Origin: a virus
Strand: one strand, 5' to 3'
DNA length: 64,000 nt
Virus record (IMG/VR): IMGVR_UViG_3300031419_000010
Span: 1-64,000 of that record
Shown here: one piece after another, positions 1-64,000 of the stretch
Layout of the letters: the number at the start of each line of letters is the position of its first letter
How positions within the stretch are numbered: position 1 is the stretch's first letter
Made by a program: the position numbers and the translations under genes
Notes under the pieces: generated by a model
The model's input: only the letters and a program-made list of their open reading frames with translations
Database searches by the model: none
What the model was told of the DNA's origin: nothing

Positions 1-498
1 GAAACAACCTCCAGCAATTCTTCTTTTGATAGTTCGTCTAAATCCCTTGCAGTTGTTCCATCGCGAAACGTACACGCAAATTCTTCACCAGCCGGATCGT
101 TATCGCCTACGCAAACAAAACGTAAACCAAGTAATCTCAATTGCTGATAAAGTTGTGCGTTCACTTTACTGCCGAGAACCGACCACGCATTTAAACCAAC
201 GTTGTGCAATGCTGCCGCTTTGAAAACGGACTCAGTTAAAAATACGGTCTGTCCGTTTAGGTATAATTTCCGTTCCCCACACCAACTGTTTGCCACCGAA
301 TGCCCGTGTGAAATAGCGACACTCTTTTGGATTGGGATGTTTCTTTGGCGCGTCCGGAGTGTAAACCTGCACACCGCGTAACGCACGATCAAAACTAAAC
401 AGCGGTACTGTCAGGCTCGTCGGAGAAAGCCACATGAAATGCTTCTCTTGTCGCAAGCCTCTGTTGTTCAGATGCTCTAAGAGCGTTGTTTCTTGCAT
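1..498 (-). pseudogene. TOPRIM-domain primase-like gene split by a +1 frameshift near 245-270 (3' end runs off the window)
   Basis: ORF 232..498 resembles a small phage primase N-part (LTVPLF..GVQVY..RYFT..VWG). The +1 frame continues NGQTVFLTESVFKAAALHNVGLNAWSVLGS...VCVGDNDPAG...RDLDEL, i.e. the TOPRIM E and DxD motifs, without a stop to base 1. Confidence 0.7.
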
Positions 499-715
499 AG
501 TATGTTCCTTCTGAAAATTCAGAAAATTGAGACAGGAACACAGACTCTGCGATCACCCAAGTTTCAAACGCTGGATAATCTTTTGTAGGCACGACGTTTT
601 CATATACGATCATTGCCTGCGAACAGTCCTGTCCATGCCTTGCAATTTCCTTTACGCGAAATGGTAATCCGGTTGGAGATTGATAGTAATGGTTTACGCT
701 AATGTCGCTAATCAT
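395..715 (-). CDS. DUF1653-like SH3-fold phage protein
   Basis: YYQSPTG.PFRVKEIARH.QD...MIVYE...WV pattern. Confidence 0.55.
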   Translation of the reverse strand: MISDISVNHYYQSPTGLPFRVKEIARHGQDCSQAMIVYENVVPTKDYPAFETWVIAESVFLSQFSEFSEGTYYARNNALRASEQQRLATREAFHVAFSDEPDSTAV

Positions 716-729
716 AAATGACCGCCTGT

Positions 730-754
730 AGAAAGGGCGACCTGCGCCGCCCTT
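730..754 (-). terminator. intrinsic terminator
   Basis: AAGGGCG-N8-CGCCCTT followed by TCT on the minus strand, after the 760 stop. Confidence 0.5.
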
Positions 755-759
755 GTGAT

Positions 760-1398
760 TTAAATATCCGCATCAACGCCGTTGTGTCGCGGCTTGTACG
801 AACCTTTGTCTACCTTTTTCTTTTCCCGTTTTTCAGGAATGCTTTTGCTTGTGCTAGGCACAGAAAAGTGTGGCGGCTCCACAAACCAGCGGCAAATATT
901 TCCACCGTTATCTTCACAACGAAAGCGAAGGTCAGCGATTTTACGCGAACGAATCAACGAGCGAAGTTCAGATCCAAGTTTGTTTGTTGGTGCCGACAAT
1001 AACTGTCGATCTAAATCAAACACTGAAAAGAAATTGCTTCCTGCTTTCACGATAGAAAACATTCCACGGTCAACCATTGTGACACGTTTCATGTGAAGCA
1101 ACTTAACAGCCCATTCCATGCCGTGCCGATGAATAGCACACGCAACATAAATAGGCGGCAAATGAGCGATGTATCCGATCTCAATTGCGTTCAGGTTACT
1201 AAAACCAAAGCGGCCTACCTGAGTCCAGCAGAACGTGAAAAAGTTCACGCTTTCGGAATCAAGTTTCGTATCCAGATTTGAAAGCATACGAGTTTTGCCG
1301 TGCGAAAGAATCTCTTCGATATATTCTTCCGAGGGTTTTGCATAGCTCGACAAGTCCATTCCAGAGAGTAGTTTAAGAATTTGCTTTTTATCAAACAT
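760..1398 (-). CDS. hypothetical protein (basic C-tail)
   Basis: 212-aa ORF in the co-directional gene array. Confidence 0.75.
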   Translation of the reverse strand: MFDKKQILKLLSGMDLSSYAKPSEEYIEEILSHGKTRMLSNLDTKLDSESVNFFTFCWTQVGRFGFSNLNAIEIGYIAHLPPIYVACAIHRHGMEWAVKLLHMKRVTMVDRGMFSIVKAGSNFFSVFDLDRQLLSAPTNKLGSELRSLIRSRKIADLRFRCEDNGGNICRWFVEPPHFSVPSTSKSIPEKREKKKVDKGSYKPRHNGVDADI

Positions 1399-1403
1399 TG
1401 TAA

Positions 1404-1718
1404 TTATTCCACCACCGCAACAAATTGGTTGCGATGAAAAGAGACTGATTTTAATCCTAGCGTAAGCAACTTAATGTTGTTTCCGTACGCAGGAACCAAA
1501 AACCGGAAAGGACAAAAATATTGAACTTGATAAATACCTTCCGACGACTGCGCGAAAAAGCGTTCGTTCTTTTGGAGTGCTTCGATAACATTCGCAGCAT
1601 TAGCACGAAAGCCAATGGTTACGAAACCAAGTTCGGTATCCCAAGAAACAGATTCAATCAACTCCTGTTCAGTTTCAGATTCGTTTCCAAATGCTATAAA
1701 TTCCAAGTTTCGGATCAT
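1404..1718 (-). CDS. hypothetical protein
   Basis: 104-aa ORF, GAGG RBS. Confidence 0.7.
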   Translation of the reverse strand: MIRNLEFIAFGNESETEQELIESVSWDTELGFVTIGFRANAANVIEALQKNERFFAQSSEGIYQVQYFCPFRFLVPAYGNNIKLLTLGLKSVSFHRNQFVAVVE

Positions 1719-1727
1719 AACATTTCC

Positions 1728-2315
1728 TCAGTTGTGAGAACCGCGAACAAAGCCAGTGTTGTAGTTTTCAGGAAGGTACGCCAGAATATTGATACCGTGT
1801 TTTTCGCACACTGCATCTAAAACTGTTTGTACTGCTTCCCACTCAACACCGCCCAAGCCTCCATAGAAACGTTGAACAGCAATCTGTCGATCCGGATTGA
1901 TATTCCTTTTTCGGAGTTCTTCAATCAGTGCATCGAACGAGCTACTCAAAAACTTTTCACTAAAACGGTTAACTGGATTCTGGCCCCGATTTGAACCAGA
2001 GCGACCTAGACCGTAGCCGGATGAGATAAACATGTTAGCAATTATGCCGTGACCTTTTCCTTGAAAATGAACGTCGGTCAAATGCACAGTGCCTAACAGT
2101 GATCGATCCTGCTTGCTGAGAATTTTGTCCTCCTTCAATTTTGGAAAGATAGATTTGAGTCGCGTCTGGAGAGGACTACTGTAAGATCCTCTCGCGTTGC
2201 ACTCAACAGCTAAAATTCGAAATTGCTTTTTGGTAAAATCTCCAAGCAGCGATTTGCCGTGTACTGGTATTACACGAAAGTCTTTTGGCGTGTACCCAAT
2301 AGATGAAAGATCCAT
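1728..2315 (-). CDS. macrodomain protein (Poa1p/DarG-like ADP-ribose-processing fold)
   Basis: VHGKSLL..AVECNARG..IIANMFIS..IAVQRFYGGLGGVEWEAV matches the macro GxGGxxW motif. Confidence 0.65.
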   Translation of the reverse strand: MDLSSIGYTPKDFRVIPVHGKSLLGDFTKKQFRILAVECNARGSYSSPLQTRLKSIFPKLKEDKILSKQDRSLLGTVHLTDVHFQGKGHGIIANMFISSGYGLGRSGSNRGQNPVNRFSEKFLSSSFDALIEELRKRNINPDRQIAVQRFYGGLGGVEWEAVQTVLDAVCEKHGINILAYLPENYNTGFVRGSHN

Positions 2316-2330
2316 GTTTCAATTCCTGAT

Positions 2331-3365
2331 TTAGAATTCAAAAAGTTTCTTGAAGTTGAGACGCTTTTTAATGTCCTTGATTGCCTTTACGTCCGGCTCA
2401 CCAATTTGGAAAGCAGAGAGATTCTTAGGCAGTGTTGGAACATTGCGATCTATCGTTACAAGTTCTTTTTGAAGATCCATGTCCATCCACGGAATAGCGC
2501 CAACCAATGCTTTTTTCCATTTTGCATTTGATTTTATTGTTGGTGCCATCTTGATCAGGTTGTCGAGACTTCCATACTCGTTTAAAAGTTTTAATGCGGT
2601 TCCATCGCGAACACCCGGCAGGCCGGGAACGTTGTCACTGGTATCACCACACATCGCAAGATAATCAACAATACGATTGTGAGGAACACCAAAATGATCG
2701 GGAACATTCTTTTTAACGAAACGCTTTTCAACTGCGTTTGACTGCGCCGCCATAATCAACTGTGTGCGAGGATTGTCTACTAGCTGCAAGCAGTCTTTAT
2801 CACGCGTGTAAATATCCACGTAACAAGTTTTGCTGAACCGCGTTGAAAGTGTTCCGAGAATGTCATCGGCTTCGTACGGAGATTTGAAACGCGCCCAAAT
2901 GCCATACGCTTGCAGAATTTCTTGAGCCAGTGCCATCTGCACAGGAAGATCCGGCGTCTTTGTTCTGTCTCTGTTTCCTTTATAGTTTTCACTTTTGGGA
3001 AACACATCAGAAACAGCAGCGGGATTTTCTTTCGCCCATTGCACCATAGCGCGATGCCGCCACGTTCCTTTTGAACGTCCGTCAAAACACATCGCCATGT
3101 AAGCGCCTTTAGGATCTTTTCGAAGTTGCTGCACCATCGCCTCAACCATATTCAAAAAGATATAAACGCCGCCTGTTGGTGTACCGTCTGGCGCGGTTAA
3201 ACGCTTCGGGTTATTCTGCGCAACAAAATAAGCACGACACATCCAGTTGCTTGCGTCGAACGCATGTAAAGTCGGAAGTTTGCGAAACGCTACTTTGGGC
3301 GTTAACGCATTTATTTTTGGAACCGAAACATTGTCATCTGAAACGGAGTTAAAAGATCTACTCAC
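2331..3365 (-). CDS. 5'-3' exonuclease / flap endonuclease (PolI N-terminal, T4 RNase H-like)
   Basis: DASN..RAYF, FDG, YKGNR, YEADD, RDKD.LQL, GDTSDNVPG motifs. Confidence 0.92.
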   Translation of the reverse strand: MSRSFNSVSDDNVSVPKINALTPKVAFRKLPTLHAFDASNWMCRAYFVAQNNPKRLTAPDGTPTGGVYIFLNMVEAMVQQLRKDPKGAYMAMCFDGRSKGTWRHRAMVQWAKENPAAVSDVFPKSENYKGNRDRTKTPDLPVQMALAQEILQAYGIWARFKSPYEADDILGTLSTRFSKTCYVDIYTRDKDCLQLVDNPRTQLIMAAQSNAVEKRFVKKNVPDHFGVPHNRIVDYLAMCGDTSDNVPGLPGVRDGTALKLLNEYGSLDNLIKMAPTIKSNAKWKKALVGAIPWMDMDLQKELVTIDRNVPTLPKNLSAFQIGEPDVKAIKDIKKRLNFKKLFEF

Positions 3366-3823
3366 TGTTCCTCCAAAACTACAACTGACTCCTTTATTCG
3401 CAATCTATCTTTTAATGCTTCGTGAAAGTTTAAACCGCCAACATACAAATCAACAACAGTTCCCTGCGACTGACTTATCTCATGCAAACAGCTTGCGCCA
3501 CGAAAGAACAACGGCGATAAAGGAACGGATGATTTCTTCCGGACGAATAAATGAAACACGCGTCCAGTAAAATAAAGATCGTTTGAGTATTCTAACGATA
3601 GATTGATCAGTCGAAAGTTTTTCCGGAAAAGCATAGGGAGAAGTTTGGCGTAGCGTGTGCTGTGGCTTCCAACCGTCACGATCTGACAGGAAGGCGGCGC
3701 AACAGAAAGAAGCAACTTTAACATTCCCTTTTTATCGAGATCTACCAAAGCGCTGTCGAAAGGCGGTACACTTTTCGGCAGACTGTAATAAAGTCGATGC
3801 CTTACACTATCGGAATTCGTCAT
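3362..3823 (-). CDS. hypothetical protein
   Basis: ATG at 3823 with GGAGGA RBS; stop overlaps next start. Confidence 0.7.
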   Translation of the reverse strand: MTNSDSVRHRLYYSLPKSVPPFDSALVDLDKKGMLKLLLSVAPPSCQIVTVGSHSTRYAKLLPMLFRKNFRLINLSLEYSNDLYFTGRVFHLFVRKKSSVPLSPLFFRGASCLHEISQSQGTVVDLYVGGLNFHEALKDRLRIKESVVVLEEQ

Positions 3824-3832
3824 GATTCCTCC

Positions 3833-3857
3833 AAAAGAAACGGGGCGCACGGCCCCG
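3833..3857 (-). terminator. intrinsic terminator
   Basis: CGGGGC-CGTGC-GCCCCG followed by TTTCTTTT. Confidence 0.75.
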
Positions 3858-3864
3858 AATCTAT

Positions 3865-4239
3865 TTACTCAAAATCGTCTTCGTCGAGTTCTTCTTCCTC
3901 TTCATCCTCGTCTTCAACATCACCGAGAGAAGCAGAAACAACAACCAGATCACCGACAACGATCACGCTGGAGATAATCAAACATTCCACAAGTGGGAAG
4001 TTGTATTTCTCAAGCAGAGTAATTGCGTCGGCGTAGACCATATCAACTTCTTCGCCGTTCTTCGCATCTTTCGGAGTCATACCCGTATCAGATTCTGCTT
4101 CGAATTTTTCGTTCAGAATCTTTTCAGCTTGTGCCGCGCCGTCAACCAGAATTTCGCTTTCTTCATCTTCCGGAATAACTACGAACACAAAGCCTTTTGA
4201 TTTCGCTGCAAGTACGCGATGCGGAAACAAATCACTCAT
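3865..4239 (-). CDS. small acidic hypothetical protein
   Basis: 124 aa, D/E C-tail. Confidence 0.75.
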   Translation of the reverse strand: MSDLFPHRVLAAKSKGFVFVVIPEDEESEILVDGAAQAEKILNEKFEAESDTGMTPKDAKNGEEVDMVYADAITLLEKYNFPLVECLIISSVIVVGDLVVVSASLGDVEDEDEEEEELDEDDFE

Positions 4240-4241
4240 TT

Positions 4242-4547
4242 TTAATCCCCGTTATAAACAACTTTGTTTGCGGAAAGATTTTCCACGTCTACACTCTTAC
4301 CATTTACAGTATTTTGAATACTCTGAATGATATTGAAAGCCCACAAGATCACATCAACAGGCGCTGAGAAATCATTTACGATTTCGAGTTTGGAACGTGA
4401 TTCGATTTCACCATAAACAAGAGCCAGTGTAACGTCTTCACGTTCCGGGCCAACAGTAACTGCCAGCCCGTAGTTTTTGAAAACCGCGTGTTGAAAGCAA
4501 ATGTGAGTTTGAGTTCCGAGACATTTAACATCGAAACGAAAACGCAT
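4242..4547 (-). CDS. hypothetical protein
   Basis: Start trimmed to the ATG (MRFRFD) right after the portal stop; the longer ORF overlaps portal. Confidence 0.65.
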   Translation of the reverse strand: MRFRFDVKCLGTQTHICFQHAVFKNYGLAVTVGPEREDVTLALVYGEIESRSKLEIVNDFSAPVDVILWAFNIIQSIQNTVNGKSVDVENLSANKVVYNGD

Positions 4548-4548
4548 A

Positions 4549-6471
4549 TTACGCCAACCCTCCACGACGCATAGCTCGCATTTCATAAGGCGTAGGATTG
4601 CGAGAAACTGCGCCAGTATCCAGTGGCATAGTTTTGTTTTTCTCGTAATTCTGAACCGCTTTATAAATTGCATCGTTAGCTTTTGAGTTGGCTTTGGCCT
4701 GACGGAAAACGTGTTTCTTTTTCCCGGTTTTGCCGATCTCAAAGATTTCAGACTGCTCACCAAAATCGCGGTTGAGTAATCCCGGACGACGCATCGGGCC
4801 AAGCACGGCGCTTTGACTTCCCATTACGTTTGGCGCACTGCGGCGTTTTCTTCCTGACGAAACAGAAGAGAAACTATCACCGCCGCCTGCATCATCGGCT
4901 AACGAATATTGCTTGTCGATTTCTTGCTGGCGCTTTTTGTATGAAAGAAGTTTGTGACGCAATGCTAAGTCTTCATCCTGATCCATCAACAACTGATCAA
5001 AGTTGAAACCACCAGCAGCCGCAATACTACGCAACGGAACCGGAACACCAAGTTCAGTCATAGCACGTAAGTTTTCCATCATTGCGCTGTCAATGTCCGG
5101 ACGCAACTGCTTAGACCAATGCACGTTAGGAACAAACAGCTTACTGCCATCGTTCAAGCGGTACATGATTTCGTGCAGGCTTCCATCCATCAGGCCCGAC
5201 TTTTTCATAATCTTGCCGTTCTTACCAACAGCGAAACCGTTCATCAAACTGATAAGCGGGAAAACTTTTTCGTAATAAACTTTACGCGTTACGTGATCGC
5301 GATAGGCGCGAAGTGATTCGATGAAAACAGTTAAGCCAGTTGCCGCACTGTCATAGTTCGCTTCACCACTCAACAGAGCTTCGGAGATTCCCAGCGTACG
5401 CATTTTGAATGGCGCTGTCTGATCCCAAATGTCTGTGATCTTCCAGAAGTCGCCGCCCTGACGAAACTCACTAATGTTTACGCCGAGACGCGTTGTGATA
5501 ATACTACCGATTGGATCGCTGTCAGCGTTTAACAGCAGGTCGGTAATAAAATCCATTTCTTCCTGCGACGGTTCCCACTGATCGCCATCGCCTAACTGAG
5601 CGTGAAGAATACCGCGCTGGCGGCGTCCACTTTCAATCAGAGTTCCACGATAAAGGTTTTTCTCAATCAACCAAATCGGAAGCATTCGACGGAATGCACT
5701 GACGCCTTCGCCAAACGTGAACGACTTACGCGGAATATAAATTGTGCCAACCGGATCAAGTTCAACCTGATTTTCGTTCAGCATTTTATCAATGAATCCA
5801 GCGCCAAGTTCTTTGCGTAAAGCATCAACGCGACGGCTGTCTTTTGAGAATGCGCGTTTAACTTCCTGCGGCACTTTCAATTCAAAGATAGGGTCTTGCG
5901 ACATAAGCGGGAACGGCGTTGCTTCGATGTTATCGTAGCGGTGCGTCATCATGTCGATAAACTTTTTGCGCTCTTTGTTGTACAGCATACTGCCGCAAAA
6001 CGCGCCCGTTACCATCAGGTCGGTTGTAATGTTCGGCATACTGCTCGAAAGATTTAAGCGCTCGTTCACTTCATAGTAAAGATCCAGAACACTATCTTTG
6101 GCACCGCTGAAACTTACATCCGAGAAAGGCAACGTACTGAACAAATCAACGTAGCTTCCACCAATGGGATCAAAGAAATACATATCGCGGTACACATTAA
6201 AAAGCTGTCGATCATCAGCTTCGTAATCCATACCCTCCAGCATTGGCGACAAGTCAATATCAAGCGGAACACTACCCACTTGCATACTACCGCCACTTGT
6301 TCCACCGCCGCTAGACGTTGAGAGAACTTTGCTGGACTTTGAAACGGACTGAACTTTTTCAACACGTTCCTGCGATTTCGATCCTAATGGGCGTAGAGAT
6401 TTTTTCTCGCCGGAAGTAGTGCCTTTTGATAGCAAAGGCGCTTTCACTTCGCGGCCAATTTTGATTCCCAT
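4549..6471 (-). CDS. putative portal protein
   Basis: 640 aa, two genes downstream of TerL; helical architecture, RQRGILHAQLG and PSQEEM segments typical of large-phage portals. Confidence 0.7.
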   Translation of the reverse strand: MGIKIGREVKAPLLSKGTTSGEKKSLRPLGSKSQERVEKVQSVSKSSKVLSTSSGGGTSGGSMQVGSVPLDIDLSPMLEGMDYEADDRQLFNVYRDMYFFDPIGGSYVDLFSTLPFSDVSFSGAKDSVLDLYYEVNERLNLSSSMPNITTDLMVTGAFCGSMLYNKERKKFIDMMTHRYDNIEATPFPLMSQDPIFELKVPQEVKRAFSKDSRRVDALRKELGAGFIDKMLNENQVELDPVGTIYIPRKSFTFGEGVSAFRRMLPIWLIEKNLYRGTLIESGRRQRGILHAQLGDGDQWEPSQEEMDFITDLLLNADSDPIGSIITTRLGVNISEFRQGGDFWKITDIWDQTAPFKMRTLGISEALLSGEANYDSAATGLTVFIESLRAYRDHVTRKVYYEKVFPLISLMNGFAVGKNGKIMKKSGLMDGSLHEIMYRLNDGSKLFVPNVHWSKQLRPDIDSAMMENLRAMTELGVPVPLRSIAAAGGFNFDQLLMDQDEDLALRHKLLSYKKRQQEIDKQYSLADDAGGGDSFSSVSSGRKRRSAPNVMGSQSAVLGPMRRPGLLNRDFGEQSEIFEIGKTGKKKHVFRQAKANSKANDAIYKAVQNYEKNKTMPLDTGAVSRNPTPYEMRAMRRGGLA

Positions 6472-6481
6472 AACTACCCCG

Positions 6482-6700
6482 TTATTCTGGAAGTGCCATA
6501 CTCACTCTGCAATTTGTGCAGAAGCGCACAGACTCACCACTTAAAAGTTTTGACTCAACTGTTGCGCTGTCACATTTAGGACACACAGAAGGATCGGTGA
6601 TACTGAAAGCTGAAACAGATTTCACCTCTTGATCCTTTACAGATGAAGTAGACAAAACTTTTTCACTGCGTAGAGGATTAAAGAAACGTTCGTTGCTCAT
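6482..6700 (-). CDS. small zinc-ribbon protein
   Basis: CPKC...FCTNC; AGGAG RBS. Confidence 0.7.
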   Translation of the reverse strand: MSNERFFNPLRSEKVLSTSSVKDQEVKSVSAFSITDPSVCPKCDSATVESKLLSGESVRFCTNCRVSMALPE

Positions 6701-6765
6701 TTGAAACTTCTCCTTTTAGAATAGGACTGCGGGAGAAATTCCCCCGCCTTGTAATATAAATTACT

Positions 6766-9588
6766 TTATTTTTGCCCTATCCTTCTAGTCCTGACGCTAC
6801 CAATAGCGGAACCAGTTGAGGATAACATTGTTGACGCTGCACTGCCTGTATTGCGTCGGCCTTTCGTCATACCTAATCTGTTCGGATCGCGGTTGTGAAC
6901 TACCTCTTCACGTACCTTCAATTCCTCTTCATACTCGCCCGATTCGAAACCGTAGACCATAAGCGCCATAGCTCGCCAGCTATCATCCGTTGCGCCCATG
7001 TTTTTAATTACTGCACGTCCGGTATCTTGAACCGTTTGAATCTGCATGATCAAGTGTTCAGTTGGCTTGTTCTCAAAGCAGTACGGATAGTTTTCACCAT
7101 CGTACATCAACGTGTCACCAATTTTCTCTGCGTGTTGCATACGAGGTAAACTAATGCGAGGCACTTCACTTTCCAGCATTGTTTTGACTGTCCACAAGTC
7201 TTGATATTTCAGACTGTATTTATCAGCCATTTCGATGCCGCCTTTAAGTTTGGCGTCCTGCAAAAGTTTGATACTGTTCCATTGGTCAGCCAGCAAAACT
7301 TTTACGTTTCGTTTCTGACAAAGCGGAATCAATATCTCATCGAAAATCAGTGTGTAGTTTAACGGAATGCCCGGTAACGGAATAATCTCAGCAATACAAT
7401 CGACGCTGATAACACCTGCACTGTTTCGACTCCCAACCACCATCGCAAAGCTGTTGTTACTAAAGCCTGCGTCGATTGCCATAATGCTAGGCGTGGTTGT
7501 TGATGCCGCTTTGATTAATGTTCCGTAACGCTGGCGTGAACCATCTTTGTGACGAATAACTTTGTGAGCATAGACGCACATATTGCGGCCTTTCTCACGA
7601 ATCGCTTTCGAAACAAAAACAGGCTGCGTGATAAATGGATTTGCAGATAGTGGCGCTTCTGCTCCGTAGTCTCGCGCTGCGCCAACTGGATCACGTCGAA
7701 ACGCTTCTTCCAAAAAGGCACTGTTGCGTGGCATTGTTGGGTTCATCTTCCATGTTGGTGCGTGAACACCTAACAGCTTTGTACTGCCAACACTACTGCG
7801 CATCAGTTCGTTGATTTTGTCACGCGCATGAACAGGACTACTCACGTTAAACATGTATCCCGTAAATGCGCGATCATATCCTGCGGCGATCAATTTATTC
7901 TCCGCTGCACGAACAGTTGCAAGACTTCGGTCAAGTGCGCCGTAAACCATTCCCGCACTGACTTTTACTTTCTTGCTGTCGGCGTCGTTATCAAAGTATG
8001 CAATCTCATCGAGTGCTCCAAAGATACGTGTACGACCACGCAAGATACGACCATCCGGCCCGGCAGGATAAACGATCAAGTTACGGTGTCCGTATAACAC
8101 AAACGTGTCACGGATTTTCATCACTTCGATGCCGTACTTTCTTTCTTGCCTTCGGATCACTTCATGATATTTCTGAAACCACGGACTATCAGAAATCATG
8201 TTAAAGTACGGTGTCCATAAAGTATCTTTCGCTTGTGATTGCGTCAGTGCTACAAACGTTCCGTGAAGAATGGTTGTGTTACTGATTCCAAGAATACCGG
8301 TAGGAGACTGCGACTTTAAGATGATATGTGTGAGATACGTGGAACACATTGCAACAACGATACTCTTACCGCTGTTGTGGTTCAGAAGGCCACCAGCAAC
8401 AAACTGAGGCATACCTTCCATCACCAAATCATAAGTGACTTGATCTTCGAGATCTGTTATCGCATCAATCTTTAGGAACAGATTTTTTGCGATAGGTTCA
8501 GCATCCAGATCATATAAAACAGAAAACTCATCCCCATTATTTCGAACAACAGGGTAATAGCCAGCATTAAGCAAAATGCTCCAAGCCATTTGAGCTTTCG
8601 CTGAGGTAGACGTATAAACCAGTTTATCATTTTCAAGAGGAAGCGAATTACGTTTGAGAAATTCAAGTGCAGCATCGCGGGTTGAAAGGCCAGCTTCTTC
8701 TATCGTAACAGGAGAAGTAACTTTTTTGCCCCACACATTTGTTCCCAAACAAATCTGAACATAATCGTCGGTTGTGAGTTTCTTTACTTGCCTGAAACCT
8801 TTTTCAGTTCGCAATGGGTGATCCGGAGTCGCGTCAATGTGAATGCCATTGCTCAAAGTAACGCGCTTTGTTGTTCCGGTATCGCTCACGTAAAGTTGTT
8901 TTACGCGTTCCATCTTTGAACCGGTATTTGCTTTCATCTTTAAACGAGGCAGATGAAAACCCGGCGTGTCGTGTCCAATAAACATATGGCTGATAGGCAG
9001 TAAACCGCGCTCAGTAACTACCGGAGTGCTTGCGCCTACGCATCGCTGTCCTGCGTTAACAGCCAACTCATTATAGAAATTGATTTCCTTATTGTGCATC
9101 AACTCACTACGTGTTGCTTTGCACTTTGGACAAGCGCCATGCTCCAGTATTGTGAGATTCTTTTTGATGCCTGCTAATCCTTCCTGCGGCTCATGCGCTT
9201 CTGTTGGCACCCAATCCATGTTACTGCAACGAGGACAGATTTCACCAAACAAACGCAAGCCGATCAGTGCCTGCTCCAGATACGGCGTCTGCTTTAAGTA
9301 GTGCGCAGAAGTAACCCACTCCAAAAAGTTTTTCGCTTGAGGGCAAGCACTGTCATCAAATTTTAAATCGCGGGGAACAAGCGACTTGTCTTTCAAAGCC
9401 GTGTCCACCAGATCGACAATGTTTACTTCCCCTTCTTGCAGGAAAGAAACATCGCCAGTTTTCTTGTCTTCTACAAACGACAAATCCTCGCTTTCTTCTG
9501 GCCCATCAATTTCATCCAGAAAGTCGAAAGCTAATATGCGTTTCGGTTTCAATTGAACCGATGCGACTTTAGGTTTCTTTGAAGCCAT
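6766..9588 (-). CDS. terL: terminase large subunit (intein-containing)
   Basis: Walker A GQR|SGKS, restored by intein removal; RGR; Walker B GALDE; RNase H-like IDAGFSNN and DD; two N-terminal CxxC pairs. Confidence 0.9.
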   Translation of the reverse strand: MASKKPKVASVQLKPKRILAFDFLDEIDGPEESEDLSFVEDKKTGDVSFLQEGEVNIVDLVDTALKDKSLVPRDLKFDDSACPQAKNFLEWVTSAHYLKQTPYLEQALIGLRLFGEICPRCSNMDWVPTEAHEPQEGLAGIKKNLTILEHGACPKCKATRSELMHNKEINFYNELAVNAGQRCVGASTPVVTERGLLPISHMFIGHDTPGFHLPRLKMKANTGSKMERVKQLYVSDTGTTKRVTLSNGIHIDATPDHPLRTEKGFRQVKKLTTDDYVQICLGTNVWGKKVTSPVTIEEAGLSTRDAALEFLKRNSLPLENDKLVYTSTSAKAQMAWSILLNAGYYPVVRNNGDEFSVLYDLDAEPIAKNLFLKIDAITDLEDQVTYDLVMEGMPQFVAGGLLNHNSGKSIVVAMCSTYLTHIILKSQSPTGILGISNTTILHGTFVALTQSQAKDTLWTPYFNMISDSPWFQKYHEVIRRQERKYGIEVMKIRDTFVLYGHRNLIVYPAGPDGRILRGRTRIFGALDEIAYFDNDADSKKVKVSAGMVYGALDRSLATVRAAENKLIAAGYDRAFTGYMFNVSSPVHARDKINELMRSSVGSTKLLGVHAPTWKMNPTMPRNSAFLEEAFRRDPVGAARDYGAEAPLSANPFITQPVFVSKAIREKGRNMCVYAHKVIRHKDGSRQRYGTLIKAASTTTPSIMAIDAGFSNNSFAMVVGSRNSAGVISVDCIAEIIPLPGIPLNYTLIFDEILIPLCQKRNVKVLLADQWNSIKLLQDAKLKGGIEMADKYSLKYQDLWTVKTMLESEVPRISLPRMQHAEKIGDTLMYDGENYPYCFENKPTEHLIMQIQTVQDTGRAVIKNMGATDDSWRAMALMVYGFESGEYEEELKVREEVVHNRDPNRLGMTKGRRNTGSAASTMLSSTGSAIGSVRTRRIGQK
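8374..9042 (-). mobile_element. intein (223 aa) with eroded LAGLIDADG endonuclease remnant
   Basis: Starts CVGASTPV, block B ATPDHP, block F VTYDL, ends LLNHN followed by +1 Ser. Confidence 0.92.
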
Positions 9589-10330
9589 TGCGATCTGATA
9601 ATCCTCGTGAGGTTCCGATCATCGGCGCACCATTGGCTTTCATGTTGTCATACTCAGATTTCATCCTGCGCAGCAAACTACTTTTGTTTGCTCTACTCTT
9701 CTCGTTACTTTTCTCAGTGCGTACGCCGTCGAATGATTTAATCAACCAATCTTTGAGCACGTCAGAGCGAACCGATTCGGGAATGTTTTCACAGGATTTT
9801 AATGTTTCGGCAAGCATATCCGCTATCGAAACACGACCAATATATTCAACCAACTCATCGTCAATTTCAATATCAGTTTTGAGAATGTCACGCACTACAG
9901 CTTCTGATTCACCCGCCGCAATATCGTAGCCCAAAAGAAGTGGCACAGTGCGTTTCAAAAGTAAATTTCTGAAACCATCAGCTTTGCCTTCTACCGAGTC
10001 GAGGATAGTTGTGATCTGTTCGTCTGAAACATCAATTACGTTATCCGCACCAATATCATTTGCTTTGGCGCGGCTTCGGAGTCTTTTAAGTTCAGGTCTG
10101 ATAAGGAGACGCGACTCAGTTTTTTGGATTGCGTCTGCGCTTTCGTCGAGATCGATTTCTTCGTCGTTTCCATAATCAAACTCATGTTGGTGAATCTTGT
10201 GGATTTCGCGCACCATGCGCACAGGCGATACGGCGTTACTCATATCGCCAAGCATCCAACTTTCTTCCACTTCCGAGATCGTGCCGTCGCAAGGGAATGA
10301 CCAGCTAGGAACCATTTTTTCAGATTCCAT
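9569..10330 (-). CDS. hypothetical protein (possible terminase small subunit by position)
   Basis: Helical protein directly upstream of and overlapping terL; start trimmed to MESEK. Confidence 0.6.
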   Translation of the reverse strand: MESEKMVPSWSFPCDGTISEVEESWMLGDMSNAVSPVRMVREIHKIHQHEFDYGNDEEIDLDESADAIQKTESRLLIRPELKRLRSRAKANDIGADNVIDVSDEQITTILDSVEGKADGFRNLLLKRTVPLLLGYDIAAGESEAVVRDILKTDIEIDDELVEYIGRVSIADMLAETLKSCENIPESVRSDVLKDWLIKSFDGVRTEKSNEKSRANKSSLLRRMKSEYDNMKANGAPMIGTSRGLSDRNGFKET

Positions 10331-10352
10331 TACGCCGTACGGGGATTCGAAT

Positions 10353-11825
10353 TTACTCAAGGGCAGCTTTCCGCTTTTTCTTCTTCGACTTTTTAGACGA
10401 ACCGGAATCACCGTCATCGTAAGCAGCATCAACAATCATGCTTGCACGGCGATTAGGTTTCAAATCTGCCAGTTCAGTTGGCTCACGCTTTTTAGACTTG
10501 CCGCCCGTTCTAAACTGAGATTTGTTTTCGTCCGGAGTAAGTTCTTTAACTTCGCCATCGCCGTCAAGTACCTGCATTTTCTCAAACACTTCTTTGAGAG
10601 GCATTTCAAACAATTCGCCATCACGAACTTTGATAACCTGAATCGGCAGAACTTTAGTTTCACGAATTTCCGGATCAGAATAGTTCCACGTCCACACAAC
10701 GTCGGCGTGTTCTTTCATTGCTTGCGAGTAACGAATCTTACCTGTCTCGCCATCAATCTGAACCAGAATAATAATCAGCTTGTTACTTTCTTTGGAATGC
10801 ACTTTAGCGCGACGAACAACACTGCCTAAGTTTTTCCATTGATCGCCATCGTCCACACCTTCCAGCAGACCGACATAATCCAGCACTGTGATTTCTGCGT
10901 TGTAGGCTGTTGCCATATACAACACGTCATCGATCGTCATGCCACGATCAGGAGAAACGAAACTGTTACGTGCGCCTTTCTTACGAAGTTGTTTGTCGTA
11001 AACCTTCGCCGCTTCCATAACCTTTTTCTTTTCTTTCTTTGACAGGTTATGTTGTTTAATCTTCCAGAAATCAACGCCGCTGATCATTGCCAGCATACGG
11101 TTCATTTCCTGTTCCGCTGTCATTTCAAGAGTGATCTTGAGACAGTGGATACCGTTTGCCAGCGCGATACGGTTTGCCAAGTTCATACTGAAAACAGATT
11201 TACCGCCGGATGTACTCGCACCAAGAATGAAAACGCCGGACGTTGGTAAGCCTGCGTTTTTATCGTCGTATGCTTTGTATCCCGTTTTATATAAACGTTC
11301 CTGCGGGTTGTCCAAAGTTTTCTGCGCGAACTTTAATGCGTTCGATTTGTTTCCACCAAACGAATAAACCTTTTCCGTTTGCTGTCCACCTTTTGCCTGA
11401 TTCAGTCGGTCAGCGATTTCGAGAAGATATTGGTCTTCATCAAAGTCTTCTTCACTGCCTTCTAAGTCTTTCGCAATGGTACGGCCTACCGTCATGATAG
11501 TGCGGCGCTTGCGGTACTTTTGCAGTGGCTCCAGCACACGCTCAAAGCCTTTCATGCCCTTTGCAGGTTGTTCTTCTGCGTCGCGTAACTCATCGCGGAA
11601 ATCAACGTTCAGGTTTGGGTCTTCTAACAGATCTTCCCAATCCAGAATCATCGAACGAGTCTCAACAAGTTTTGAGATTCGCTTGTATGCTTTCTTTGTT
11701 ACCTCTGAACTAAACAGATCAGGAGACAGGCGACCGAGCATACTGATTCGGTGCGCCTTCTTAATGTCTGGCGACGTTACCGTGCGCAGAGCTTTGATTT
11801 CCAGTGGGAGAGAATAAAGTTCCAT
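10353..11825 (-). CDS. dnaB: DnaB-like replicative helicase
   Basis: GASTSGGKS Walker A, TLEM, VLDYVGLL, LVQ, and KVRDG motifs. Confidence 0.92.
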   Translation of the reverse strand: MELYSLPLEIKALRTVTSPDIKKAHRISMLGRLSPDLFSSEVTKKAYKRISKLVETRSMILDWEDLLEDPNLNVDFRDELRDAEEQPAKGMKGFERVLEPLQKYRKRRTIMTVGRTIAKDLEGSEEDFDEDQYLLEIADRLNQAKGGQQTEKVYSFGGNKSNALKFAQKTLDNPQERLYKTGYKAYDDKNAGLPTSGVFILGASTSGGKSVFSMNLANRIALANGIHCLKITLEMTAEQEMNRMLAMISGVDFWKIKQHNLSKKEKKKVMEAAKVYDKQLRKKGARNSFVSPDRGMTIDDVLYMATAYNAEITVLDYVGLLEGVDDGDQWKNLGSVVRRAKVHSKESNKLIIILVQIDGETGKIRYSQAMKEHADVVWTWNYSDPEIRETKVLPIQVIKVRDGELFEMPLKEVFEKMQVLDGDGEVKELTPDENKSQFRTGGKSKKREPTELADLKPNRRASMIVDAAYDDGDSGSSKKSKKKKRKAALE

Positions 11826-11832
11826 GCGATTC

Positions 11833-12189
11833 CTACATCATGCGGGTTACGTGCGGATACATCTTTTCGACTTCTTCGATCCACGCTAAGATATTGCTTT
11901 CGCGTGTTGCACGAACCAAACGGTTTTTACGATCACGATCCATAAACAGATCAACGGCGCGAAACGCATACGGACTTTTAAGTACGCTCAGTGCGGCTTT
12001 AATATCTTCGCGGCTATACGCATACTTTGCATGAATGTCATGCACAAGTCTTCCGACCTGCGCGACGTTTGATTTTTTAACGTGCTGATAAACTACATAG
12101 CACAGCGCACGTTTGTATTCGAGATCAACAGTGCGCGGAAATAAAGTAAAAGCTGATTTTTCAAGTTCGGAATTGAGACAGCTATACAT
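11833..12189 (-). CDS. hypothetical protein
   Basis: 118-aa ORF, GAGG RBS. Confidence 0.7.
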   Translation of the reverse strand: MYSCLNSELEKSAFTLFPRTVDLEYKRALCYVVYQHVKKSNVAQVGRLVHDIHAKYAYSREDIKAALSVLKSPYAFRAVDLFMDRDRKNRLVRATRESNILAWIEEVEKMYPHVTRMM

Positions 12190-12196
12190 ACTAACC

Positions 12197-13330
12197 TCAT
12201 AAAATCTGTAATGCGTTTTTGAGAGTATTCAAACCGCATTCGACGGCTTCAACAGAAACGCCTAACCATTTGGCTAACTCTTTGCGTACAGTGCCAATTG
12301 GTTTTGCAACAAGCCACTCAGTGCCGTTGCTTAAACGTTTCCCCAGCATTTTGTGTTCTGCCAGATAGTCAGAGAAGCCGTGGTCTTCACGTCCGAGAAC
12401 TACGCTGTACAATTTGTTGCGTTTACTATCTCCGCTTTTGCTAAGCAGACGTTCAATCGCAATGTTTGTTTCCAGCAGTTCGACAGGAGTTGAAGAAGGT
12501 TCTGCGAGATCTTCGTAACTAAATTCTTGATCAGAATCGCCCATACCGATGCCCCGGTTAAGCTGATTGTCTGACATAACGACTAACTGAAAACCATCAC
12601 CGTTCTTTTGCATACGGCGGCGCTTATCTGCGCTGTAATAGTTATTCAGGTTGTTGATAATGTTTTCCAGCGAACGACGCAGATAGTTTAACTGGTGCTG
12701 AAAACTATACGCGTTTGGAAGACTCGCATAATAACTAACGATTAGTTTGCAGGTAACTTCGCATACCAGATCCTGAATCGTCATGTTGTGTGCAGTCATA
12801 ACCCAGCGCAGTTGTTTCTTTGTACGCGACACAATGTTTTTGTGCAGCACTGCGCTGAGTTCGTTTGTTTGGGCCAAGCGCTTTTCTAATTCGTAATGAT
12901 TAACCTGCGCAGCACACAGCGTTTTGTGTTTGTGCTTTGCATCTTTCAACAGCATTTTGCGGCAGCGAATATCTGCCAACATCAGCTTCCAAATCAGGAT
13001 AGCTTCGGCGCGATACACGCCAAACTTTTTGTAGGACAGTACAGTGCTTTTTATGTCTTCTTTTTTAGCAAGGCAAATCGACAGAGAATAAAAACGAATG
13101 TTCGTGACAAAACGACAGACCGCACTAACCTCTAAACGAAAGTCAGCGGCTGAGAATTCAAACTGTTTAAAGTCAACATACTTTTGCAATACGCTGTGAT
13201 ACTCTGCAATTGACTTGTACCCACAAGACAGGTAACGAACAGTCGCAGCAAACACAACACGAAAGGCAGCAGAGTTTCTTTTTAGCAGAAGTCTGTTCTC
13301 AATGTATTTCGACAATGAATTACGTTTCAC
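12197..13330 (-). CDS. phage RNA polymerase sigma70-like factor
   Basis: Region-2-like QDLVCEV...NYLRRSLENIINN..KRRR and C-terminal region-4 HTH ELAKWLGVSVEAV. Confidence 0.6.
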   Translation of the reverse strand: MKRNSLSKYIENRLLLKRNSAAFRVVFAATVRYLSCGYKSIAEYHSVLQKYVDFKQFEFSAADFRLEVSAVCRFVTNIRFYSLSICLAKKEDIKSTVLSYKKFGVYRAEAILIWKLMLADIRCRKMLLKDAKHKHKTLCAAQVNHYELEKRLAQTNELSAVLHKNIVSRTKKQLRWVMTAHNMTIQDLVCEVTCKLIVSYYASLPNAYSFQHQLNYLRRSLENIINNLNNYYSADKRRRMQKNGDGFQLVVMSDNQLNRGIGMGDSDQEFSYEDLAEPSSTPVELLETNIAIERLLSKSGDSKRNKLYSVVLGREDHGFSDYLAEHKMLGKRLSNGTEWLVAKPIGTVRKELAKWLGVSVEAVECGLNTLKNALQIL

Positions 13331-13429
13331 TAATATGGACTCCAGATTGGCAACGAATAAAGATCTGATTAAAGTCAGGCAATGGTTTGGTGTTGTTTTA
13401 ATAAGTCGAGCAATATTGTTTTATTGTTT

Positions 13430-14347
13430 TTAAATGTCGCCCATTTCGACCGGGCCTTTCATGCGCTTGCGTGGTTTGATTTTGGCTTTCAACTTCGATT
13501 TAGATTTCACTTTAGCTTTCGGTTTACGATCTGCATCTTCGTTCAGATACACATCTTCGCCTAACTCTAACGCGCCGTCTTCGTCATCAGCAAATGCGCC
13601 AAGCAAACTACCGCTGTCAATCATTCCCATCAGATCCACAAGCGTATTTGTCTTCTTGCCTTTCTTACCTTTCTTGCCTTTAACCACGTCGTCCATATTT
13701 GGTACAGAGAAGCCATCAAGAATAGTTGGAACTTTAAACTTAACGTCTTCGTCCGGCAGATATTTTTTAACTGTTTTGATTTCCTGCTCAGGATCAATCA
13801 GTTTGTCTTCTGCCTTCATTTTCTTCATCAGCGGTTTGAATTCTGATTTAGAATAAACTGAGGGGCCAGCTAATCCTGTGTTTGGATACGTCAGCACAAT
13901 GTTGCCTTCTTCACTGATCAGACGAATCTCTTTGTCGTCAATGTCGAGCACACGCGCCGCCATAAAGTTGTTCATGTAGTTGCGAGACTCACGCCCACGG
14001 TAACGAACAAATACAGGTTGCCCCATCTTCACGCCATGCTTACGAGTGTTTGCTTCACGTAAAAGCATCATCGAAATAATGCGCAGATCTTTTTCTTCCA
14101 TCGAACCAAACAACTGGAACAAAGCAACTAATCCGTCGCCGCCTTCTTGCATAAGGTTTTGCAGATCGTACGTGTTAGTGCGGAAGTGCTTGCACATCGT
14201 ACTGTCTTCCATTTTACCCAAACTTTCGCAAGGCTTTGTTGCGGCAGGAATCAGAACATCACGATTCAATCCACGGCAGTCACCACAAGTTACGGTTGTT
14301 TTTACCAGTTCTTTGAGATCTGCGGTGCGAAGTGTTTTCTTGCTCAT
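13430..14347 (-). CDS. hypothetical protein with Cys-rich N-terminus and Lys-rich tracts
   Basis: CGDC..C..C cluster; KGKKGKKGKK. Confidence 0.75.
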   Translation of the reverse strand: MSKKTLRTADLKELVKTTVTCGDCRGLNRDVLIPAATKPCESLGKMEDSTMCKHFRTNTYDLQNLMQEGGDGLVALFQLFGSMEEKDLRIISMMLLREANTRKHGVKMGQPVFVRYRGRESRNYMNNFMAARVLDIDDKEIRLISEEGNIVLTYPNTGLAGPSVYSKSEFKPLMKKMKAEDKLIDPEQEIKTVKKYLPDEDVKFKVPTILDGFSVPNMDDVVKGKKGKKGKKTNTLVDLMGMIDSGSLLGAFADDEDGALELGEDVYLNEDADRKPKAKVKSKSKLKAKIKPRKRMKGPVEMGDI

Positions 14348-14822
14348 CGTGTTTTAAGCCTTTATTTTTAAGTGTTAGGTCAATGCAGAAACGTAAGACT
14401 TGCGACATTGAAGTAATTCCCGGCAAGTCACGCTTCAACAATTCAAGGGCCATTCTTGTTTCCGTGTCTACTGTGATCGACGGAAGCAAAATTGTTTTCA
14501 TAGATGGATCAACAGGCGGCGATAACATTGCATCAACCAGAATCCGTAGCCACACTTCGGCGGCACGTTCTACCTGCGGATCATCCCAATACTCACCAAC
14601 GGGTTGTTTTCTCTTTCCGCTCATCCTGCTTACAACAGCGCTTGCTTTCGCATGTAACACTGTGTGGCAGTTTCCGTCTAGCGGAATCTGGAGACTGTCC
14701 TTGCCTCCGAGTGATTGCGGGATCGTGTGGTGCCAGTGAATTGCTTTTGTGAACGTTCCACAAATACAGCAACGAACCAGACCGTTACGTTCCTCTGCAA
14801 TTAATTTATTTTCAGCGGCCAT
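14280..14822 (-). CDS. HNH-endonuclease-like protein with C-terminal ribbon-helix-helix-like segment
   Basis: CCIC..HWHHTIPQSLGG..PLDGNCHTVLH; ITVDTETRMALELLK..SMSQVLRFCI. Confidence 0.65.
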   Translation of the reverse strand: MAAENKLIAEERNGLVRCCICGTFTKAIHWHHTIPQSLGGKDSLQIPLDGNCHTVLHAKASAVVSRMSGKRKQPVGEYWDDPQVERAAEVWLRILVDAMLSPPVDPSMKTILLPSITVDTETRMALELLKRDLPGITSMSQVLRFCIDLTLKNKGLKHDEQENTSHRRSQRTGKNNRNLW

Positions 14823-16005
14823 TAGACCACGGAAGGAACCACGTTTCCAATTTGGTATCACCGTTAGTAAGTTTGAGCAACATCTTGATCATGGGTTTCG
14901 GCATCAGCCAAACTGCGTACACATCGCTGTCGCGCATTGTGCCTGCAAGCGGTTTGGTTGTGAACATCGCATAGTCAGTTGATGATTTCGCATTCAAGCT
15001 GTCAACGATTGGATTAACGAAATTCATAATGCTGATTTCCGTTGTGTTGTTCATTTGCCGATTCACACGCGCTGTTGAATTGTGCTGCTTAACACTTTCA
15101 TTAAGAGCTTCAATTTTTGCCGTCAAAGTTTCAATCGCTTCTTCGGTTTTCTTCATGCGCTTTGTTAACATGTCACGCAGACGAGGGCTTTTGGTATTCT
15201 CTACCGTCTTCTGTTGTTCGCGTAACAGTCGGCGTTCTGCGTTGCGTTCGCTTTGCAGTTCGCTGCGTTGTTTATTCACACCTCCGGATTTGAATCGTTT
15301 AGCGGTTGCTTCTGAATTCTCAAGCGCGTCACTCAACCGGAAAAACATAACCAGTTGATGTTCCAACACCATGCCGAGATCTGAACTAGGAGCGCTGTGC
15401 AGACCTGCGTTGTGAACCGTAAAGCCGAGACGAGCCAAGTTATCCGGATTCATCGCAAACGATCCGAACCGCGCCATCAATGGCAGATTAACAAGATGCA
15501 GAGCACCAGTTAATTTCTTCGGAACTTTGTGCGCATAGCGCGAGTGCATTTGATCTAACAGTCGGGAAGTTTTTGACGATGCGGCGGCTTCACGCGCTTC
15601 ACGTCGAGAGATTGCTCTTTCTTCTGGATCATCTTGCGCGTTATCTTCGGGCAGATACTGCAACGTCTTTGCAACGTCAGCATTAATCGCTTTCAGATTT
15701 TCGAGTACCGAACCAATCTTTTTCAAGAAGGTTGGACGCTGAATCTTTTTCTCTTTCAGCATACCCGCAAGGGAAACACAAGTTGTAAGTGCGGCAGTGA
15801 ATCCGCTTTTACATTCGAGCACATCAGGATAGGATTTATAGACGCTACTGCGTACGCCCTTGATCGCTTTAACCGAGTCAGAGTCTGCTTCGTGTAACGT
15901 AGCAACAATATCGGAACGTTTCAAAAGAGCACCGGTTTTGATAAAAGTTAATGCTTCGATAACTTCATCAATACGGTTGCGCAGTGCAACAACTGGAGAA
16001 TTCAT
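14812..16005 (-). CDS. hypothetical coiled-coil protein
   Basis: 397 aa, heptad-rich region. Confidence 0.75.
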   Translation of the reverse strand: MNSPVVALRNRIDEVIEALTFIKTGALLKRSDIVATLHEADSDSVKAIKGVRSSVYKSYPDVLECKSGFTAALTTCVSLAGMLKEKKIQRPTFLKKIGSVLENLKAINADVAKTLQYLPEDNAQDDPEERAISRREAREAAASSKTSRLLDQMHSRYAHKVPKKLTGALHLVNLPLMARFGSFAMNPDNLARLGFTVHNAGLHSAPSSDLGMVLEHQLVMFFRLSDALENSEATAKRFKSGGVNKQRSELQSERNAERRLLREQQKTVENTKSPRLRDMLTKRMKKTEEAIETLTAKIEALNESVKQHNSTARVNRQMNNTTEISIMNFVNPIVDSLNAKSSTDYAMFTTKPLAGTMRDSDVYAVWLMPKPMIKMLLKLTNGDTKLETWFLPWSNGR

Positions 16006-16067
16006 TTCATAACCTCTTAACGAGAGTGAGAGCCGTCATTGACTCTAAGCGTAACATGTACGCAAGG

Positions 16068-16135
16068 AAAAAGGAACCTGCATAAGTCCTAATTACTATT
16101 ATTTACAGTATTAGGATTATTCCTATACAGATTCC
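16068..16135 (-). terminator. long imperfect hairpin plus U5 after the topoisomerase operon, loop carrying CTGTAAATA
   Basis: GGAATCTGTATAGG...TCCTAATACT-GTAAATAAT-AGTAATTAGGA-CTTATGCAGGTTCC-TTTTT. Confidence 0.6.
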
Positions 16136-16144
16136 AATTATCAT

Positions 16145-17842
16145 TTACAACTTGCCGTAACCCAATTTTGGTTTATTGGCATCAGGCTTTTTCAGGTAGG
16201 CTTCAACGCGGCGCAACGTATCTTTGGCAGCATACTTGCCCGGCGCTTTCAATCCTTTGTTCCACGTTGCAATGTCAGCTTTCAGCACTTTGATTTTCGA
16301 AACCAAATCTGCTTTTTCTAACGTCGCAAGTTTGCGCACCTGACGATCAAGAATAATCTTCGCATCAGCAACAGGCATCTTGATCGCTTTTGCTAACTCT
16401 GCATCCGGTTCCTTTGAAGCCAGAACTTTCGGCAGCGCTTTAAGAAGTTTGTCTTTGTTCTCTACTGCGTACAAATAAACTTCCTGCAAATGCAATTCTT
16501 TTTCGGCGCGTTCGATCAACCAATCCAGCATTCGGATTTCGAGCTTTTTGCGATAAGTGATCCACGCTTTAAAGAACGAAAGGTAATCGAGATACTTAAA
16601 GCTGTTTGGCTTATCAGCATGACGAACAGTTACGCCGAGAATATACGAAACCGATTTGGTTACGATCTTCTGAACTTCCTGTGCAATCTCATAGAAACGA
16701 TCTTCGTCAACGCCGCGACCAATTACAACTTCAACCGCACAACCATACGTGCCTGCATCCGGATTACGTTCACCGCCATTTGAGTGTGACATTGCCACGC
16801 CCTGAATTTCAGCAAACTTCGCCAGAGATTTCTCAACGCCTTCAAGCGAAGCAAAACCGAGTGGCACAAACGTTTGAACAATGATCAGCTTGCGTTTGTA
16901 ATCGAGCTTCATTTGCGGTTCGTAAGTTACCTTGCCGCGCCCGGTACGCATCAACGAAAGCATTTCTGCATCGCTGGTAATATTCTTACAACCAAACTCA
17001 TGCTGAATTTGCAGAGTCTTCGCCAGACGTTTGTGATCGTACTCTTCACCGTTCAGCATATCGATCACGACACGCGACACACTACCGAAAGTGAACGTTG
17101 GGTTGCCGCACTTCACGCCGTACGCTGGCGCAGGAACCGTACCAGCAAACAACATGAACGGCAGCAGCGCCGGAAGATACAGCGGAAGTTTAAGATCGTT
17201 TGAGAAGTTATCGACCATCGGAACAACTTGCAGATAATCTTTATCCAACATAAATTGTTGCGTGAATCGACTCATACGCGCTTCGGTATAACGCATCGCT
17301 GCATGGCTATCGGTTGGAGTTCCCCAATTGCCTTCACCGTCTACCGCAGGCGGCACCGTGTTAGCAACTGTCACCATCGCATCATAGCAAGCTGTGTCGC
17401 CGTGTGGATGATATTTACCAAGCGCATCACCAACAACACGCGCACTCTTTTTAAAACCGCCAGACGGAGCCAGATTAAGATCTGACATAGCCCAAATGAT
17501 TGAGCGATGCACTGGCTTTAATCCGTCGCGGAAATCCGGAATCGCACGTTCTTCAACAACGTAAGATCCGTACGTGCTCAATGCGCGGCGGGTATGACTT
17601 GCTAAGCCTTCATCCTTCACGTTGCTCATATCCTGATTACGCAAAGGATATTTACTTGTTACCGGATTCGCCAGTTCAGAATGCTCTTTTGTTTTAAGAG
17701 CTTTCTTTTTCTTCTTCTCGATTTTCACATCAGCAAGTTCAACGCCGGAAGATTTCTTTTTCTTCACAGCAACCGCTTTTGTTTTTGGAGTAGCTTTTAC
17801 TTTCGGTTCAGCTTTTGGCTTTTTAACTTTTGCTTTGATCAT
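16145..17842 (-). CDS. gyrA: type IIA topoisomerase subunit A (GyrA/ParC-like, no C-terminal pinwheel)
   Basis: [32 protein letters not shown]. Confidence 0.93.
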
Positions 17843-19908
17843 TCTTCGGCTTCTCCGTTAACTTCCTCAAGGCCAAGCAGACGGCGACGATAAACTGCGT
17901 CCTCTGCAACTACACCACGGAAGAAACGTTCCTGTTCCACGTTCTCAAACGGGTTGATACGAATCAAACGGCGCGTTGATGGATCGAATGCAATCGCACG
18001 TAACACATCCGGGCTAACTTCTCCCCATCCTTTTGCGCGAGTGATTTCGCTGTTCTTAACAGCAGCAGGAGCTTTAGCGCGACACTCTTCGAATGTCATA
18101 CCGCCATAGTGCTTGCCTTTGTGCATCACGTTATAAAGCGGCGAGTCAACTACCCACACGCGGCCTTCACGCATCAGATCCGGAAGCAGTCGATAAATCA
18201 CAGCAAGGAAAAGCGTAACGATATGGCTACCATCTGGATCGGCATCCATCAGGAACAGCACGTTACCAACGCGAAGTTTTTCAGTGCTAAGAATTGGATT
18301 CTCTGCTTTTGGATCAAGAGTTTTTAAATCCGCACCGATACTGATTAGCAAACCCTGAACTTGTTTATGTGTCAGAACTTTTGCAAGTGCTGCTTTCAAA
18401 CCGTTAAGAGGTTTACCGCCTGCTTTCATGATTTCCTGATATTCAGGATCACGCGCATTCTTACCAGTACCACCAGCGGAGTCACCTTCCACCACAACCA
18501 ATTCACGCTCATGCGGTTTGCATCGTGGTGCGGCTTCTAAGAATGGCGGCAGCGAGTTACCTGCAACTTTCTTTTTCGTGTCTGCCATTGATTTAATAAC
18601 TGCGCTCAGTTCGTCGCGGCCTTTCATCAACAGTTCAGCACGTTTGATAATCTTTTTCGCGAACGATTTATTTTTCGCAAAGAAATCAGTCAGAGGCTTT
18701 TCGATAATCTCCTGCACTTCTTTTTCAACACGACTCGCAAGTTTATCTTTAACCTGTGAGGTGTATTGAGCGCCGTGCATACGCCAATCGAACATGCCAA
18801 TCGCGCCTACCAGCAAATCGCTTGCGGTAAACGTTTTACCTTTGCTTCCTTTCTTTGCAGGAAGATAAGGTTTCAATGCAGCTTCCAGAGCGTTACGGAA
18901 TCCGGTTACGTGCCAGCCGTGATCGATAGTTGGCGACGTGTTCACAAACGTAGTAAACAGATCCGTATCCGGATGATCGGCCCAGCTAATAGCCAGACTG
19001 ACATAATCTGTTTTGAGTTCGAAAGGTTTTCCGTCAAGCGTTAACTCGCGTTCGTCTGCGATACGTTTGATAACGTCACCCATTGTTTTCTTGTTCAGGA
19101 AAACAGTGCGCTTACCTTTCTTGTTCAGAATGTGCGTGAAACGAATTTCCAAGCCGGGATTAAGATCCGACATTGATTGCAGCCAATCACGCGTACGCTG
19201 CACGTTCAGTTTTGCGTGAACGTAACCTTTCGGCAATTTCTTTCCGCGCTTTGCATCAACGCTAACAACTGTTTGGTCAAGCGACCACGCAACAACTGTT
19301 CCGTATTTCTTCGAAGGATCTTGAAGCGCTTTAGCAACATCGGAATCCACTTCCCAATTCTTAATCGGCGTAACGCATTCGCCTTTAGAATATTCCATGC
19401 CCTTTGTTTTCTTTTCGAAGTTTGACCAAACGCGAATACGTTCGGAAACTGCGTTCACCGCTGTAACACCAACGCCGTGAGTACCAGCAGAAGTTTTATA
19501 TGCGTCGTTATCAAACTTACCGCCAGCGTGAACACGCGTAAATGCGGAAGTCATGATCGCTTCTGTTGTACCGTCATAAACTTTCTTAACGGTTGTTGGA
19601 ATACCACCAGCGCCATCAGCAACGATATAAATATCTTTGTCTTCGTTATACACGACTTCGATTAATTTATTTCGTCCTGCTACTGCTTCATCGTATGCGT
19701 TGTCTACAACTTCTTTAACGCTGCGATATGCCATATCTTCGCCGGGTTCACCGAGATACATACCAGCGTTTTTGCGCAGACCGTCAATCGCAGACAGCGC
19801 AGTAAATCCGTCTTGTGCGTTTTTCTTGTTTGCGCCTTTTGCCACTGCTTTAGCGACAGGCGTTGTTTTAAGAACTTTTGCTTTAGGTTTGGCAGCAATT
19901 TTAGCCAT
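17839..19908 (-). CDS. gyrB: type IIA topoisomerase subunit B (GyrB/ParE-like)
   Basis: [42 protein letters not shown]. Confidence 0.95.
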
Positions 19909-19968
19909 TTGTTATTTCTCCGGCGCGTTCTCCACACGCATAAACAAGCAGGGCTATCCCCTGTCCTT

Positions 19969-20025
19969 AGTATATAGGAATTGTCCTAGAATAGCCACCG
20001 CCGTTTTGGACACAGATTTGCAGAG
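19969..20025 (-). promoter_or_regulatory. box promoter 1 (upstream of gyrB)
   Basis: Box 19998-20025 + TGGCTA + 17 bp + TATACT. Confidence 0.8.
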
Positions 20026-20036
20026 TTGGTCAAACA

Positions 20037-20375
20037 TCAACCACTTACAACGGCATCCATTAACGTGCGATAACTTGCGTTATGCTCAGCATTGATCGGG
20101 ATAGGGAATTGGCCAGGCGATTCGGCAGAGCACCATTCAGCGATTGCTTTGCAAAATTCGCCGTATGCGATCATTTCGTCGCCGTCCATATCCGAAAGAA
20201 GTTTGATTTCGTGTGCAGTGCGGGAATCAATTACGCTAGTGTGCATTGATTGTTCCGGACGGTCATAAAAACAGATCGCGAATTTGGTAGGAGAGATTCG
20301 AACGGCGCGGAAAACTTCTTTGGAGAGTTCTAACAATTCGTCGTTGAGTTTTTTGAAACGTGCGTGAAGATCCAT
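20037..20375 (-). CDS. hypothetical protein
   Basis: 112 aa, AGGA RBS. Confidence 0.7.
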   Translation of the reverse strand: MDLHARFKKLNDELLELSKEVFRAVRISPTKFAICFYDRPEQSMHTSVIDSRTAHEIKLLSDMDGDEMIAYGEFCKAIAEWCSAESPGQFPIPINAEHNASYRTLMDAVVSG

Positions 20376-20403
20376 GTTGAATCCTGAAATTGCAGTAGAA
20401 ACG

Positions 20404-20434
20404 AAAAACGGGTTAGAGATTTCTCCCTAACCCG
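20404..20434 (-). terminator. intrinsic terminator
   Basis: CGGGTTAGGGA-GAAA-TCTCTAACCCG-TTTTT. Confidence 0.85.
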
Positions 20435-20460
20435 CATTGACTATTTAGTTTCGGGAACTA

Positions 20461-21021
20461 TTAATCCAGTTCGAATTCGAAATCCGCGTCACCGCTTTTA
20501 CCTTTTTTCTTGCCTTTGGCTTTTTTATCAGCCTTAGCTGGCTTTTCAGCTTTCGCTTTTTTGCCTTTAGCCGGTTTTTCTTCGGCAGCCGCTTTAGCTT
20601 TTTTACCAGCTTTAGCAGGCTTCTCTTCGGCCTTCACTTTTTTGCCTTTAGCTTTCGGCTCAGCAGCTTCTGCTTTAGCCTTTTTGCCTTTGGCTGGTTT
20701 TTCTTCGGCAGCAGCTTTCGCTTTTTTGCCTTTGGCTGGTTTCTCTTCGGCAGCAGCTTTGCCTTTGCCTTTTGCTTTTGGCTCAGCTTTAGCAGCTTTA
20801 CCTTTGGCAGCTTTCGGCTCAGCTTTAGCAGCTTTGCCTTTTGCAGCAGGAGCAACAGCTTCACCAGACAGAGCGCCAACCTGCTCAGTCAGACCGTCTT
20901 TAGTAGCGGCCAGATTTTCGCGCTGCTTTTGCAGGTTTTCGATGGTCTTAACCAGAGCGGCGTCAGATTTGTCGATGTTTTTGATCTGCTTGTTCAGGCC
21001 AGTGATTACTTTCTTAGACAT
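20461..21021 (-). CDS. histone H1-like Lys/Ala/Pro-rich DNA-binding protein
   Basis: N-terminal coiled coil, then KAAKAEPK and AAEEKPAKGKKAK repeats, acidic-aromatic tip DFEFELD. Confidence 0.75.
   Translation of the reverse strand: MSKKVITGLNKQIKNIDKSDAALVKTIENLQKQRENLAATKDGLTEQVGALSGEAVAPAAKGKAAKAEPKAAKGKAAKAEPKAKGKGKAAAEEKPAKGKKAKAAAEEKPAKGKKAKAEAAEPKAKGKKVKAEEKPAKAGKKAKAAAEEKPAKGKKAKAEKPAKADKKAKGKKKGKSGDADFEFELD
20500..20850 (-). repeat. degenerate coding tandem repeats (KGKAAKAEPKA x2; EEKPAKGKKAKA x~4)
   Basis: Visible in both protein and DNA. Confidence 0.75.
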
Positions 21022-21084
21022 AATGAAACCCTTACTATAAATGTTCGTTGTGGAGTTGAAACAGAATTAGTTCTGTATGGAAGT

Positions 21085-21140
21085 ACATTAGCATGTTCAA
21101 CATACTTCCACAATTTTTCTTTAAAGTTTTTTAAAGAATT
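21085..21140 (-). promoter_or_regulatory. sigma70-like promoter with AT-rich UP element for the H1-like gene
   Basis: TTGTGG-17 bp-TAATGT with TGn extension; upstream palindrome TTCTTTAAA-AAAC-TTTAAAGAA; inverted repeat TGGAAGTA/TACTTCCA spans -35 to -10. Confidence 0.5.
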
Positions 21141-21192
21141 TTTAGCCCACGCTCATCATGCGACTTAGTGGGCTGCGCCGGATCAGGATGAC

Positions 21193-21978
21193 TTATTCGT
21201 CGTCTTCGTCTTCGTCTTCGTCGTCGAAGTCTTCGTCTTCTTCGTCCTCTTCGTCTTCATCTTCGTCACCAGCGAAGTGAGCTTCCAGCGCTTCGCGCAG
21301 TTCTTCTTCGTCTTTCTTTTTAGCTTGCGCTTTGGTAAAGACGCCTTCTTCGATTGCTAAGGCGCGAAGTTCGTCTTCGTCGAGATCTTCGAGGTCGGTA
21401 TCTTCGTCCTCGTCTTCATCTTCGTCTTCGTCGTCTTCTTCGTCCTCTTCATCTTCATCGTCGCCGTCTTCGTCGTCTTCGTCGTCTTCGGAATCATCTT
21501 CCTCGTCTTCGTCCTCGTCTTCGTCGTCGCCGTCTTCATCTTCCTCTTCTTCGTCGTCCTCGTCCTCTTCGTCTTCTTCTTCATCAGACGCGCCTAACGC
21601 TTCTTGCAGGAGTTCCAGCAGTTCCTCAAGGTCGAGGTTAGCCGCTTTCTTTTTGGTAGAGATTTTGGCTTTAACAACCGCTTCACGCAGAACTTCTTCG
21701 TCTACGCCGTCCAGATCAATCGACTCTTCTTCTTCGATTGCTTCCACGATAGCAGCGGCAGTTACTTTCGACTTCTTACCAGCTTTTGCTTTTGCTTTCG
21801 GCTCAGCTTTAGCAGCTTTACCTTTAGCGCCTTTCGCACCAGTTGCGACAGTCAGACCTGCGGCTTCCAGAATCGCAGCAACTTCAACATCAGCGCTTGC
21901 AGCTTCGGACAGCAGACCAGCCATTTTAGCCAGAGTTTCCATCGCGGTGTTTGAGGTTTTCTTAGCAGCTTTAGCCAT
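21193..21978 (-). CDS. acidic protein with two HeH (Rho-N/SAP-like) modules and poly-D/E tracts
   Basis: Start at MAKAAKK (AGGA RBS); LDGVDEEVLREAVV..LEELLELL and LEDLDEDELRALAIEEGV..EEELREAL; ~60-residue D/E run. Confidence 0.8.
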   Translation of the reverse strand: MAKAAKKTSNTAMETLAKMAGLLSEAASADVEVAAILEAAGLTVATGAKGAKGKAAKAEPKAKAKAGKKSKVTAAAIVEAIEEEESIDLDGVDEEVLREAVVKAKISTKKKAANLDLEELLELLQEALGASDEEEDEEDEDDEEEEDEDGDDEDEDEDEEDDSEDDEDDEDGDDEDEEDEEDDEDEDEDEDEDTDLEDLDEDELRALAIEEGVFTKAQAKKKDEEELREALEAHFAGDEDEDEEDEEDEDFDDEDEDEDDE

Positions 21979-22033
21979 TTTTAAAATTTCCTGTTGGACT
22001 TGTTCAGAGTAACGAACCGTATTGTTCAATTAC

Positions 22034-22161
22034 TATTTACAGAATTAAAAGAAGTTTTGTTTGTGCCGCCGAAATTAATCAGCGGCTGTGACAGTCACTG
22101 TTTACAGTTTCTGTCTGGCAGAAAGAATTTATCATTTCTGCCTTACACGAATACTTTACAG
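22034..22161 (-). promoter_or_regulatory. cluster of three CTGTAAA(T/C/G) motifs interleaved with hairpins (putative phage-sigma promoters)
   Basis: CTGTAAATA at 22034-22042, plus CTGTAAAC and CTGTAAAG; stems GGCAGAAA/TTTCTGCC and GCCGCTGA/TCGGCGGC. Confidence 0.45.
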
Positions 22162-22174
22162 ATTCGGGCTGGAA

Positions 22175-22756
22175 TTAAAAGTTTTCGTCAGAAGACTTTT
22201 TCTTTTTCTTACCAGCTTTATCTTTGCCAGCTTTGGCAGAGATTTTTTCAACGCCGCCCTTTTTCTTTTCGATAGCCAGTGGCATATCGTACTTACGAGC
22301 GGCAACGGCTTCATCAACCATAGCGCGAACATCGAAGCCCGGAATGTCAGTAGCGATGCGAGTAATTTCGCCCGTCTGAACATCGGTACAAATCAGGACG
22401 CCTTCTTTCGCTTTGATCGTTTGACCGCGCAGAATTGAAACAGGCATGTAAGCAGAAACCAGCAGTTGACCAGTATCACCAACTTCACCGATAAAGCTAA
22501 TGATTTGGTTTTTGGTGAAGGTACTAACAACCTGCTTAGAACTACCAGCGCCTTTCTTGTGACGCAGAGTTACGCTACCATCAGCGCCAGCGTCGATAAT
22601 AAAGCCTGAAACTTCGTGTGCGCCGTGCGCTGAAATTTCAATGTCGTGCGCCAGATCGGTTTGCTTTGATTTAACACGCGCAATCGCGCCTGCTTTCTTT
22701 GCGATACGGTCAATGCGCTTTGGAACTAATGAGGTGGACTTAGAAGGCTTAGCCAT
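22175..22756 (-). CDS. hypothetical beta-rich protein with Lys-rich ends
   Basis: 193 aa, GGAG RBS. Confidence 0.8.
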   Translation of the reverse strand: MAKPSKSTSLVPKRIDRIAKKAGAIARVKSKQTDLAHDIEISAHGAHEVSGFIIDAGADGSVTLRHKKGAGSSKQVVSTFTKNQIISFIGEVGDTGQLLVSAYMPVSILRGQTIKAKEGVLICTDVQTGEITRIATDIPGFDVRAMVDEAVAARKYDMPLAIEKKKGGVEKISAKAGKDKAGKKKKKSSDENF

Positions 22757-22779
22757 TTTATTTTGAACTCCGGTTCAAC

Positions 22780-23538
22780 TTACTTCAATTGGTCAAGGAT
22801 GAATTCGACAACCAGATTAACTGAATCGTCGAAATGCTTTTCGTGAGTCACCAGAGGAATCAGCTTGATAGAAAACGTATGGCAGACTTCGCTAAACTTC
22901 TTCCACGTAGATTCAGAGGCATTCATCGTAACGATAATGTCGTGAATCTTTGCAAACTCCCAATGATGCGCTAGTTCGTTTTGTACATACGAACGAATGT
23001 TTTCGCGAACCAACTGTTTTTCCTTTACAGTTAATTCGACAAATAAGTTAGGCCAGTGAGAAATAAAATCGGTACTGACATTTTCAAACCGCTTACCAGA
23101 GTTTGACTGACTGGTAATCAGCGACCGGGCTGCGAAATGCGCTACCACAGTATGCAGGCGAGACAGCGCCGCATTTAAAACAGTTTCCACTAGACGCTCA
23201 GCAGGCGTTTCGGGAACATCCTGAATAATCTTTTCAAGTTCCGCAATACGGCGCTCGAAAGTTTCAACGTCACTGGCGTGGGCGCTAATCAATTCCTGAA
23301 TACGTTTTTCATATCCAAGTTTTTGTTCTTCGCCTCGCACTAAGACATTATTATATTCAGTGGTAATATTCGCTAAATTTTCTTTTGCGATTTCCAGACT
23401 GACTTTGGCATTTGCCAGTTCAGTCAGATTACCGTTTAAAACTTTTGAAACCGCCCTTTCCTTGACTACAACATTATCAAGTTCTTGCCGGGTATTGAAC
23501 AAAGTGCGATTTAAAATTTCAGTCTGTGAATCGGACAT
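22780..23538 (-). CDS. hypothetical coiled-coil protein
   Basis: Start trimmed to MSDSQ (AAGGA RBS). Confidence 0.75.
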   Translation of the reverse strand: MSDSQTEILNRTLFNTRQELDNVVVKERAVSKVLNGNLTELANAKVSLEIAKENLANITTEYNNVLVRGEEQKLGYEKRIQELISAHASDVETFERRIAELEKIIQDVPETPAERLVETVLNAALSRLHTVVAHFAARSLITSQSNSGKRFENVSTDFISHWPNLFVELTVKEKQLVRENIRSYVQNELAHHWEFAKIHDIIVTMNASESTWKKFSEVCHTFSIKLIPLVTHEKHFDDSVNLVVEFILDQLK

Positions 23539-23551
23539 TAAGGTATCCTTA

Positions 23552-23592
23552 AAATGGTGCAGAGCAAATCGCCCCACACCATTTATTTACAG
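23552..23592 (-). promoter_or_regulatory. CTGTAAATA motif followed by a hairpin
   Basis: CTGTAAATA at 23584-23592; AAATGGTGTGGGGC-GATTT-GCTCTGCACCATTT. Confidence 0.45.
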
Positions 23593-23593
23593 A

Positions 23594-26557
23594 TTACTCT
23601 TCGCTTTCGTCTTCTTCGTCAGATTCATCGGAATCCAAATCACTGACGCCAGACAGAAGCAGAACCAGATCACCGCCGTTAGCAAACGCAGCCTCAGCCA
23701 CACCAGAACACAGCAGAGTCAGCGGCAGGTTTTCAGTGCCGATTGAATGTGCCGCTTCCAGAATGTCATCGCTTTCGTTGATACGTGCAATGTCGTTCGT
23801 GGAGTAGGAAGAAACTGAAATGTCATCGTTAGCCATATCAGCAATGGCCTTAACAACAGTGCGCAGAGTTTCGTTGCTTACCAGTGAACCGGAGTTCAGC
23901 GTAAAGCCAACATAAACTTTGGTATCAGTTTCGCCCAAGTGTGAAACCACACGGTTGTAAGCGCTGGCAATCAGTGCCACAACTTTCTTACGATCCAGAC
24001 TCCAGATGCAAGGCATTGCGATGTTCAGCACTGCGGTATTCAGAACAGTGCTTTCGGTATCAACAGTTACCGGACGAACGCTAACATGCGCGTTGTACAG
24101 TGAAGCCATTGGAATGTGATCGCCCTGCATTTCGTTCAGGTAATCAGGCGACAGATTTTCATCTTCATCACCGAAATCATTTTCATCGTCGATGAAATCG
24201 CCCAGCACCAGACCGCTTTCATACGGATCTTGTCCAGCTTCCAAACGGCCTTCGTACAGCAGCGAATCGATCTGGCTGCGAATGGTGTTTGAAAGTTTTT
24301 CAGCATAGCTTTCAACATCGAAAGTTTTGCGGTCAGACATAAACGGCAGCGCAGAGCTTCCCGCCAGCACATCGCTAACAACAGTCAGCGGAAGATACAT
24401 AGAACCTTCTGCATCTTCGGTCATGTTGATCGGTACGCGGTAGTCGATACCGTTCTGATCTTTCAGTTCGTCGGAAATAGCTTCGAACGTCTGGCGATCA
24501 GTCAGCGTAAAGTTAACCAGCAGCGTTTGCTCCTGACGAATGCGCAAGAACGTTCCGAGATTGCTGGTAGAGCTTTCAGCAATGAAAGCATCATCACCGT
24601 CTTCTTCATCAGCGCTTTCGCTACCGTAGTCTGCGTTGTCTTCGTCTTCGGATTCTTCGTCGTCGCCTTCTTCTTCATCAGAAGATTCTTCAACGTCAGA
24701 AGATTCAATTTCTTCTTCGTCGTCTTCGACGCCTTCCAGTTCTGAATCAAGTTCAGAATCGTCCTGCTCGAAATTGTTCAGACGAAATTCATCGAACGCT
24801 TTCAGCGCAGCAACGCGGCCCAGCCCTTCGGTTTCAACGCCGACAGAATCCAGCGCAGCAATACGCTGTTCGTGATCCAGTTGAGCGCCTTCGAACATAA
24901 ACAGTTCAGAGTAATCAACCGGGTTGACTTCGTACTCTGCCCACTCAGGATACACGTCAGCAACAACAGGCAGTGCGCCCCAAGTTTGAATCATGTTTTC
25001 AAACTCTTCTGCGGTAGTACCCATCGACAGCACACCGATAATGCGCTCAGCAATATTTTCGGCAGTGTCGTTTTTGTAGGTTTTCTGATTCAGCGATTCG
25101 CTACGTGCGATAGTGCGCAGAACCGGACGCAGATCTTCGTCGATTTCGATTTCGCCGTCGCGAGTCAGCAGTTCAAGGAATTCAGTAGGAGCATCAAACT
25201 CCGCTTCTTCCTCGTCTTCTTCCTCTTCGGATTCTTCGGCGTCTTCGTCGTCGCCTTCTTCCTCTTCTTCGGTTTCAGAATCGTCTTCGGATTCTTCTTC
25301 CTCTTCCTCTTCTTCCGGCGCGTCGTCTTCCACCGCATCACTTTCTGCGTGGATGTAATCAGCGAAACCGCTCACGCCGCCAAGACGCTCGTTAGCTGCC
25401 ATTACAAAACTCCAGTGTTCGCTGTAGTCCTGATCTTCGACCAGTTCCAGAATTTTGGTAGTCAGCGTTTCTTCGGTATCGCTACCGAAAACTTTGCCGC
25501 CCAGCATAAACACCAGCTTTTTCAGTTGAGCACGATCCAGTTTAGCGCCCAGCAAAATAACTGCGGTTGCTTCGGAAGCGTTAAACACTTCCGCTTCTTC
25601 GTCGTCGCCTTCTTCCAGATCCAGCGAATCGTTTTCTTCGTCGTCGCCTTCGTCAGAATCGTCAACAGAAACTGCTTCGCCTGCGCCGCTCAGGAAATCT
25701 TTACGTTCCTGTTCGTACGACACCGCGATTTCGTTATCAGGCATTGCGGTGAGGTCATAGCCGAGTGCTTCCAGCGCTGCCATTTTTTCGTCAACAGAAA
25801 CTGAGGTTTGGTTGTCGCGTTTGAAAACGTCGAGAGGATTTGTCACTTTGTCACCCTTAATGGATTTAATCAGAAAGTTCACACGATTTACTTCGGAGCG
25901 AACTACAAAACTTAAAGCAGCACCAGCCAGAATGATTGAATCAGGACGCGCATCAGTCCAGTTCAGAACAGGCGCATTCATTTGGTCAACCGTAGCTTTC
26001 AGCACCGGAACAAAATTCGTTTCGTTGCTTTCAAACTTTTCCAGTTGCGCAGCCAGAGACTCAACAACACGAGCGCTGTTTGCTTCGGAAGTTACCGCGA
26101 TAGCATGAACGCCGAAACGAGAAGCGTACGAGTCTAACGTAGTATTATCATTCGCAGCCAATTCTGCGACTTTTAAAAGCGATTCGCTCAGCATACCTGC
26201 GAGGCGCTTCGTACTCCCATTTACAGTATAACGGATGATTACCGATGCACTGTCTTTCAGTTTGCAGCGCTCATCAATGCCTGCGTTTGCGCCGCCAGTT
26301 GGCCCCAGCAGATTCAGAATCGGCTGATCCTTTCCCGCCATTGCCAACAGGTCAGTAATGCGGTTCATCGCTTTGCCTTGCGCCACGGTTTGAACAACGT
26401 TTCCGTTTGGCTCAGCGCGAAGAATCTGATTACCATTTACAGTAGGACAAAGAACTACAACAACCGTGCTCTTTTCAGTTGAGGAACCTTGCGCAATGTT
26501 TTGAGCATTAACAGTTGCAGCGTGTGGTGCGGTTCCAAAATTTTGAGTTGACGACAT
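23594..26557 (-). CDS. very large acidic protein with several HeH-like modules separated by D/E linkers
   Basis: Start MSSTQ (GGAG RBS); ~987 aa; three long acidic tracts. Confidence 0.8.
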   Translation of the reverse strand: MSSTQNFGTAPHAATVNAQNIAQGSSTEKSTVVVVLCPTVNGNQILRAEPNGNVVQTVAQGKAMNRITDLLAMAGKDQPILNLLGPTGGANAGIDERCKLKDSASVIIRYTVNGSTKRLAGMLSESLLKVAELAANDNTTLDSYASRFGVHAIAVTSEANSARVVESLAAQLEKFESNETNFVPVLKATVDQMNAPVLNWTDARPDSIILAGAALSFVVRSEVNRVNFLIKSIKGDKVTNPLDVFKRDNQTSVSVDEKMAALEALGYDLTAMPDNEIAVSYEQERKDFLSGAGEAVSVDDSDEGDDEENDSLDLEEGDDEEAEVFNASEATAVILLGAKLDRAQLKKLVFMLGGKVFGSDTEETLTTKILELVEDQDYSEHWSFVMAANERLGGVSGFADYIHAESDAVEDDAPEEEEEEEESEDDSETEEEEEGDDEDAEESEEEEDEEEAEFDAPTEFLELLTRDGEIEIDEDLRPVLRTIARSESLNQKTYKNDTAENIAERIIGVLSMGTTAEEFENMIQTWGALPVVADVYPEWAEYEVNPVDYSELFMFEGAQLDHEQRIAALDSVGVETEGLGRVAALKAFDEFRLNNFEQDDSELDSELEGVEDDEEEIESSDVEESSDEEEGDDEESEDEDNADYGSESADEEDGDDAFIAESSTSNLGTFLRIRQEQTLLVNFTLTDRQTFEAISDELKDQNGIDYRVPINMTEDAEGSMYLPLTVVSDVLAGSSALPFMSDRKTFDVESYAEKLSNTIRSQIDSLLYEGRLEAGQDPYESGLVLGDFIDDENDFGDEDENLSPDYLNEMQGDHIPMASLYNAHVSVRPVTVDTESTVLNTAVLNIAMPCIWSLDRKKVVALIASAYNRVVSHLGETDTKVYVGFTLNSGSLVSNETLRTVVKAIADMANDDISVSSYSTNDIARINESDDILEAAHSIGTENLPLTLLCSGVAEAAFANGGDLVLLLSGVSDLDSDESDEEDESEE

Positions 26558-26558
26558 A

Positions 26559-27824
26559 TTACTTTTTCTCCGTATCAATTTGCCAGCTACGACGTTTCAG
26601 ATTTACGCCGTAGTAGATGCGTTGTGTTGGACAGCCGGAAACGATTTCGGTTTTGAAACCCCAAGACGCGAGAGAGACTTGAAGTTTTTTCGGTTCGATA
26701 TTCACAAGAGAACGAATCTTGCGAGTAACGCCCATCGCGCCAATATCAAGCGGGAAGAAATTCGCAGATGCAACAGGGCCATCTTTCTTTAAAGCGCTAA
26801 CAACTTTGCGCTCAAGACGTGCGAGTTTTTTCCACTGTTCTTGACGTTGTTCGAAATAAGCATTTGCATCTTTTATTTTGAGCAAATCCTTGCGCGATAA
26901 ATCAGATTTGTATGCCAGAACTTCTACAGCATGTTTATGCGCAGCGTGTTCGTCTTTATCGTAAGTGCGGAACCTACGAGCGGCTACCATATCTTTCGAG
27001 CTATACTCATCAAACTGATCAACCAGAACTTCGTAATCGTCGGAATCTAAAAACTTCGCTTGATGAAAATTCTTTTCGTTTTCATCAGGCCAGTAAAGAA
27101 TCCCGAACACCAAAATGTACTGCCCACTTTTACGCAAAGAGAAACTGTTAAAGTGGCGCGGCGCAGCGGTAAACTCACTCCGCAAAACAGTTGGTGAAAT
27201 CGGAATAGGAAAATTCGTTTCCGAGAAAGCGTACCCATCCACCAAACTAAACTTAGCGTTGGCGTGATCCGTTAAGCTATAAAGCATAACAGCGGGAATA
27301 CCTTTCGGAGCGGTCATTGCCTTTTTAGTTTCCGGTTTCAGCTTTGCCATAAATTTCTTCATGGTCATCAACTGTTCCGTATACGCAGCGCAGTACATAT
27401 ATTCATTTTGCGCACCCATCGACAATTTATATTGAGCAATGTAATGCTTAATAATCTTGCCGATGTATTTTATCGCGTCTGCCTGATCGTCTGCACTGTC
27501 CAACTGCGTGATAAACTCCGCAAGCTGTTTGTGCTTTGGAACACCTAAGCCAAGTTCAAACAGCGTTGAAAGCTGTTCAAGTAAAACACCACGTTGGCCC
27601 CGGCGCAAATCGCGATACATACGCAATACAGTTTGAGGACGAATGCGAGGGAAGAAATAATTCTGCACCTGCTCACGCGCACCAAACTTTGTACGCACGT
27701 AACGCACAAGCGCTACGCTCTTTGAAGTTTCCATATACTTAGGGGAGACTTCAATGATTTTCCAGCCATTCAGTTTTAGCAGCTTTTGACGATCTTCAAA
27801 CGTCAGTAGTTGGCTTAAAAACAT
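26559..27824 (-). CDS. hypothetical protein
   Basis: 421 aa, AAGGA RBS. Confidence 0.8.
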   Translation of the reverse strand: MFLSQLLTFEDRQKLLKLNGWKIIEVSPKYMETSKSVALVRYVRTKFGAREQVQNYFFPRIRPQTVLRMYRDLRRGQRGVLLEQLSTLFELGLGVPKHKQLAEFITQLDSADDQADAIKYIGKIIKHYIAQYKLSMGAQNEYMYCAAYTEQLMTMKKFMAKLKPETKKAMTAPKGIPAVMLYSLTDHANAKFSLVDGYAFSETNFPIPISPTVLRSEFTAAPRHFNSFSLRKSGQYILVFGILYWPDENEKNFHQAKFLDSDDYEVLVDQFDEYSSKDMVAARRFRTYDKDEHAAHKHAVEVLAYKSDLSRKDLLKIKDANAYFEQRQEQWKKLARLERKVVSALKKDGPVASANFFPLDIGAMGVTRKIRSLVNIEPKKLQVSLASWGFKTEIVSGCPTQRIYYGVNLKRRSWQIDTEKK

Positions 27825-28284
27825 ATTTATTCCTTAAATCGGCATCTGAAACTAAATCAGTATTACCATTTGCCGATACCATTTCGAACAGCCCGTCAAC
27901 CATCTGGCGAGTTTCCGTTGTCTGCAAATGTTCCCACGGAAGAACAATCACAGTTTCGCCGTCAGTCTCACAACCCGCATTTGGAGGCAATGGAAGCAAA
28001 GAAAGAGGCTTACCATTAGCTTTACAGTATTCGTTGAGTTTCTTAACGAGCGTACGCAAAAGTTTCTTATTCTTTGGCGTCGGAGTTTCAGGATCGGTAA
28101 CGCTGGTAATATGCCAATAGTTCGAAACGTTGAAAAACGTTAACTGCGTTATTGCAGTCATGCTGTTGCCTACAGACGAAAGATAGTAGGCAACAAGTTG
28201 TTCCATTTCAGCCGCTTCATTTGGCGGCACGATTTTAGAACGGGGAATTTTCTTTTCAAACTGCCGGACGCTTTTAACTTTCAT
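27796..28284 (-). CDS. hypothetical protein
   Basis: 162-aa ORF in operon. Confidence 0.7.
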   Translation of the reverse strand: MKVKSVRQFEKKIPRSKIVPPNEAAEMEQLVAYYLSSVGNSMTAITQLTFFNVSNYWHITSVTDPETPTPKNKKLLRTLVKKLNEYCKANGKPLSLLPLPPNAGCETDGETVIVLPWEHLQTTETRQMVDGLFEMVSANGNTDLVSDADLRNKYVFKPTTDV

Positions 28285-28660
28285 GATCTTTGCCTTGCAT
28301 GGAGTAGCTACTCCAAATTTCTTTCACAAGTTGCGGCCACTCATCTTTCGACAATTCAGAGCCGTAAATCTTGCGATAGGCAGACCAGAAGCCTGCACCC
28401 GGTTCCTTGCCGCCATCTTTGCGCGACAGGTAAAGCGCCGCTAAAGGTGGACGACCCGCTTTTGCATCAGTGCGCATCGTTTCCAGCAAAATATCCCAAA
28501 TCAGATCCGATTGTTCTTTTTGCAAACGACAAAACTGCATACCGAAAACGGTAGGAGAAAGATCGTTGTAGAACACGAAAACATTTTGTGTTGCAGCAAG
28601 AATCAATCGACTATAGACCTGACCGAAAACAGCGCGAACAATTACGTCTGATTTTTCCAT
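28274..28660 (-). CDS. hypothetical protein
   Basis: 128-aa ORF, TGATG coupling. Confidence 0.7.
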   Translation of the reverse strand: MEKSDVIVRAVFGQVYSRLILAATQNVFVFYNDLSPTVFGMQFCRLQKEQSDLIWDILLETMRTDAKAGRPPLAALYLSRKDGGKEPGAGFWSAYRKIYGSELSKDEWPQLVKEIWSSYSMQGKDHES

Positions 28661-29655
28661 CAGAACTCACCTTTAGCTGGTTTGGGTTTTTTCATCACTT
28701 CCGGATCTGCCAGCTTAACCAGAAAATCCATCGAGTTGCTGAAATACTTTTTCACCACAGTAGGAAGTAACTGTTCCGGAACAGTTGGAGCCAGCGCTTT
28801 AACAACTGCTTCGGTTTGCTGCTTGTTCAGTTTCATTTCACCAGTTTTGATGAAATTTTTCAGAACGCGAGGCAATGATTGTTCAGCGCGAACTTCGTTG
28901 ATGTGATCCGACAGAGCGCGTAACGCTTTCTGAGTTTTGTTCGGGCCAAACTTCTCAACAATCTCACGCGCAGAGATTGGAAGCATTTTGGATTCAATGC
29001 CAAGCGAAGCAGAAACAACGGTTTCAAATTCTTTCCACTGCTTGCGGTTGCTTCGTGCGTGGTGCATTACCATGCGCAGAGTTTCCTGCACGTCCAGACC
29101 AGCAGAATCGCGAGACACGGACGCACGTTTATCAGTTTTCTTTGGTGCAGGCTTCGCAGTGCGTTTTAGCGTGGTTGCCTTTTTGATAGACGGCTTGCGT
29201 TTGGTTTCAGCAAACGTTGATTCACCTGTTTGCGGCGCATCAGATTTTGGCTGCGCAGTTTTCAGTTTCTTAACTGCGACTTTGGTCAGCTTTGGCTTAA
29301 CCTCTTTAACTTTTGCCGAGACAGGTTTCGGTGCCGCTTTTGGATCTACACGCTGCCAGTTTTCGAATACTGGAATATCCGGCATTTCACCTTTCTTGAT
29401 AACGCGCATTTGATCGCGGTTGTAGATGTGAAGATAGCCGTCGATGATTTGATCGCCGCCTTTTGGAATCGCCTTAACTTTTTCTTCTTCGACGACTTGA
29501 AGGCGACGACCAACGCGCACCAGTTGCGACATTGGCGTTTGAGATTTTTCGCCAGCCAGACGATAGCCGTTTTTGCCGTAGCTTTCGATGTGAGTCAGTT
29601 TACCCGCCAGAGTACGAACAACAACGCCAACCAGATTTTTATTTGCAGTAGCCAT
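28660..29655 (-). CDS. basic protein; N-domain paralogous to 29725..31278
   Basis: LVGVVVRTLAGKLTHIESYGKNGYRLA; Lys/Pro-rich linker. Confidence 0.8.
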   Translation of the reverse strand: MATANKNLVGVVVRTLAGKLTHIESYGKNGYRLAGEKSQTPMSQLVRVGRRLQVVEEEKVKAIPKGGDQIIDGYLHIYNRDQMRVIKKGEMPDIPVFENWQRVDPKAAPKPVSAKVKEVKPKLTKVAVKKLKTAQPKSDAPQTGESTFAETKRKPSIKKATTLKRTAKPAPKKTDKRASVSRDSAGLDVQETLRMVMHHARSNRKQWKEFETVVSASLGIESKMLPISAREIVEKFGPNKTQKALRALSDHINEVRAEQSLPRVLKNFIKTGEMKLNKQQTEAVVKALAPTVPEQLLPTVVKKYFSNSMDFLVKLADPEVMKKPKPAKGEF

Positions 29656-29687
29656 GATATTTCAATTCCTAAATTTGAGAGAAGAGT

Positions 29688-29712
29688 AAAGCGCGGCAAT
29701 TATTTACCGCGC
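29688..29712 (-). terminator. hairpin terminator
   Basis: GCGCGGTAA-ATAA-TTGCCGCGC-TTT. Confidence 0.6.
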
Positions 29713-29724
29713 ACTTCGTTTATT

Positions 29725-31278
29725 TTATTTCAGCAGAGAGCGCAGTTTTTTCTCGCTCATTTTTTCTGCTTTTTTCAGCGACGCCAGATTTTTACGAACT
29801 ACAACATCGCGAAGTTCGTCTTCGTCCATATCGTCGTAGTCTTCGTCATCGCCATCGAAATCTTCTTCGCCTTCTTCGTCTGATTCAGAAACGACAGGCG
29901 AGTATTCGCTCAGGCTTGCAATGTCGCTGTGATCGAATGCAACAACTTCTTTGCCACCTTCTTCAATAACCAGCAGATCAGAATCTTCGTCCAGACCGAT
30001 AAAGATCATTGTGTCGTCGCCGTCTGTCAGTTTCAGACCGGGAACCAGAGCGGATTTTTCAACGCCCCAAGTGTCGCACAGCATTTCGATATGCTCAGCG
30101 GTCACATCTTTATCAAGATCGCGCAGTTGAGCTTTGGACAGGGAAGCGTATTCGTATTCAGTTTCGGAATCGTCGTCGGAATCGTCGTCAGAGTCAGTTT
30201 CGGAATCGTCTTCCTCTTCTTCCTCTTCTTCCTCTTCTTCCTCTTCTTCCTCTTCTTCCTCTTCTTCCTCTTCTTCCTCTTCTTCCTCTTCTTCCTCTTC
30301 TTCCTCTTCGTCTGCTACGATTTCGTAGTGAGAGAGGCCAGCGGCTGAAACGTTGCGGAATTTTTCGCTTTCCAGATTGTACAGAACAGCTTTGTCTTTA
30401 TCTTCGACGTTCGGGCCACAGTAAACAAATTGACCGTCTTCACCTTCACGCACCAGCAGAGTTCCGGCAGTGAACATTTCAGGCTCAATGCTCAGATGTT
30501 CGCGAATCGCAGACGCCAGCTTTTTGCCAACGGTTTTGCCGACACGCGATTTGATTTTGCCAGCCAGTTCAGGACTGATTTCAAAACCGCCACTGACTTC
30601 TTCCGGCTCAGGCTGAACCAGCGCATATTTCAGATTCAGCGTTACGCGAATGTCGCCGCCTTCACGATCAAACTGAGTTGAGAAACCAACTTCGAACGCG
30701 TTATCAATTTTCGCGCCGTTCGGATCGAACTTCGCAATGTCTGAATCTTGCAGCGCTTTAACCAGACGTTCGGTTACAGCAGTTGAAAGAGTTTCGTCAA
30801 CTTCGCTCAGCAGAACAGAAGGAACTTGTTTGCCGCGACGTTTAACACCTTTCGATTCGGTATCTGCGTCAACGTCATCAGCTTTTTTACGGCGCACTTT
30901 AGAAACAGGCGCAGTGTCTTCGACCGCTTTGCGAGATTTACGAACGCCAGTTGATTTTTCAGCGGCTGGAGCTTTAGCAGCTTTTTTGCCAGCAGACTTA
31001 GAAGGCTTTTCTACGAATGCGTCAGTGCCAACTTTTTTCTGCATCGCTTTGTCGGCAAATTCAACGTAACCTTCGCCAGTGTCGTTCAGATCGCGCAGAG
31101 ACACGTTAGGAATTTCGTAATACACCGCGCCTTTTTTCGCAAGCTGTTTGCTGTTAACGCGAACAGTGCGATCAGCAACTTTATAGCCAGTTGCCATTGC
31201 GTCAGTGATTTTAGTTTTGGTGCCGTCCAGCAGAACAACAGATTTACCGATCAGTTTAGTTGAGGTTGCGATTGCCAT
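29725..31278 (-). CDS. multidomain protein with poly-Glu tract and C-terminal HeH module
   Basis: 517 aa; E33 run; C-terminal YDDMDEDELRDVVVRKNL..MSEKKLRSLL. Confidence 0.85.
   Translation of the reverse strand: MAIATSTKLIGKSVVLLDGTKTKITDAMATGYKVADRTVRVNSKQLAKKGAVYYEIPNVSLRDLNDTGEGYVEFADKAMQKKVGTDAFVEKPSKSAGKKAAKAPAAEKSTGVRKSRKAVEDTAPVSKVRRKKADDVDADTESKGVKRRGKQVPSVLLSEVDETLSTAVTERLVKALQDSDIAKFDPNGAKIDNAFEVGFSTQFDREGGDIRVTLNLKYALVQPEPEEVSGGFEISPELAGKIKSRVGKTVGKKLASAIREHLSIEPEMFTAGTLLVREGEDGQFVYCGPNVEDKDKAVLYNLESEKFRNVSAAGLSHYEIVADEEEEEEEEEEEEEEEEEEEEEEEEEEEEEEEEEDDSETDSDDDSDDDSETEYEYASLSKAQLRDLDKDVTAEHIEMLCDTWGVEKSALVPGLKLTDGDDTMIFIGLDEDSDLLVIEEGGKEVVAFDHSDIASLSEYSPVVSESDEEGEEDFDGDDEDYDDMDEDELRDVVVRKNLASLKKAEKMSEKKLRSLLK
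30211..30309. repeat. perfect 9-bp tandem repeat (TTCCTCTTC)x11 encoding 33 Glu
   Basis: Counted directly. Confidence 0.95.
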
Positions 31279-31344
31279 GATTATTTCTCCAAAGAAATAT
31301 TAGTAAGGGCTTATTAAGTTCGGCACTGCGCCGAGTGAGATTAA

Positions 31345-31401
31345 ATAGTGCTGTATATTTGCGATATTATCAATCGCAATTTTGGACACCATTTTGCAGA
31401 G
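31345..31401 (-). promoter_or_regulatory. box promoter 2
   Basis: Box 31374-31401 + TTGATA + 17 bp + CACTAT. Confidence 0.8.
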
Positions 31402-31423
31402 TTCCCGGAATCGGATACTTTGC

Positions 31424-31497
31424 AAAAAAGTGTAGGCTTCCTTGCCTACAAAAAGTTCCACGCACATTGTATTCGTTTGAGGCGTTGCCGCCCCGTC
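31424..31497 (-). ncRNA. candidate ~73-nt small RNA
   Basis: Box promoter 3, then 5' hairpin GGGGCG-GCAA-CGCCTC, a single-stranded middle, and terminator TGTAGGC-AAGGAA-GCCTACA-CTTTTTT; no plausible ORF. Confidence 0.6.
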
Positions 31498-31502
31498 CTT
31501 AA

Positions 31503-31559
31503 AGTTTAGCAAAAAGGGCCAGCGATTTCCAGCGCTATTTTGGACACCTTTTTGCAGAG
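31503..31559 (-). promoter_or_regulatory. box promoter 3
   Basis: Box 31532-31559 + TGGAAA + 17 bp + TAAACT. Confidence 0.8.
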
Positions 31560-31578
31560 TTCGAAACTTCCCGGCCTG

Positions 31579-32055
31579 TTATTCTGAGGCCATATCCATA
31601 TCGTCAGTATCGGCATGGATACGTTTCAGCATTGCGATATAAATTTCGCGGCGCTCAAGCGGCAACTGCTTATTCGTGATTGCGCCGTCATTGATAGCAT
31701 CGCGAATCAGAACATCAAGCGCCGTGTTTTTGTATGCGTCACTCAACGCGTCGTAATCTGATTGGCTATAGCTAAACTCAGTTTCGTTAGCAGGTTTAAT
31801 TTTGGTATGAGGTGAATCTGACATATTCGCGTCAGTAACTTTTTCCACTTCGTCCAAAACTTGCGGCGTGTATTCATTAAGCAGAGTTTTGAAATCATCC
31901 ATAGGCAAGCCGATATGTTTGATTGTTTCATGCGTTGCAGATTTGCCGCCATCCTCAGTGTGGCGAGAAAGTGCTTCCAAAGTTCCAGCAAGTGCCAGCG
32001 CCAGCAATTTGATTTGAGTGTCTTTGCAAGTTTCGGTGAACTTCATTGTAGTCAT
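31579..32055 (-). CDS. hypothetical protein
   Basis: 158 aa, directly after box promoter 4. Confidence 0.75.
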   Translation of the reverse strand: MTTMKFTETCKDTQIKLLALALAGTLEALSRHTEDGGKSATHETIKHIGLPMDDFKTLLNEYTPQVLDEVEKVTDANMSDSPHTKIKPANETEFSYSQSDYDALSDAYKNTALDVLIRDAINDGAITNKQLPLERREIYIAMLKRIHADTDDMDMASE

Positions 32056-32079
32056 CCTGTTTTGTTTGGGTGAGCTTTA

Positions 32080-32136
32080 ATAGTGATAGAAACCGCCGGG
32101 AATATCCAGCGGTATTTTGGACAATGTTTTGCAGAG
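32080..32136 (-). promoter_or_regulatory. box promoter 4
   Basis: Box 32109-32136 + TGGATA + 17 bp + CACTAT. Confidence 0.8.
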
Positions 32137-32159
32137 TTATTCTGCTATGGTTTAAATAA

Positions 32160-32522
32160 TCAGATCAGTTTATCAAGTTCAGCGTCACGTTCGATTTGAC
32201 GTTCACGTTCACCGCGCATACGCAGCCAGACAAATAATCCCCACAGCGGATAAGTGAACGGAAGCGGTAGAACAATCAAAAACCAAAACGGCAACACTGC
32301 GATAAAAACAAGCAGCGATCTAATCGACATGCTCCAGCTTAATTCAAACAGCTTTTGCCAAAGCGCTTTATAGCAAGTTGGAATTGCGTCGCAAACTAAC
32401 GCAACACAATCTAAATAGTTTGGCTTGTAAGATCCTGCGCGAACCGTTCCATAAGGATTGTGGAAAAACTGATAGATTGTTGCGCGGCGTTGAATTTCTT
32501 CAATCGTGTTTTCGTTTTTCAT
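32160..32522 (-). CDS. membrane protein
   Basis: Long hydrophobic stretch LLVFIAVLPFWFLIVLPLPFTYPLWGLFVW. Confidence 0.7.
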   Translation of the reverse strand: MKNENTIEEIQRRATIYQFFHNPYGTVRAGSYKPNYLDCVALVCDAIPTCYKALWQKLFELSWSMSIRSLLVFIAVLPFWFLIVLPLPFTYPLWGLFVWLRMRGERERQIERDAELDKLI

Positions 32523-33163
32523 TTGAAACCACCTGTATCACGCATATGGTTAACAACAGCAGCGCGGAGTTGTGAAAGATTAAGAGAAGTTGGCGACAAT
32601 TTCGGAATATTGATCATCACATATTCTTCCAGTTCTTCCAACGCCCACGCATGAGGATTGTTTGCGTAAGCCAACGTAACATGCTCAATGCAAAGCAGGA
32701 TCATTTTATCACGATCCACTGTGCTATCAGGAGCAACAAGTTTATTCGCCAAACAATAAGCATCCAGTTTGCTTGTGCTCCACGTCGCAGGATTACGTTC
32801 ATCAAATGGCGCTGTTGTTCCGGTTTCGGCCAGGCGAACAATTTCTTCGTCGGACAGATTCAGGTCATCCAGAACACGGCTCAAACTTAAACGAGGCCAA
32901 TTTTTGGTTGCTTTGGTTTGCAGAAATGCAAAGCTAGAATGATCGGGCTGAAATACAATATAACCACGCTGGCGCATTTCGTGCATAAATTCCAGCAGCG
33001 CATTGGGAGCAATAAATCCATCAGCGTAACCGAACGCCTCAGAAACATTTTTAACACTAATGAGGTGGCGAGATAAAGAATCTCTGCCTTTGGCTTCTTT
33101 AGCGTAACGTTCAAGATTCATAACGATGAGAGAAGCAACGGCAGCAGCAGAACGAATTTTCAT
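32519..33163 (-). CDS. hypothetical protein with two C-terminal HeH-like repeats
   Basis: NPATWSTSKLDAY.. and NPHAWALEELEEY..; start trimmed to MKIRS (GGAG RBS). Confidence 0.75.
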   Translation of the reverse strand: MKIRSAAAVASLIVMNLERYAKEAKGRDSLSRHLISVKNVSEAFGYADGFIAPNALLEFMHEMRQRGYIVFQPDHSSFAFLQTKATKNWPRLSLSRVLDDLNLSDEEIVRLAETGTTAPFDERNPATWSTSKLDAYCLANKLVAPDSTVDRDKMILLCIEHVTLAYANNPHAWALEELEEYVMINIPKLSPTSLNLSQLRAAVVNHMRDTGGFK

Positions 33164-33182
33164 AAAAATATCTCCGGAATGT

Positions 33183-33211
33183 AAAATGGGCGACCCGATT
33201 AAGGCCACCCA
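33183..33211 (-). terminator. intrinsic terminator
   Basis: TGGGTGGCC..GGTCGCCCA-TTTT. Confidence 0.65.
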
Positions 33212-33247
33212 ACTTTAAGCGTTAAATAACAGTTTCGAACTTAGCGA

Positions 33248-33895
33248 TTACTTTTCGTTTTCGCCTTCTTCTTCCTCTGCGTATTCTTCGCCTTCTTCGC
33301 TTTCTTCATCAATGCCGTCGATCTCTTCTTCCTCTTCCTCAGAGAAAGTTGGCATTAACTGTTCAGACGACCAATCCAGATGATACTGCGCATCTACGCC
33401 GTTACGCTCTTTGATGATATTGAAGCGGAACACTTCTGTTTCATCTTTTGGCAGGCGATTGAAAACCCAAAACGGATAATCATGCTCCACCATAACCCAC
33501 GAACCAAACCGCTCAGTAAGATCGATTGATTCACCCATCGTCTGATTAATTAGATCAAAGATGCGAGAGCGGCGCGTGTTTTTCATTCCCATCAAAGCAA
33601 GTTCGACTTGCTTACGATTGATTTTGATCACAGGCGTTTGCGCTATCGGGTTATTTGCTTCTTCCTGCGCTTTGAACGTTTCGAGAATCATTTCAACCAA
33701 GTTGAAAATACGATCCTCATCGCGGAGTTTAGGAACCGTGTCAGTTTTTGCCACAGTACCAACCGGACGAACAGAAGCGGGGCCACGCGATTGCTTACGC
33801 TTTTTGTCTTTACGCTTAGCAGCAGAAATCGCGTCAAGTTCACGCTGAACAGATTTAGGAGGCGTGGTCTTAGTTGGCTTTTTAGAAGTAGTCAT
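33248..33895 (-). CDS. hypothetical protein (basic N-tail, acidic C-tail); paralog of 35381..36226
   Basis: FGSWVMVEHDYPFWVFNRLP. Confidence 0.75.
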   Translation of the reverse strand: MTTSKKPTKTTPPKSVQRELDAISAAKRKDKKRKQSRGPASVRPVGTVAKTDTVPKLRDEDRIFNLVEMILETFKAQEEANNPIAQTPVIKINRKQVELALMGMKNTRRSRIFDLINQTMGESIDLTERFGSWVMVEHDYPFWVFNRLPKDETEVFRFNIIKERNGVDAQYHLDWSSEQLMPTFSEEEEEEIDGIDEESEEGEEYAEEEEGENEK

Positions 33896-33993
33896 TTGTT
33901 GTTTCCTTTGTGGGATTTAAGATGAAAGCGCATAAGGTGAAAACCCCGTAAATCCGTATACGCTTGTTTAGGGCAGAGCGCCCTAGAGACTTA

Positions 33994-34050
33994 ATATTGC
34001 AAAATCTAGCGGCTAAAAACAACCGCTATTTTGGACACTGTTTTGCAGAG
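33994..34050 (-). promoter_or_regulatory. box promoter 5
   Basis: Box 34023-34050 + TTGTTT + 17 bp + CAATAT. Confidence 0.8.
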
Positions 34051-34051
34051 G

Positions 34052-34417
34052 TTATTCGCCGGATTCCTCTTCAATGTTCACGATAGAGATTTGCTTGTCG
34101 TCCAGCAGCACAGCTACGCTACCACTCATCAGGTCTTTGGCCTTATTCGCAAAGTCCGGATCGGCTTTTTCCAGAACATAGGTCACATCGCTGGTGCGGC
34201 CCAAACGCGCAAAGTCTTCAACGTCATGCGCAACATGAGCGCGGTAAATATACACGTTGCGGATCTTGTCACTGGCAACGATTGGTTCCCAAATCAGCGG
34301 AGGGCAAAACAGAATGTTCAGAAACTGCTTTGACTGTTCTTCGGTTCGCGCAAGTTCGCGATTCAAAGTTAACGTGTTCAGTTGGCTTGTACCAAAATGG
34401 AATTTAATCTCTTTCAT
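34052..34417 (-). CDS. hypothetical protein
   Basis: 121 aa, AGGAG RBS. Confidence 0.75.
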   Translation of the reverse strand: MKEIKFHFGTSQLNTLTLNRELARTEEQSKQFLNILFCPPLIWEPIVASDKIRNVYIYRAHVAHDVEDFARLGRTSDVTYVLEKADPDFANKAKDLMSGSVAVLLDDKQISIVNIEEESGE

Positions 34418-34444
34418 AACATTTACTCCTTGTCGGTTGATGAG

Positions 34445-34566
34445 AACTTTTTATATCGCCTCGCAAAGAAATATAAAAAGTTGGCCTAATAACGATTCAC
34501 GTTCCTTCGCAAAACTAATTATTAGGCCATGAGCAAATTGCCCTAAACGCACAAATCAAATTTGTT
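34445..34566 (-). other. three consecutive stem-loops (structured intergenic RNA element)
   Basis: Inverted repeats 34445-56/34471-82 (12 bp perfect), 34482-92/34519-29 (11 bp perfect), and 34532-39/34559-66. Confidence 0.6.
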
Positions 34567-35368
34567 ACTCGTCGTCTTCCTCTTCTTCCTCTTCCTCTTC
34601 GCGGTTAAAAGGAAGGTTGACTGTCTCTTCGATTGCGTCACCGTCAAATTCTTCGGTGAAGGTTTCTGCTTCACTTTCGAAATCAAAATCAGGCTCGTCA
34701 TCATCGAACGACAAAGATTCATCAACGCGCTTTTTATTTTCCATGTAGAAAATCGCGTCACTTGCCATGTTGGTTAACGTGGCATCGTTTTTCATATCAA
34801 GTTCAGCTTCGATAAAGCGCTGTTCCCACGTACGGCGCGGAACTTCCATAATCTGATCCGCATGGTCTTCTACTTCTTCGCCGCCCTGAATAGGCAGGCC
34901 AAGAAACTTAACCAGCGCACGGACGGAACTAAGTTCCACGTCGCAGATCATTTCATACAGCGATTGCTTTTCGATTTCGTCGCGCTGCTCAAGCAGGAAG
35001 TTTTCCAGCTTCGTGCTGTCCTGAATTTCAACTTTAGTTACTGCGCGGTTGTCCGGTTTGACTACGCAACGCAGAGCGATGAGCGGAACTTCTGCAAAGG
35101 ATTTGCCGATGTTCATCAAAATACACATATCAACAAAGCGCTCAGATTCGTGAACGGCATCACCTTGCACAACACAGCGCATCACAGCACGATCAAAAAT
35201 CTCTTCGCCATTAGAGCAAGTGATTTTGATTGGCAGTGCATCGCCATACATTTTCGCAACGGCCTGAGAAAGCAAAAGCCCCGGCACATGCGCAGCAAGA
35301 AGTTTGCCGTCGCGCAGGAAAGAAAACGTGATACCACCAAAGCCAGTTTTACGTTGTACGGTTAACAT
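34565..35368 (-). CDS. hypothetical protein with HeH-like module and acidic C-tail
   Basis: VELSSVRALVKFLGL..; poly-E end. Confidence 0.75.
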   Translation of the reverse strand: MLTVQRKTGFGGITFSFLRDGKLLAAHVPGLLLSQAVAKMYGDALPIKITCSNGEEIFDRAVMRCVVQGDAVHESERFVDMCILMNIGKSFAEVPLIALRCVVKPDNRAVTKVEIQDSTKLENFLLEQRDEIEKQSLYEMICDVELSSVRALVKFLGLPIQGGEEVEDHADQIMEVPRRTWEQRFIEAELDMKNDATLTNMASDAIFYMENKKRVDESLSFDDDEPDFDFESEAETFTEEFDGDAIEETVNLPFNREEEEEEEEDDE

Positions 35369-35380
35369 GATTATCTCCAA

Positions 35381-36226
35381 TTATTTAGACTGATTGATTA
35401 GGAATTCAAGCAAAGCTGCATCGGCATTGTTTCGAGCTTTCAAAGTTATGCCCATGTTTTCTGCCGCATCGACAACCGTTGGAAAATCCAGATACTCCAA
35501 GATCTCGTTTACGGCGTTTTGAACAGGGGCATCAACTTCACCAATGTTCAGAGTTTCAGCAAGTTCTTTAAGCGTGTCTATCGGCAACGAAAGCAGCAAG
35601 AATTTTAATTGCTGATATGTGCCAGAGGCTTCACGTCTTTCTTCCGGTGAAAGTTTTTCCGCTTTTACGCGGCGGCGCTTGTTGTCTAACAACGTTGCAG
35701 GCGCACGTTCTACAGCTTCATGCTGAACTTCTTCTTCCACTTGCTTTTTACTTTCTGTAGGTTTAACCACTTCCTTTTTATTCTTCGGTGGCGTTTCTTT
35801 TGCCTTCACAGGTTTTGCTACAATCGGTGCAGGCTTTTCTGTTTCACCAAAAGACTCGTCTCCGAGTTCAATCAAATTTCCCTTATACCCTTTTTCAGAA
35901 AAAGTAATTCCTACGATACTTGTTGCGCTATGAGGCAACTCAATCAAAGTAAAATCTGGAGCGTCGTGTTTTACCAGCGCCCAATCGCCGTGTATTGCGC
36001 GAAAGTTAAAATCGGCAAGAACGTTCTCAACTAACTTTGGCAGTTTGCGACGTGAAGTGTTTTCAATACTGCGGTGAAGATCAACAACAGAGATACGAAT
36101 AAAGTTGTCGTTAAACAACTCACCCTTTTCGTAAAGTCTACGGCGAGTCACTTCGTTTTCTTCGAAGATGCTTACCAGTGCTGAACGTACCGCTTCAAAA
36201 TCACTCTGACTATTTTCAGCAGACAT
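35381..36226 (-). CDS. hypothetical protein with C-terminal HeH-like modules; paralog of 33248..33895
   Basis: HGDWALVKHDAPDFTLIELP; LPIDTLKELAETLNI. Confidence 0.75.
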   Translation of the reverse strand: MSAENSQSDFEAVRSALVSIFEENEVTRRRLYEKGELFNDNFIRISVVDLHRSIENTSRRKLPKLVENVLADFNFRAIHGDWALVKHDAPDFTLIELPHSATSIVGITFSEKGYKGNLIELGDESFGETEKPAPIVAKPVKAKETPPKNKKEVVKPTESKKQVEEEVQHEAVERAPATLLDNKRRRVKAEKLSPEERREASGTYQQLKFLLLSLPIDTLKELAETLNIGEVDAPVQNAVNEILEYLDFPTVVDAAENMGITLKARNNADAALLEFLINQSK

Positions 36227-36228
36227 AA

Positions 36229-36639
36229 TTAGGATTCCATTATTTCAAGAAACGAAAGTACAGGACTTTCAGGAATGAAAACTAACGTCGGGCCAGTTGG
36301 CAGATCCTTTTTCAAGGTGACGTGAGTCTTTAAAAAATTGGTTCCATCTGCAACCATCCAGCCGCCATAGAAGTTATGGAACTTTGGATAGGCCAGCAGT
36401 TCGACGATAGTTCCGATCACCTCAAGATACGAATACTCTTGAATGGTGTGCGCACCGAAAGGATGATCATCAGGCAACTGCGATTGATAGCCATGAATTT
36501 GCTCAAGCGGAACACTGAAAGCAATAGTGCCACGATCCTGCATAAAATGATCGACGCGTCCAAAAATATCATCAAGCGCCAACGCACACACTGCTTTGCA
36601 CACATTCTGATTTTGTTTGTTGCCGTTAAAAATCTGCAT
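36229..36639 (-). CDS. hypothetical protein
   Basis: 136 aa, AGGA RBS. Confidence 0.7.
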   Translation of the reverse strand: MQIFNGNKQNQNVCKAVCALALDDIFGRVDHFMQDRGTIAFSVPLEQIHGYQSQLPDDHPFGAHTIQEYSYLEVIGTIVELLAYPKFHNFYGGWMVADGTNFLKTHVTLKKDLPTGPTLVFIPESPVLSFLEIMES

Positions 36640-36648
36640 AAGGATTCC

Positions 36649-36831
36649 TTAGTGCGAAGTTTGTTTAACACGGTAACGAACAACCGTGCGCGATGTTGTT
36701 TCAATAACTGACTTAGAAAAATCAATGCCACGCATACGTGCAGCAAACTCGAAATCGTTTAAATCAATTCCCGTAGGAAACACAACCTTGCCAGCGGTCT
36801 GCAACTCAGCAAGTTTTTGTGCAATGCTCAT
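36649..36831 (-). CDS. small hypothetical protein
   Basis: Start trimmed to MSIAQ. Confidence 0.6.
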   Translation of the reverse strand: MSIAQKLAELQTAGKVVFPTGIDLNDFEFAARMRGIDFSKSVIETTSRTVVRYRVKQTSH

Positions 36832-37438
36832 TAACGTATGCCTTCTTAAACTTTGGGTTGAAGACGTGCCAAGCAAACTTGCGCACATAATAAAGAACAG
36901 AATGCGAAGCGCTGAACACATCAACACGGAAACTTTCTGGAGCCATGTTATATTTAACTTTGCCCCAAACGATAGCGCTCACAATGTCTTCCAACATCAG
37001 TTCAGTTGTGAACATCGGAAGAATGGAACGCTCTAAAAAGATTCGCGCCGGACGAGAAATGCCAGAAAGAATGTTTTCACCGTCATGCGTTAAACGAATT
37101 GCATCAGCGAAATTAAACTCACCCGGTACGAAAAAGGGAATCCACTTTCCGGTCATTGAGATTTTGAAAGGGGAAATAATTGTTTTCAGGAAACTGTCAC
37201 TGTTGCGCAGATACTGACGCAAGAAATGCAGGCGCATGTTCTGTTCATCAATTCCCTGATAACCGTCAATCTCAACCGGAACTTTTACCATTGTCCACTT
37301 GTGCGAAAACAGATCCATATTCGAAGAGTAACCTTTCGAAATACGGAAATCTTTGCAGGTGCCTAACGCGACTTTCAGAACTTCGGATTGCAGAGCGATC
37401 AGGTTATTCAGGTCAACGGCGGTTTTGATAGCGAACAT
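36806..37438 (-). CDS. hypothetical protein, paralog family A
   Basis: DLNNLIALQSEVLK..WIPFFVP. Confidence 0.75.
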   Translation of the reverse strand: MFAIKTAVDLNNLIALQSEVLKVALGTCKDFRISKGYSSNMDLFSHKWTMVKVPVEIDGYQGIDEQNMRLHFLRQYLRNSDSFLKTIISPFKISMTGKWIPFFVPGEFNFADAIRLTHDGENILSGISRPARIFLERSILPMFTTELMLEDIVSAIVWGKVKYNMAPESFRVDVFSASHSVLYYVRKFAWHVFNPKFKKAYVNEHCTKTC

Positions 37439-37493
37439 ATAGAACTCCTTTGCAGTCTATATTTGGGTTAAGTTGGATACTGCCTTCCTGTTT

Positions 37494-37550
37494 AGTTTAC
37501 CGAAAAGCAGTACCGAAAACCAGCGGTATTTTGGACACTTATTTGCAGAG
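37494..37550 (-). promoter_or_regulatory. box promoter 6
   Basis: Box 37523-37550 + TGGTTT + 17 bp + TAAACT. Confidence 0.8.
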
Positions 37551-38153
37551 ATCGACCAGCTCCACAGTATAGAATCCGTCAACAGGTTCGTTTCTGCCGT
37601 CCTTGAATCGGGCAAAGAAAGGCAGCAGCTTGATTTCTTTGTTTAGCTGTTTTGCCAGCGCATCGGTAAACAACTTTTTACGTGCCAGCAGTTTTTGATA
37701 CGCAACTTCGTCGCCTTTCTCTTTGAAGTTGTGCAGACCGCGCTCCAGATTTTCCATGTGATTTGTGAAAAGCGAATACTCTAAATATTCGTCTGCGTTA
37801 GTCAGTGCTTCACAGTCACCGCCAAACTTTTCATAGAGCGCAGTAAAGAAACTGATTTTGCGATCAGCGCTATCGTCCATCTGACCGTAACTTGCTTTCG
37901 GATATTGATTGTGCGCCTGAACACCATCACATTCGAAAATAAAACCATCGTACTTTTTATCGTTCTCGTCGCCGTAATCACACGCAACTTTGTGGTGCTC
38001 TTTGCAAACGGCTTCGATAAATTTCACATCCACAATATCGACCGAAAGATCCGTTGTTGGATAAGAATGTGCTTTTTCGAGCGGAGTATTGCGGCCTTCA
38101 AATTTAAACTGAAAAGCAAAGAACACATATTTTTTGTCGAGTTCAAAACGCAT
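37539..38153 (-). CDS. hypothetical protein
   Basis: 204 aa; stop codon lies inside box 6. Confidence 0.75.
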   Translation of the reverse strand: MRFELDKKYVFFAFQFKFEGRNTPLEKAHSYPTTDLSVDIVDVKFIEAVCKEHHKVACDYGDENDKKYDGFIFECDGVQAHNQYPKASYGQMDDSADRKISFFTALYEKFGGDCEALTNADEYLEYSLFTNHMENLERGLHNFKEKGDEVAYQKLLARKKLFTDALAKQLNKEIKLLPFFARFKDGRNEPVDGFYTVELVDLCK

Positions 38154-38168
38154 GATAAAGTTTCCTGT

Positions 38169-38191
38169 AAGAGAAGCGCCCCGAAAGGCGC
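38169..38191 (-). terminator. UUCG-loop terminator
   Basis: GCGCCT-TTCG-GGGCGC-TTCTCTT. Confidence 0.7.
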
Positions 38192-38197
38192 ATAAGA

Positions 38198-38599
38198 TTA
38201 TTTAGTCCAGTTGTAGTTTTGCAGTGCTGCGCGAATAACGCGGCTGCGAATGTCTGCCTGCGCTTTGCGTCCGTACGCTTTCCACAGCGAAGGCTTAACG
38301 GTTGTGTAATCCGTCATGCCGTCATTGAACAGTTGCATGTTTTCCTGCGCCTGACGAACCACCACAGCAACCAGACGCTTGATTGATTTGTTCAGCGTGG
38401 CTTTGATTTTCAGATTGCCTTTGTCGCTGGTACGAACCACAACACGCAAAAGCTGTTCGCTGCTTACAGGCAGAACAACCGGATAATCTTTCTCTTTCAA
38501 AGTCAGTTTAACTTTGGTTGTTTCCACGGACTGAGAAATATTCATCAAGCCGGTAATTGAGCGTTGCAGAAGAACATCATAAACAGATTTCTTACTCAT
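38198..38599 (-). CDS. hypothetical basic protein
   Basis: 133 aa. Confidence 0.7.
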   Translation of the reverse strand: MSKKSVYDVLLQRSITGLMNISQSVETTKVKLTLKEKDYPVVLPVSSEQLLRVVVRTSDKGNLKIKATLNKSIKRLVAVVVRQAQENMQLFNDGMTDYTTVKPSLWKAYGRKAQADIRSRVIRAALQNYNWTK

Positions 38600-38607
38600 A
38601 GTCGCCT

Positions 38608-38814
38608 TTAAACCTTTGTCACTTTCGGGTTAAGATTGAAATTCTTTTGAACATACAAAGCGCCTTTACCTGCGGCAACTTTGAATTCCAGTACCTGACC
38701 GGAATCTTCAAAAGGATGTACGCCCTGCGGAAGATCGGTAACGATGATAACTTTATCCGGGCCGTCACCTGTCAGAACTTCAACGCGTTTGATTCTCAGA
38801 TTAAAGTTTTCCAT
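38608..38814 (-). CDS. small hypothetical protein
   Basis: 68 aa, GAGG RBS. Confidence 0.7.
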   Translation of the reverse strand: MENFNLRIKRVEVLTGDGPDKVIIVTDLPQGVHPFEDSGQVLEFKVAAGKGALYVQKNFNLNPKVTKV

Positions 38815-38816
38815 CG

Positions 38817-39275
38817 TTAGTCCTCAAGTTCGATACTGACCAGACAGACAAAGAAATCATCACAAGGCAGCACAACAAAGTTGACGACGCTTAACATGCT
38901 GTCTGCGCCTGCTTTGAAACTTGCCACGTAACAATCAGTGTCTGAGGTATTTGTTTGCTGCATGAAAATTTCTTTCAACAGCATTTTGTATTCGGGATCT
39001 TTCGGCGTAAATTCCTCACGCGTGTAGCCAAGCATTTCCAGCAGGACGCGAGTCTTGACGCGATAGCCGCCTTTCGAAAGCGCATACACAAACTTGATCG
39101 GAAGATGCGTTTTGTTTGTGCCGTGAATTTCGTTGTAGCGCAAAACAAAACCGCTTTCTACCTGACGAAAGAAACGCTCAGTGCCGACCCACAGTTTATG
39201 TTGAAGCCTGACAGGACGTGTGCGCAACTCGTGTCCGTTGACTTGCATAGCGCCGGAATTAATATCGAGTTTCAT
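38817..39275 (-). CDS. hypothetical protein
   Basis: Start trimmed to MKLDIN. Confidence 0.7.
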   Translation of the reverse strand: MKLDINSGAMQVNGHELRTRPVRLQHKLWVGTERFFRQVESGFVLRYNEIHGTNKTHLPIKFVYALSKGGYRVKTRVLLEMLGYTREEFTPKDPEYKMLLKEIFMQQTNTSDTDCYVASFKAGADSMLSVVNFVVLPCDDFFVCLVSIELED

Positions 39276-39825
39276 TCGGTTCCCCTTTAGGCTGGATAGG
39301 CCAGCTTTTTCTGTTTCGTTTTGCCCGGAGAGTTTTGTACCACGCGCCCTCAATATGTCCTGAGAACTTTCCAACAGGTTCGTTTTCCATTTGGTGAAGC
39401 CCGATCAGAGAGGCACACAAATGGTTTGAATCAAACCCAACAAATCGACACGCTTTATCAATCATGGTGCGATAGTTGTCATTCAAACGAATGATAATGG
39501 TGCCTGACTTGAGATCAAGTTTCGAATAAAAAGGAGTAAGAGAATGCGAGTAGACCGGAACACAAAAAGGCAAAACGCCGCGCTGGTATTTACCAGTTGA
39601 AGTAACCACCATCTGCGAAAAGAAGTGCAGATGTTCAAAGTAGTTTTTCATCACGACGTTTTCAAAGTAGTTGCCGCCTTTGTTATGCACGTTAACTTTA
39701 ATCAGGAACACGCGGTAATTCACCGGACGATGATTAAGCATATTGCGCTCAATTGCGAAACTACAAAGTTCGTTCTGCAATTTGGCGACTTGCTCAATGT
39801 CTTTCAGAGAATCAATTCGGAACAT
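39259..39825 (-). CDS. hypothetical protein, paralog family A
   Basis: DIEQVAKLQNELC..VLPFCVP. Confidence 0.75.
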   Translation of the reverse strand: MFRIDSLKDIEQVAKLQNELCSFAIERNMLNHRPVNYRVFLIKVNVHNKGGNYFENVVMKNYFEHLHFFSQMVVTSTGKYQRGVLPFCVPVYSHSLTPFYSKLDLKSGTIIIRLNDNYRTMIDKACRFVGFDSNHLCASLIGLHQMENEPVGKFSGHIEGAWYKTLRAKRNRKSWPIQPKGEPNETRY

Positions 39826-39843
39826 AATACCGTCCTTTGAGGT

Positions 39844-40530
39844 TTAGCGAATGCTATGGATGTAATCCAGCATTTCACTTTTATGCGAGATAATGTATCG
39901 ATCAAAAAGTTTCTTTGCCTGCGGCGTATTGAATTGCAGCGCACGTAAGAAATCAATTCGGTCATACACAAAGTTAATCAGACTGTCACCTGACTTGTAC
40001 TGCGGCATTTGCTTTATAAGTTCGCCCCGCAAACCCTCAACAATTGTCACAGCGCGGCCAGGCATAACGCCCCACAGAATATCAGAGTCACGCAGAACTT
40101 TTTCATAAACCGTTTCAGGCTTACGCTTTTCAGTATACGGATACTCAGTTATATAAATCAGCTTTTCAATTTCAGGAAGAAGCCGTTTAAAATCTGAATC
40201 CGGTTTCGAGGCCCACGTCCAATCGCGAAGTGCTGCAATCGCATTTTGAATGTTCACGTAATCTTCGTATTCGCCTAGTGTGTGATCCATATCATGAATC
40301 AACGCAGCAGCAAGCAAACAGAAAACTTCGTCACGGTTTTGTTGCGCCTCTTCTGGAAGCAGAGACATACACAGCAGCGCCACGCCATCCATGTGAAGAT
40401 TGGAATGATAAAATGCGGTGCTGCGAACAACGTTGTTTTTCTGAATCCATTCGCGGTACTCAACTAAATTGTACTCGCTACAAAAACCGTTTAGTCTTGC
40501 CTCAAACTCTACACCTGTTAAGAGTTCCAT
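39844..40530 (-). CDS. HD-domain phosphohydrolase (PDEase-like)
   Basis: FYHSNLH..LLAAALIHDMDH..LRDSD. Confidence 0.8.
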   Translation of the reverse strand: MELLTGVEFEARLNGFCSEYNLVEYREWIQKNNVVRSTAFYHSNLHMDGVALLCMSLLPEEAQQNRDEVFCLLAAALIHDMDHTLGEYEDYVNIQNAIAALRDWTWASKPDSDFKRLLPEIEKLIYITEYPYTEKRKPETVYEKVLRDSDILWGVMPGRAVTIVEGLRGELIKQMPQYKSGDSLINFVYDRIDFLRALQFNTPQAKKLFDRYIISHKSEMLDYIHSIR

Positions 40531-40572
40531 TTTATTCTCCTAGCAGTGAGACTCTTTACTGCTCACCGCCGA

Positions 40573-40713
40573 TCACTTTTTATGATCGAGACTGCTTGCC
40601 TTCCCTTGCCAGCCTTCCCACATTGCTTCGCGAATAACAAAGATCATTTCTTTGCCGAGTTTCTTTTCCATGTTTTCCGCGAACCATTTTTCAAATTCTT
40701 CCCGCTCTGTCAT
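40573..40713 (-). CDS. small phage protein (46 aa), missing from the ORF track
   Basis: MTEREEFEKWF...AMWEGWQ; AGGAG RBS. Confidence 0.7.
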   Translation of the reverse strand: MTEREEFEKWFAENMEKKLGKEMIFVIREAMWEGWQGKASSLDHKK

Positions 40714-40723
40714 TTTAATCTCC

Positions 40724-41251
40724 TTATGCAGCAGTTGGAAAAATATAACGCCACATATTAACTACAATGTTTGCGTCAGATTTCTTTTTGCGATGAATTA
40801 CAACAGGTGCATTTCCTGCAAAGAAGCCGCGCAAAATACCCGCGCTAACTTCTTCGATATGCAGGCGCTCATAAGCCTCTGGCGCACCGGAGCCGATTTC
40901 GTCCAACGTGCTTACATGCAGCGGAACACGTTTCAGATAATACTCCAGCACTTCCAGAAATTGCGGAGTAAGTGCAATGTTGCTTTCTCCACTTTCGAAA
41001 ACGTAATCTCTGACTGTCTCTGTGTTTGAAACAGGAATGATCAGCGGAAGCGCATCAACAGGACGCGTATTCGCGTACTTGTCGTAAAGAGAAAATACAT
41101 GCGGAAAACGATACTGAATTTCAGTACAGAAATCGACGACAGTTTCTTGCTCAATATCTTTCACGATTAACGACAGTAGTGCAAATTCTTGAGTCGGAGC
41201 GAAAGGCTTTAACAGTTCGATTTGCAAATCAAGTAAAGCGTTTACGTTCAT
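40724..41251 (-). CDS. hypothetical protein, paralog family A
   Basis: NVNALLDLQIELLK..ALPLIIP. Confidence 0.7.
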   Translation of the reverse strand: MNVNALLDLQIELLKPFAPTQEFALLSLIVKDIEQETVVDFCTEIQYRFPHVFSLYDKYANTRPVDALPLIIPVSNTETVRDYVFESGESNIALTPQFLEVLEYYLKRVPLHVSTLDEIGSGAPEAYERLHIEEVSAGILRGFFAGNAPVVIHRKKKSDANIVVNMWRYIFPTAA

Positions 41252-41262
41252 AATTCAATTCC

Positions 41263-41559
41263 TTATTTTTTGTTGAGGATGCGTACAACTTCTCCCGCAT
41301 GATTGCGAAGTTTGTTAAAGATTAAAGCGTGTTGTTCGCTTTTGGTTTTGTAGCAGTCGATCACTTCCATGATCTGATCACCCAATTCACGGGCAACTTT
41401 ATAACGATGGTTCAGAATAGCCCGATACATCGCACAAGTTTTGTCGGCAACTAGCGAGATAATGTCGCAACTACAAGATCTTCTTTCGAGTTCAAGTTTA
41501 AACGCGATAAAGTCGAGAGCAAGTTTTCGCGCTAGTGCCTGAGTCCGTAAACTGTCCAT
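41263..41559 (-). CDS. hypothetical protein
   Basis: 98 aa, after box promoter 7. Confidence 0.7.
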   Translation of the reverse strand: MDSLRTQALARKLALDFIAFKLELERRSCSCDIISLVADKTCAMYRAILNHRYKVARELGDQIMEVIDCYKTKSEQHALIFNKLRNHAGEVVRILNKK

Positions 41560-41607
41560 CTTTGTATTCCCTATATCCGAGTTGAATGGTTGAGTGGCCT
41601 GACCTTT

Positions 41608-41664
41608 AGTTTATCTTAAAATTTGCGTTAATTCTACTGGTATTTTGGACACAAATTTGCAGAG
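41608..41664 (-). promoter_or_regulatory. box promoter 7
   Basis: Box 41637-41664 + TAGAAT + 17 bp + TAAACT. Confidence 0.8.
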
Positions 41665-41716
41665 ATAAATGGAAAAGGGAACCTATAGTTTTCGTCCATA
41701 GATTCCCTTGAGCATG

Positions 41717-42286
41717 TTAAGTTGTGCGGCGATACTGCTTCATAACTTTTGCGTAATACTGCGGAGATCTTGCGCCGCGCTTGTATGCCGTTTTGCCTAC
41801 GTTGTAAGAATGCACAATGCACCTAACATTGTTTCGGCAGCCAGCTTTCAAGTCGGCAACAATCTCTGCGGCCTTATCCACATTTTTGCGATAGTTCATC
41901 ATCTGTGCGCGGGTAGTGCCGTGGTATTTTGGAACCACCTGACACATTCCAATCGCGCCACGATTGACGACACGTTTTCGGAAATGAGATTCGGTCACGC
42001 ATAACGAAACCAGAAGTTTTTGATCAATGCCGTGGCGTTTTGCCGCCGAGTCGAACACTGCACCAAGATCATCTGGCTGCGGTAAATGCGAGTATAACTT
42101 TTGCAACCGACGAGTCGCCGTCTTTTTGACTGCCGGATGCGAAGAAGTTTTTTCTCCTTTGTACTGAGTTTCAGAAGAAACAGAAGCATCTACTGTGAAG
42201 GGAATAACGAGAGTTAGGATCAGTCCCATGCAAATCATATTGGCACGGGAAACTCTTTTGATCACCTCGAAAAAGTTAACGTTCAT
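41717..42286 (-). CDS. lytic transglycosylase (SLT domain) with N-terminal hydrophobic signal or anchor
   Basis: VTESHF, GAIGMCQV, NVDKAA, SYNVG motifs. Confidence 0.85.
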   Translation of the reverse strand: MNVNFFEVIKRVSRANMICMGLILTLVIPFTVDASVSSETQYKGEKTSSHPAVKKTATRRLQKLYSHLPQPDDLGAVFDSAAKRHGIDQKLLVSLCVTESHFRKRVVNRGAIGMCQVVPKYHGTTRAQMMNYRKNVDKAAEIVADLKAGCRNNVRCIVHSYNVGKTAYKRGARSPQYYAKVMKQYRRTT

Positions 42287-42326
42287 TGAAAGGAAATTTT
42301 CTCCTAGTTGTGTTGTCGCTAGGCCG

Positions 42327-42608
42327 TCATAATATCAGACCGTAAAGGTTTTTGAATTGTACTGTTCCCCTCCTATCTCTTACCAAACAATCATAGTTGT
42401 ATGGATCGATCCAAATCACTTGCCATCGACCTGCTTGATAGAGATATAAGCGACCTAAGATAAATCTTTCACTGCGCATTTTACGCAATGCCTTTTCACA
42501 ATGCAGACGAAAAAATTTCTCGTTCGCTTCGTACTCATTTCGCGCCAAATATAACAGAACAGCCCGAAGATTTTTAAGAGGCGTGTCTCGTTTCATAAAG
42601 CGACCCAT
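42327..42608 (-). CDS. hypothetical protein
   Basis: 93 aa. Confidence 0.6.
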   Translation of the reverse strand: MGRFMKRDTPLKNLRAVLLYLARNEYEANEKFFRLHCEKALRKMRSERFILGRLYLYQAGRWQVIWIDPYNYDCLVRDRRGTVQFKNLYGLIL

Positions 42609-42625
42609 ACGTTAAAATTACTTGC

Positions 42626-43192
42626 TTATTTGTCAGTGCTTCCGAAACCACCCACACCGCGCACTGTTTCAGATAATTCCGAAACGATGTTTGGAGTCAT
42701 GCGATTTGTGCGCACAAACAAAAGTTGACCCAGCGCAGTGCCGCGTTTAATTTCAAGTTCGGAAATTTTATAAACTTCCTGTTGCTTAAACTCATCGCCG
42801 TCCGGTGTTTTAATTTTAACGCCACGGATTTGATACTGAGTGACTTCATCGATCTTAGAACCGCCACCGTTCAACCATGCTGCCGCCATCCACGTTCCGC
42901 GATAGTCAGAATCGATCAGGCCAACAGTGTTAGCCAGCGCCAGACCAAACTTCGCGCCGCTGCCGCTACGAGGCAAAAGGATACACGCAAAGTCCGGATG
43001 AAACTCAGCGCGGAAACCGAGATCGATCATTTTGGTTTCGCGAGTGATAACCAGATCTTCCTGTGCGAAAACATCCAGCGCAGCACTGAACGGAGTGCCG
43101 TATGCAGGCACGATGAAATCAGGGTACTTATCCAGATCCGGACAAATGTTGAATGCTTTGATTTCGGTGCTCAGTTCAACTTGATTGGTCAT
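42626..43192 (-). CDS. dut: trimeric dUTPase
   Basis: Motifs AALD, PRSG, GLIDSDYRG, GQL, RGVGGFGST. Confidence 0.95.
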   Translation of the reverse strand: MTNQVELSTEIKAFNICPDLDKYPDFIVPAYGTPFSAALDVFAQEDLVITRETKMIDLGFRAEFHPDFACILLPRSGSGAKFGLALANTVGLIDSDYRGTWMAAAWLNGGGSKIDEVTQYQIRGVKIKTPDGDEFKQQEVYKISELEIKRGTALGQLLFVRTNRMTPNIVSELSETVRGVGGFGSTDK

Positions 43193-43197
43193 GTTCT

Positions 43198-43521
43198 TTA
43201 CCTTTGCTTTATTGATAATGAAAGTTCAAACGTGAATGTTTCCACGCTCTTGTTAATCATGCACTGGACAGTTTTGCCTAAGTGCAGTTTGAATACCATG
43301 CTGTTGCATCCACAACGCGCCGCATGTTCTGCTATCGCAACATTTACGTCGCCAATAGATTTGACGATGCCGATATAGAAAGGCAATCCGAAAGTAGAAA
43401 GGTACGCATAAAACTCTTCACCTTGCTTTAAGCGATCAAGGAAATTGTTTGAGTGCGGTTTATCCTTTGCGACAATCGTATTCATTTTGCGGGAAGCGGC
43501 ACGAACGTTTGGCGCGGTCAT
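43198..43521 (-). CDS. hypothetical protein
   Basis: 107 aa. Confidence 0.65.
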   Translation of the reverse strand: MTAPNVRAASRKMNTIVAKDKPHSNNFLDRLKQGEEFYAYLSTFGLPFYIGIVKSIGDVNVAIAEHAARCGCNSMVFKLHLGKTVQCMINKSVETFTFELSLSIKQR

Positions 43522-43967
43522 GCGCGTTCAACGCTGTAATGGCATTCGGTTGCGTTGATGATCTTGCCTTCCAAGAAACCCTCATCAATACGAATCAAGG
43601 TAAGTGGGCCTCGATCAAAAATCACGGTGCCGCGTACAACACGGCGCAGATTGCCGTGGAAAAATACTTGCACTGTTTTTCCTTCGTAACAATGCTTGCT
43701 AGTCACAGGCCCAAGAAAATCATAATGTTCCGGATGGTTTTTAAAACTCAACGAATCCATGTAGTGCGTGGTGTTGTCGTTAAACTGATCATCATCCAGA
43801 CGCACAATTTCACGATTCGGAGTTTCTGCATCGCTGCGAACGATCACGCCGCGCAGAGTTTTATCTGAACCGTCTGCCAGTTTGATAACGAAAGAAACTT
43901 GCTTATCCAGAGACTCAGGATTTTGAATTGGAAAGCGAATGAAGTTTACGGTAGAAACAGCGCCCAT
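43518..43967 (-). CDS. hypothetical protein with duplicated beta (SH3-like) domain
   Basis: RGVIVRSDAE..IVRLDD and RGTVIFDRG..LIRIDE. Confidence 0.7.
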   Translation of the reverse strand: MGAVSTVNFIRFPIQNPESLDKQVSFVIKLADGSDKTLRGVIVRSDAETPNREIVRLDDDQFNDNTTHYMDSLSFKNHPEHYDFLGPVTSKHCYEGKTVQVFFHGNLRRVVRGTVIFDRGPLTLIRIDEGFLEGKIINATECHYSVERA

Positions 43968-43983
43968 TATTTTACCCTCAGAC

Positions 43984-44016
43984 AAAAACAAGAAAAGCGC
44001 AGCAGATGCCACGCTT
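43984..44016 (-). terminator. intrinsic terminator
   Basis: AAGCGTGGCA-TC-TGCTGCGCTT-TTCTTGTTTTT. Confidence 0.65.
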
Positions 44017-44025
44017 AGTTTTGGT

Positions 44026-44298
44026 TTACAGATTCACGACACACGTTTCATCATGAATCGGAAATTCGTTTGCATCAAGTTCACCAGAAAGGCGAATCAA
44101 GTGCATGTACATTTCGCCGTTGCCTGCGCTGTTGATCATAACCGCGTTCGCAACAAAACTGTTGTCGATTTTCTGAATAATGATTCCTTTCGAATCAAGA
44201 ATGCCAACCAAATCAGTTAACGAGTAAAGGCCGTTGGCATAAAGAGTGATTGCCTCAAGCGCAGGTTTTGGAATAATAAGTTCTTTCATTTCTTTCAC
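44026..44298 (-). CDS. hypothetical protein
   Basis: 90 aa. Confidence 0.65.
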   Translation of the reverse strand: MKEMKELIIPKPALEAITLYANGLYSLTDLVGILDSKGIIIQKIDNSFVANAVMINSAGNGEMYMHLIRLSGELDANEFPIHDETCVVNL

Positions 44299-44299
44299 C

Positions 44300-44596
44300 T
44301 TACATTGACTGCAAGAGTTTGAGATCTTCTTCGCTCATTAAATCGCGGAAAGAAGGTTGATTTGAATTTGCGGTACGTCCGATATGATGCAGACGAATTG
44401 CTGCACCAACAGCGTCGTCGATTGCGGTACGTGCATCAACGCCACTCATAATTTTTGCGATGATTTCTTCGCGGTGCGGAAACAAGGAAGTTGTGTTTAA
44501 TCCTTCTGCCTGCAAACGAATCATTACTTCGGTTTGCATAACTGCGTGAGTTTTTACCATCACGTCCATTGCTTTCTTGCGATTCAATTTTGCCAC
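44300..44596 (-). CDS. hypothetical protein
   Basis: 98 aa. Confidence 0.7.
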   Translation of the reverse strand: MAKLNRKKAMDVMVKTHAVMQTEVMIRLQAEGLNTTSLFPHREEIIAKIMSGVDARTAIDDAVGAAIRLHHIGRTANSNQPSFRDLMSEEDLKLLQSM

Positions 44597-44599
44597 AAC

Positions 44600-45061
44600 T
44601 TAATTCCCCGCCATTACTTCGTCATGGATAGCCGTCAGTGTATCAAGCAGGCTTTTCTGAGAGTTGTAATTATCCATGATGTTTTTGTTAAACGCGCCGA
44701 TCTCAAATGCGTTGTTGTCCGTGCTTACGAAATCGTAACGAATAGGTGACTTGTCTTTAAATGCAAAAACAATCGTTACGCCGTAGTCCGTGCTTTTAAC
44801 GCTGACACGTTCGGCCTTTTCAGCAACAGAACAAATCAGAGGCCACATCGGGCGCGTTTCATAAAGCGAGGAACTTACGTTGAAGTCGATCTCAGCAGTT
44901 TGCAGGAAATCAAAACCTTTGAAGGTTTCCTGACAGTGCTTGTTGACCTGTTGAGTCAGTGCAAGATCTTTCATTACGATCTTTGGCTCAGAATAACTAG
45001 CATTTGATTGCTGTACCGATGCAAACAAAATTGCAGATAACACGATGCTAGAGATTTTCAT
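44600..45061 (-). CDS. exported protein (signal peptide)
   Basis: MKISSIVLSAILFASVQQSNA-. Confidence 0.7.
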   Translation of the reverse strand: MKISSIVLSAILFASVQQSNASYSEPKIVMKDLALTQQVNKHCQETFKGFDFLQTAEIDFNVSSSLYETRPMWPLICSVAEKAERVSVKSTDYGVTIVFAFKDKSPIRYDFVSTDNNAFEIGAFNKNIMDNYNSQKSLLDTLTAIHDEVMAGN

Positions 45062-45073
45062 TACAATATTTCC

Positions 45074-45304
45074 TTATTGATGTTGTTTGGTTGTGAACAC
45101 GACGCGTTCAGAAAATTCGTTTAATACATTCCAATCAGTTTGCGATCCGCTTTTCATTTTAAGCAGACGTGCAACTTCAATTGCTTTTTCAGCAGTTGAG
45201 AAACTTGCAACCTGACCAGCCAATCCGATCTCATCCATGAATGGGCCGGAGTAACCTTCGCCTAAATAAACTACGTTAGCGTTTGCTACAGCATAGTGAG
45301 CCAT
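45074..45304 (-). CDS. hypothetical protein
   Basis: 76 aa. Confidence 0.65.
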   Translation of the reverse strand: MAHYAVANANVVYLGEGYSGPFMDEIGLAGQVASFSTAEKAIEVARLLKMKSGSQTDWNVLNEFSERVVFTTKQHQ

Positions 45305-45309
45305 GAGCG

Positions 45310-45480
45310 TTACCCTTCCTTTAAAATTGCTTGACGATAAATTTCGCTAAACGTTACTTTAGCGGAAGAAGCAGAATTTTGTTGAATCAGTTCTGCACGG
45401 CGTTTGTGCGACTCCTGTTCCTGATTCAACTGGTAAAACTTTACGGCCTCAACCGGAGTAACGCGCTGTGAGATTGTCAT
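45310..45480 (-). CDS. small protein (56 aa), missing from the ORF track
   Basis: MTISQRVTPVEAV...ILKEG*; AAGGAG RBS; first gene after box promoter 8. Confidence 0.7.
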   Translation of the reverse strand: MTISQRVTPVEAVKFYQLNQEQESHKRRAELIQQNSASSAKVTFSEIYRQAILKEG

Positions 45481-45570
45481 GTAAAGCTCCTTTCTGAAAA
45501 CCTAAGTTTTAGGAAAGACGCCTCAGCAGCCCTTCCCGCCGGACAAGCCCAATTGCCTGCCCGTTGGTTT

Positions 45571-45627
45571 AGACTACCTGAACAATCGGGCCAAAACCAG
45601 CCCTATTTTAGACAGTTATTTGCAGAC
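45571..45627 (-). promoter_or_regulatory. box promoter 8 (variant)
   Basis: GTCTGCAAATAACTGTCTAAAATAGGGC + TGGTTT + 17 bp + TAGTCT. Confidence 0.75.
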
Positions 45628-46274
45628 TTCCTTGTGTCGAATTTCGCAGTATGGATGATGGTATCAACCATGCAATGTACGGTATCGCCGCCCAACATGC
45701 CATAGCCGTACTTTTTGGAATCTTCCGGTGCCAGAGTCATTCCCCAGCCGCCTTGCGATTCGTGGTACTCGTCAAAATACAGCGGCGAGTAGTGAACATC
45801 GTAGCCTTTAAATTTATAGCGACGGGCTACTTCGCAAATACGAACATACTGCATGTGGTAGGAAACATCCTCCAGTTCGTAACTTCCTTTGTCGATAATA
45901 CTCTGAACCCGAACTTGATCGGGAAATTCAAAGCGGCCTTTTTCAAAGTGTTCCATGATCGCGCACGTAATAAAATTGGCGCTCAGTTTAAAACTAGCCA
46001 GATACAAAATCAGCGGCGTTGGATTATTGTGGCGAGTAAGCGCACGAATGATTTTTGGATCAGGCAAATCTTTAGCAGGTATTGGTTTTTGAGGTTTGAT
46101 TCCATTCGCAAGGAACGGAAGAAAGGATTTGGTATCCGGATAGGATTGCAGGCTTTCGAGAAGTTGTTTAACTTTCTCTGCGCGGGTTTTTGCTTCGGTA
46201 TCGCAAAACACATTGTGAAGTGCCGAGATTTCTTTATCAGAAAATCCAGCCAGTTCTAAAATTTGTGCTTCCAT
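45603..46274 (-). CDS. hypothetical protein
   Basis: 223 aa; stop codon lies inside box 8. Confidence 0.75.
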   Translation of the reverse strand: MEAQILELAGFSDKEISALHNVFCDTEAKTRAEKVKQLLESLQSYPDTKSFLPFLANGIKPQKPIPAKDLPDPKIIRALTRHNNPTPLILYLASFKLSANFITCAIMEHFEKGRFEFPDQVRVQSIIDKGSYELEDVSYHMQYVRICEVARRYKFKGYDVHYSPLYFDEYHESQGGWGMTLAPEDSKKYGYGMLGGDTVHCMVDTIIHTAKFDTRKSANNCLK

Positions 46275-46290
46275 CAAATTTTCACCCTTT

Positions 46291-46318
46291 AAAAGAAGTG
46301 GCCTGAATTAACAGGCCA
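46291..46318 (-). terminator. intrinsic terminator
   Basis: TGGCCTG-TTAATT-CAGGCCA-CTTCTTTT. Confidence 0.75.
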
Positions 46319-46324
46319 GCTTTG

Positions 46325-48334
46325 TTATTTGTTTGCCATGCGCTCCATAGCGTTCATGAACATTTCAGCCAGACGCGGCGCACCGAGTTTCTTCAAACTG
46401 AGATCGCTGTATCCACGCGCTGCCAGTTCCTGAATCAGTTCCTGACGATTCAAAGCAGGAATCACATCACGAAAGTTTTCTTTCGTAACTTTCCCTTTAG
46501 CGGCAGGCGCAGGTTCAGGTTCAGGCTCAGATTCGTTTTCACGCTTAATTGCCATCAGTTCTGAATAGCTCATAGTCTGCGCACGGCTATAGCTAACCCA
46601 CTTGTTTGATACCACAAGTTCGATCAGGCTGGCATGTTCCGTAGAGATAGTAACTTCATCGCTGTCATCTTCGTCACTTTCAACTACAGTAGTCTGTTCA
46701 GATTCTGGAACAAATTCAGATGCAGCAGAATCAGGATCGATTAACGGTAGAGTATACTGTTCAGCCGTGGCATTGATCTTATCAGCGTACTCATAGAACT
46801 TATAAGGCTCGTCTGCATCTTCCACGATACATTCGATTTCTTCAAGAAGCTCACTGATAGAATACGTGTGAAGGTTATCAATAGAGACTAACGATCCAAG
46901 CAAGGTGCGCAGAACAGAACGACGGAAAGCAGAACCTTTGTGAAGATTTTTCTCCTGCCACTCAATGAATTTAGTGCGCAGCGTATCAGCAGGATCAACA
47001 TAATCATGGAAATCAATATCGGTCAGCTCGAAAAGTTTTTGCACAATTTCGTAGTGGCGAAGTTTTTTGATCTCGTCCATAGACACGATCTCACCGATGC
47101 CTTTCTGCAAAGTATAAAGCGCGTTGCCTAGTACCACGGTAGGCTGAAACTCAAGCTCCTTGAATACGTCAATACCGGCTCCGTCTTTAATGCGGCGCAT
47201 AATTTTTTCTTCAATCTCAGCAACAGAAAAAATAGGGTGTTCGCCTTCTTCCTGTTCGTCCTCGTCTTCCTCTTCTTCTTCGGAATCGGATTCTTCATCG
47301 TCGTCTTCTTCCACAGAATCATCGTCCGATTCATCATCCCAATCGTCGTCTTCGTCGTCTTCCTTTTCGTCGTCTTCCTCTTCGTCGTCTTCCTCTTCCC
47401 CTTCAATCTGGAGATAGACGTGAGTTGCAAACTCATCAAACGCGACAGACTGATTAGAATTGTTGATCGCATTAACGTCAATCATTTCTTGAGGGTCGCC
47501 TTTGTGTGCAGAAATACATGCAGCAACAAAACAATCGAAAAATTCTTCGAAGTCGGTATCGTTAAAATCTACCCAACGATTAAACGATTCTGCGGTGATA
47601 AAGTATTTATCGCGCAGACGTTTCAGAATTTCCTGCGGCCCAAGCAAAGCAAGGTTAGTTGCTAGTGTCGGAATGCGGGTAACTGTTTCCAGACCAATAA
47701 TGACAGCAAAGCGTTGAACCGTTTCAAAAGGGAAAACACTGCACAGGTGCCGGAATACGTCTTTCCCGATCTCACTGTTATCATCAACAATGGTTTCAGG
47801 ACTAATGCGAGAGCGCAGAGAAATCCAGTTAGAAGATTCGCCTGCCGCATCGAATGCGTAGCGCTGCGTAAAGAATTCATTCAGGCCAGCACATACCGGA
47901 AACACGCGGTAGAAGTTTCTCAGGTCAGCAAACAGATGCGCCAAAAATGCGCGACGATCTTTGCGGTCAAATGGAATATGACACAAAGCGGCCAGGCGAG
48001 AAAGTTCGTTGTTGTTCTCCACGCTCAGAAGATCGTTAACATCAAAACGGCGAGTCAGTTGCAGCGTGTCAGTCACAACGCTTTCAATTGTCATCACGTT
48101 AAGATTTGCAAACTCTTCTGGCAACTCATCGCCATTGAAAACCATACCGAGGAAACCAGAACACTCAGACGGGTTAAGATGCTTCTGCATAAACGCCAGC
48201 AGGGTTTGTTCCGGCGTCTGGTCAGCAACAACGTTTTGCTGATAGCTAAGAAGATTGTCAAAAGCCGCTGCAATCTCTTTCAGTGCGGTAGCGCGACGTG
48301 CAGGATCTTTAGGCAGATTGATATAATCAAACAT
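46325..48334 (-). CDS. large acidic protein with multiple HeH-like modules
   Basis: ENNNELSRLAALCHI, EHASLIELVVSNKW..MSYSEL, LNRQELIQELAARG; long D/E tract. Confidence 0.8.
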   Translation of the reverse strand: MFDYINLPKDPARRATALKEIAAAFDNLLSYQQNVVADQTPEQTLLAFMQKHLNPSECSGFLGMVFNGDELPEEFANLNVMTIESVVTDTLQLTRRFDVNDLLSVENNNELSRLAALCHIPFDRKDRRAFLAHLFADLRNFYRVFPVCAGLNEFFTQRYAFDAAGESSNWISLRSRISPETIVDDNSEIGKDVFRHLCSVFPFETVQRFAVIIGLETVTRIPTLATNLALLGPQEILKRLRDKYFITAESFNRWVDFNDTDFEEFFDCFVAACISAHKGDPQEMIDVNAINNSNQSVAFDEFATHVYLQIEGEEEDDEEEDDEKEDDEDDDWDDESDDDSVEEDDDEESDSEEEEEDEDEQEEGEHPIFSVAEIEEKIMRRIKDGAGIDVFKELEFQPTVVLGNALYTLQKGIGEIVSMDEIKKLRHYEIVQKLFELTDIDFHDYVDPADTLRTKFIEWQEKNLHKGSAFRRSVLRTLLGSLVSIDNLHTYSISELLEEIECIVEDADEPYKFYEYADKINATAEQYTLPLIDPDSAASEFVPESEQTTVVESDEDDSDEVTISTEHASLIELVVSNKWVSYSRAQTMSYSELMAIKRENESEPEPEPAPAAKGKVTKENFRDVIPALNRQELIQELAARGYSDLSLKKLGAPRLAEMFMNAMERMANK

Positions 48335-48941
48335 TGGCTTCTTCCTCTTCAACGATGTTTGCGCCCATCAGAAACTCGATGATCGCGCCGTGTTCTGTTT
48401 TTACGTCGCTGTGTTCATCAGCGCCAGCAAGATAAGTTTGATACTCTTCAAGGAAATTCATTTCCTGAATTTTCGCCAGCAGATGCTCACGATTCATATC
48501 CTCTTCTGCCGGAAACTCATCGTTGATTACATACAGGCTGTGTAGCTGATCAAACGTCAGTGCATCCAGCACGAAATCTTTGTGAACCTTCGGATCGATT
48601 TTTGGATCGTACGTGCGAGAAAGCAGACGTTCCTGAACCAGTGATTCGCAATCGCCAAAGTTAAACCACAGTTCAGACTTGTGCGGCTGAATGTTGTTTG
48701 GCTCCAGAAAGTTTTTGTTGAAGAAGTTGCGAAGCGTGTCGATGTGCTTGCCGCTATCAGCCAGACGGTTAGACAGCAGATAAACAACACGCGTACGATC
48801 AGAACAATCGACGTTTGTGATTTCCATCGCTTCTAAAACATCGGTAAGCTGCTTGTCGTTGAACAGCGCCAGTGCATACCACCATTCGCCTTCTTCCAAC
48901 AAACGCGCAATAACCAGATCGCCATTAATTTGCTTGCTCAT
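48327..48941 (-). CDS. acidic protein with HeH-like modules
   Basis: FNDKQLTDVLEAMEI; LTFDQLHSLY..MNREHLLAKI. Confidence 0.75.
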   Translation of the reverse strand: MSKQINGDLVIARLLEEGEWWYALALFNDKQLTDVLEAMEITNVDCSDRTRVVYLLSNRLADSGKHIDTLRNFFNKNFLEPNNIQPHKSELWFNFGDCESLVQERLLSRTYDPKIDPKVHKDFVLDALTFDQLHSLYVINDEFPAEEDMNREHLLAKIQEMNFLEEYQTYLAGADEHSDVKTEHGAIIEFLMGANIVEEEEANV

Positions 48942-48951
48942 CTTTTTACCC

Positions 48952-49770
48952 TTAAACAAAATCGTCTTTTAAGTCGGCACGAAAACCAGCAGCCAGTTCC
49001 GGCGTGATCTTTTCGTACGTGTAAGTTAATGCTTCGAACACCGCAAGAGTTTCGTCTTTCGGTTTCCAGTTCGACCAATCAACCCATTCAGCATTCGCTT
49101 TGTATGTTTCAATGCCTTCATAGATCATATCGGTAACGCTTTCTGCAAGCAGCGAATCTTCGTAGTCTTCATCAAAAATGTCTATGCCGATAGAAGCCAT
49201 CAAATCATCGCGCTGTGATTCTTTAAGCGCGTTGTTCAGGAAGTCCAAAATCTTTTGTTCCTGACGATGATAAACAACATAGTCCATCATCATTTTGAAA
49301 AGCTCAAGGCGCGTTTTATCTTCAAACACGCGAGGATCTTCTTCGGGCATCAGCGCGATAAGTTGCGGAACACTTAGCTTTGAAAGTTCCTCCGCACTAT
49401 CCTGCATGTTTTCTTTATCGACCAGAACATCAGCCGCACGACACGCCGCCACCAACTCAGTTGGATGCTGTGTCATCAGATACGCCTGAATGCGTTCGTC
49501 CATAATAAAGTCAGCAGGACGCGCAAACATCGGATGCTGCGTTGCCATACGAATCAGAGCGCCAACCATGATATGAATTTCATCACTCACTTTTGACAGT
49601 TCAAAAATCCGCTGCGAATAGTGCTCCAGTTCTTTTGGGTGCTGGCTCAGTTCTGCTTTTTCCAGCAACTGATAAAACTCAGGAGTGAACTTGTGTGAAC
49701 CTGAACGAGCAGCAGCATAGATAAAGCGCGTACCCGAAATTAATTCTGACAGACTTGCATGAGTTTTCAT
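48952..49770 (-). CDS. acidic helical protein with HeH-like modules
   Basis: QHPTELVAACRAADV; LKESQRDDLMASIGI. Confidence 0.75.
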   Translation of the reverse strand: MKTHASLSELISGTRFIYAAARSGSHKFTPEFYQLLEKAELSQHPKELEHYSQRIFELSKVSDEIHIMVGALIRMATQHPMFARPADFIMDERIQAYLMTQHPTELVAACRAADVLVDKENMQDSAEELSKLSVPQLIALMPEEDPRVFEDKTRLELFKMMMDYVVYHRQEQKILDFLNNALKESQRDDLMASIGIDIFDEDYEDSLLAESVTDMIYEGIETYKANAEWVDWSNWKPKDETLAVFEALTYTYEKITPELAAGFRADLKDDFV

Positions 49771-49879
49771 AGACGCCTCAGTTTTTAGGTATCAGCTTAT
49801 CACACTGCTTGTTCAAGCGGCGCAAATGCCAACGGTTGATATAGGAACGAACAAAACGGGAAAACTTTTTAAAGGACAC

Positions 49880-50833
49880 TTACCGCCTCCGAAGAAGATC
49901 CGCTACTGCGAGGTTTTTAGCTTTTGATTCGCACATAATGTCGAAGTCCTCAAAAGACAACGCCCACGCATTAACTAATGGGTTATGAAAATAATCCGAG
50001 TGAGCACGTAGTTTTGTTTTCGGAAAAGGAATCTTGTTCTGATCCGGAAACTCGTCAGACGGAACATACTCAGGACGTGAAACAGAATAGTGCATTGTTG
50101 GGCGAACACCGCGCCAGCTTTCAATAACACGCTTAACGCGTTTATCGTTTGGCTTGATGTATTCGTTTGTCATTACCCAATGATGATGAATATCAAGAAC
50201 GACAGGAAGCAGATCGCTAAGCGTTAAACATTCTTCGACGCTGCTTGTCAGTTCGTCATTTTCAACAGTCAACATTCTGCGGCATTCAGGCGACAGCAAT
50301 TTAAAGTTGCGTCTAAATTCGCTGGCTCCAAGTTTGCCGCTCAGGTGAATGTTGATTTTGAAGTCTTGAAACTTTTTGCCGTAACCCATCAACGTTGCAA
50401 TCTCTGTGTGATACTCAAGATCACGCAAAGAGTTTTCTACAACGTGAGGCTTGTCACTCGCAAGCACGGTAAACTGACCGGGATGAAACGAAAGCCTAAC
50501 GCGATGCAAACGCGCAAGCTCACCGAGATCTTCCAGCAGCGTAACCATATTAGGCAACACATACTTGCGACTGATCTCTCTGAAACTTTCATGCGTGAAT
50601 AACGGTAGGAGTTCGCTTGTTATGCGCATCATGCGTTTCTGTTCCGGACGGATAGCCAACATTTTTGTCATAGCAATAACACTACGAATGTTTGACTGTC
50701 CAATCTCAACCAGCTTTGCAATTTGTTCACGCTTAGGCAAAAGAGATAAACGCGCAGCAGTAACAGTGCGCGAAGGGAAAGGCTGCTTGCCGTCAGCACT
50801 CATATATTTACAAGCGAATCCTACACGTTGCAT
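49880..50833 (-). CDS. uvsE: UV damage endonuclease UvsE
   Basis: GFACK, RITSELLP, SFHPGQF, VENDE, LDIHHH, HYS, HSD, ESKAKN. Confidence 0.93.
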   Translation of the reverse strand: MQRVGFACKYMSADGKQPFPSRTVTAARLSLLPKREQIAKLVEIGQSNIRSVIAMTKMLAIRPEQKRMMRITSELLPLFTHESFREISRKYVLPNMVTLLEDLGELARLHRVRLSFHPGQFTVLASDKPHVVENSLRDLEYHTEIATLMGYGKKFQDFKINIHLSGKLGASEFRRNFKLLSPECRRMLTVENDELTSSVEECLTLSDLLPVVLDIHHHWVMTNEYIKPNDKRVKRVIESWRGVRPTMHYSVSRPEYVPSDEFPDQNKIPFPKTKLRAHSDYFHNPLVNAWALSFEDFDIMCESKAKNLAVADLLRRR

Positions 50834-50842
50834 TAATAGTCC

Positions 50843-51028
50843 TCAGAAAGAATCGTATTTCGGATCGGGCATTGTGTGGCTATCAGGAATGCCATTTTTA
50901 AGAGACTCTGGTATCTCTTTACAGATATTGGATTTTGAATCGCGCAGTGCTTTTGGCAGTTCGTGCGAATCGTGTACGCGGTTGCGCATCTTATCCGGAA
51001 TGCGTTTACCTATATCAGAATTTTTCAT
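50843..51028 (-). CDS. 61-aa protein made of two tandem repeats
   Basis: SDIGKRIPDKMRNRVHDSHELP and SNICKEIPESLKNGIPDSHTMP. Confidence 0.65.
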   Translation of the reverse strand: MKNSDIGKRIPDKMRNRVHDSHELPKALRDSKSNICKEIPESLKNGIPDSHTMPDPKYDSF

Positions 51029-51885
51029 TACTCAAATTCCTCTTTCGCTTTCAGATCCGCAATGCGCTGTTTCAGTTCTTTGCGCAGCTTAGGTAAAGCA
51101 AGATGCAAATTCACACCAGACTTGCGACCAAAAGAGACAACTTTTTTGCTTACGCGTGTCACTGACATGCCGAGACTGTTGCACCAATCAATTAATGGAT
51201 CGATACCCATCAGATCGATTTCGCTGTCAGTTGGATATTCAATATCGTCCTGATCTTCGTCTTCCGGTTCGTCGTCCGTGTTCTGCAAAATCTTTTGCTG
51301 TTCCTTTGCAGTCTCCAGCGATTTGATAAGCGTTTGGCGATCAACTTTACGCGCCATTGCTTCGTGAGGCATAAGGCCGTATGTCACAACAGCCGTATGC
51401 AGTTCGCTGTCTGTCTTTGCGTTCGGCCAGAAGTCATCAGGAATGTCCGGATAAGTTTCAGGTTCGTAGACAGGTTCCAGCGAAGCCCAAACCATCGAAC
51501 TACATGAGCGTTGATGAATGAATGTTGCTTCGCCCCAACCAACATCGATCAAGTTCTGGCGCAGTTCTTCAAACAGCGAAGGCGGCGCAACGCAATCAAT
51601 CGGACAAACTTCGACGTGAATCAAACCCGGTTTCAGTTTGAATTTTTCAACAGCGTAATCGTCGTTGAGAAACTTAACGTAATCGGCAACGTCTTTCGGA
51701 TATTCTTTGTGACGCCCGTAAAAAGGAGAAGGAGTTTCACCGCCAGCGATTTCAAGCAAGCAAGTATTGATGCGCTTGCCTGCTTCTGCCAGAAACTTTT
51801 CTTGCAGTTCGCGCTGTTCGTACCCAATATCACGAAATTGTTTTGGTGACATAACTTTGCTGCTTCTGGTTATTGAATTGTGCAT
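51028..51885 (-). CDS. hypothetical protein with two C-terminal HeH-like modules
   Basis: KTDSELHTAVVTYGL..VDRQTLIKSL; MGIDPLIDWCNSLGM; start trimmed below the small Zn-finger gene. Confidence 0.75.
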   Translation of the reverse strand: MHNSITRSSKVMSPKQFRDIGYEQRELQEKFLAEAGKRINTCLLEIAGGETPSPFYGRHKEYPKDVADYVKFLNDDYAVEKFKLKPGLIHVEVCPIDCVAPPSLFEELRQNLIDVGWGEATFIHQRSCSSMVWASLEPVYEPETYPDIPDDFWPNAKTDSELHTAVVTYGLMPHEAMARKVDRQTLIKSLETAKEQQKILQNTDDEPEDEDQDDIEYPTDSEIDLMGIDPLIDWCNSLGMSVTRVSKKVVSFGRKSGVNLHLALPKLRKELKQRIADLKAKEEFE

Positions 51886-51886
51886 T

Positions 51887-52024
51887 TTAGTTTCCCCGTC
51901 CTTCGCGTTCACGTTGGTAGTAACAGTTATGGCAGAGATCATCCCACTCGCCGTAAACTTCACCTTCTTCCAAATCTTCGCCGCAATCCATACAATGCGC
52001 GTACGGTTCGTTTTCGTTTTCCAT
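51887..52024 (-). CDS. 45-aa acidic zinc-finger mini-protein, missing from the ORF track
   Basis: MENENEPYAHCMDCGEDLEEGEVYGEWDDLCHNCYYQREREGRGN*; GAGG RBS; fills the gap exactly. Confidence 0.7.
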   Translation of the reverse strand: MENENEPYAHCMDCGEDLEEGEVYGEWDDLCHNCYYQREREGRGN

Positions 52025-52026
52025 TT

Positions 52027-52284
52027 TTACCTCAACTGAGAATCTTTACTGCCGCGACGGTTGTAATATGCGTGGTGCGTTCCGTCATGTTCGGCTTGAT
52101 GTTCAATGCAGTATTTTGCGTTCGGCATAACTTTCAAACGCGCTTCTGGAATGCGGCAACCACACTCCAGACAGTGAGTAGATCCCTTACCTGATAATTG
52201 TGAACGAGCAAAATCAATTTCATTGTTGATGTTGCTTTCGATGGTATCGTTCACTCCGTCATCTTTAGTAAAGCCTACTGCCAT
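52027..52284 (-). CDS. DksA/TraR family C4 zinc-finger protein (YbiI-like)
   Basis: CLECGCRIPEARL..YCIEHQ; C-terminal YNRRGSKDSQLR as in enterobacterial YbiI. Confidence 0.88.
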   Translation of the reverse strand: MAVGFTKDDGVNDTIESNINNEIDFARSQLSGKGSTHCLECGCRIPEARLKVMPNAKYCIEHQAEHDGTHHAYYNRRGSKDSQLR

Positions 52285-52286
52285 AA

Positions 52287-53717
52287 TTACCCCTTAAAGT
52301 TACAGCTACCGACCACCGTGGTAAAAGAACAACGTTTGTCGTCCGTATTCTTTTTGCGTTTGCGAACAGTTACTTTTGGTTTAGCTGATTTAACCACTTT
52401 CGGCATTTTGGTTTGTGATTTGACTGTGCGCGGCTTGCGTACTTTCTTTGGCTCCGGAACCGGATCATTACGCGACCAATCAAAATAAAGTTCGCCGTCC
52501 ATGTGATACACCATTTCAGTGTATTCAGGTTCGACAGCGTTCGGTTCAAACGCGCTGGCTTTTAACCAAGCATACGAATGGTGCATTTCCGGACTGCGAT
52601 GAGTAAAGCACGATGCGCAAGCGTCCGTGTAAAAATCTTTTTCACGGCGATGCGTAAACAGCATATCGTGTTTATCCAGTGTCGGAACATCGCAGAACAC
52701 TTCGTCAAAGCAAAGAACAAGGAACGGTTTTTTCTGGATGCGCTTACGTGCTTCCTTTTCCTCTTTGATGCTGCCGCGAGTTGCATCACGCCACTTCAAA
52801 ACATTTTGACCATACTCACGCAGTTCGTTGTTTTCTTTTTCGTTGGAGTAGTCCACACGAAACACAACGTCCACCCACGGATTTTCTACCATGAATTGAT
52901 GCGCAAGATTCATTTCCTGTTCAATGCGCGGATAGTTTTCTTTGTTGATAACAAAGTTAATATGAAAACTAACTTTCTTACCGAGGCGATTACGAAAGCG
53001 AACCAGATCATCCAGTGTCCACGTATAGTTGACGCCCATGATCTTGTTTGCAACTTCGCGATCAAAGCTGTGCATACTGATATTCAAATGCGACAGCTTG
53101 CTTTCCAGTTCGTCGTTTGTGTTGAGATCCAGAAAGCCTAAAACGGAAGAAGTCTTTTCCAGAAAGAAACCGTTTGTTGTCAGGCCGACATTCTGAACAG
53201 GAGTTTCGCGCTGAATACGATCAATCGTCTCAAACAAAAACTTCATGCGCAGAGTAGGCTCACCGCCGCTAATCGAAACGTGATCGATAATGCCGCTGTG
53301 CTGCTTGATGTGTTTAATCAAACCGTCTTGCCACTCTTCCTGTTTGGCTTTGTGTTCCATTTCTTTCTCAGGACAGAAGTTGCACTTTGCATTACACGTT
53401 ACAGGAAGAATTGCAGTGAAGTTACGCAGCATATCAGGCATTGCTAAAACGCGCTTACCTGATTTCTTTTCAGCGAGACTGATTTCCCACTTTTCAAGTA
53501 AGGCACTGCGGTTGTGCGAAACAAATTCCAGACAAGAAGCAGGATAGCTTTGTTCCTGTTCGCCGTGGTTTTCAAGGAACAGCTTAACACTGCCATCATC
53601 GTTACGTGCGATCACAATGCCGCTACCGCCGAGCAAAGTTTCTTGTCCTTTCTCTTGCGGGTTAGGAGTAGCGATAACCAGATCAGCCAAGCGATACGGA
53701 TTCAATTTAAAAGTCAT
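52287..53717 (-). CDS. radical SAM protein
   Basis: CNAKCNFC, SGGEPTL, TTNG, NISMH. Confidence 0.88.
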   Translation of the reverse strand: MTFKLNPYRLADLVIATPNPQEKGQETLLGGSGIVIARNDDGSVKLFLENHGEQEQSYPASCLEFVSHNRSALLEKWEISLAEKKSGKRVLAMPDMLRNFTAILPVTCNAKCNFCPEKEMEHKAKQEEWQDGLIKHIKQHSGIIDHVSISGGEPTLRMKFLFETIDRIQRETPVQNVGLTTNGFFLEKTSSVLGFLDLNTNDELESKLSHLNISMHSFDREVANKIMGVNYTWTLDDLVRFRNRLGKKVSFHINFVINKENYPRIEQEMNLAHQFMVENPWVDVVFRVDYSNEKENNELREYGQNVLKWRDATRGSIKEEKEARKRIQKKPFLVLCFDEVFCDVPTLDKHDMLFTHRREKDFYTDACASCFTHRSPEMHHSYAWLKASAFEPNAVEPEYTEMVYHMDGELYFDWSRNDPVPEPKKVRKPRTVKSQTKMPKVVKSAKPKVTVRKRKKNTDDKRCSFTTVVGSCNFKG

Positions 53718-53719
53718 GG

Positions 53720-54100
53720 TTACGCCTTACCTGTAGAAAGTGGAATTTTTGAAGCCATGATGTTCTGATATTCAGCTTCGATAAACTCTGCAAACTCCGC
53801 GCTAGGATCAACGCCGTGCTGAGAAACAACATGAACATATTCACCAGACCAGAACCAGCCTTTGTAGTCATAGTCGCTAAACTCAACAGAGCGGCTGCAA
53901 TAAGGGCAAGTGCAAAGACCACGAACACGCATATAAAAACCGCCGCGCTGTGCAATCTCACACACAACAGAAAACTTGCGTACGAACTCGCGACGTTCCT
54001 GCGTCATTTCGTTTGACTCAGGAAGTTGATCGTTTTCGTAATTGCGAAACAGAGAAAAGTAGCGGCCTTCGATTTTAGTGTTTTCGTTTGAATGATTCAT
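53720..54100 (-). CDS. hypothetical Cys/His metal-binding protein
   Basis: RGLCTCPYC...WFW..YVHVVSQHGVDPS. Confidence 0.7.
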   Translation of the reverse strand: MNHSNENTKIEGRYFSLFRNYENDQLPESNEMTQERREFVRKFSVVCEIAQRGGFYMRVRGLCTCPYCSRSVEFSDYDYKGWFWSGEYVHVVSQHGVDPSAEFAEFIEAEYQNIMASKIPLSTGKA

Positions 54101-54101
54101 C

Positions 54102-54332
54102 TTAGTACCCCATTGATTCGATTGCGTTACGCAGATCATATTCGTTACTTTCTGCGGTGATTGTTTCACACTTACGTGGAAGGTTTTGGCCCGATGCGAT
54201 GAATTGAAGTTTCATCACAACAAAGATTGCATAAAGGCGAGTTGTTTCTCTGCCTTCGTATGCAACCGCGACCATTCGAAGAAGTTTCAAGTCGTCTTTG
54301 CTAACGACAGGTTTTACTTTCGGAGTGCTCAT
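54102..54332 (-). CDS. hypothetical protein
   Basis: 76 aa. Confidence 0.65.
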   Translation of the reverse strand: MSTPKVKPVVSKDDLKLLRMVAVAYEGRETTRLYAIFVVMKLQFIASGQNLPRKCETITAESNEYDLRNAIESMGY

Positions 54333-54535
54333 TCTGAGTCCTCATCGCCAACAATGTTTACGTCAACCACACCAACTTCATCAAACGCGTGTCGTGCAAT
54401 AGCAACGATCATTTCTGCGCGTGTAATTTCGTTAGGGTTTGCTTGAAACTTTTCAATCGCTTCATCAATAGTTGAGCTAGTGATTAGCGCTTCAAGTTCA
54501 ACATCGCATTGGATTTCGAAATCTTCTTCTCTCAT
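54329..54535 (-). CDS. hypothetical acidic protein
   Basis: 68 aa. Confidence 0.65.
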   Translation of the reverse strand: MREEDFEIQCDVELEALITSSTIDEAIEKFQANPNEITRAEMIVAIARHAFDEVGVVDVNIVGDEDSE

Positions 54536-54936
54536 TATTTTTCACCTAACTGTTTTGGGTTTTTGTTTGTGGCGAAAAACATTGCCAACCATTTCCACGC
54601 AATTTTAGCTTGCGAGAATCTTTGCTTTGTAAAAAGCCCTGCAATTCTTTCCGCTTCATTTTCGTCTAACTGTTGCATCAGTTCCAACTGCTTTTCTGTT
54701 TCATCGTGCGCGTCCAAAAGACCAACACGAACAGGAAGAGTTGTATGCAGAATTGCGGTGATTTCTTTCTGGCTATTGGCTACCAGAAAAGAACAAAACT
54801 GAGTACCGAGGAAACGCATCATATCGTCGTTTGAAAGATTGTGCTTTTCGGCAACGTCAGCCATCGCATTGCCTAAGTCTTCGTAGGCGTCAGCCATAAA
54901 AGGCGGGAGTTTAACAGGCTTATCAAGTGGCAGCAT
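54535..54936 (-). CDS. hypothetical protein
   Basis: 133 aa, first gene after box promoter 9. Confidence 0.7.
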   Translation of the reverse strand: MLPLDKPVKLPPFMADAYEDLGNAMADVAEKHNLSNDDMMRFLGTQFCSFLVANSQKEITAILHTTLPVRVGLLDAHDETEKQLELMQQLDENEAERIAGLFTKQRFSQAKIAWKWLAMFFATNKNPKQLGEK

Positions 54937-54985
54937 AGTAAGTTCCTTATACGGGGGATTAGATACGACAAAAGGCCGTCCTCTA

Positions 54986-55042
54986 AGAATACAGGAAAGC
55001 CTTTCGGTTTAACAGCGGTATTTTGGACACTTATTTGCAGAG
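54986..55042 (-). promoter_or_regulatory. box promoter 9
   Basis: Box 55015-55042 + TGTTAA + 17 bp + TATTCT. Confidence 0.8.
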
Positions 55043-55043
55043 A

Positions 55044-55583
55044 TTAAGGCTTTACCGCCGATACAAATTCAGGCGGTACAAAGTCAGTCAGCCAGACGCC
55101 GTTAGTTGTTTTCTGCAACTTGTGTCCGGCGTCGTGCATTTCTTTGGCCTTCACATAAAGAACACGGCACATTGCTTTACGTCGCGCCCCGACATTTTCA
55201 GCAGTAACCCAATCGAACGTCAGATGAACTTTGGTGCGCTGCATTGGTTTGATGCCTTCATTCAAAATCGTGTTGACGTTCTGAATTGCTGTTCCGTGAT
55301 AAAGAATTTCAGGCGGCACATGATCGCCATGATCAATTTTCACGCTTTCGAGTGAGTGACCTTGAATGCAACGAATCTTTTTCTTGTCCGGTGAAAATTC
55401 GAAGCGACCTTTTTCGTCATTGGTGACAACAGAAATAAGCTGATCCATATCCACCAGCTTATCGCATTTGTTCACCAAATCTTTTGCGTCAACCCAACCT
55501 TGATCATCCATAACCAAACCAATCTGGCCCGGATTATGTCGCAGGAAAAAAGTTAACGTTACGCCAATACTTCTGCCTCTCAT
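55044..55583 (-). CDS. kptA: RNA 2'-phosphotransferase (Tpt1/KptA)
   Basis: LRH, DDQGWV, KGRF, IRCIQGHS, LYHGT, R..VHL, NGVWL. Confidence 0.93.
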   Translation of the reverse strand: MRGRSIGVTLTFFLRHNPGQIGLVMDDQGWVDAKDLVNKCDKLVDMDQLISVVTNDEKGRFEFSPDKKKIRCIQGHSLESVKIDHGDHVPPEILYHGTAIQNVNTILNEGIKPMQRTKVHLTFDWVTAENVGARRKAMCRVLYVKAKEMHDAGHKLQKTTNGVWLTDFVPPEFVSAVKP

Positions 55584-55587
55584 TTTA

Positions 55588-56247
55588 TTACCTTCTACTT
55601 TTACGTGGGAAAAGAGACATGAATGCAGGATTCGCTTTGCCTGATTTAATCTCTTCAATGTTTTTCATTGTATCTTGCATCAAATCTGCCATCGTTTGAT
55701 TTGAGATACCAAGATCATTCGGTGTAAGAATACCGAAAGGCGTAGCGTCCAAAAGAAACTGCATTCCCATCAAACTGTCATGGATACGCGTTACTTCTTT
55801 TCCTTTCTCTACATCACCGTTAAATGCGAATCGAGAAAAGATATGGCGCATTTTGTACGTGTGTATTAGCTGAATATGTGCGCTGTCCATTCCGCGATTA
55901 GCCATATACGACATTTGATATTGCAGACGCAGACTATCAAGAGTGATCTCAAGTTTGCGTAAACGCTGGCGGTATTCATCCAGCTTTGCCACTTCATCAG
56001 GCAGATTGGCTTCGCAAAAATCAAAGGCCACCATTTCCTTGTCGCCGCTTCCATAGCGACGGCTGGCGCGAACCTGTTTGAACGTGTGCGTGATAAAATA
56101 AATTTTGCGGCGCAGAGCGTGACACAAAGCATTTGTCGCCACACCGTGAAGCTGCAAACGTTCGCATGTTTCACCGTGGAATAAATCGTCAGTGTCTGCG
56201 CTTCGTGATTTGCGCTGGTAATGAGCGTTGGTGAAAAATCGAGACAT
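55588..56247 (-). CDS. hypothetical protein
   Basis: 219 aa. Confidence 0.7.
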   Translation of the reverse strand: MSRFFTNAHYQRKSRSADTDDLFHGETCERLQLHGVATNALCHALRRKIYFITHTFKQVRASRRYGSGDKEMVAFDFCEANLPDEVAKLDEYRQRLRKLEITLDSLRLQYQMSYMANRGMDSAHIQLIHTYKMRHIFSRFAFNGDVEKGKEVTRIHDSLMGMQFLLDATPFGILTPNDLGISNQTMADLMQDTMKNIEEIKSGKANPAFMSLFPRKSRR

Positions 56248-56993
56248 TAACTTTTCCTCGTCTTGAGTTTACGATAGACAGGTAGGATAGCATTCGCAAT
56301 TTCATCCAGCGCAGGAATGTATCCGTCTGATTTTTCTTTACAGAATGCTTCAAACATTTTGTTTGCATCAGAATCGCTAGGAATCTTTGCACGAAAAGTC
56401 AGATCCCATGCCTCACTAAATTCGTTGCGGATTCGATTCTTGAAATCAGAGCTACCCGAAAAGATTTCTGGATTTAAAAAATACTCCGGAAAATCTCTTC
56501 TCAGAATATCCAGACTCTCGCGAACGAAATCAACCAGACCCATTATTGCCACACGCGTTTCAGGCGAACCGGGAATAATGTGAATGCGCGTTGCACCGTG
56601 ACAGCTTTGAATGTGCAGATAGCCTTCTTTGTTTTCCGGATTGTATTCGGCATAAAGCGCAGACGTGTATTCCATTTCGTTAACGTCCAGCAATCTGCGT
56701 CGAGCAAAAGCTGTCTCACTGCGCAGCGCATCTTGAAAATCGCGAAGGAACAGCAACAGGTTTTGCAGCTTTTCTTCAAAGCTATTTAACACAATGCCTG
56801 GCTTGTTGTGCAGGCTGATAGCTTTGTTGCCGTGGTGAATGAGAAGTTCCGTCTGAACCGTAGGCGGGAGAGTTTCATTTTCCGGATTAAGAACTTCTTT
56901 CGCGTAAAAGCCGATAGCGCTAACAGAGCTAGATTCGGACGGATAGAGCCAGCGACGAAAGCTAACTGATTTGAAATCTTTTTTATCAGACAT
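56247..56993 (-). CDS. hypothetical protein with internal domain duplication
   Basis: FRRWL..SAI..LLIHHG..ISLH and ARRRLL..SAL..LHIQSC..TRIH. Confidence 0.7.
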   Translation of the reverse strand: MSDKKDFKSVSFRRWLYPSESSSVSAIGFYAKEVLNPENETLPPTVQTELLIHHGNKAISLHNKPGIVLNSFEEKLQNLLLFLRDFQDALRSETAFARRRLLDVNEMEYTSALYAEYNPENKEGYLHIQSCHGATRIHIIPGSPETRVAIMGLVDFVRESLDILRRDFPEYFLNPEIFSGSSDFKNRIRNEFSEAWDLTFRAKIPSDSDANKMFEAFCKEKSDGYIPALDEIANAILPVYRKLKTRKS

Positions 56994-57198
56994 TGTTATT
57001 TTTCTCACTATCCCGTTTGAAGTTGTGGCGAATCTTCTTAACCTGCACAACAATCAAAAACAAAAAGCCTGTCCAGATTGCTATATAACGCATCGTGAAT
57101 GCAGGCGGGTTATCGTCCAGTACGTCAAAAAAGAAATAGGCTGTGATAGCAAGGCAGATAGACCACAGCACTGCGATGATAAAATATTTGTTGTGCAT
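56986..57198 (-). CDS. small two-TM membrane protein
   Basis: Two hydrophobic segments and a basic tail. Confidence 0.7.
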   Translation of the reverse strand: MHNKYFIIAVLWSICLAITAYFFFDVLDDNPPAFTMRYIAIWTGFLFLIVVQVKKIRHNFKRDSEKNNNV

Positions 57199-57248
57199 AT
57201 TTATCTCCGTTTTGATTTTCGAGATCTACGTTCCAGAACTAAATTTCC

Positions 57249-57446
57249 TTAACGGCGTTTGGGTGGATTGCGCAGACGACGGCGAAGTTTCTCAAGCGGT
57301 GTCTTCGCCTTCGCAATTTTCTCGCGGCGCTTCTGGCGCATTTCAGAGATCTTCAAAATGTTTTTGAGGAACCCCGCCAGATGCGCCAAAATGCCAAACG
57401 AGGCGATAACATAAAACACTGTCTCACTCGTTTGGTGTATGTTCAT
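57249..57446 (-). CDS. small membrane-anchored basic protein
   Basis: N-terminal TM, Arg/Lys tail. Confidence 0.6.
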   Translation of the reverse strand: MNIHQTSETVFYVIASFGILAHLAGFLKNILKISEMRQKRREKIAKAKTPLEKLRRRLRNPPKRR

Positions 57447-58145
57447 TTAGATTTTACCTTCCTGATAAAGTTTAAACAGCTTTAACATTCCCACAGGCAC
57501 GGTTTCCGATTCTGTGTTCAGCATTTCCATACAGGTTAAAGGCCAGATCTCCAGAGGGCGACCGTCAGTAAAAGGTAATGACAAGACGCCTTCTAAAATG
57601 CTTTTGCGAATCTCGTTCCACGACTTGCCTTCTTCGTTTGTGTTGATTGCTTCCCAACACTCAGGAGTAAGCTGATCAAGAAACGTAGAATGAATCCGCG
57701 TGTCTTCCAGCTTAGCGTTCGGTTGCTTTCTGTGTTGCAGTAAGCGCAGGTGTTCCGGATAGTCCGTCCATTCGATCTTTATCGGAAGAAGAAAACTTTC
57801 TTCCGGTTTAGCATCGCGCACATTTTCCAGCGTTGCCAGATACGCATTGGCTGTCCGGCCAGGCAGAAGGTTTTCAGGATCAAACTGGTTATGGTTAAAG
57901 CGAACATAGCCCAAGTTGGCAACAAACTGAAACTCTTCAAAGCGAGAACGAATCACAGGAAGAATATAACTGTGATTGATAAAGCGATAGCCTTTCACTT
58001 CCGGATCGATTTTTACTGGAAGACGAAAACCTTTTTTATCTTTGGTGTTCAGTTCCATCCAGTAGATATACTGACGATGAATGATGCCGTTAATTGAAAA
58101 GTGTGCCTCGCCAAACTGTTCAGTTTTGAAATGTTCAAGACGCAT
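57447..58145 (-). CDS. hypothetical protein
   Basis: 232 aa. Confidence 0.7.
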   Translation of the reverse strand: MRLEHFKTEQFGEAHFSINGIIHRQYIYWMELNTKDKKGFRLPVKIDPEVKGYRFINHSYILPVIRSRFEEFQFVANLGYVRFNHNQFDPENLLPGRTANAYLATLENVRDAKPEESFLLPIKIEWTDYPEHLRLLQHRKQPNAKLEDTRIHSTFLDQLTPECWEAINTNEEGKSWNEIRKSILEGVLSLPFTDGRPLEIWPLTCMEMLNTESETVPVGMLKLFKLYQEGKI

Positions 58146-58813
58146 CAGTTTTCCTCCACGTCACAATCACAGGAACCGCGACCGCAATTTTCGCAGTCAG
58201 GTAAGCACTGGCAGGATTCAGAGTGGCAGTGAGAGCAAATATCTTCTTCGTCACAATCCTCTTCGCTTTCGCAGTCGCAGTCATCGCCAATCTGACCGCC
58301 GCAAGTGTCACACCACTGAGTTTCTTCTTCCTTGTACATATCTTCGTACGCGTGATCGGTGGCGTCGATGATTGCAGGACTCAGACCCGTAAAGCGCGAC
58401 ACACAATCACGCGCATAATCGAGCATCTGCTCTTTGGTGTACGCCGGATAACTATGATCCGCAAACGTCGCTTTGGGTTTAGGCAGCGACACGTAACCAG
58501 TTGGCAAAGTTTTCGCGGCTTGTTCGTCTTCCGGATCAAGGCGAACATCCAGACGGTACAAAGCAAAACTTAATGCACTACGCGCATCGCGAATAATGAT
58601 TTCAGAATCGAAAAGATTTGTGCAAACGATCACAATGTCTTTGCCGTCATTCTCACTGCACAAAGTTACAGTGCCGTTGTCGTTGTCCAGCGTGATTTGC
58701 TGAGGCTCAACTTTAACGTTAAGAGAATCGCCGTGATAAAGAACATCGCGATATGCAGCAGAATGATCGCCAGTACCCATAACCAGAGAAAGAAGGCTTC
58801 CGAAATTTGTCAT
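58145..58813 (-). CDS. paralog family B member with Cys-rich C-tail
   Basis: Three CxxC...CxC units at the C-terminus. Confidence 0.7.
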   Translation of the reverse strand: MTNFGSLLSLVMGTGDHSAAYRDVLYHGDSLNVKVEPQQITLDNDNGTVTLCSENDGKDIVIVCTNLFDSEIIIRDARSALSFALYRLDVRLDPEDEQAAKTLPTGYVSLPKPKATFADHSYPAYTKEQMLDYARDCVSRFTGLSPAIIDATDHAYEDMYKEEETQWCDTCGGQIGDDCDCESEEDCDEEDICSHCHSESCQCLPDCENCGRGSCDCDVEEN

Positions 58814-58824
58814 GATGAGTTTCC

Positions 58825-59565
58825 TTATTTGCTGATCCACGCACGAATGCGAGAAATTTTCGATGTGCTTTCGTACGCCATAACATGCAAGGCACGATCC
58901 AGAGAACCAAAGATGCCAGTTGTTTCATTCAACTTAGCTGGCAAGTCGCCTTCATATTTCAGCGCCACAGCAACAATAGCTTCCTGCTCCAGAGCCGCAA
59001 GATCTTTTATAATCTCTGAAAGCTCTTTGCTTGTGATACCAAATTCTTTGCGCAATAACGGACGCAGATAAATAGATTTTTTGTGTTGATGTACCCACGC
59101 ATGGGCGCATTCAATCAAAGGACGATCAGTTGGCTCTTTGATTTCCGGCTCAGGAATATCAAATGACTTTTCACCCGGTGTAGGAACAGTATGTGCGCCC
59201 CAGCTTTCGTCTATTGCGTTGTTTGATTGCGTGTCCTCAATGTCACGGTTGTTTGCGCAGTCCAAAACAAAATGCAGCGCGTGAGTAGCTTCGGCAAAAA
59301 CAACGTTGCGGTAAATTGGATCTTCGCATTCGTGCGCAACGGCGCGAACCATAATGTTTTTACCGTGGGAGAAAATAGAAAACGTCAGGTTCACGTCTTC
59401 GGAGAAATCAAGCACGGTAATGTTGATTGAGTTTTTATTGATTGTGGCTGAAAAACCTTCGTCAGCCAGCATTGCGCGAATGGTAACAGCGGCGATGTTG
59501 TTCGTTGATTGGCGACCAAACGCTTCAACAAAAATTGCAGCAATCAAAGTCAATTTATCGTTCAT
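58825..59565 (-). CDS. paralog family B member
   Basis: FSIFSHGKNIMV..FAEATHALHFVLDCA. Confidence 0.7.
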   Translation of the reverse strand: MNDKLTLIAAIFVEAFGRQSTNNIAAVTIRAMLADEGFSATINKNSINITVLDFSEDVNLTFSIFSHGKNIMVRAVAHECEDPIYRNVVFAEATHALHFVLDCANNRDIEDTQSNNAIDESWGAHTVPTPGEKSFDIPEPEIKEPTDRPLIECAHAWVHQHKKSIYLRPLLRKEFGITSKELSEIIKDLAALEQEAIVAVALKYEGDLPAKLNETTGIFGSLDRALHVMAYESTSKISRIRAWISK

Positions 59566-60512
59566 TACTTGATCCATCCTGTCATGCGTTTGATAAGAGA
59601 TCTTTTGTTTCGTGCGGCTAAGCGGTACGCCTGAACTTCACCAAGCAGCAGCGTTAAGACGGCAAACATATCATAGGTATCGTCTTCGATTTCGTCGCGA
59701 TCCGTATACGCCATATATGCTTCTTCAACTTCTTCTGTTTCAAGATTGCCAATATCTCCAACAACCAAAGAGAACGGACGGTTTTTTGTTTCGACACAGA
59801 GCATACTCAATGTCTCTTCAAAAAATTCATTATCCTTGTTTTGGCAATACCAAATCACCGCTTGCGCTTTGAGGCGAATGCGCATTTCGTGAGATTCGTT
59901 TTCAAACTCGCGTGAATTTATCGCAATGTGGTCAAGAGACGAGAAAGGTTCAGCCATATAAAATTCGGCGTGTTGAACCAGATCCTGAACTTCTTTAGAC
60001 AGAGGTTTTGACGAGTCACCTTCAAGAAATTCTTTTAATTCGCCAACACTGAGTTTGCGTGAAGTGTCTTCTTCATCGAAATCTTCGTTGCCATCCCACT
60101 CTTCGCTGTCATCTGACTCTTCGTAGGTTGGGTTTTCGAAACGATACCAGAGCGGTTTTAATTCACCTGTTGGTTCGATAACTTTTTCTTCCACAGCGCA
60201 AAGGACAATCCACTTAACAGCCTGCTCGATGGTTTCAAAACGAGCGGTTGCTTTGTGGTAATGATCATTGAACTCATCGGTCAAAATAACTTTCAGGTTA
60301 TTTGAATGAGGGAAAATTTCAGCTTCAATGTCGTGGTTGGAAAAGCCGCGAGTAAGTTTCGCAGAGAGTTTGCCTTGATCCGATTTGGTATAAACTTGAG
60401 CGCGAGTAAGTTTGCTGAACTCGCGAAGTGTAAGAACGATTCCGCTATCGGTGTCACGTCCAGAATGCGCTTCGACGATTTGAGAGAAGAGTTGGTTAAG
60501 TTTGCTGTTCAT
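59565..60512 (-). CDS. paralog family B member
   Basis: AEIFPHSNNLKV..FETIEQAVKWIVLCA. Confidence 0.75.
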   Translation of the reverse strand: MNSKLNQLFSQIVEAHSGRDTDSGIVLTLREFSKLTRAQVYTKSDQGKLSAKLTRGFSNHDIEAEIFPHSNNLKVILTDEFNDHYHKATARFETIEQAVKWIVLCAVEEKVIEPTGELKPLWYRFENPTYEESDDSEEWDGNEDFDEEDTSRKLSVGELKEFLEGDSSKPLSKEVQDLVQHAEFYMAEPFSSLDHIAINSREFENESHEMRIRLKAQAVIWYCQNKDNEFFEETLSMLCVETKNRPFSLVVGDIGNLETEEVEEAYMAYTDRDEIEDDTYDMFAVLTLLLGEVQAYRLAARNKRSLIKRMTGWIK

Positions 60513-60539
60513 AGCAATTCCTTAGTAAGAGAGGTTTTA

Positions 60540-60833
60540 TTACAGACGGTTTTGATGTGCGAACACACCGTTTTCTTCGTACTTGATTAAAGAGAAATGG
60601 TTATCCCAAACAGGTGAAGCGAGATCGTAAACTTCGGTAACGTCAGGAGAACCGCCAACAGCTTTTAAAAATTGTTGCGCATCAGTTTCACAGTCAAAGA
60701 AAGCAAAAACACTACGCGCCATATCCAAACGATCAGGAAGAGGAACAAACCAGAACCGACAACAGTGAGTGCTTGTTTCTTTGCGAGTCAAAGAACCGTT
60801 ATGCTTTTCGAGTGCCAGAATAGCTTGAGTCAT
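60540..60833 (-). CDS. hypothetical protein
   Basis: 97 aa. Confidence 0.65.
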   Translation of the reverse strand: MTQAILALEKHNGSLTRKETSTHCCRFWFVPLPDRLDMARSVFAFFDCETDAQQFLKAVGGSPDVTEVYDLASPVWDNHFSLIKYEENGVFAHQNRL

Positions 60834-60850
60834 TTTGTTTTCCCTAGTGC

Positions 60851-60875
60851 AAAGAAGCCGCTCATTTTGGGCGGC
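60851..60875 (-). terminator. intrinsic terminator
   Basis: GCCGCCCA-AAA-TGAGCGGC-TTCTTT. Confidence 0.6.
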
Positions 60876-60883
60876 AGAAAGTT

Positions 60884-61330
60884 TTAGCCTCTAGCGGGCT
60901 GGCCTGTATGACGTACGATGATTTCCGGATATTCGAAATCGCCGTTACGACGAGTTACGCGCTGATAGTATTGCTCACGCGGATAACCTTTCGGCGCTGC
61001 GAAGATTGCAGGCTCATCCCCAAAGTTCAGATAGGGATCGATGTATTCCTCCATATCGAGAAATTCCGACATTGGCGCACTGCCAACATAATCGAAAAGA
61101 GGAATCCACTCAGACGTGGTGCGAATGTAACGCCACTTTGTTTCGCCAAAGCCGGGAACCTTTATGAGATCCTCCAGCAGCATGTGCGAAGTCTGAACAA
61201 CCGACTCAACTTTAACGCCGTTGATGTTTGGCGCAATGAAACTCAAACTAGGTGAGTCTTTCAGATCCAGTTCATTTACGATCTGATTCAGCGTGTACAC
61301 GTTACGGCTAACAGGAAAACGTTTTTTCAT
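60884..61330 (-). CDS. hypothetical protein
   Basis: Start trimmed to MKKRF (GGAG RBS). Confidence 0.7.
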   Translation of the reverse strand: MKKRFPVSRNVYTLNQIVNELDLKDSPSLSFIAPNINGVKVESVVQTSHMLLEDLIKVPGFGETKWRYIRTTSEWIPLFDYVGSAPMSEFLDMEEYIDPYLNFGDEPAIFAAPKGYPREQYYQRVTRRNGDFEYPEIIVRHTGQPARG

Positions 61331-61416
61331 TTTTACTTTCTCCAAATGCCCGGACAAATTCCGGTGCGTAGTAGGAACATTTCAAAGGACACTCTTTCGA
61401 ATGCCCTTCACAATGT

Positions 61417-61803
61417 TTAAATCAGATCCAGCAAATCAAGAATCGGTTTTCCAACCGGAACCGGAACGATGTAGAAATCGAAACGCGGCTGAGTTTCTTC
61501 GTCGGCGTTGTAAACAACATCGTAAACGCCGTGAACATTTATGATGCGATTGTCTGCCAGCACAACGCGCATTTGTTCGATCATGTTCGCGCTGTCGCTT
61601 TCGGCTAACTTGCCTTGCGATGCAGGAAGACGATTTGAAAGCGCTTTCGGGTTTGTGGTTCCCAAAACGTTGAAACCGATGTTTACGCCAGTTGTTTTCT
61701 GTTTGATGATCGCCGCTTCCAGCAAGCGAAGCATTGCTTCATAACGTACGTGGCTGGCTGAGTTACCGAACATCTGAATAGAAGGCGCTTTAGTCTGTTG
61801 CAT
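61417..61803 (-). CDS. hypothetical protein
   Basis: 128 aa, first gene after box promoter 10. Confidence 0.7.
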   Translation of the reverse strand: MQQTKAPSIQMFGNSASHVRYEAMLRLLEAAIIKQKTTGVNIGFNVLGTTNPKALSNRLPASQGKLAESDSANMIEQMRVVLADNRIINVHGVYDVVYNADEETQPRFDFYIVPVPVGKPILDLLDLI

Positions 61804-61848
61804 GGTTTGTCTCTTTGTTGTGGTAAGCTAGGATTGGCCTACGCTTAT

Positions 61849-61905
61849 ATTTTGCCGGAAAAAGCCGTCCAAATCGAGCGGTATTTTGGACACAGATTTG
61901 TAGGG
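61849..61905 (-). promoter_or_regulatory. box promoter 10
   Basis: CCCTACAAATCTGTGTCCAAAATACCGC + TCGATT + 17 bp + CAAAAT. Confidence 0.75.
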
Positions 61906-61910
61906 TTAGC

Positions 61911-62249
61911 TTATTTCCATTTGTCGAAGCCGTTCTCATCTTGCAGAATCAAAAGAGCGGTCGATGTGTGACGATGCCCTACTAACGAATCGTGCAAATC
62001 TTCATTTGGAACTTCTTTTAAATGTTCACACGATGCGTAAAAGATTTGGGCCGAAATGTTATCATTGAAACACCAGCGGTAAGTAAAACTTTGAATACGT
62101 CCGATGCCAACACAAACCGACATTGAAAATGCAAGACGCAATAAACCGATCCAGCTTCCATCAGGAAGTTTACGAGTCTGAATAAAACCTTGACTCAAAA
62201 TAAACTGTTCAATCTCTGCATCTGTCATGCCTTCGAAACCGTCGCGCAT
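61911..62249 (-). CDS. hypothetical phage protein
   Basis: GGAGGA RBS; YRWCF motif. Confidence 0.7.
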   Translation of the reverse strand: MRDGFEGMTDAEIEQFILSQGFIQTRKLPDGSWIGLLRLAFSMSVCVGIGRIQSFTYRWCFNDNISAQIFYASCEHLKEVPNEDLHDSLVGHRHTSTALLILQDENGFDKWK

Positions 62250-62268
62250 AAAATTCCTCCTTAAACGT

Positions 62269-62298
62269 AAGAAGGGATGAACCGCGAAGCCCATCCCT
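62269..62298 (-). terminator. UUCG-loop terminator
   Basis: AGGGATGGGC-TTCG-CGGTTCATCCCT-TCTT. Confidence 0.6.
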
Positions 62299-62306
62299 GT
62301 TTTTGA

Positions 62307-62558
62307 TTATTGCTTTTTCATCTGCTCAACTACATCGCCCAAACCCATCGCTTGAAGCAGCGTTGCAGGATCATGTTGAGCAACATCCCAGCCGACACCC
62401 AAACGAATTTCTCCGCTTTCTACACGGTCAACTGTTTGCATAAAATCGGCAAACGCATTGCGATAATCAGTTTCAGATTCGTTTTCGTTTGGCATACGAA
62501 AGCCGCGTTGTTGTGCGCGACGTTTCAGGCTGTCCATATCAGGGAATGACATTGGCAT
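62307..62558 (-). CDS. hypothetical phage protein
   Basis: 83 aa. Confidence 0.7.
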   Translation of the reverse strand: MPMSFPDMDSLKRRAQQRGFRMPNENESETDYRNAFADFMQTVDRVESGEIRLGVGWDVAQHDPATLLQAMGLGDVVEQMKKQ

Positions 62559-62923
62559 TATTTTTTATCCTTGTGTTCAAGAGCGATGCGATAAGATGTG
62601 CCGTGGAAGCCAGCAGAATAAAACGTGCCGCGTTCGATAGACGCAGTTTTCCAGCCGTGCGTTAACACCAAACGCTTTTCGACTTCACGCATATCTTCAT
62701 GCGTAACCTTGCTCAGAATTTTGAAGTCCGGAACAAGGATCTGCATACCGCGTTTACCATCAGGCAGAGTTTCGTGCGTTACGCCTGCGACAACCGGGAA
62801 CCCGACGCCTGCAAGCACCGCAAACTGAACAACGCAATAAAGCGTGTCTGCTTCGCTCAGTTCAGATCTGAAATCGTGCTGCTTTAAAACAAGCTCACGA
62901 AAAACACCGCTATCAATCTGCAT
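62558..62923 (-). CDS. hypothetical protein
   Basis: Start trimmed to MQIDS. Confidence 0.65.
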   Translation of the reverse strand: MQIDSGVFRELVLKQHDFRSELSEADTLYCVVQFAVLAGVGFPVVAGVTHETLPDGKRGMQILVPDFKILSKVTHEDMREVEKRLVLTHGWKTASIERGTFYSAGFHGTSYRIALEHKDKK

Positions 62924-63296
62924 ATTCACCCTGCAAGCTGTTTGGAACCTGAACCGGCACACTACCCAAAGAAGTAGCGATGAAAGTTTTCAGAACCGCA
63001 TGAGAGATAGTTTCAGCCGAGTAGCTGAATACGCCATCCGAAGAAACAACATGCCACTTTTCATTTTTATGCTCCAGTGAAAAGTGTTTGTCTTCGATCA
63101 GATTAATAATGGAATCTGCCGAGTCTTCGCGGAAAGTAACGTAATGTACTACGCCTGTAATGATACCCTCATTAGATTCTTTGTAGCGACTTGAAATACG
63201 CGGAACGTTGTTGCGTAGGATTACCTGCGCAAGCCAGTTTGCCGACTCAACAGTAAGTTGATCAATCGACACGGTTACTGTACTTATTTTTGTCAT
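62913..63296 (-). CDS. NinX/DUF2591-like protein
   Basis: QLT..ANW..IINLIE..W..HAVLKTFIATSLG..VQVP pattern. Confidence 0.5.
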   Translation of the reverse strand: MTKISTVTVSIDQLTVESANWLAQVILRNNVPRISSRYKESNEGIITGVVHYVTFREDSADSIINLIEDKHFSLEHKNEKWHVVSSDGVFSYSAETISHAVLKTFIATSLGSVPVQVPNSLQGEYAD

Positions 63297-63303
63297 GTGC
63301 GCC

Positions 63304-63642
63304 TCATACTATATAAATGCAATGGTTGTCGTTTGTCCAAATCCACGGACGAGTCGCGTTATCGCGAACATCAACAACCTGTTTGATAAATTTTTCATCA
63401 GCAATCTGGCTGAGAGACACGCTAACAATATCCAGTTCAGTATCGTTAGTGTGAGAGTTTTCGAATTTCAGAAAGTCTTTGAACTTCTGATAATTCTCTT
63501 TTGTTTCGAGATACACAAAACCATCAGGACGCTTTGCAAGGCCGCGTTGCTTTTCCTGCATCTGACAGACGATAAACACGTTAGGAATTCCATTTGCCTC
63601 ACGTAACTCTTTCCCGGTATTCGGGCAGAAGTGCTGAGTCAT
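63304..63642 (-). CDS. hypothetical protein
   Basis: 112 aa, GGAG RBS. Confidence 0.65.
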   Translation of the reverse strand: MTQHFCPNTGKELREANGIPNVFIVCQMQEKQRGLAKRPDGFVYLETKENYQKFKDFLKFENSHTNDTELDIVSVSLSQIADEKFIKQVVDVRDNATRPWIWTNDNHCIYIV

Positions 63643-63674
63643 GATAATCTCCCATGCGGTATACGCATAAAAAT

Positions 63675-63887
63675 TTAGTATCGCCGGTACACCCGTGGAA
63701 ACGCTGCACGGGCCATGCTGTGCAACGCTGCGCTGTACGCGATGATAACAATGTTGCGAACCAAGTCGCTGAATGCTTCTTTATAAATTCCGTAGTAACA
63801 GAATATTCCATAAAGCACGTTTAGGATTAAAAACGAGTAACGTGATCTCTTTACAGTTCCGAACATGAAATGCTTTATCTTGTTCAT
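63675..63887 (-). CDS. small membrane protein
   Basis: Two hydrophobic segments. Confidence 0.65.
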   Translation of the reverse strand: MNKIKHFMFGTVKRSRYSFLILNVLYGIFCYYGIYKEAFSDLVRNIVIIAYSAALHSMARAAFPRVYRRY

Positions 63888-64000
63888 TGCTTTTTCCTGC
63901 GACGAATTTTTACAGCAGCCATGATCGCAAACAAAATGCTGTATGCGACCACGACACTTATTTTTCCAGTAGTGGAATAGTCAAACATGAAAGTTGAAAT
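63884..64000 (-). CDS. partial small membrane protein (C-terminal end)
   Basis: ..ISVVVAYSILFAIMAAVKIRRRKKQ*, ATGA overlap with the next gene. Confidence 0.5.
   Translation of the reverse strand: MSTFMFDYSTTGKISVVVAYSILFAIMAAVKIRRRKKQ

Follow-up and report, generated by a model that had tools for sequence, protein, structure and literature searches.

The early promoters of phage T4 are read by sigma70, carry conserved upstream A-tracts and are enhanced once Alt modifies the alpha subunit of RNA polymerase, an effect for which an ADP-ribosylation model has been proposed. UP elements, the sites of the alpha C-terminal domains, are A/T-rich between -40 and -60 and have A-tracts close to -42 and -52/-57. 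A second design is found at the Mu Pm and late promoters (Mor, C), the P2/P4 late promoters (Ogr/Delta) and lambda PRE (CII), where an activator site lies upstream of a poor -35. The T4 middle promoters, which are served by sigma appropriation through MotA and AsiA, combine a phage-specific box with a sigma70 -10, the MotA box being centred at -30 and replacing the -35. Finally, T4-like phages carry PeSLs, in which a stem-loop terminator is followed by an A/T-rich stretch and sigma70-like -35 and -10 elements (PMC2839356, PMC4122927). Here, we describe, in a jumbo phage, a repeated 28-bp box that is itself new; its general design, a phage-specific upstream site joined to a sigma70 -10, is known from T4, Mu, P2 and lambda, and we therefore regard it as an extension of that design and not as a new principle.

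The window that we analysed comprises 64,000 nucleotides of a 110.9-kb contig, 44% complete, from a Salmondvirus-like jumbo phage of enterobacteria. A pattern search allowing up to three mismatches returned nine copies of the box, all on the minus strand (19998, 31374, 31532, 32109, 34023, 37523, 41637, 55015 and 61878), and no copy in 100 shuffles of the sequence. A tenth box at 45600, with four mismatches, was recovered by a core search and by a weight matrix (34.8 bits), so that all ten boxes listed in the initial annotation lie where it had placed them. The same matrix identified an eleventh box beyond the window (contig position 67603-67630, minus strand) and no further ones in the contig, where the best non-box site reached only 9.0 bits. 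All 11 boxes are co-oriented with the genes and follow a gene end, with predicted leaders of 18-106 nt. As had been claimed, the box can extend over upstream stop codons: at 37523 its variable triplet is the TAA stop of gene 37539-38153, and at 45600 a TAG within the box terminates the upstream frame.

Each box is directly followed by the -35-like and -10 hexamers that had been proposed, separated by a 17-bp spacer. All 11 copies have a T right after the box, and an A and a T at positions 2 and 6, respectively, of the -10 hexamer; G at -33 is present in 10 of 11 copies and an extended -10 (TGn) in one, whereas 10 of 11 Alexandravirus sites have TGn and only six have G-33. The two elements thus trade off, as they do in sigma70 promoters, and hexamers in the Erwinia phages include TATAAT, TACAAT and TATACT. 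The sites accordingly show what is expected of the sigma70 type, namely A at -11, T at -7 and either a -35 at 17 bp or a compensating TGn. By themselves the cores of this phage are weak (1.7-9.9 bits; 123 random sites in the contig score at least 9 on the same matrix), and neither the contig nor the complete JA29 genome contains a classical strong -35/-10 class. From the end of the box to the hexamer there are 23 bp at all sites, and among the more than 50 sites of the four genera the box-to--10 distance varies by no more than 1 bp. Numbered from the predicted start, the box spans about -63 to -36, with its centre near -49.5. The term class II-like, which the initial annotation had used, is therefore imprecise, as the box does abut the -35 but does not overlap it. 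These positions also set the box apart from the T4 middle (MotA/AsiA) promoters, in that T-n-G is retained at -35, and we rejected that assignment; what is shared is the pairing of a phage-specific box with a sigma70 -10 and the service to nucleotide-metabolism and topoisomerase-type genes. A short hairpin after +1, said to be present in most copies, is recognizable in 7 of 11 cases as a G+C-rich stem that begins at about +1 to +5 of the predicted start, although only two of the 11 fall below z = -2 against shuffles over 56 nt.

A gap-free alignment of 46 sites from this phage, the Dickeya phages JA29 and JA13, three Alexandravirus genomes and Yoloswag preserves a single layout of box, T-n-G, 17-bp spacer and hexamer. 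After a few Alexandravirus sites had been moved by 1 bp, T at -35 and the A2 and T6 of the hexamer were counted in 46/46 sites each and G at -33 in 38/46. About eight more sites, with their own variant of the box, are found in Sasquatchvirus Y3. Between this phage and JA29, identity over 10 orthologous sites is 0.84 in the box and 0.78 in the -10, compared with 0.57 in the -35, 0.52 in the spacer, 0.44 upstream and 0.42-0.51 downstream, and conservation ends sharply at the box edges and skips the 3-bp gap within it. Both this comparison and the information profile confirm the earlier statement that the box is more conserved than the core. A site at a fixed distance that is more conserved than its core is a mark of activator-dependent promoters, and the box has this property.

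Taken together, we favour the reading, at a probability of roughly 0.5 and on sequence evidence, that the box forms the upstream half of a class of host-sigma70 promoters that depend on an activator, and that it is read by a putative phage protein. Co-orientation, leaders, the 46-site layout and selective conservation all support the initial proposal of one promoter class with a functional upstream box; between the activator and the UP element that it had offered as alternatives, they do not choose. In the mechanism that we propose, host RNA polymerase with its primary sigma factor would use these promoters, sigma70 reading the weak core (T-n-G at -35/-33, the 17-bp spacer, TAnA(A/C)T at -12 to -7 and sometimes TGn). 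A putative sequence-specific phage-encoded protein would bind the box through its distal and proximal parts and could contact the alpha C-terminal domains and/or sigma region 4, thereby offsetting the weak core, and transcription would start about 7 nt past the hexamer. Recruitment through alpha and/or sigma region 4 is also how the Mu, P2/P4 and lambda sites act, and these promoters likewise combine a sigma70 -10, a poor -35 and a phage-specific site at about -30 to -65. Alternatively, the box could be the operator of a phage repressor that shuts off early transcription from cores working unaided, which we consider improbable. The Erwinia phage cores, being good extended -10 promoters, should indeed fire unaided, but the cores are weak in this phage and in the JA phages, the box overlaps neither -35 nor -10, and its constant distance to the -10 is typical of polymerase recruitment and not of blocking.

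The box is asymmetric and consists of two co-oriented parts, each ending in CAAA, of which the distal half, CTCTGCAAA, hardly varies from genus to genus and the proximal half, xTGTCCAAAA, lies 12 bp downstream. The two halves agree at 5-6 of 8 positions, or at 2 of 8 in Y3; with so modest a likeness, a tandem dimer is only one option. The sites of Mor, C and Ogr are dyads and that of CII consists of TTGC repeats straddling the -35, whereas the box ends at -36 and T-n-G is kept at -35; given its asymmetry, we rejected a promoter of the Mu Mor/C or P2 Ogr type. Within each genome the proximal half is nearly invariant and the 3-bp gap between the halves varies freely. Across genomes, it reads GTGTCC in Salmondvirus (on Dickeya), TGGTC in Yoloswag (on Erwinia), CTGGAC/CTGGCT in Alexandravirus (on Erwinia and Dickeya) and TAGGCT in Y3 (on Erwinia). 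It follows phage genus and not host: three genera on Erwinia amylovora each have a different version, as do two genera that share the Dickeya solani strain MK10 (JA29, AD1). That phages with a common host differ in this half by genus speaks for a reader encoded by the phage.

This pattern bears most directly on a further explanation, in which the box is a non-canonical UP-type element read by the host alpha C-terminal domains, possibly after ADP-ribosylation by an injected phage enzyme, and drives a true early class without a dedicated activator. A requirement read by the host should follow the host, yet the proximal half differs among genera with the same host; nor does minor-groove binding by the alpha C-terminal domains explain the invariant G or C found at about half of the 28 box positions (CTCTGC, GTGTCC, CGC). 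On the other hand, the box has A-tracts at -57 to -55 and at -45 to -42, whose register matches that of the A positions in the UP consensus, and alpha alone could therefore explain part of the effect. The complete JA29 genome shows no other host-type promoter class, which means that something must act at time zero, and a phage gene at contig 103483-104160 codes for an ADP-ribosyltransferase of the ART-PolyVal type (E 6e-26). The T4 early promoters resemble the present ones in several ways: both are phage promoters of the host sigma70 type conserved out to about -55/-60, with A-tracts near -42 and -52/-57, both serve small non-essential genes in plastic regions, and both phages carry an ADP-ribosyltransferase. 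However, T4 cores are near-consensus and their upstream part is merely A/T-rich, whereas here a weak core is joined to a 28-bp upstream word with invariant G/C and a genus-specific half. The box is also kept in host chromosomes, where no phage protein is present: Leclercia and Silvania carry one exact copy before a small pentapeptide-repeat gene, and this copy shares the T-n-G, the 17-bp spacer, an A/T-rich hexamer, a leader hairpin and a ribosome site. Conservation of this single copy could indicate that no phage protein is needed for the box to work. One copy per genome does not amount to a host regulon, however, and 400 other genomes of the family were not above control level. On balance, we regard an UP element without an activator as rather unlikely.

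The 48-kb region that holds the boxes is the most diverged part of the phage relative to JA29, and cassettes are here given from -10 to distal box edge, all on the minus strand. Cassette 2 (31345..31401; box 31374-31401, TTGATA, -10 CACTAT) is the downstream partner of a tandem pair before a 517-aa gene (29725-31278), a pair that is also kept in JA29, JA13 and Yoloswag. Cassette 3 (31503..31559; box 31532-31559, TGGAAA, TGc-TAAACT) would drive a unit of ~73 nt finishing at an intrinsic terminator. Cassette 4 (32080..32136; box 32109-32136, -10 CACTAT) precedes gene 31579-32046, which is absent from JA29 and JA13 and forms with the boxes on either side a box-gene-box unit (32136-31532). Cassettes 5 (33994..34050; box 34023-34050, -10 CAATAT), 7 (41608..41664; box 41637-41664, -10 TAAACT) and 8 (45571..45627; box 45600-45627, -10 TAGTCT) have orthologs at JA29 232009, 224488 and 220514, respectively, and cassette 8, whose four mismatches make its box the most diverged, is followed by a long hairpin. 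In cassette 6 (37494..37550; box 37523-37550 including the upstream TAA stop, -10 TAAACT) a long stem surrounds the -10, and in cassette 9 (54986..55042; box 55015-55042, -10 TATTCT) a terminator-like stem, with arms that co-vary with JA29 and JA13, carries the -10 in its loop. The genes flanking cassette 10 (61849..61905; box 61878-61905, -10 CAAAAT) differ from those at its JA29 counterpart, 205180.

In their location the boxes resemble PeSLs, as both are repeated conserved promoter cassettes in hyperplastic regions that border genes gained or lost between close relatives. Most boxes, however, abut or overlap an upstream stop codon without a terminator before them, the exception being cassette 2, where a terminator lies directly ahead of the box; since PeSLs have a terminator just upstream, we did not assign the cassettes to this type. 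The hairpins, moreover, either follow the start or surround the -10, and the conserved word does not share the A/T-richness of the PeSL stretch. The position of gene 31579-32046, found only in this phage, between two boxes and the contact of boxes with upstream stop codons would also suit a site for recombination or mobile cassettes, or a 3'-terminal RNA element of upstream messages. We consider such a role very improbable, because it leaves the fixed distance to the A2/T6 hexamer, the co-orientation with genes and the conserved -10 unexplained, and the sharp box edges and skipped 3-bp gap are unlike gene conversion tracts; any recombination at the boxes would more likely be a side effect.

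Cassette 1 (19969..20025, minus strand; box 19998-20025, T-n-G 19992-19997, -10 TATACT 19969-19974) is placed 90 bp upstream of the gene for the topoisomerase II large subunit (17839-19908). The topoisomerase II genes (16145..19908, minus strand; 689 aa and 565 aa), named from the JA29 annotation, are the first genes downstream and share 89% and 81% amino-acid identity with their JA29 orthologs. Orthologous cassettes stand ahead of the topoisomerase gene in JA29 (245204), JA13 (245940), Alexandra (257927), SNUABM_32 (257465) and Y3 (252719). These positions fit the suggestion that the class controls the topoisomerase operon and most accessory operons. Since both the topoisomerase genes and about ten blocks of small accessory genes in the 48-kb plastic region are headed by this class, it is probably early or delayed-early; if it were the earliest, the phage activator would need to enter the cell together with the DNA or else be made from promoters other than those seen here.

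Further along the gene string of cassette 1, with no strong terminator in between, lies a gene for a sigma-like protein (12197..13330, minus strand; sigma2 and sigma4 folds at residues 143-377), which may for this reason be transcribed from cassette 1. The phages of this group lack their own RNA polymerase and encode sigma factors (PMC7824862, PMC7412058), and no annotated transcription factor has been reported for the JA phages except a DksA/TraR protein (PMC6143709). It is conceivable, if doubtful and somewhat less probable than an UP element, that host core polymerase uses one of two phage sigma-like proteins in place of sigma70, with an extra domain of the sigma or a partner binding the box. 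The candidates would be sigma factor phrog_17569 (contig 81227-82270) and the protein at 12197-13330, whose extra N-terminal domain of about 140 aa is unexplained, and the frequent C at hexamer position 5 (24/46 sites) is unusual for sigma70. Hexamers of the TGn/TATAAT type, together with a -35 G that gives way where TGn is present, are nevertheless a signature of the primary sigma factor, and the box, at least 23 bp upstream of the -10, is out of reach of sigma region 4. In addition, PaBG and Lu11 carry homologs of both sigma-like genes (PMC7412058), and no box was seen before the topoisomerase gene in either. A more natural target would be the T4-late-box-like motif CTGTAAA, which is also abundant in Lu11.

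Returning to the activator that we favour, it might co-evolve with each phage genus while docking on the box, and enterobacterial hosts might even have wired the box into their chromosome as an infection sensor, a speculative idea to which we give little credence. Since some pentapeptide-repeat proteins are DNA mimics acting on type II topoisomerases, the host gene could be induced by the phage activator and be anti-phage, acting for example against the box-driven topoisomerase of the phage. Given this single conserved copy, one may ask whether bacteria turn the promoter code of a phage to their own use.

With the box as a marker, sequence alone points to the transcription units of about 75 genes, most of them unknown, in a clade of jumbo phages of plant pathogens (Dickeya, Erwinia) that are considered for biocontrol. 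Its genus-specific half-site provides a clean handle for tracing the reader protein, as the boxes of JA29 and AD1 differ while both phages infect the same strain. Recognition by the phage sigmas is more plausible for two other short motifs, CTGTAAA and CTAATTT; together with the box and the two sigma-like genes, they outline a three-step programme in which the host-sigma box class would come first, followed by two phage-sigma classes.

First, comparison with related phages gives good support to the view that the 28-bp minus-strand box and the hexamers behind it form a real class of promoters. Ten copies had been described in the initial annotation, at 19998, 31374, 31532, 32109, 34023, 37523, 41637, 45600, 55015 and 61878 (left coordinates); a pattern search allowing up to three mismatches returned nine of them (none in 100 shuffles), and the tenth, at 45600, which has four mismatches, was recovered by a core search and a weight matrix. 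The matrix added an eleventh copy (contig 67603-67630) and no further one in the contig, which is 110,870 bp long, is rated 44% complete and has the window as its first 64 kb. Box copies score 35-47 bits versus 9 bits for the next-best contig site and are confined to 20-68 kb of the contig, in which the minus strand carries nearly all genes up to about 93 kb. Gap-free behind each box stand hexamers identical to those first described: the -35-like one, directly 3' of the box, begins with T and mostly has G at its third base, and the -10 hexamer, after 17 bp of unrelated sequence, has A at position 2 and T at position 6 in each copy (consensus TAnA(A/C)T). The reported overlap with stop codons was also borne out, since boxes abut or overlap the upstream gene end, and at 37523 the upstream TAA stop is the variable triplet of the box. 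Inferred leaders measure 18-106 nt. The hairpin said to follow the start site held only in part: a short G+C-rich stem begins at about +1 to +5 at 7 of the 11 sites, but only two 56-nt leaders have a folding score of z < -2 against shuffles. Two promoters have their -10 hexamer in the loop of a long stem (54960-55005 and 37460-37515, minus strand), whose arms are wholly different in the Dickeya phages JA29 and JA13 with complementarity kept; at promoter 55015 the 3' arm leads into a T-rich tail, and the stem may belong to an upstream terminator with which the promoter overlaps. Upstream of box 1 (19998), and separated from it by one gene, is a strong intrinsic terminator (20408-20435, minus strand) with a 12-bp stem followed by T5; the 112-aa gene between the two (20037-20375) has no recognisable promoter of its own.

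Second, the box is conserved in position and geometry. The phage belongs to a group of jumbo phages that lack their own RNA polymerase and encode sigma factors (PMC7412058, PMC7824862); among cultured phages, those closest to it are JA29, JA13, JA11 and JA33, jumbo phages of Dickeya solani (Salmondvirus, about 77% nucleotide identity), followed at greater distance by Erwinia/Dickeya phages of Alexandravirus, Yoloswagvirus and Sasquatchvirus. JA29 has ten boxes and JA13 nine to ten, all of them on the gene strand and in the syntenic region at 200-245 kb; each follows the end of one gene and lies 94-149 bp upstream of the start of the next. Across ten orthologous box pairs of this phage and JA29, identity is 0.44 in the 25 bp upstream, 0.84 in the box, 0.57 in the -35 hexamer, 0.52 in the spacer, 0.78 in the -10 hexamer and 0.42-0.51 downstream. 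The box is thus more conserved than the core elements, as had been proposed, and box and -10 hexamer are two constrained islands amid freely drifting DNA. Alexandravirus (SNUABM_32, AD1, Alexandra), Yoloswag and Y3 carry variant boxes with unchanged geometry; an alignment of 46 sites has T at -35 in all 46, G at -33 in 38, and hexamer A2 and T6 in all 46 once a 1-bp shift is applied at a few Alexandravirus sites. A pattern scan of IMG/VR gave mostly single, chance-level matches, and its multi-copy contigs were only known jumbo genomes and one 256.7-kb relative. In the 60 kb examined of each of PaBG and Lu11, no box stands ahead of the topoisomerase genes. Neither the motif nor promoters of these phages were found described in the literature searched, which excluded the Y3 paper (Res Microbiol 2018).

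Third, the core elements point to the polymerase that may be involved. The cores alone are weak, scoring 1.7-9.9 bits on a -35/-10 matrix on which 123 random contig sites reach 9. Erwinia phages often carry TATAAT, TACAAT or TATACT as the -10 hexamer, with TGn in front. Of 11 Alexandravirus sites, 10 have TGn and only 6 retain the -35 G; of the 11 in this phage, one has TGn and 10 retain the G. This is the trade-off between extended -10 and -35 elements that is expected for primary sigma factors. In the simplest scheme, the box class would use host sigma70, and two other motifs, CTGTAAA and CTAATTT, would be left to phage sigmas; that a phage sigma itself reads the box promoters is, by comparison, quite improbable. 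A classical early class of strong sigma70 promoters was also considered and rejected: matches to the -35/-10 matrix look random on both strands of the contig and of the complete JA29 genome, neither of which holds a class of strong canonical promoters. CTGTAAA with an A-rich flank forms a second promoter-like class, strand-biased towards genes and 43-130 nt before gene starts, with 30 copies in the contig; JA29 has 82, versus about 31 expected at uniform base frequencies. It is found on the minus strand at window 4309, 16108, 22042, 22107, 22161, 23592 and 44031 and contig 72705, 77906, 81213, 82313, 85873 and 92051, and on the plus strand at contig 95527, 97213, 101504 and 104914; it precedes replication genes and the phage sigma gene, is abundant in Lu11 too, and resembles the T4 late box TATAAATA. 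CTAATTT, a candidate late-promoter word, occurs in the 40-175 kb part of the JA29 record 16 times on the structural-gene (minus) strand versus twice on the other.

How the box acts we infer from its architecture. The box has a distal half, CTCTGCAAA, that hardly varies from genus to genus, and a proximal half that starts 12 bp after it and ends in AAAAT; the 3 bp between the halves vary freely. The proximal half is nearly fixed inside each genome and differs by phage genus, reading GTGTCC in this phage and in the JA phages of Dickeya, TGGTC in Yoloswag (Erwinia), CTGGAC or CTGGCT in Alexandravirus (Erwinia, and Dickeya for AD1) and TAGGCT in Y3 (Erwinia). A host factor or the polymerase alpha subunit would not require different words on the same host, and this genus-specific half is our main argument that the box is read by a phage-encoded, co-evolving DNA-binding protein. 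Gene conversion as the source of the uniformity is disfavoured because the gap between the halves varies and the box edges are sharp. None of the host transcription factors CRP, Fis, IHF, PhoB, ArcA, PhoP, CpxR or MarA/SoxS fits the box when their consensus sequences are compared with it by eye. Bound at about -63 to -36, the putative phage protein could, as an activator, contact alpha-CTD or sigma region 4. Three points speak against a pure activator: the two box A-tracts sit where the A's of the UP-element consensus lie, no candidate reader protein was found, and the phage encodes an ART-PolyVal ADP-ribosyltransferase (contig 103483-104160, plus strand; Pfam E 6e-26), possibly an injected modifier of host polymerase, for whose family a T4 Alt-like action has been proposed (PMC7824862). 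For these reasons we give the activator model a probability of about 0.5. An UP-like element, which the A-tract register would favour and the differing words on one host would not, appears unlikely, and we regard a shut-off operator, in which the box would serve to silence these promoters, as very doubtful.

One phage gene (phrog_17569, contig 81227-82270) clearly codes for a sigma factor. Adjoining it, a 156-aa protein (contig 82592-83062, minus strand) matches the anti-CBASS phosphodiesterase Acb1 (PF23474, E 7e-11) and 2H phosphoesterase families. A second, probably sigma-like protein of 377 aa is encoded at window 12197-13330 (minus strand; phrog_19229, function unassigned). In its predicted model (pLDDT 75), residues 143-377 align to sigma2 and sigma4 of ECF sigmas, to sigma28 and to sigma70 regions 2-4 with Z up to 9.9, and residues 1-140 form an extra helical domain. 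Its sequence profile has no match in the PDB, and only the structural Z-scores speak for the assignment, which is no more than probable given the weak Foldseek E-values and the helical fold. Homologs are present in all relatives checked, PaBG and Lu11 included, and on this ground a correlation with the box was rejected. The topoisomerase genes precede this gene in the same string and no strong terminator separates them, so the box class could start a sigma cascade.

A copy of the box also occurs in bacterial chromosomes. When 185,579 species genomes were scanned for the exact pattern, eight matches came up versus about four estimated by chance; three of the eight share one locus, in Leclercia adecarboxylata, a Leclercia MAG and Silvania hatchlandensis. 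This copy matches the eleventh copy of the contig over 30 of 31 bases, flanks included, and lies in a 34-nt block that is the longest invariant intergenic stretch across the three genomes. On its 3' side follow TTGTTT, a 17-bp spacer, TCATTA or TAATTA, a conserved hairpin, a ribosome site and a 134-aa weak pentapeptide-repeat ORF, whose family is restricted to Leclercia and Silvania; the locus (L197 5592-6120 in the L. adecarboxylata chromosome) lies between gor and treF. A host regulon was rejected, given one exact box per Leclercia/Silvania genome and near-matches at control level only in 400 other genomes of the family. The host box locus and the contig share no flanking phage genes. The host copy may be a captured promoter run by host factors, or a phage-triggered switch.

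Finally, the proposed control of the topoisomerase and accessory operons holds as far as gene position goes: boxes head the topoisomerase II genes and the equivalents of JA29 gp238-gp312, which comprise small hypotheticals, an RNA 2'-phosphotransferase, a DksA/TraR protein, a UV endonuclease, a dUTPase, a transglycosylase and a phosphohydrolase. This content looks early or delayed-early. Nowhere does the alignment with JA29 diverge more than in the box region. JA29 and JA13 lack a 155-aa gene (31579-32046) that lies between boxes 32109 and 31532, and this box-gene-box unit (31532-32136, minus strand) is what box-box recombination would yield; box 61878 and its JA29 counterpart at 205180 have different genes on both flanks. 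Such gene turnover at box borders recalls the PeSL promoter-terminator cassettes that mediate modular shuffling in T4-like phages (PMC2839356, PMC4122927), although the internal layout differs, the box promoters usually having no preceding terminator. From the promoter of box 3 (31532), a candidate small RNA of about 73 nt is predicted (31424-31496, minus strand); it would carry a GCAA-loop hairpin at its 5' end and stop at a clean intrinsic terminator made of a GTAGGC/GCCTAC stem followed by T6. The unit has no Rfam match, ends just short of box 2 (31374) and is conserved in JA29 and JA13.
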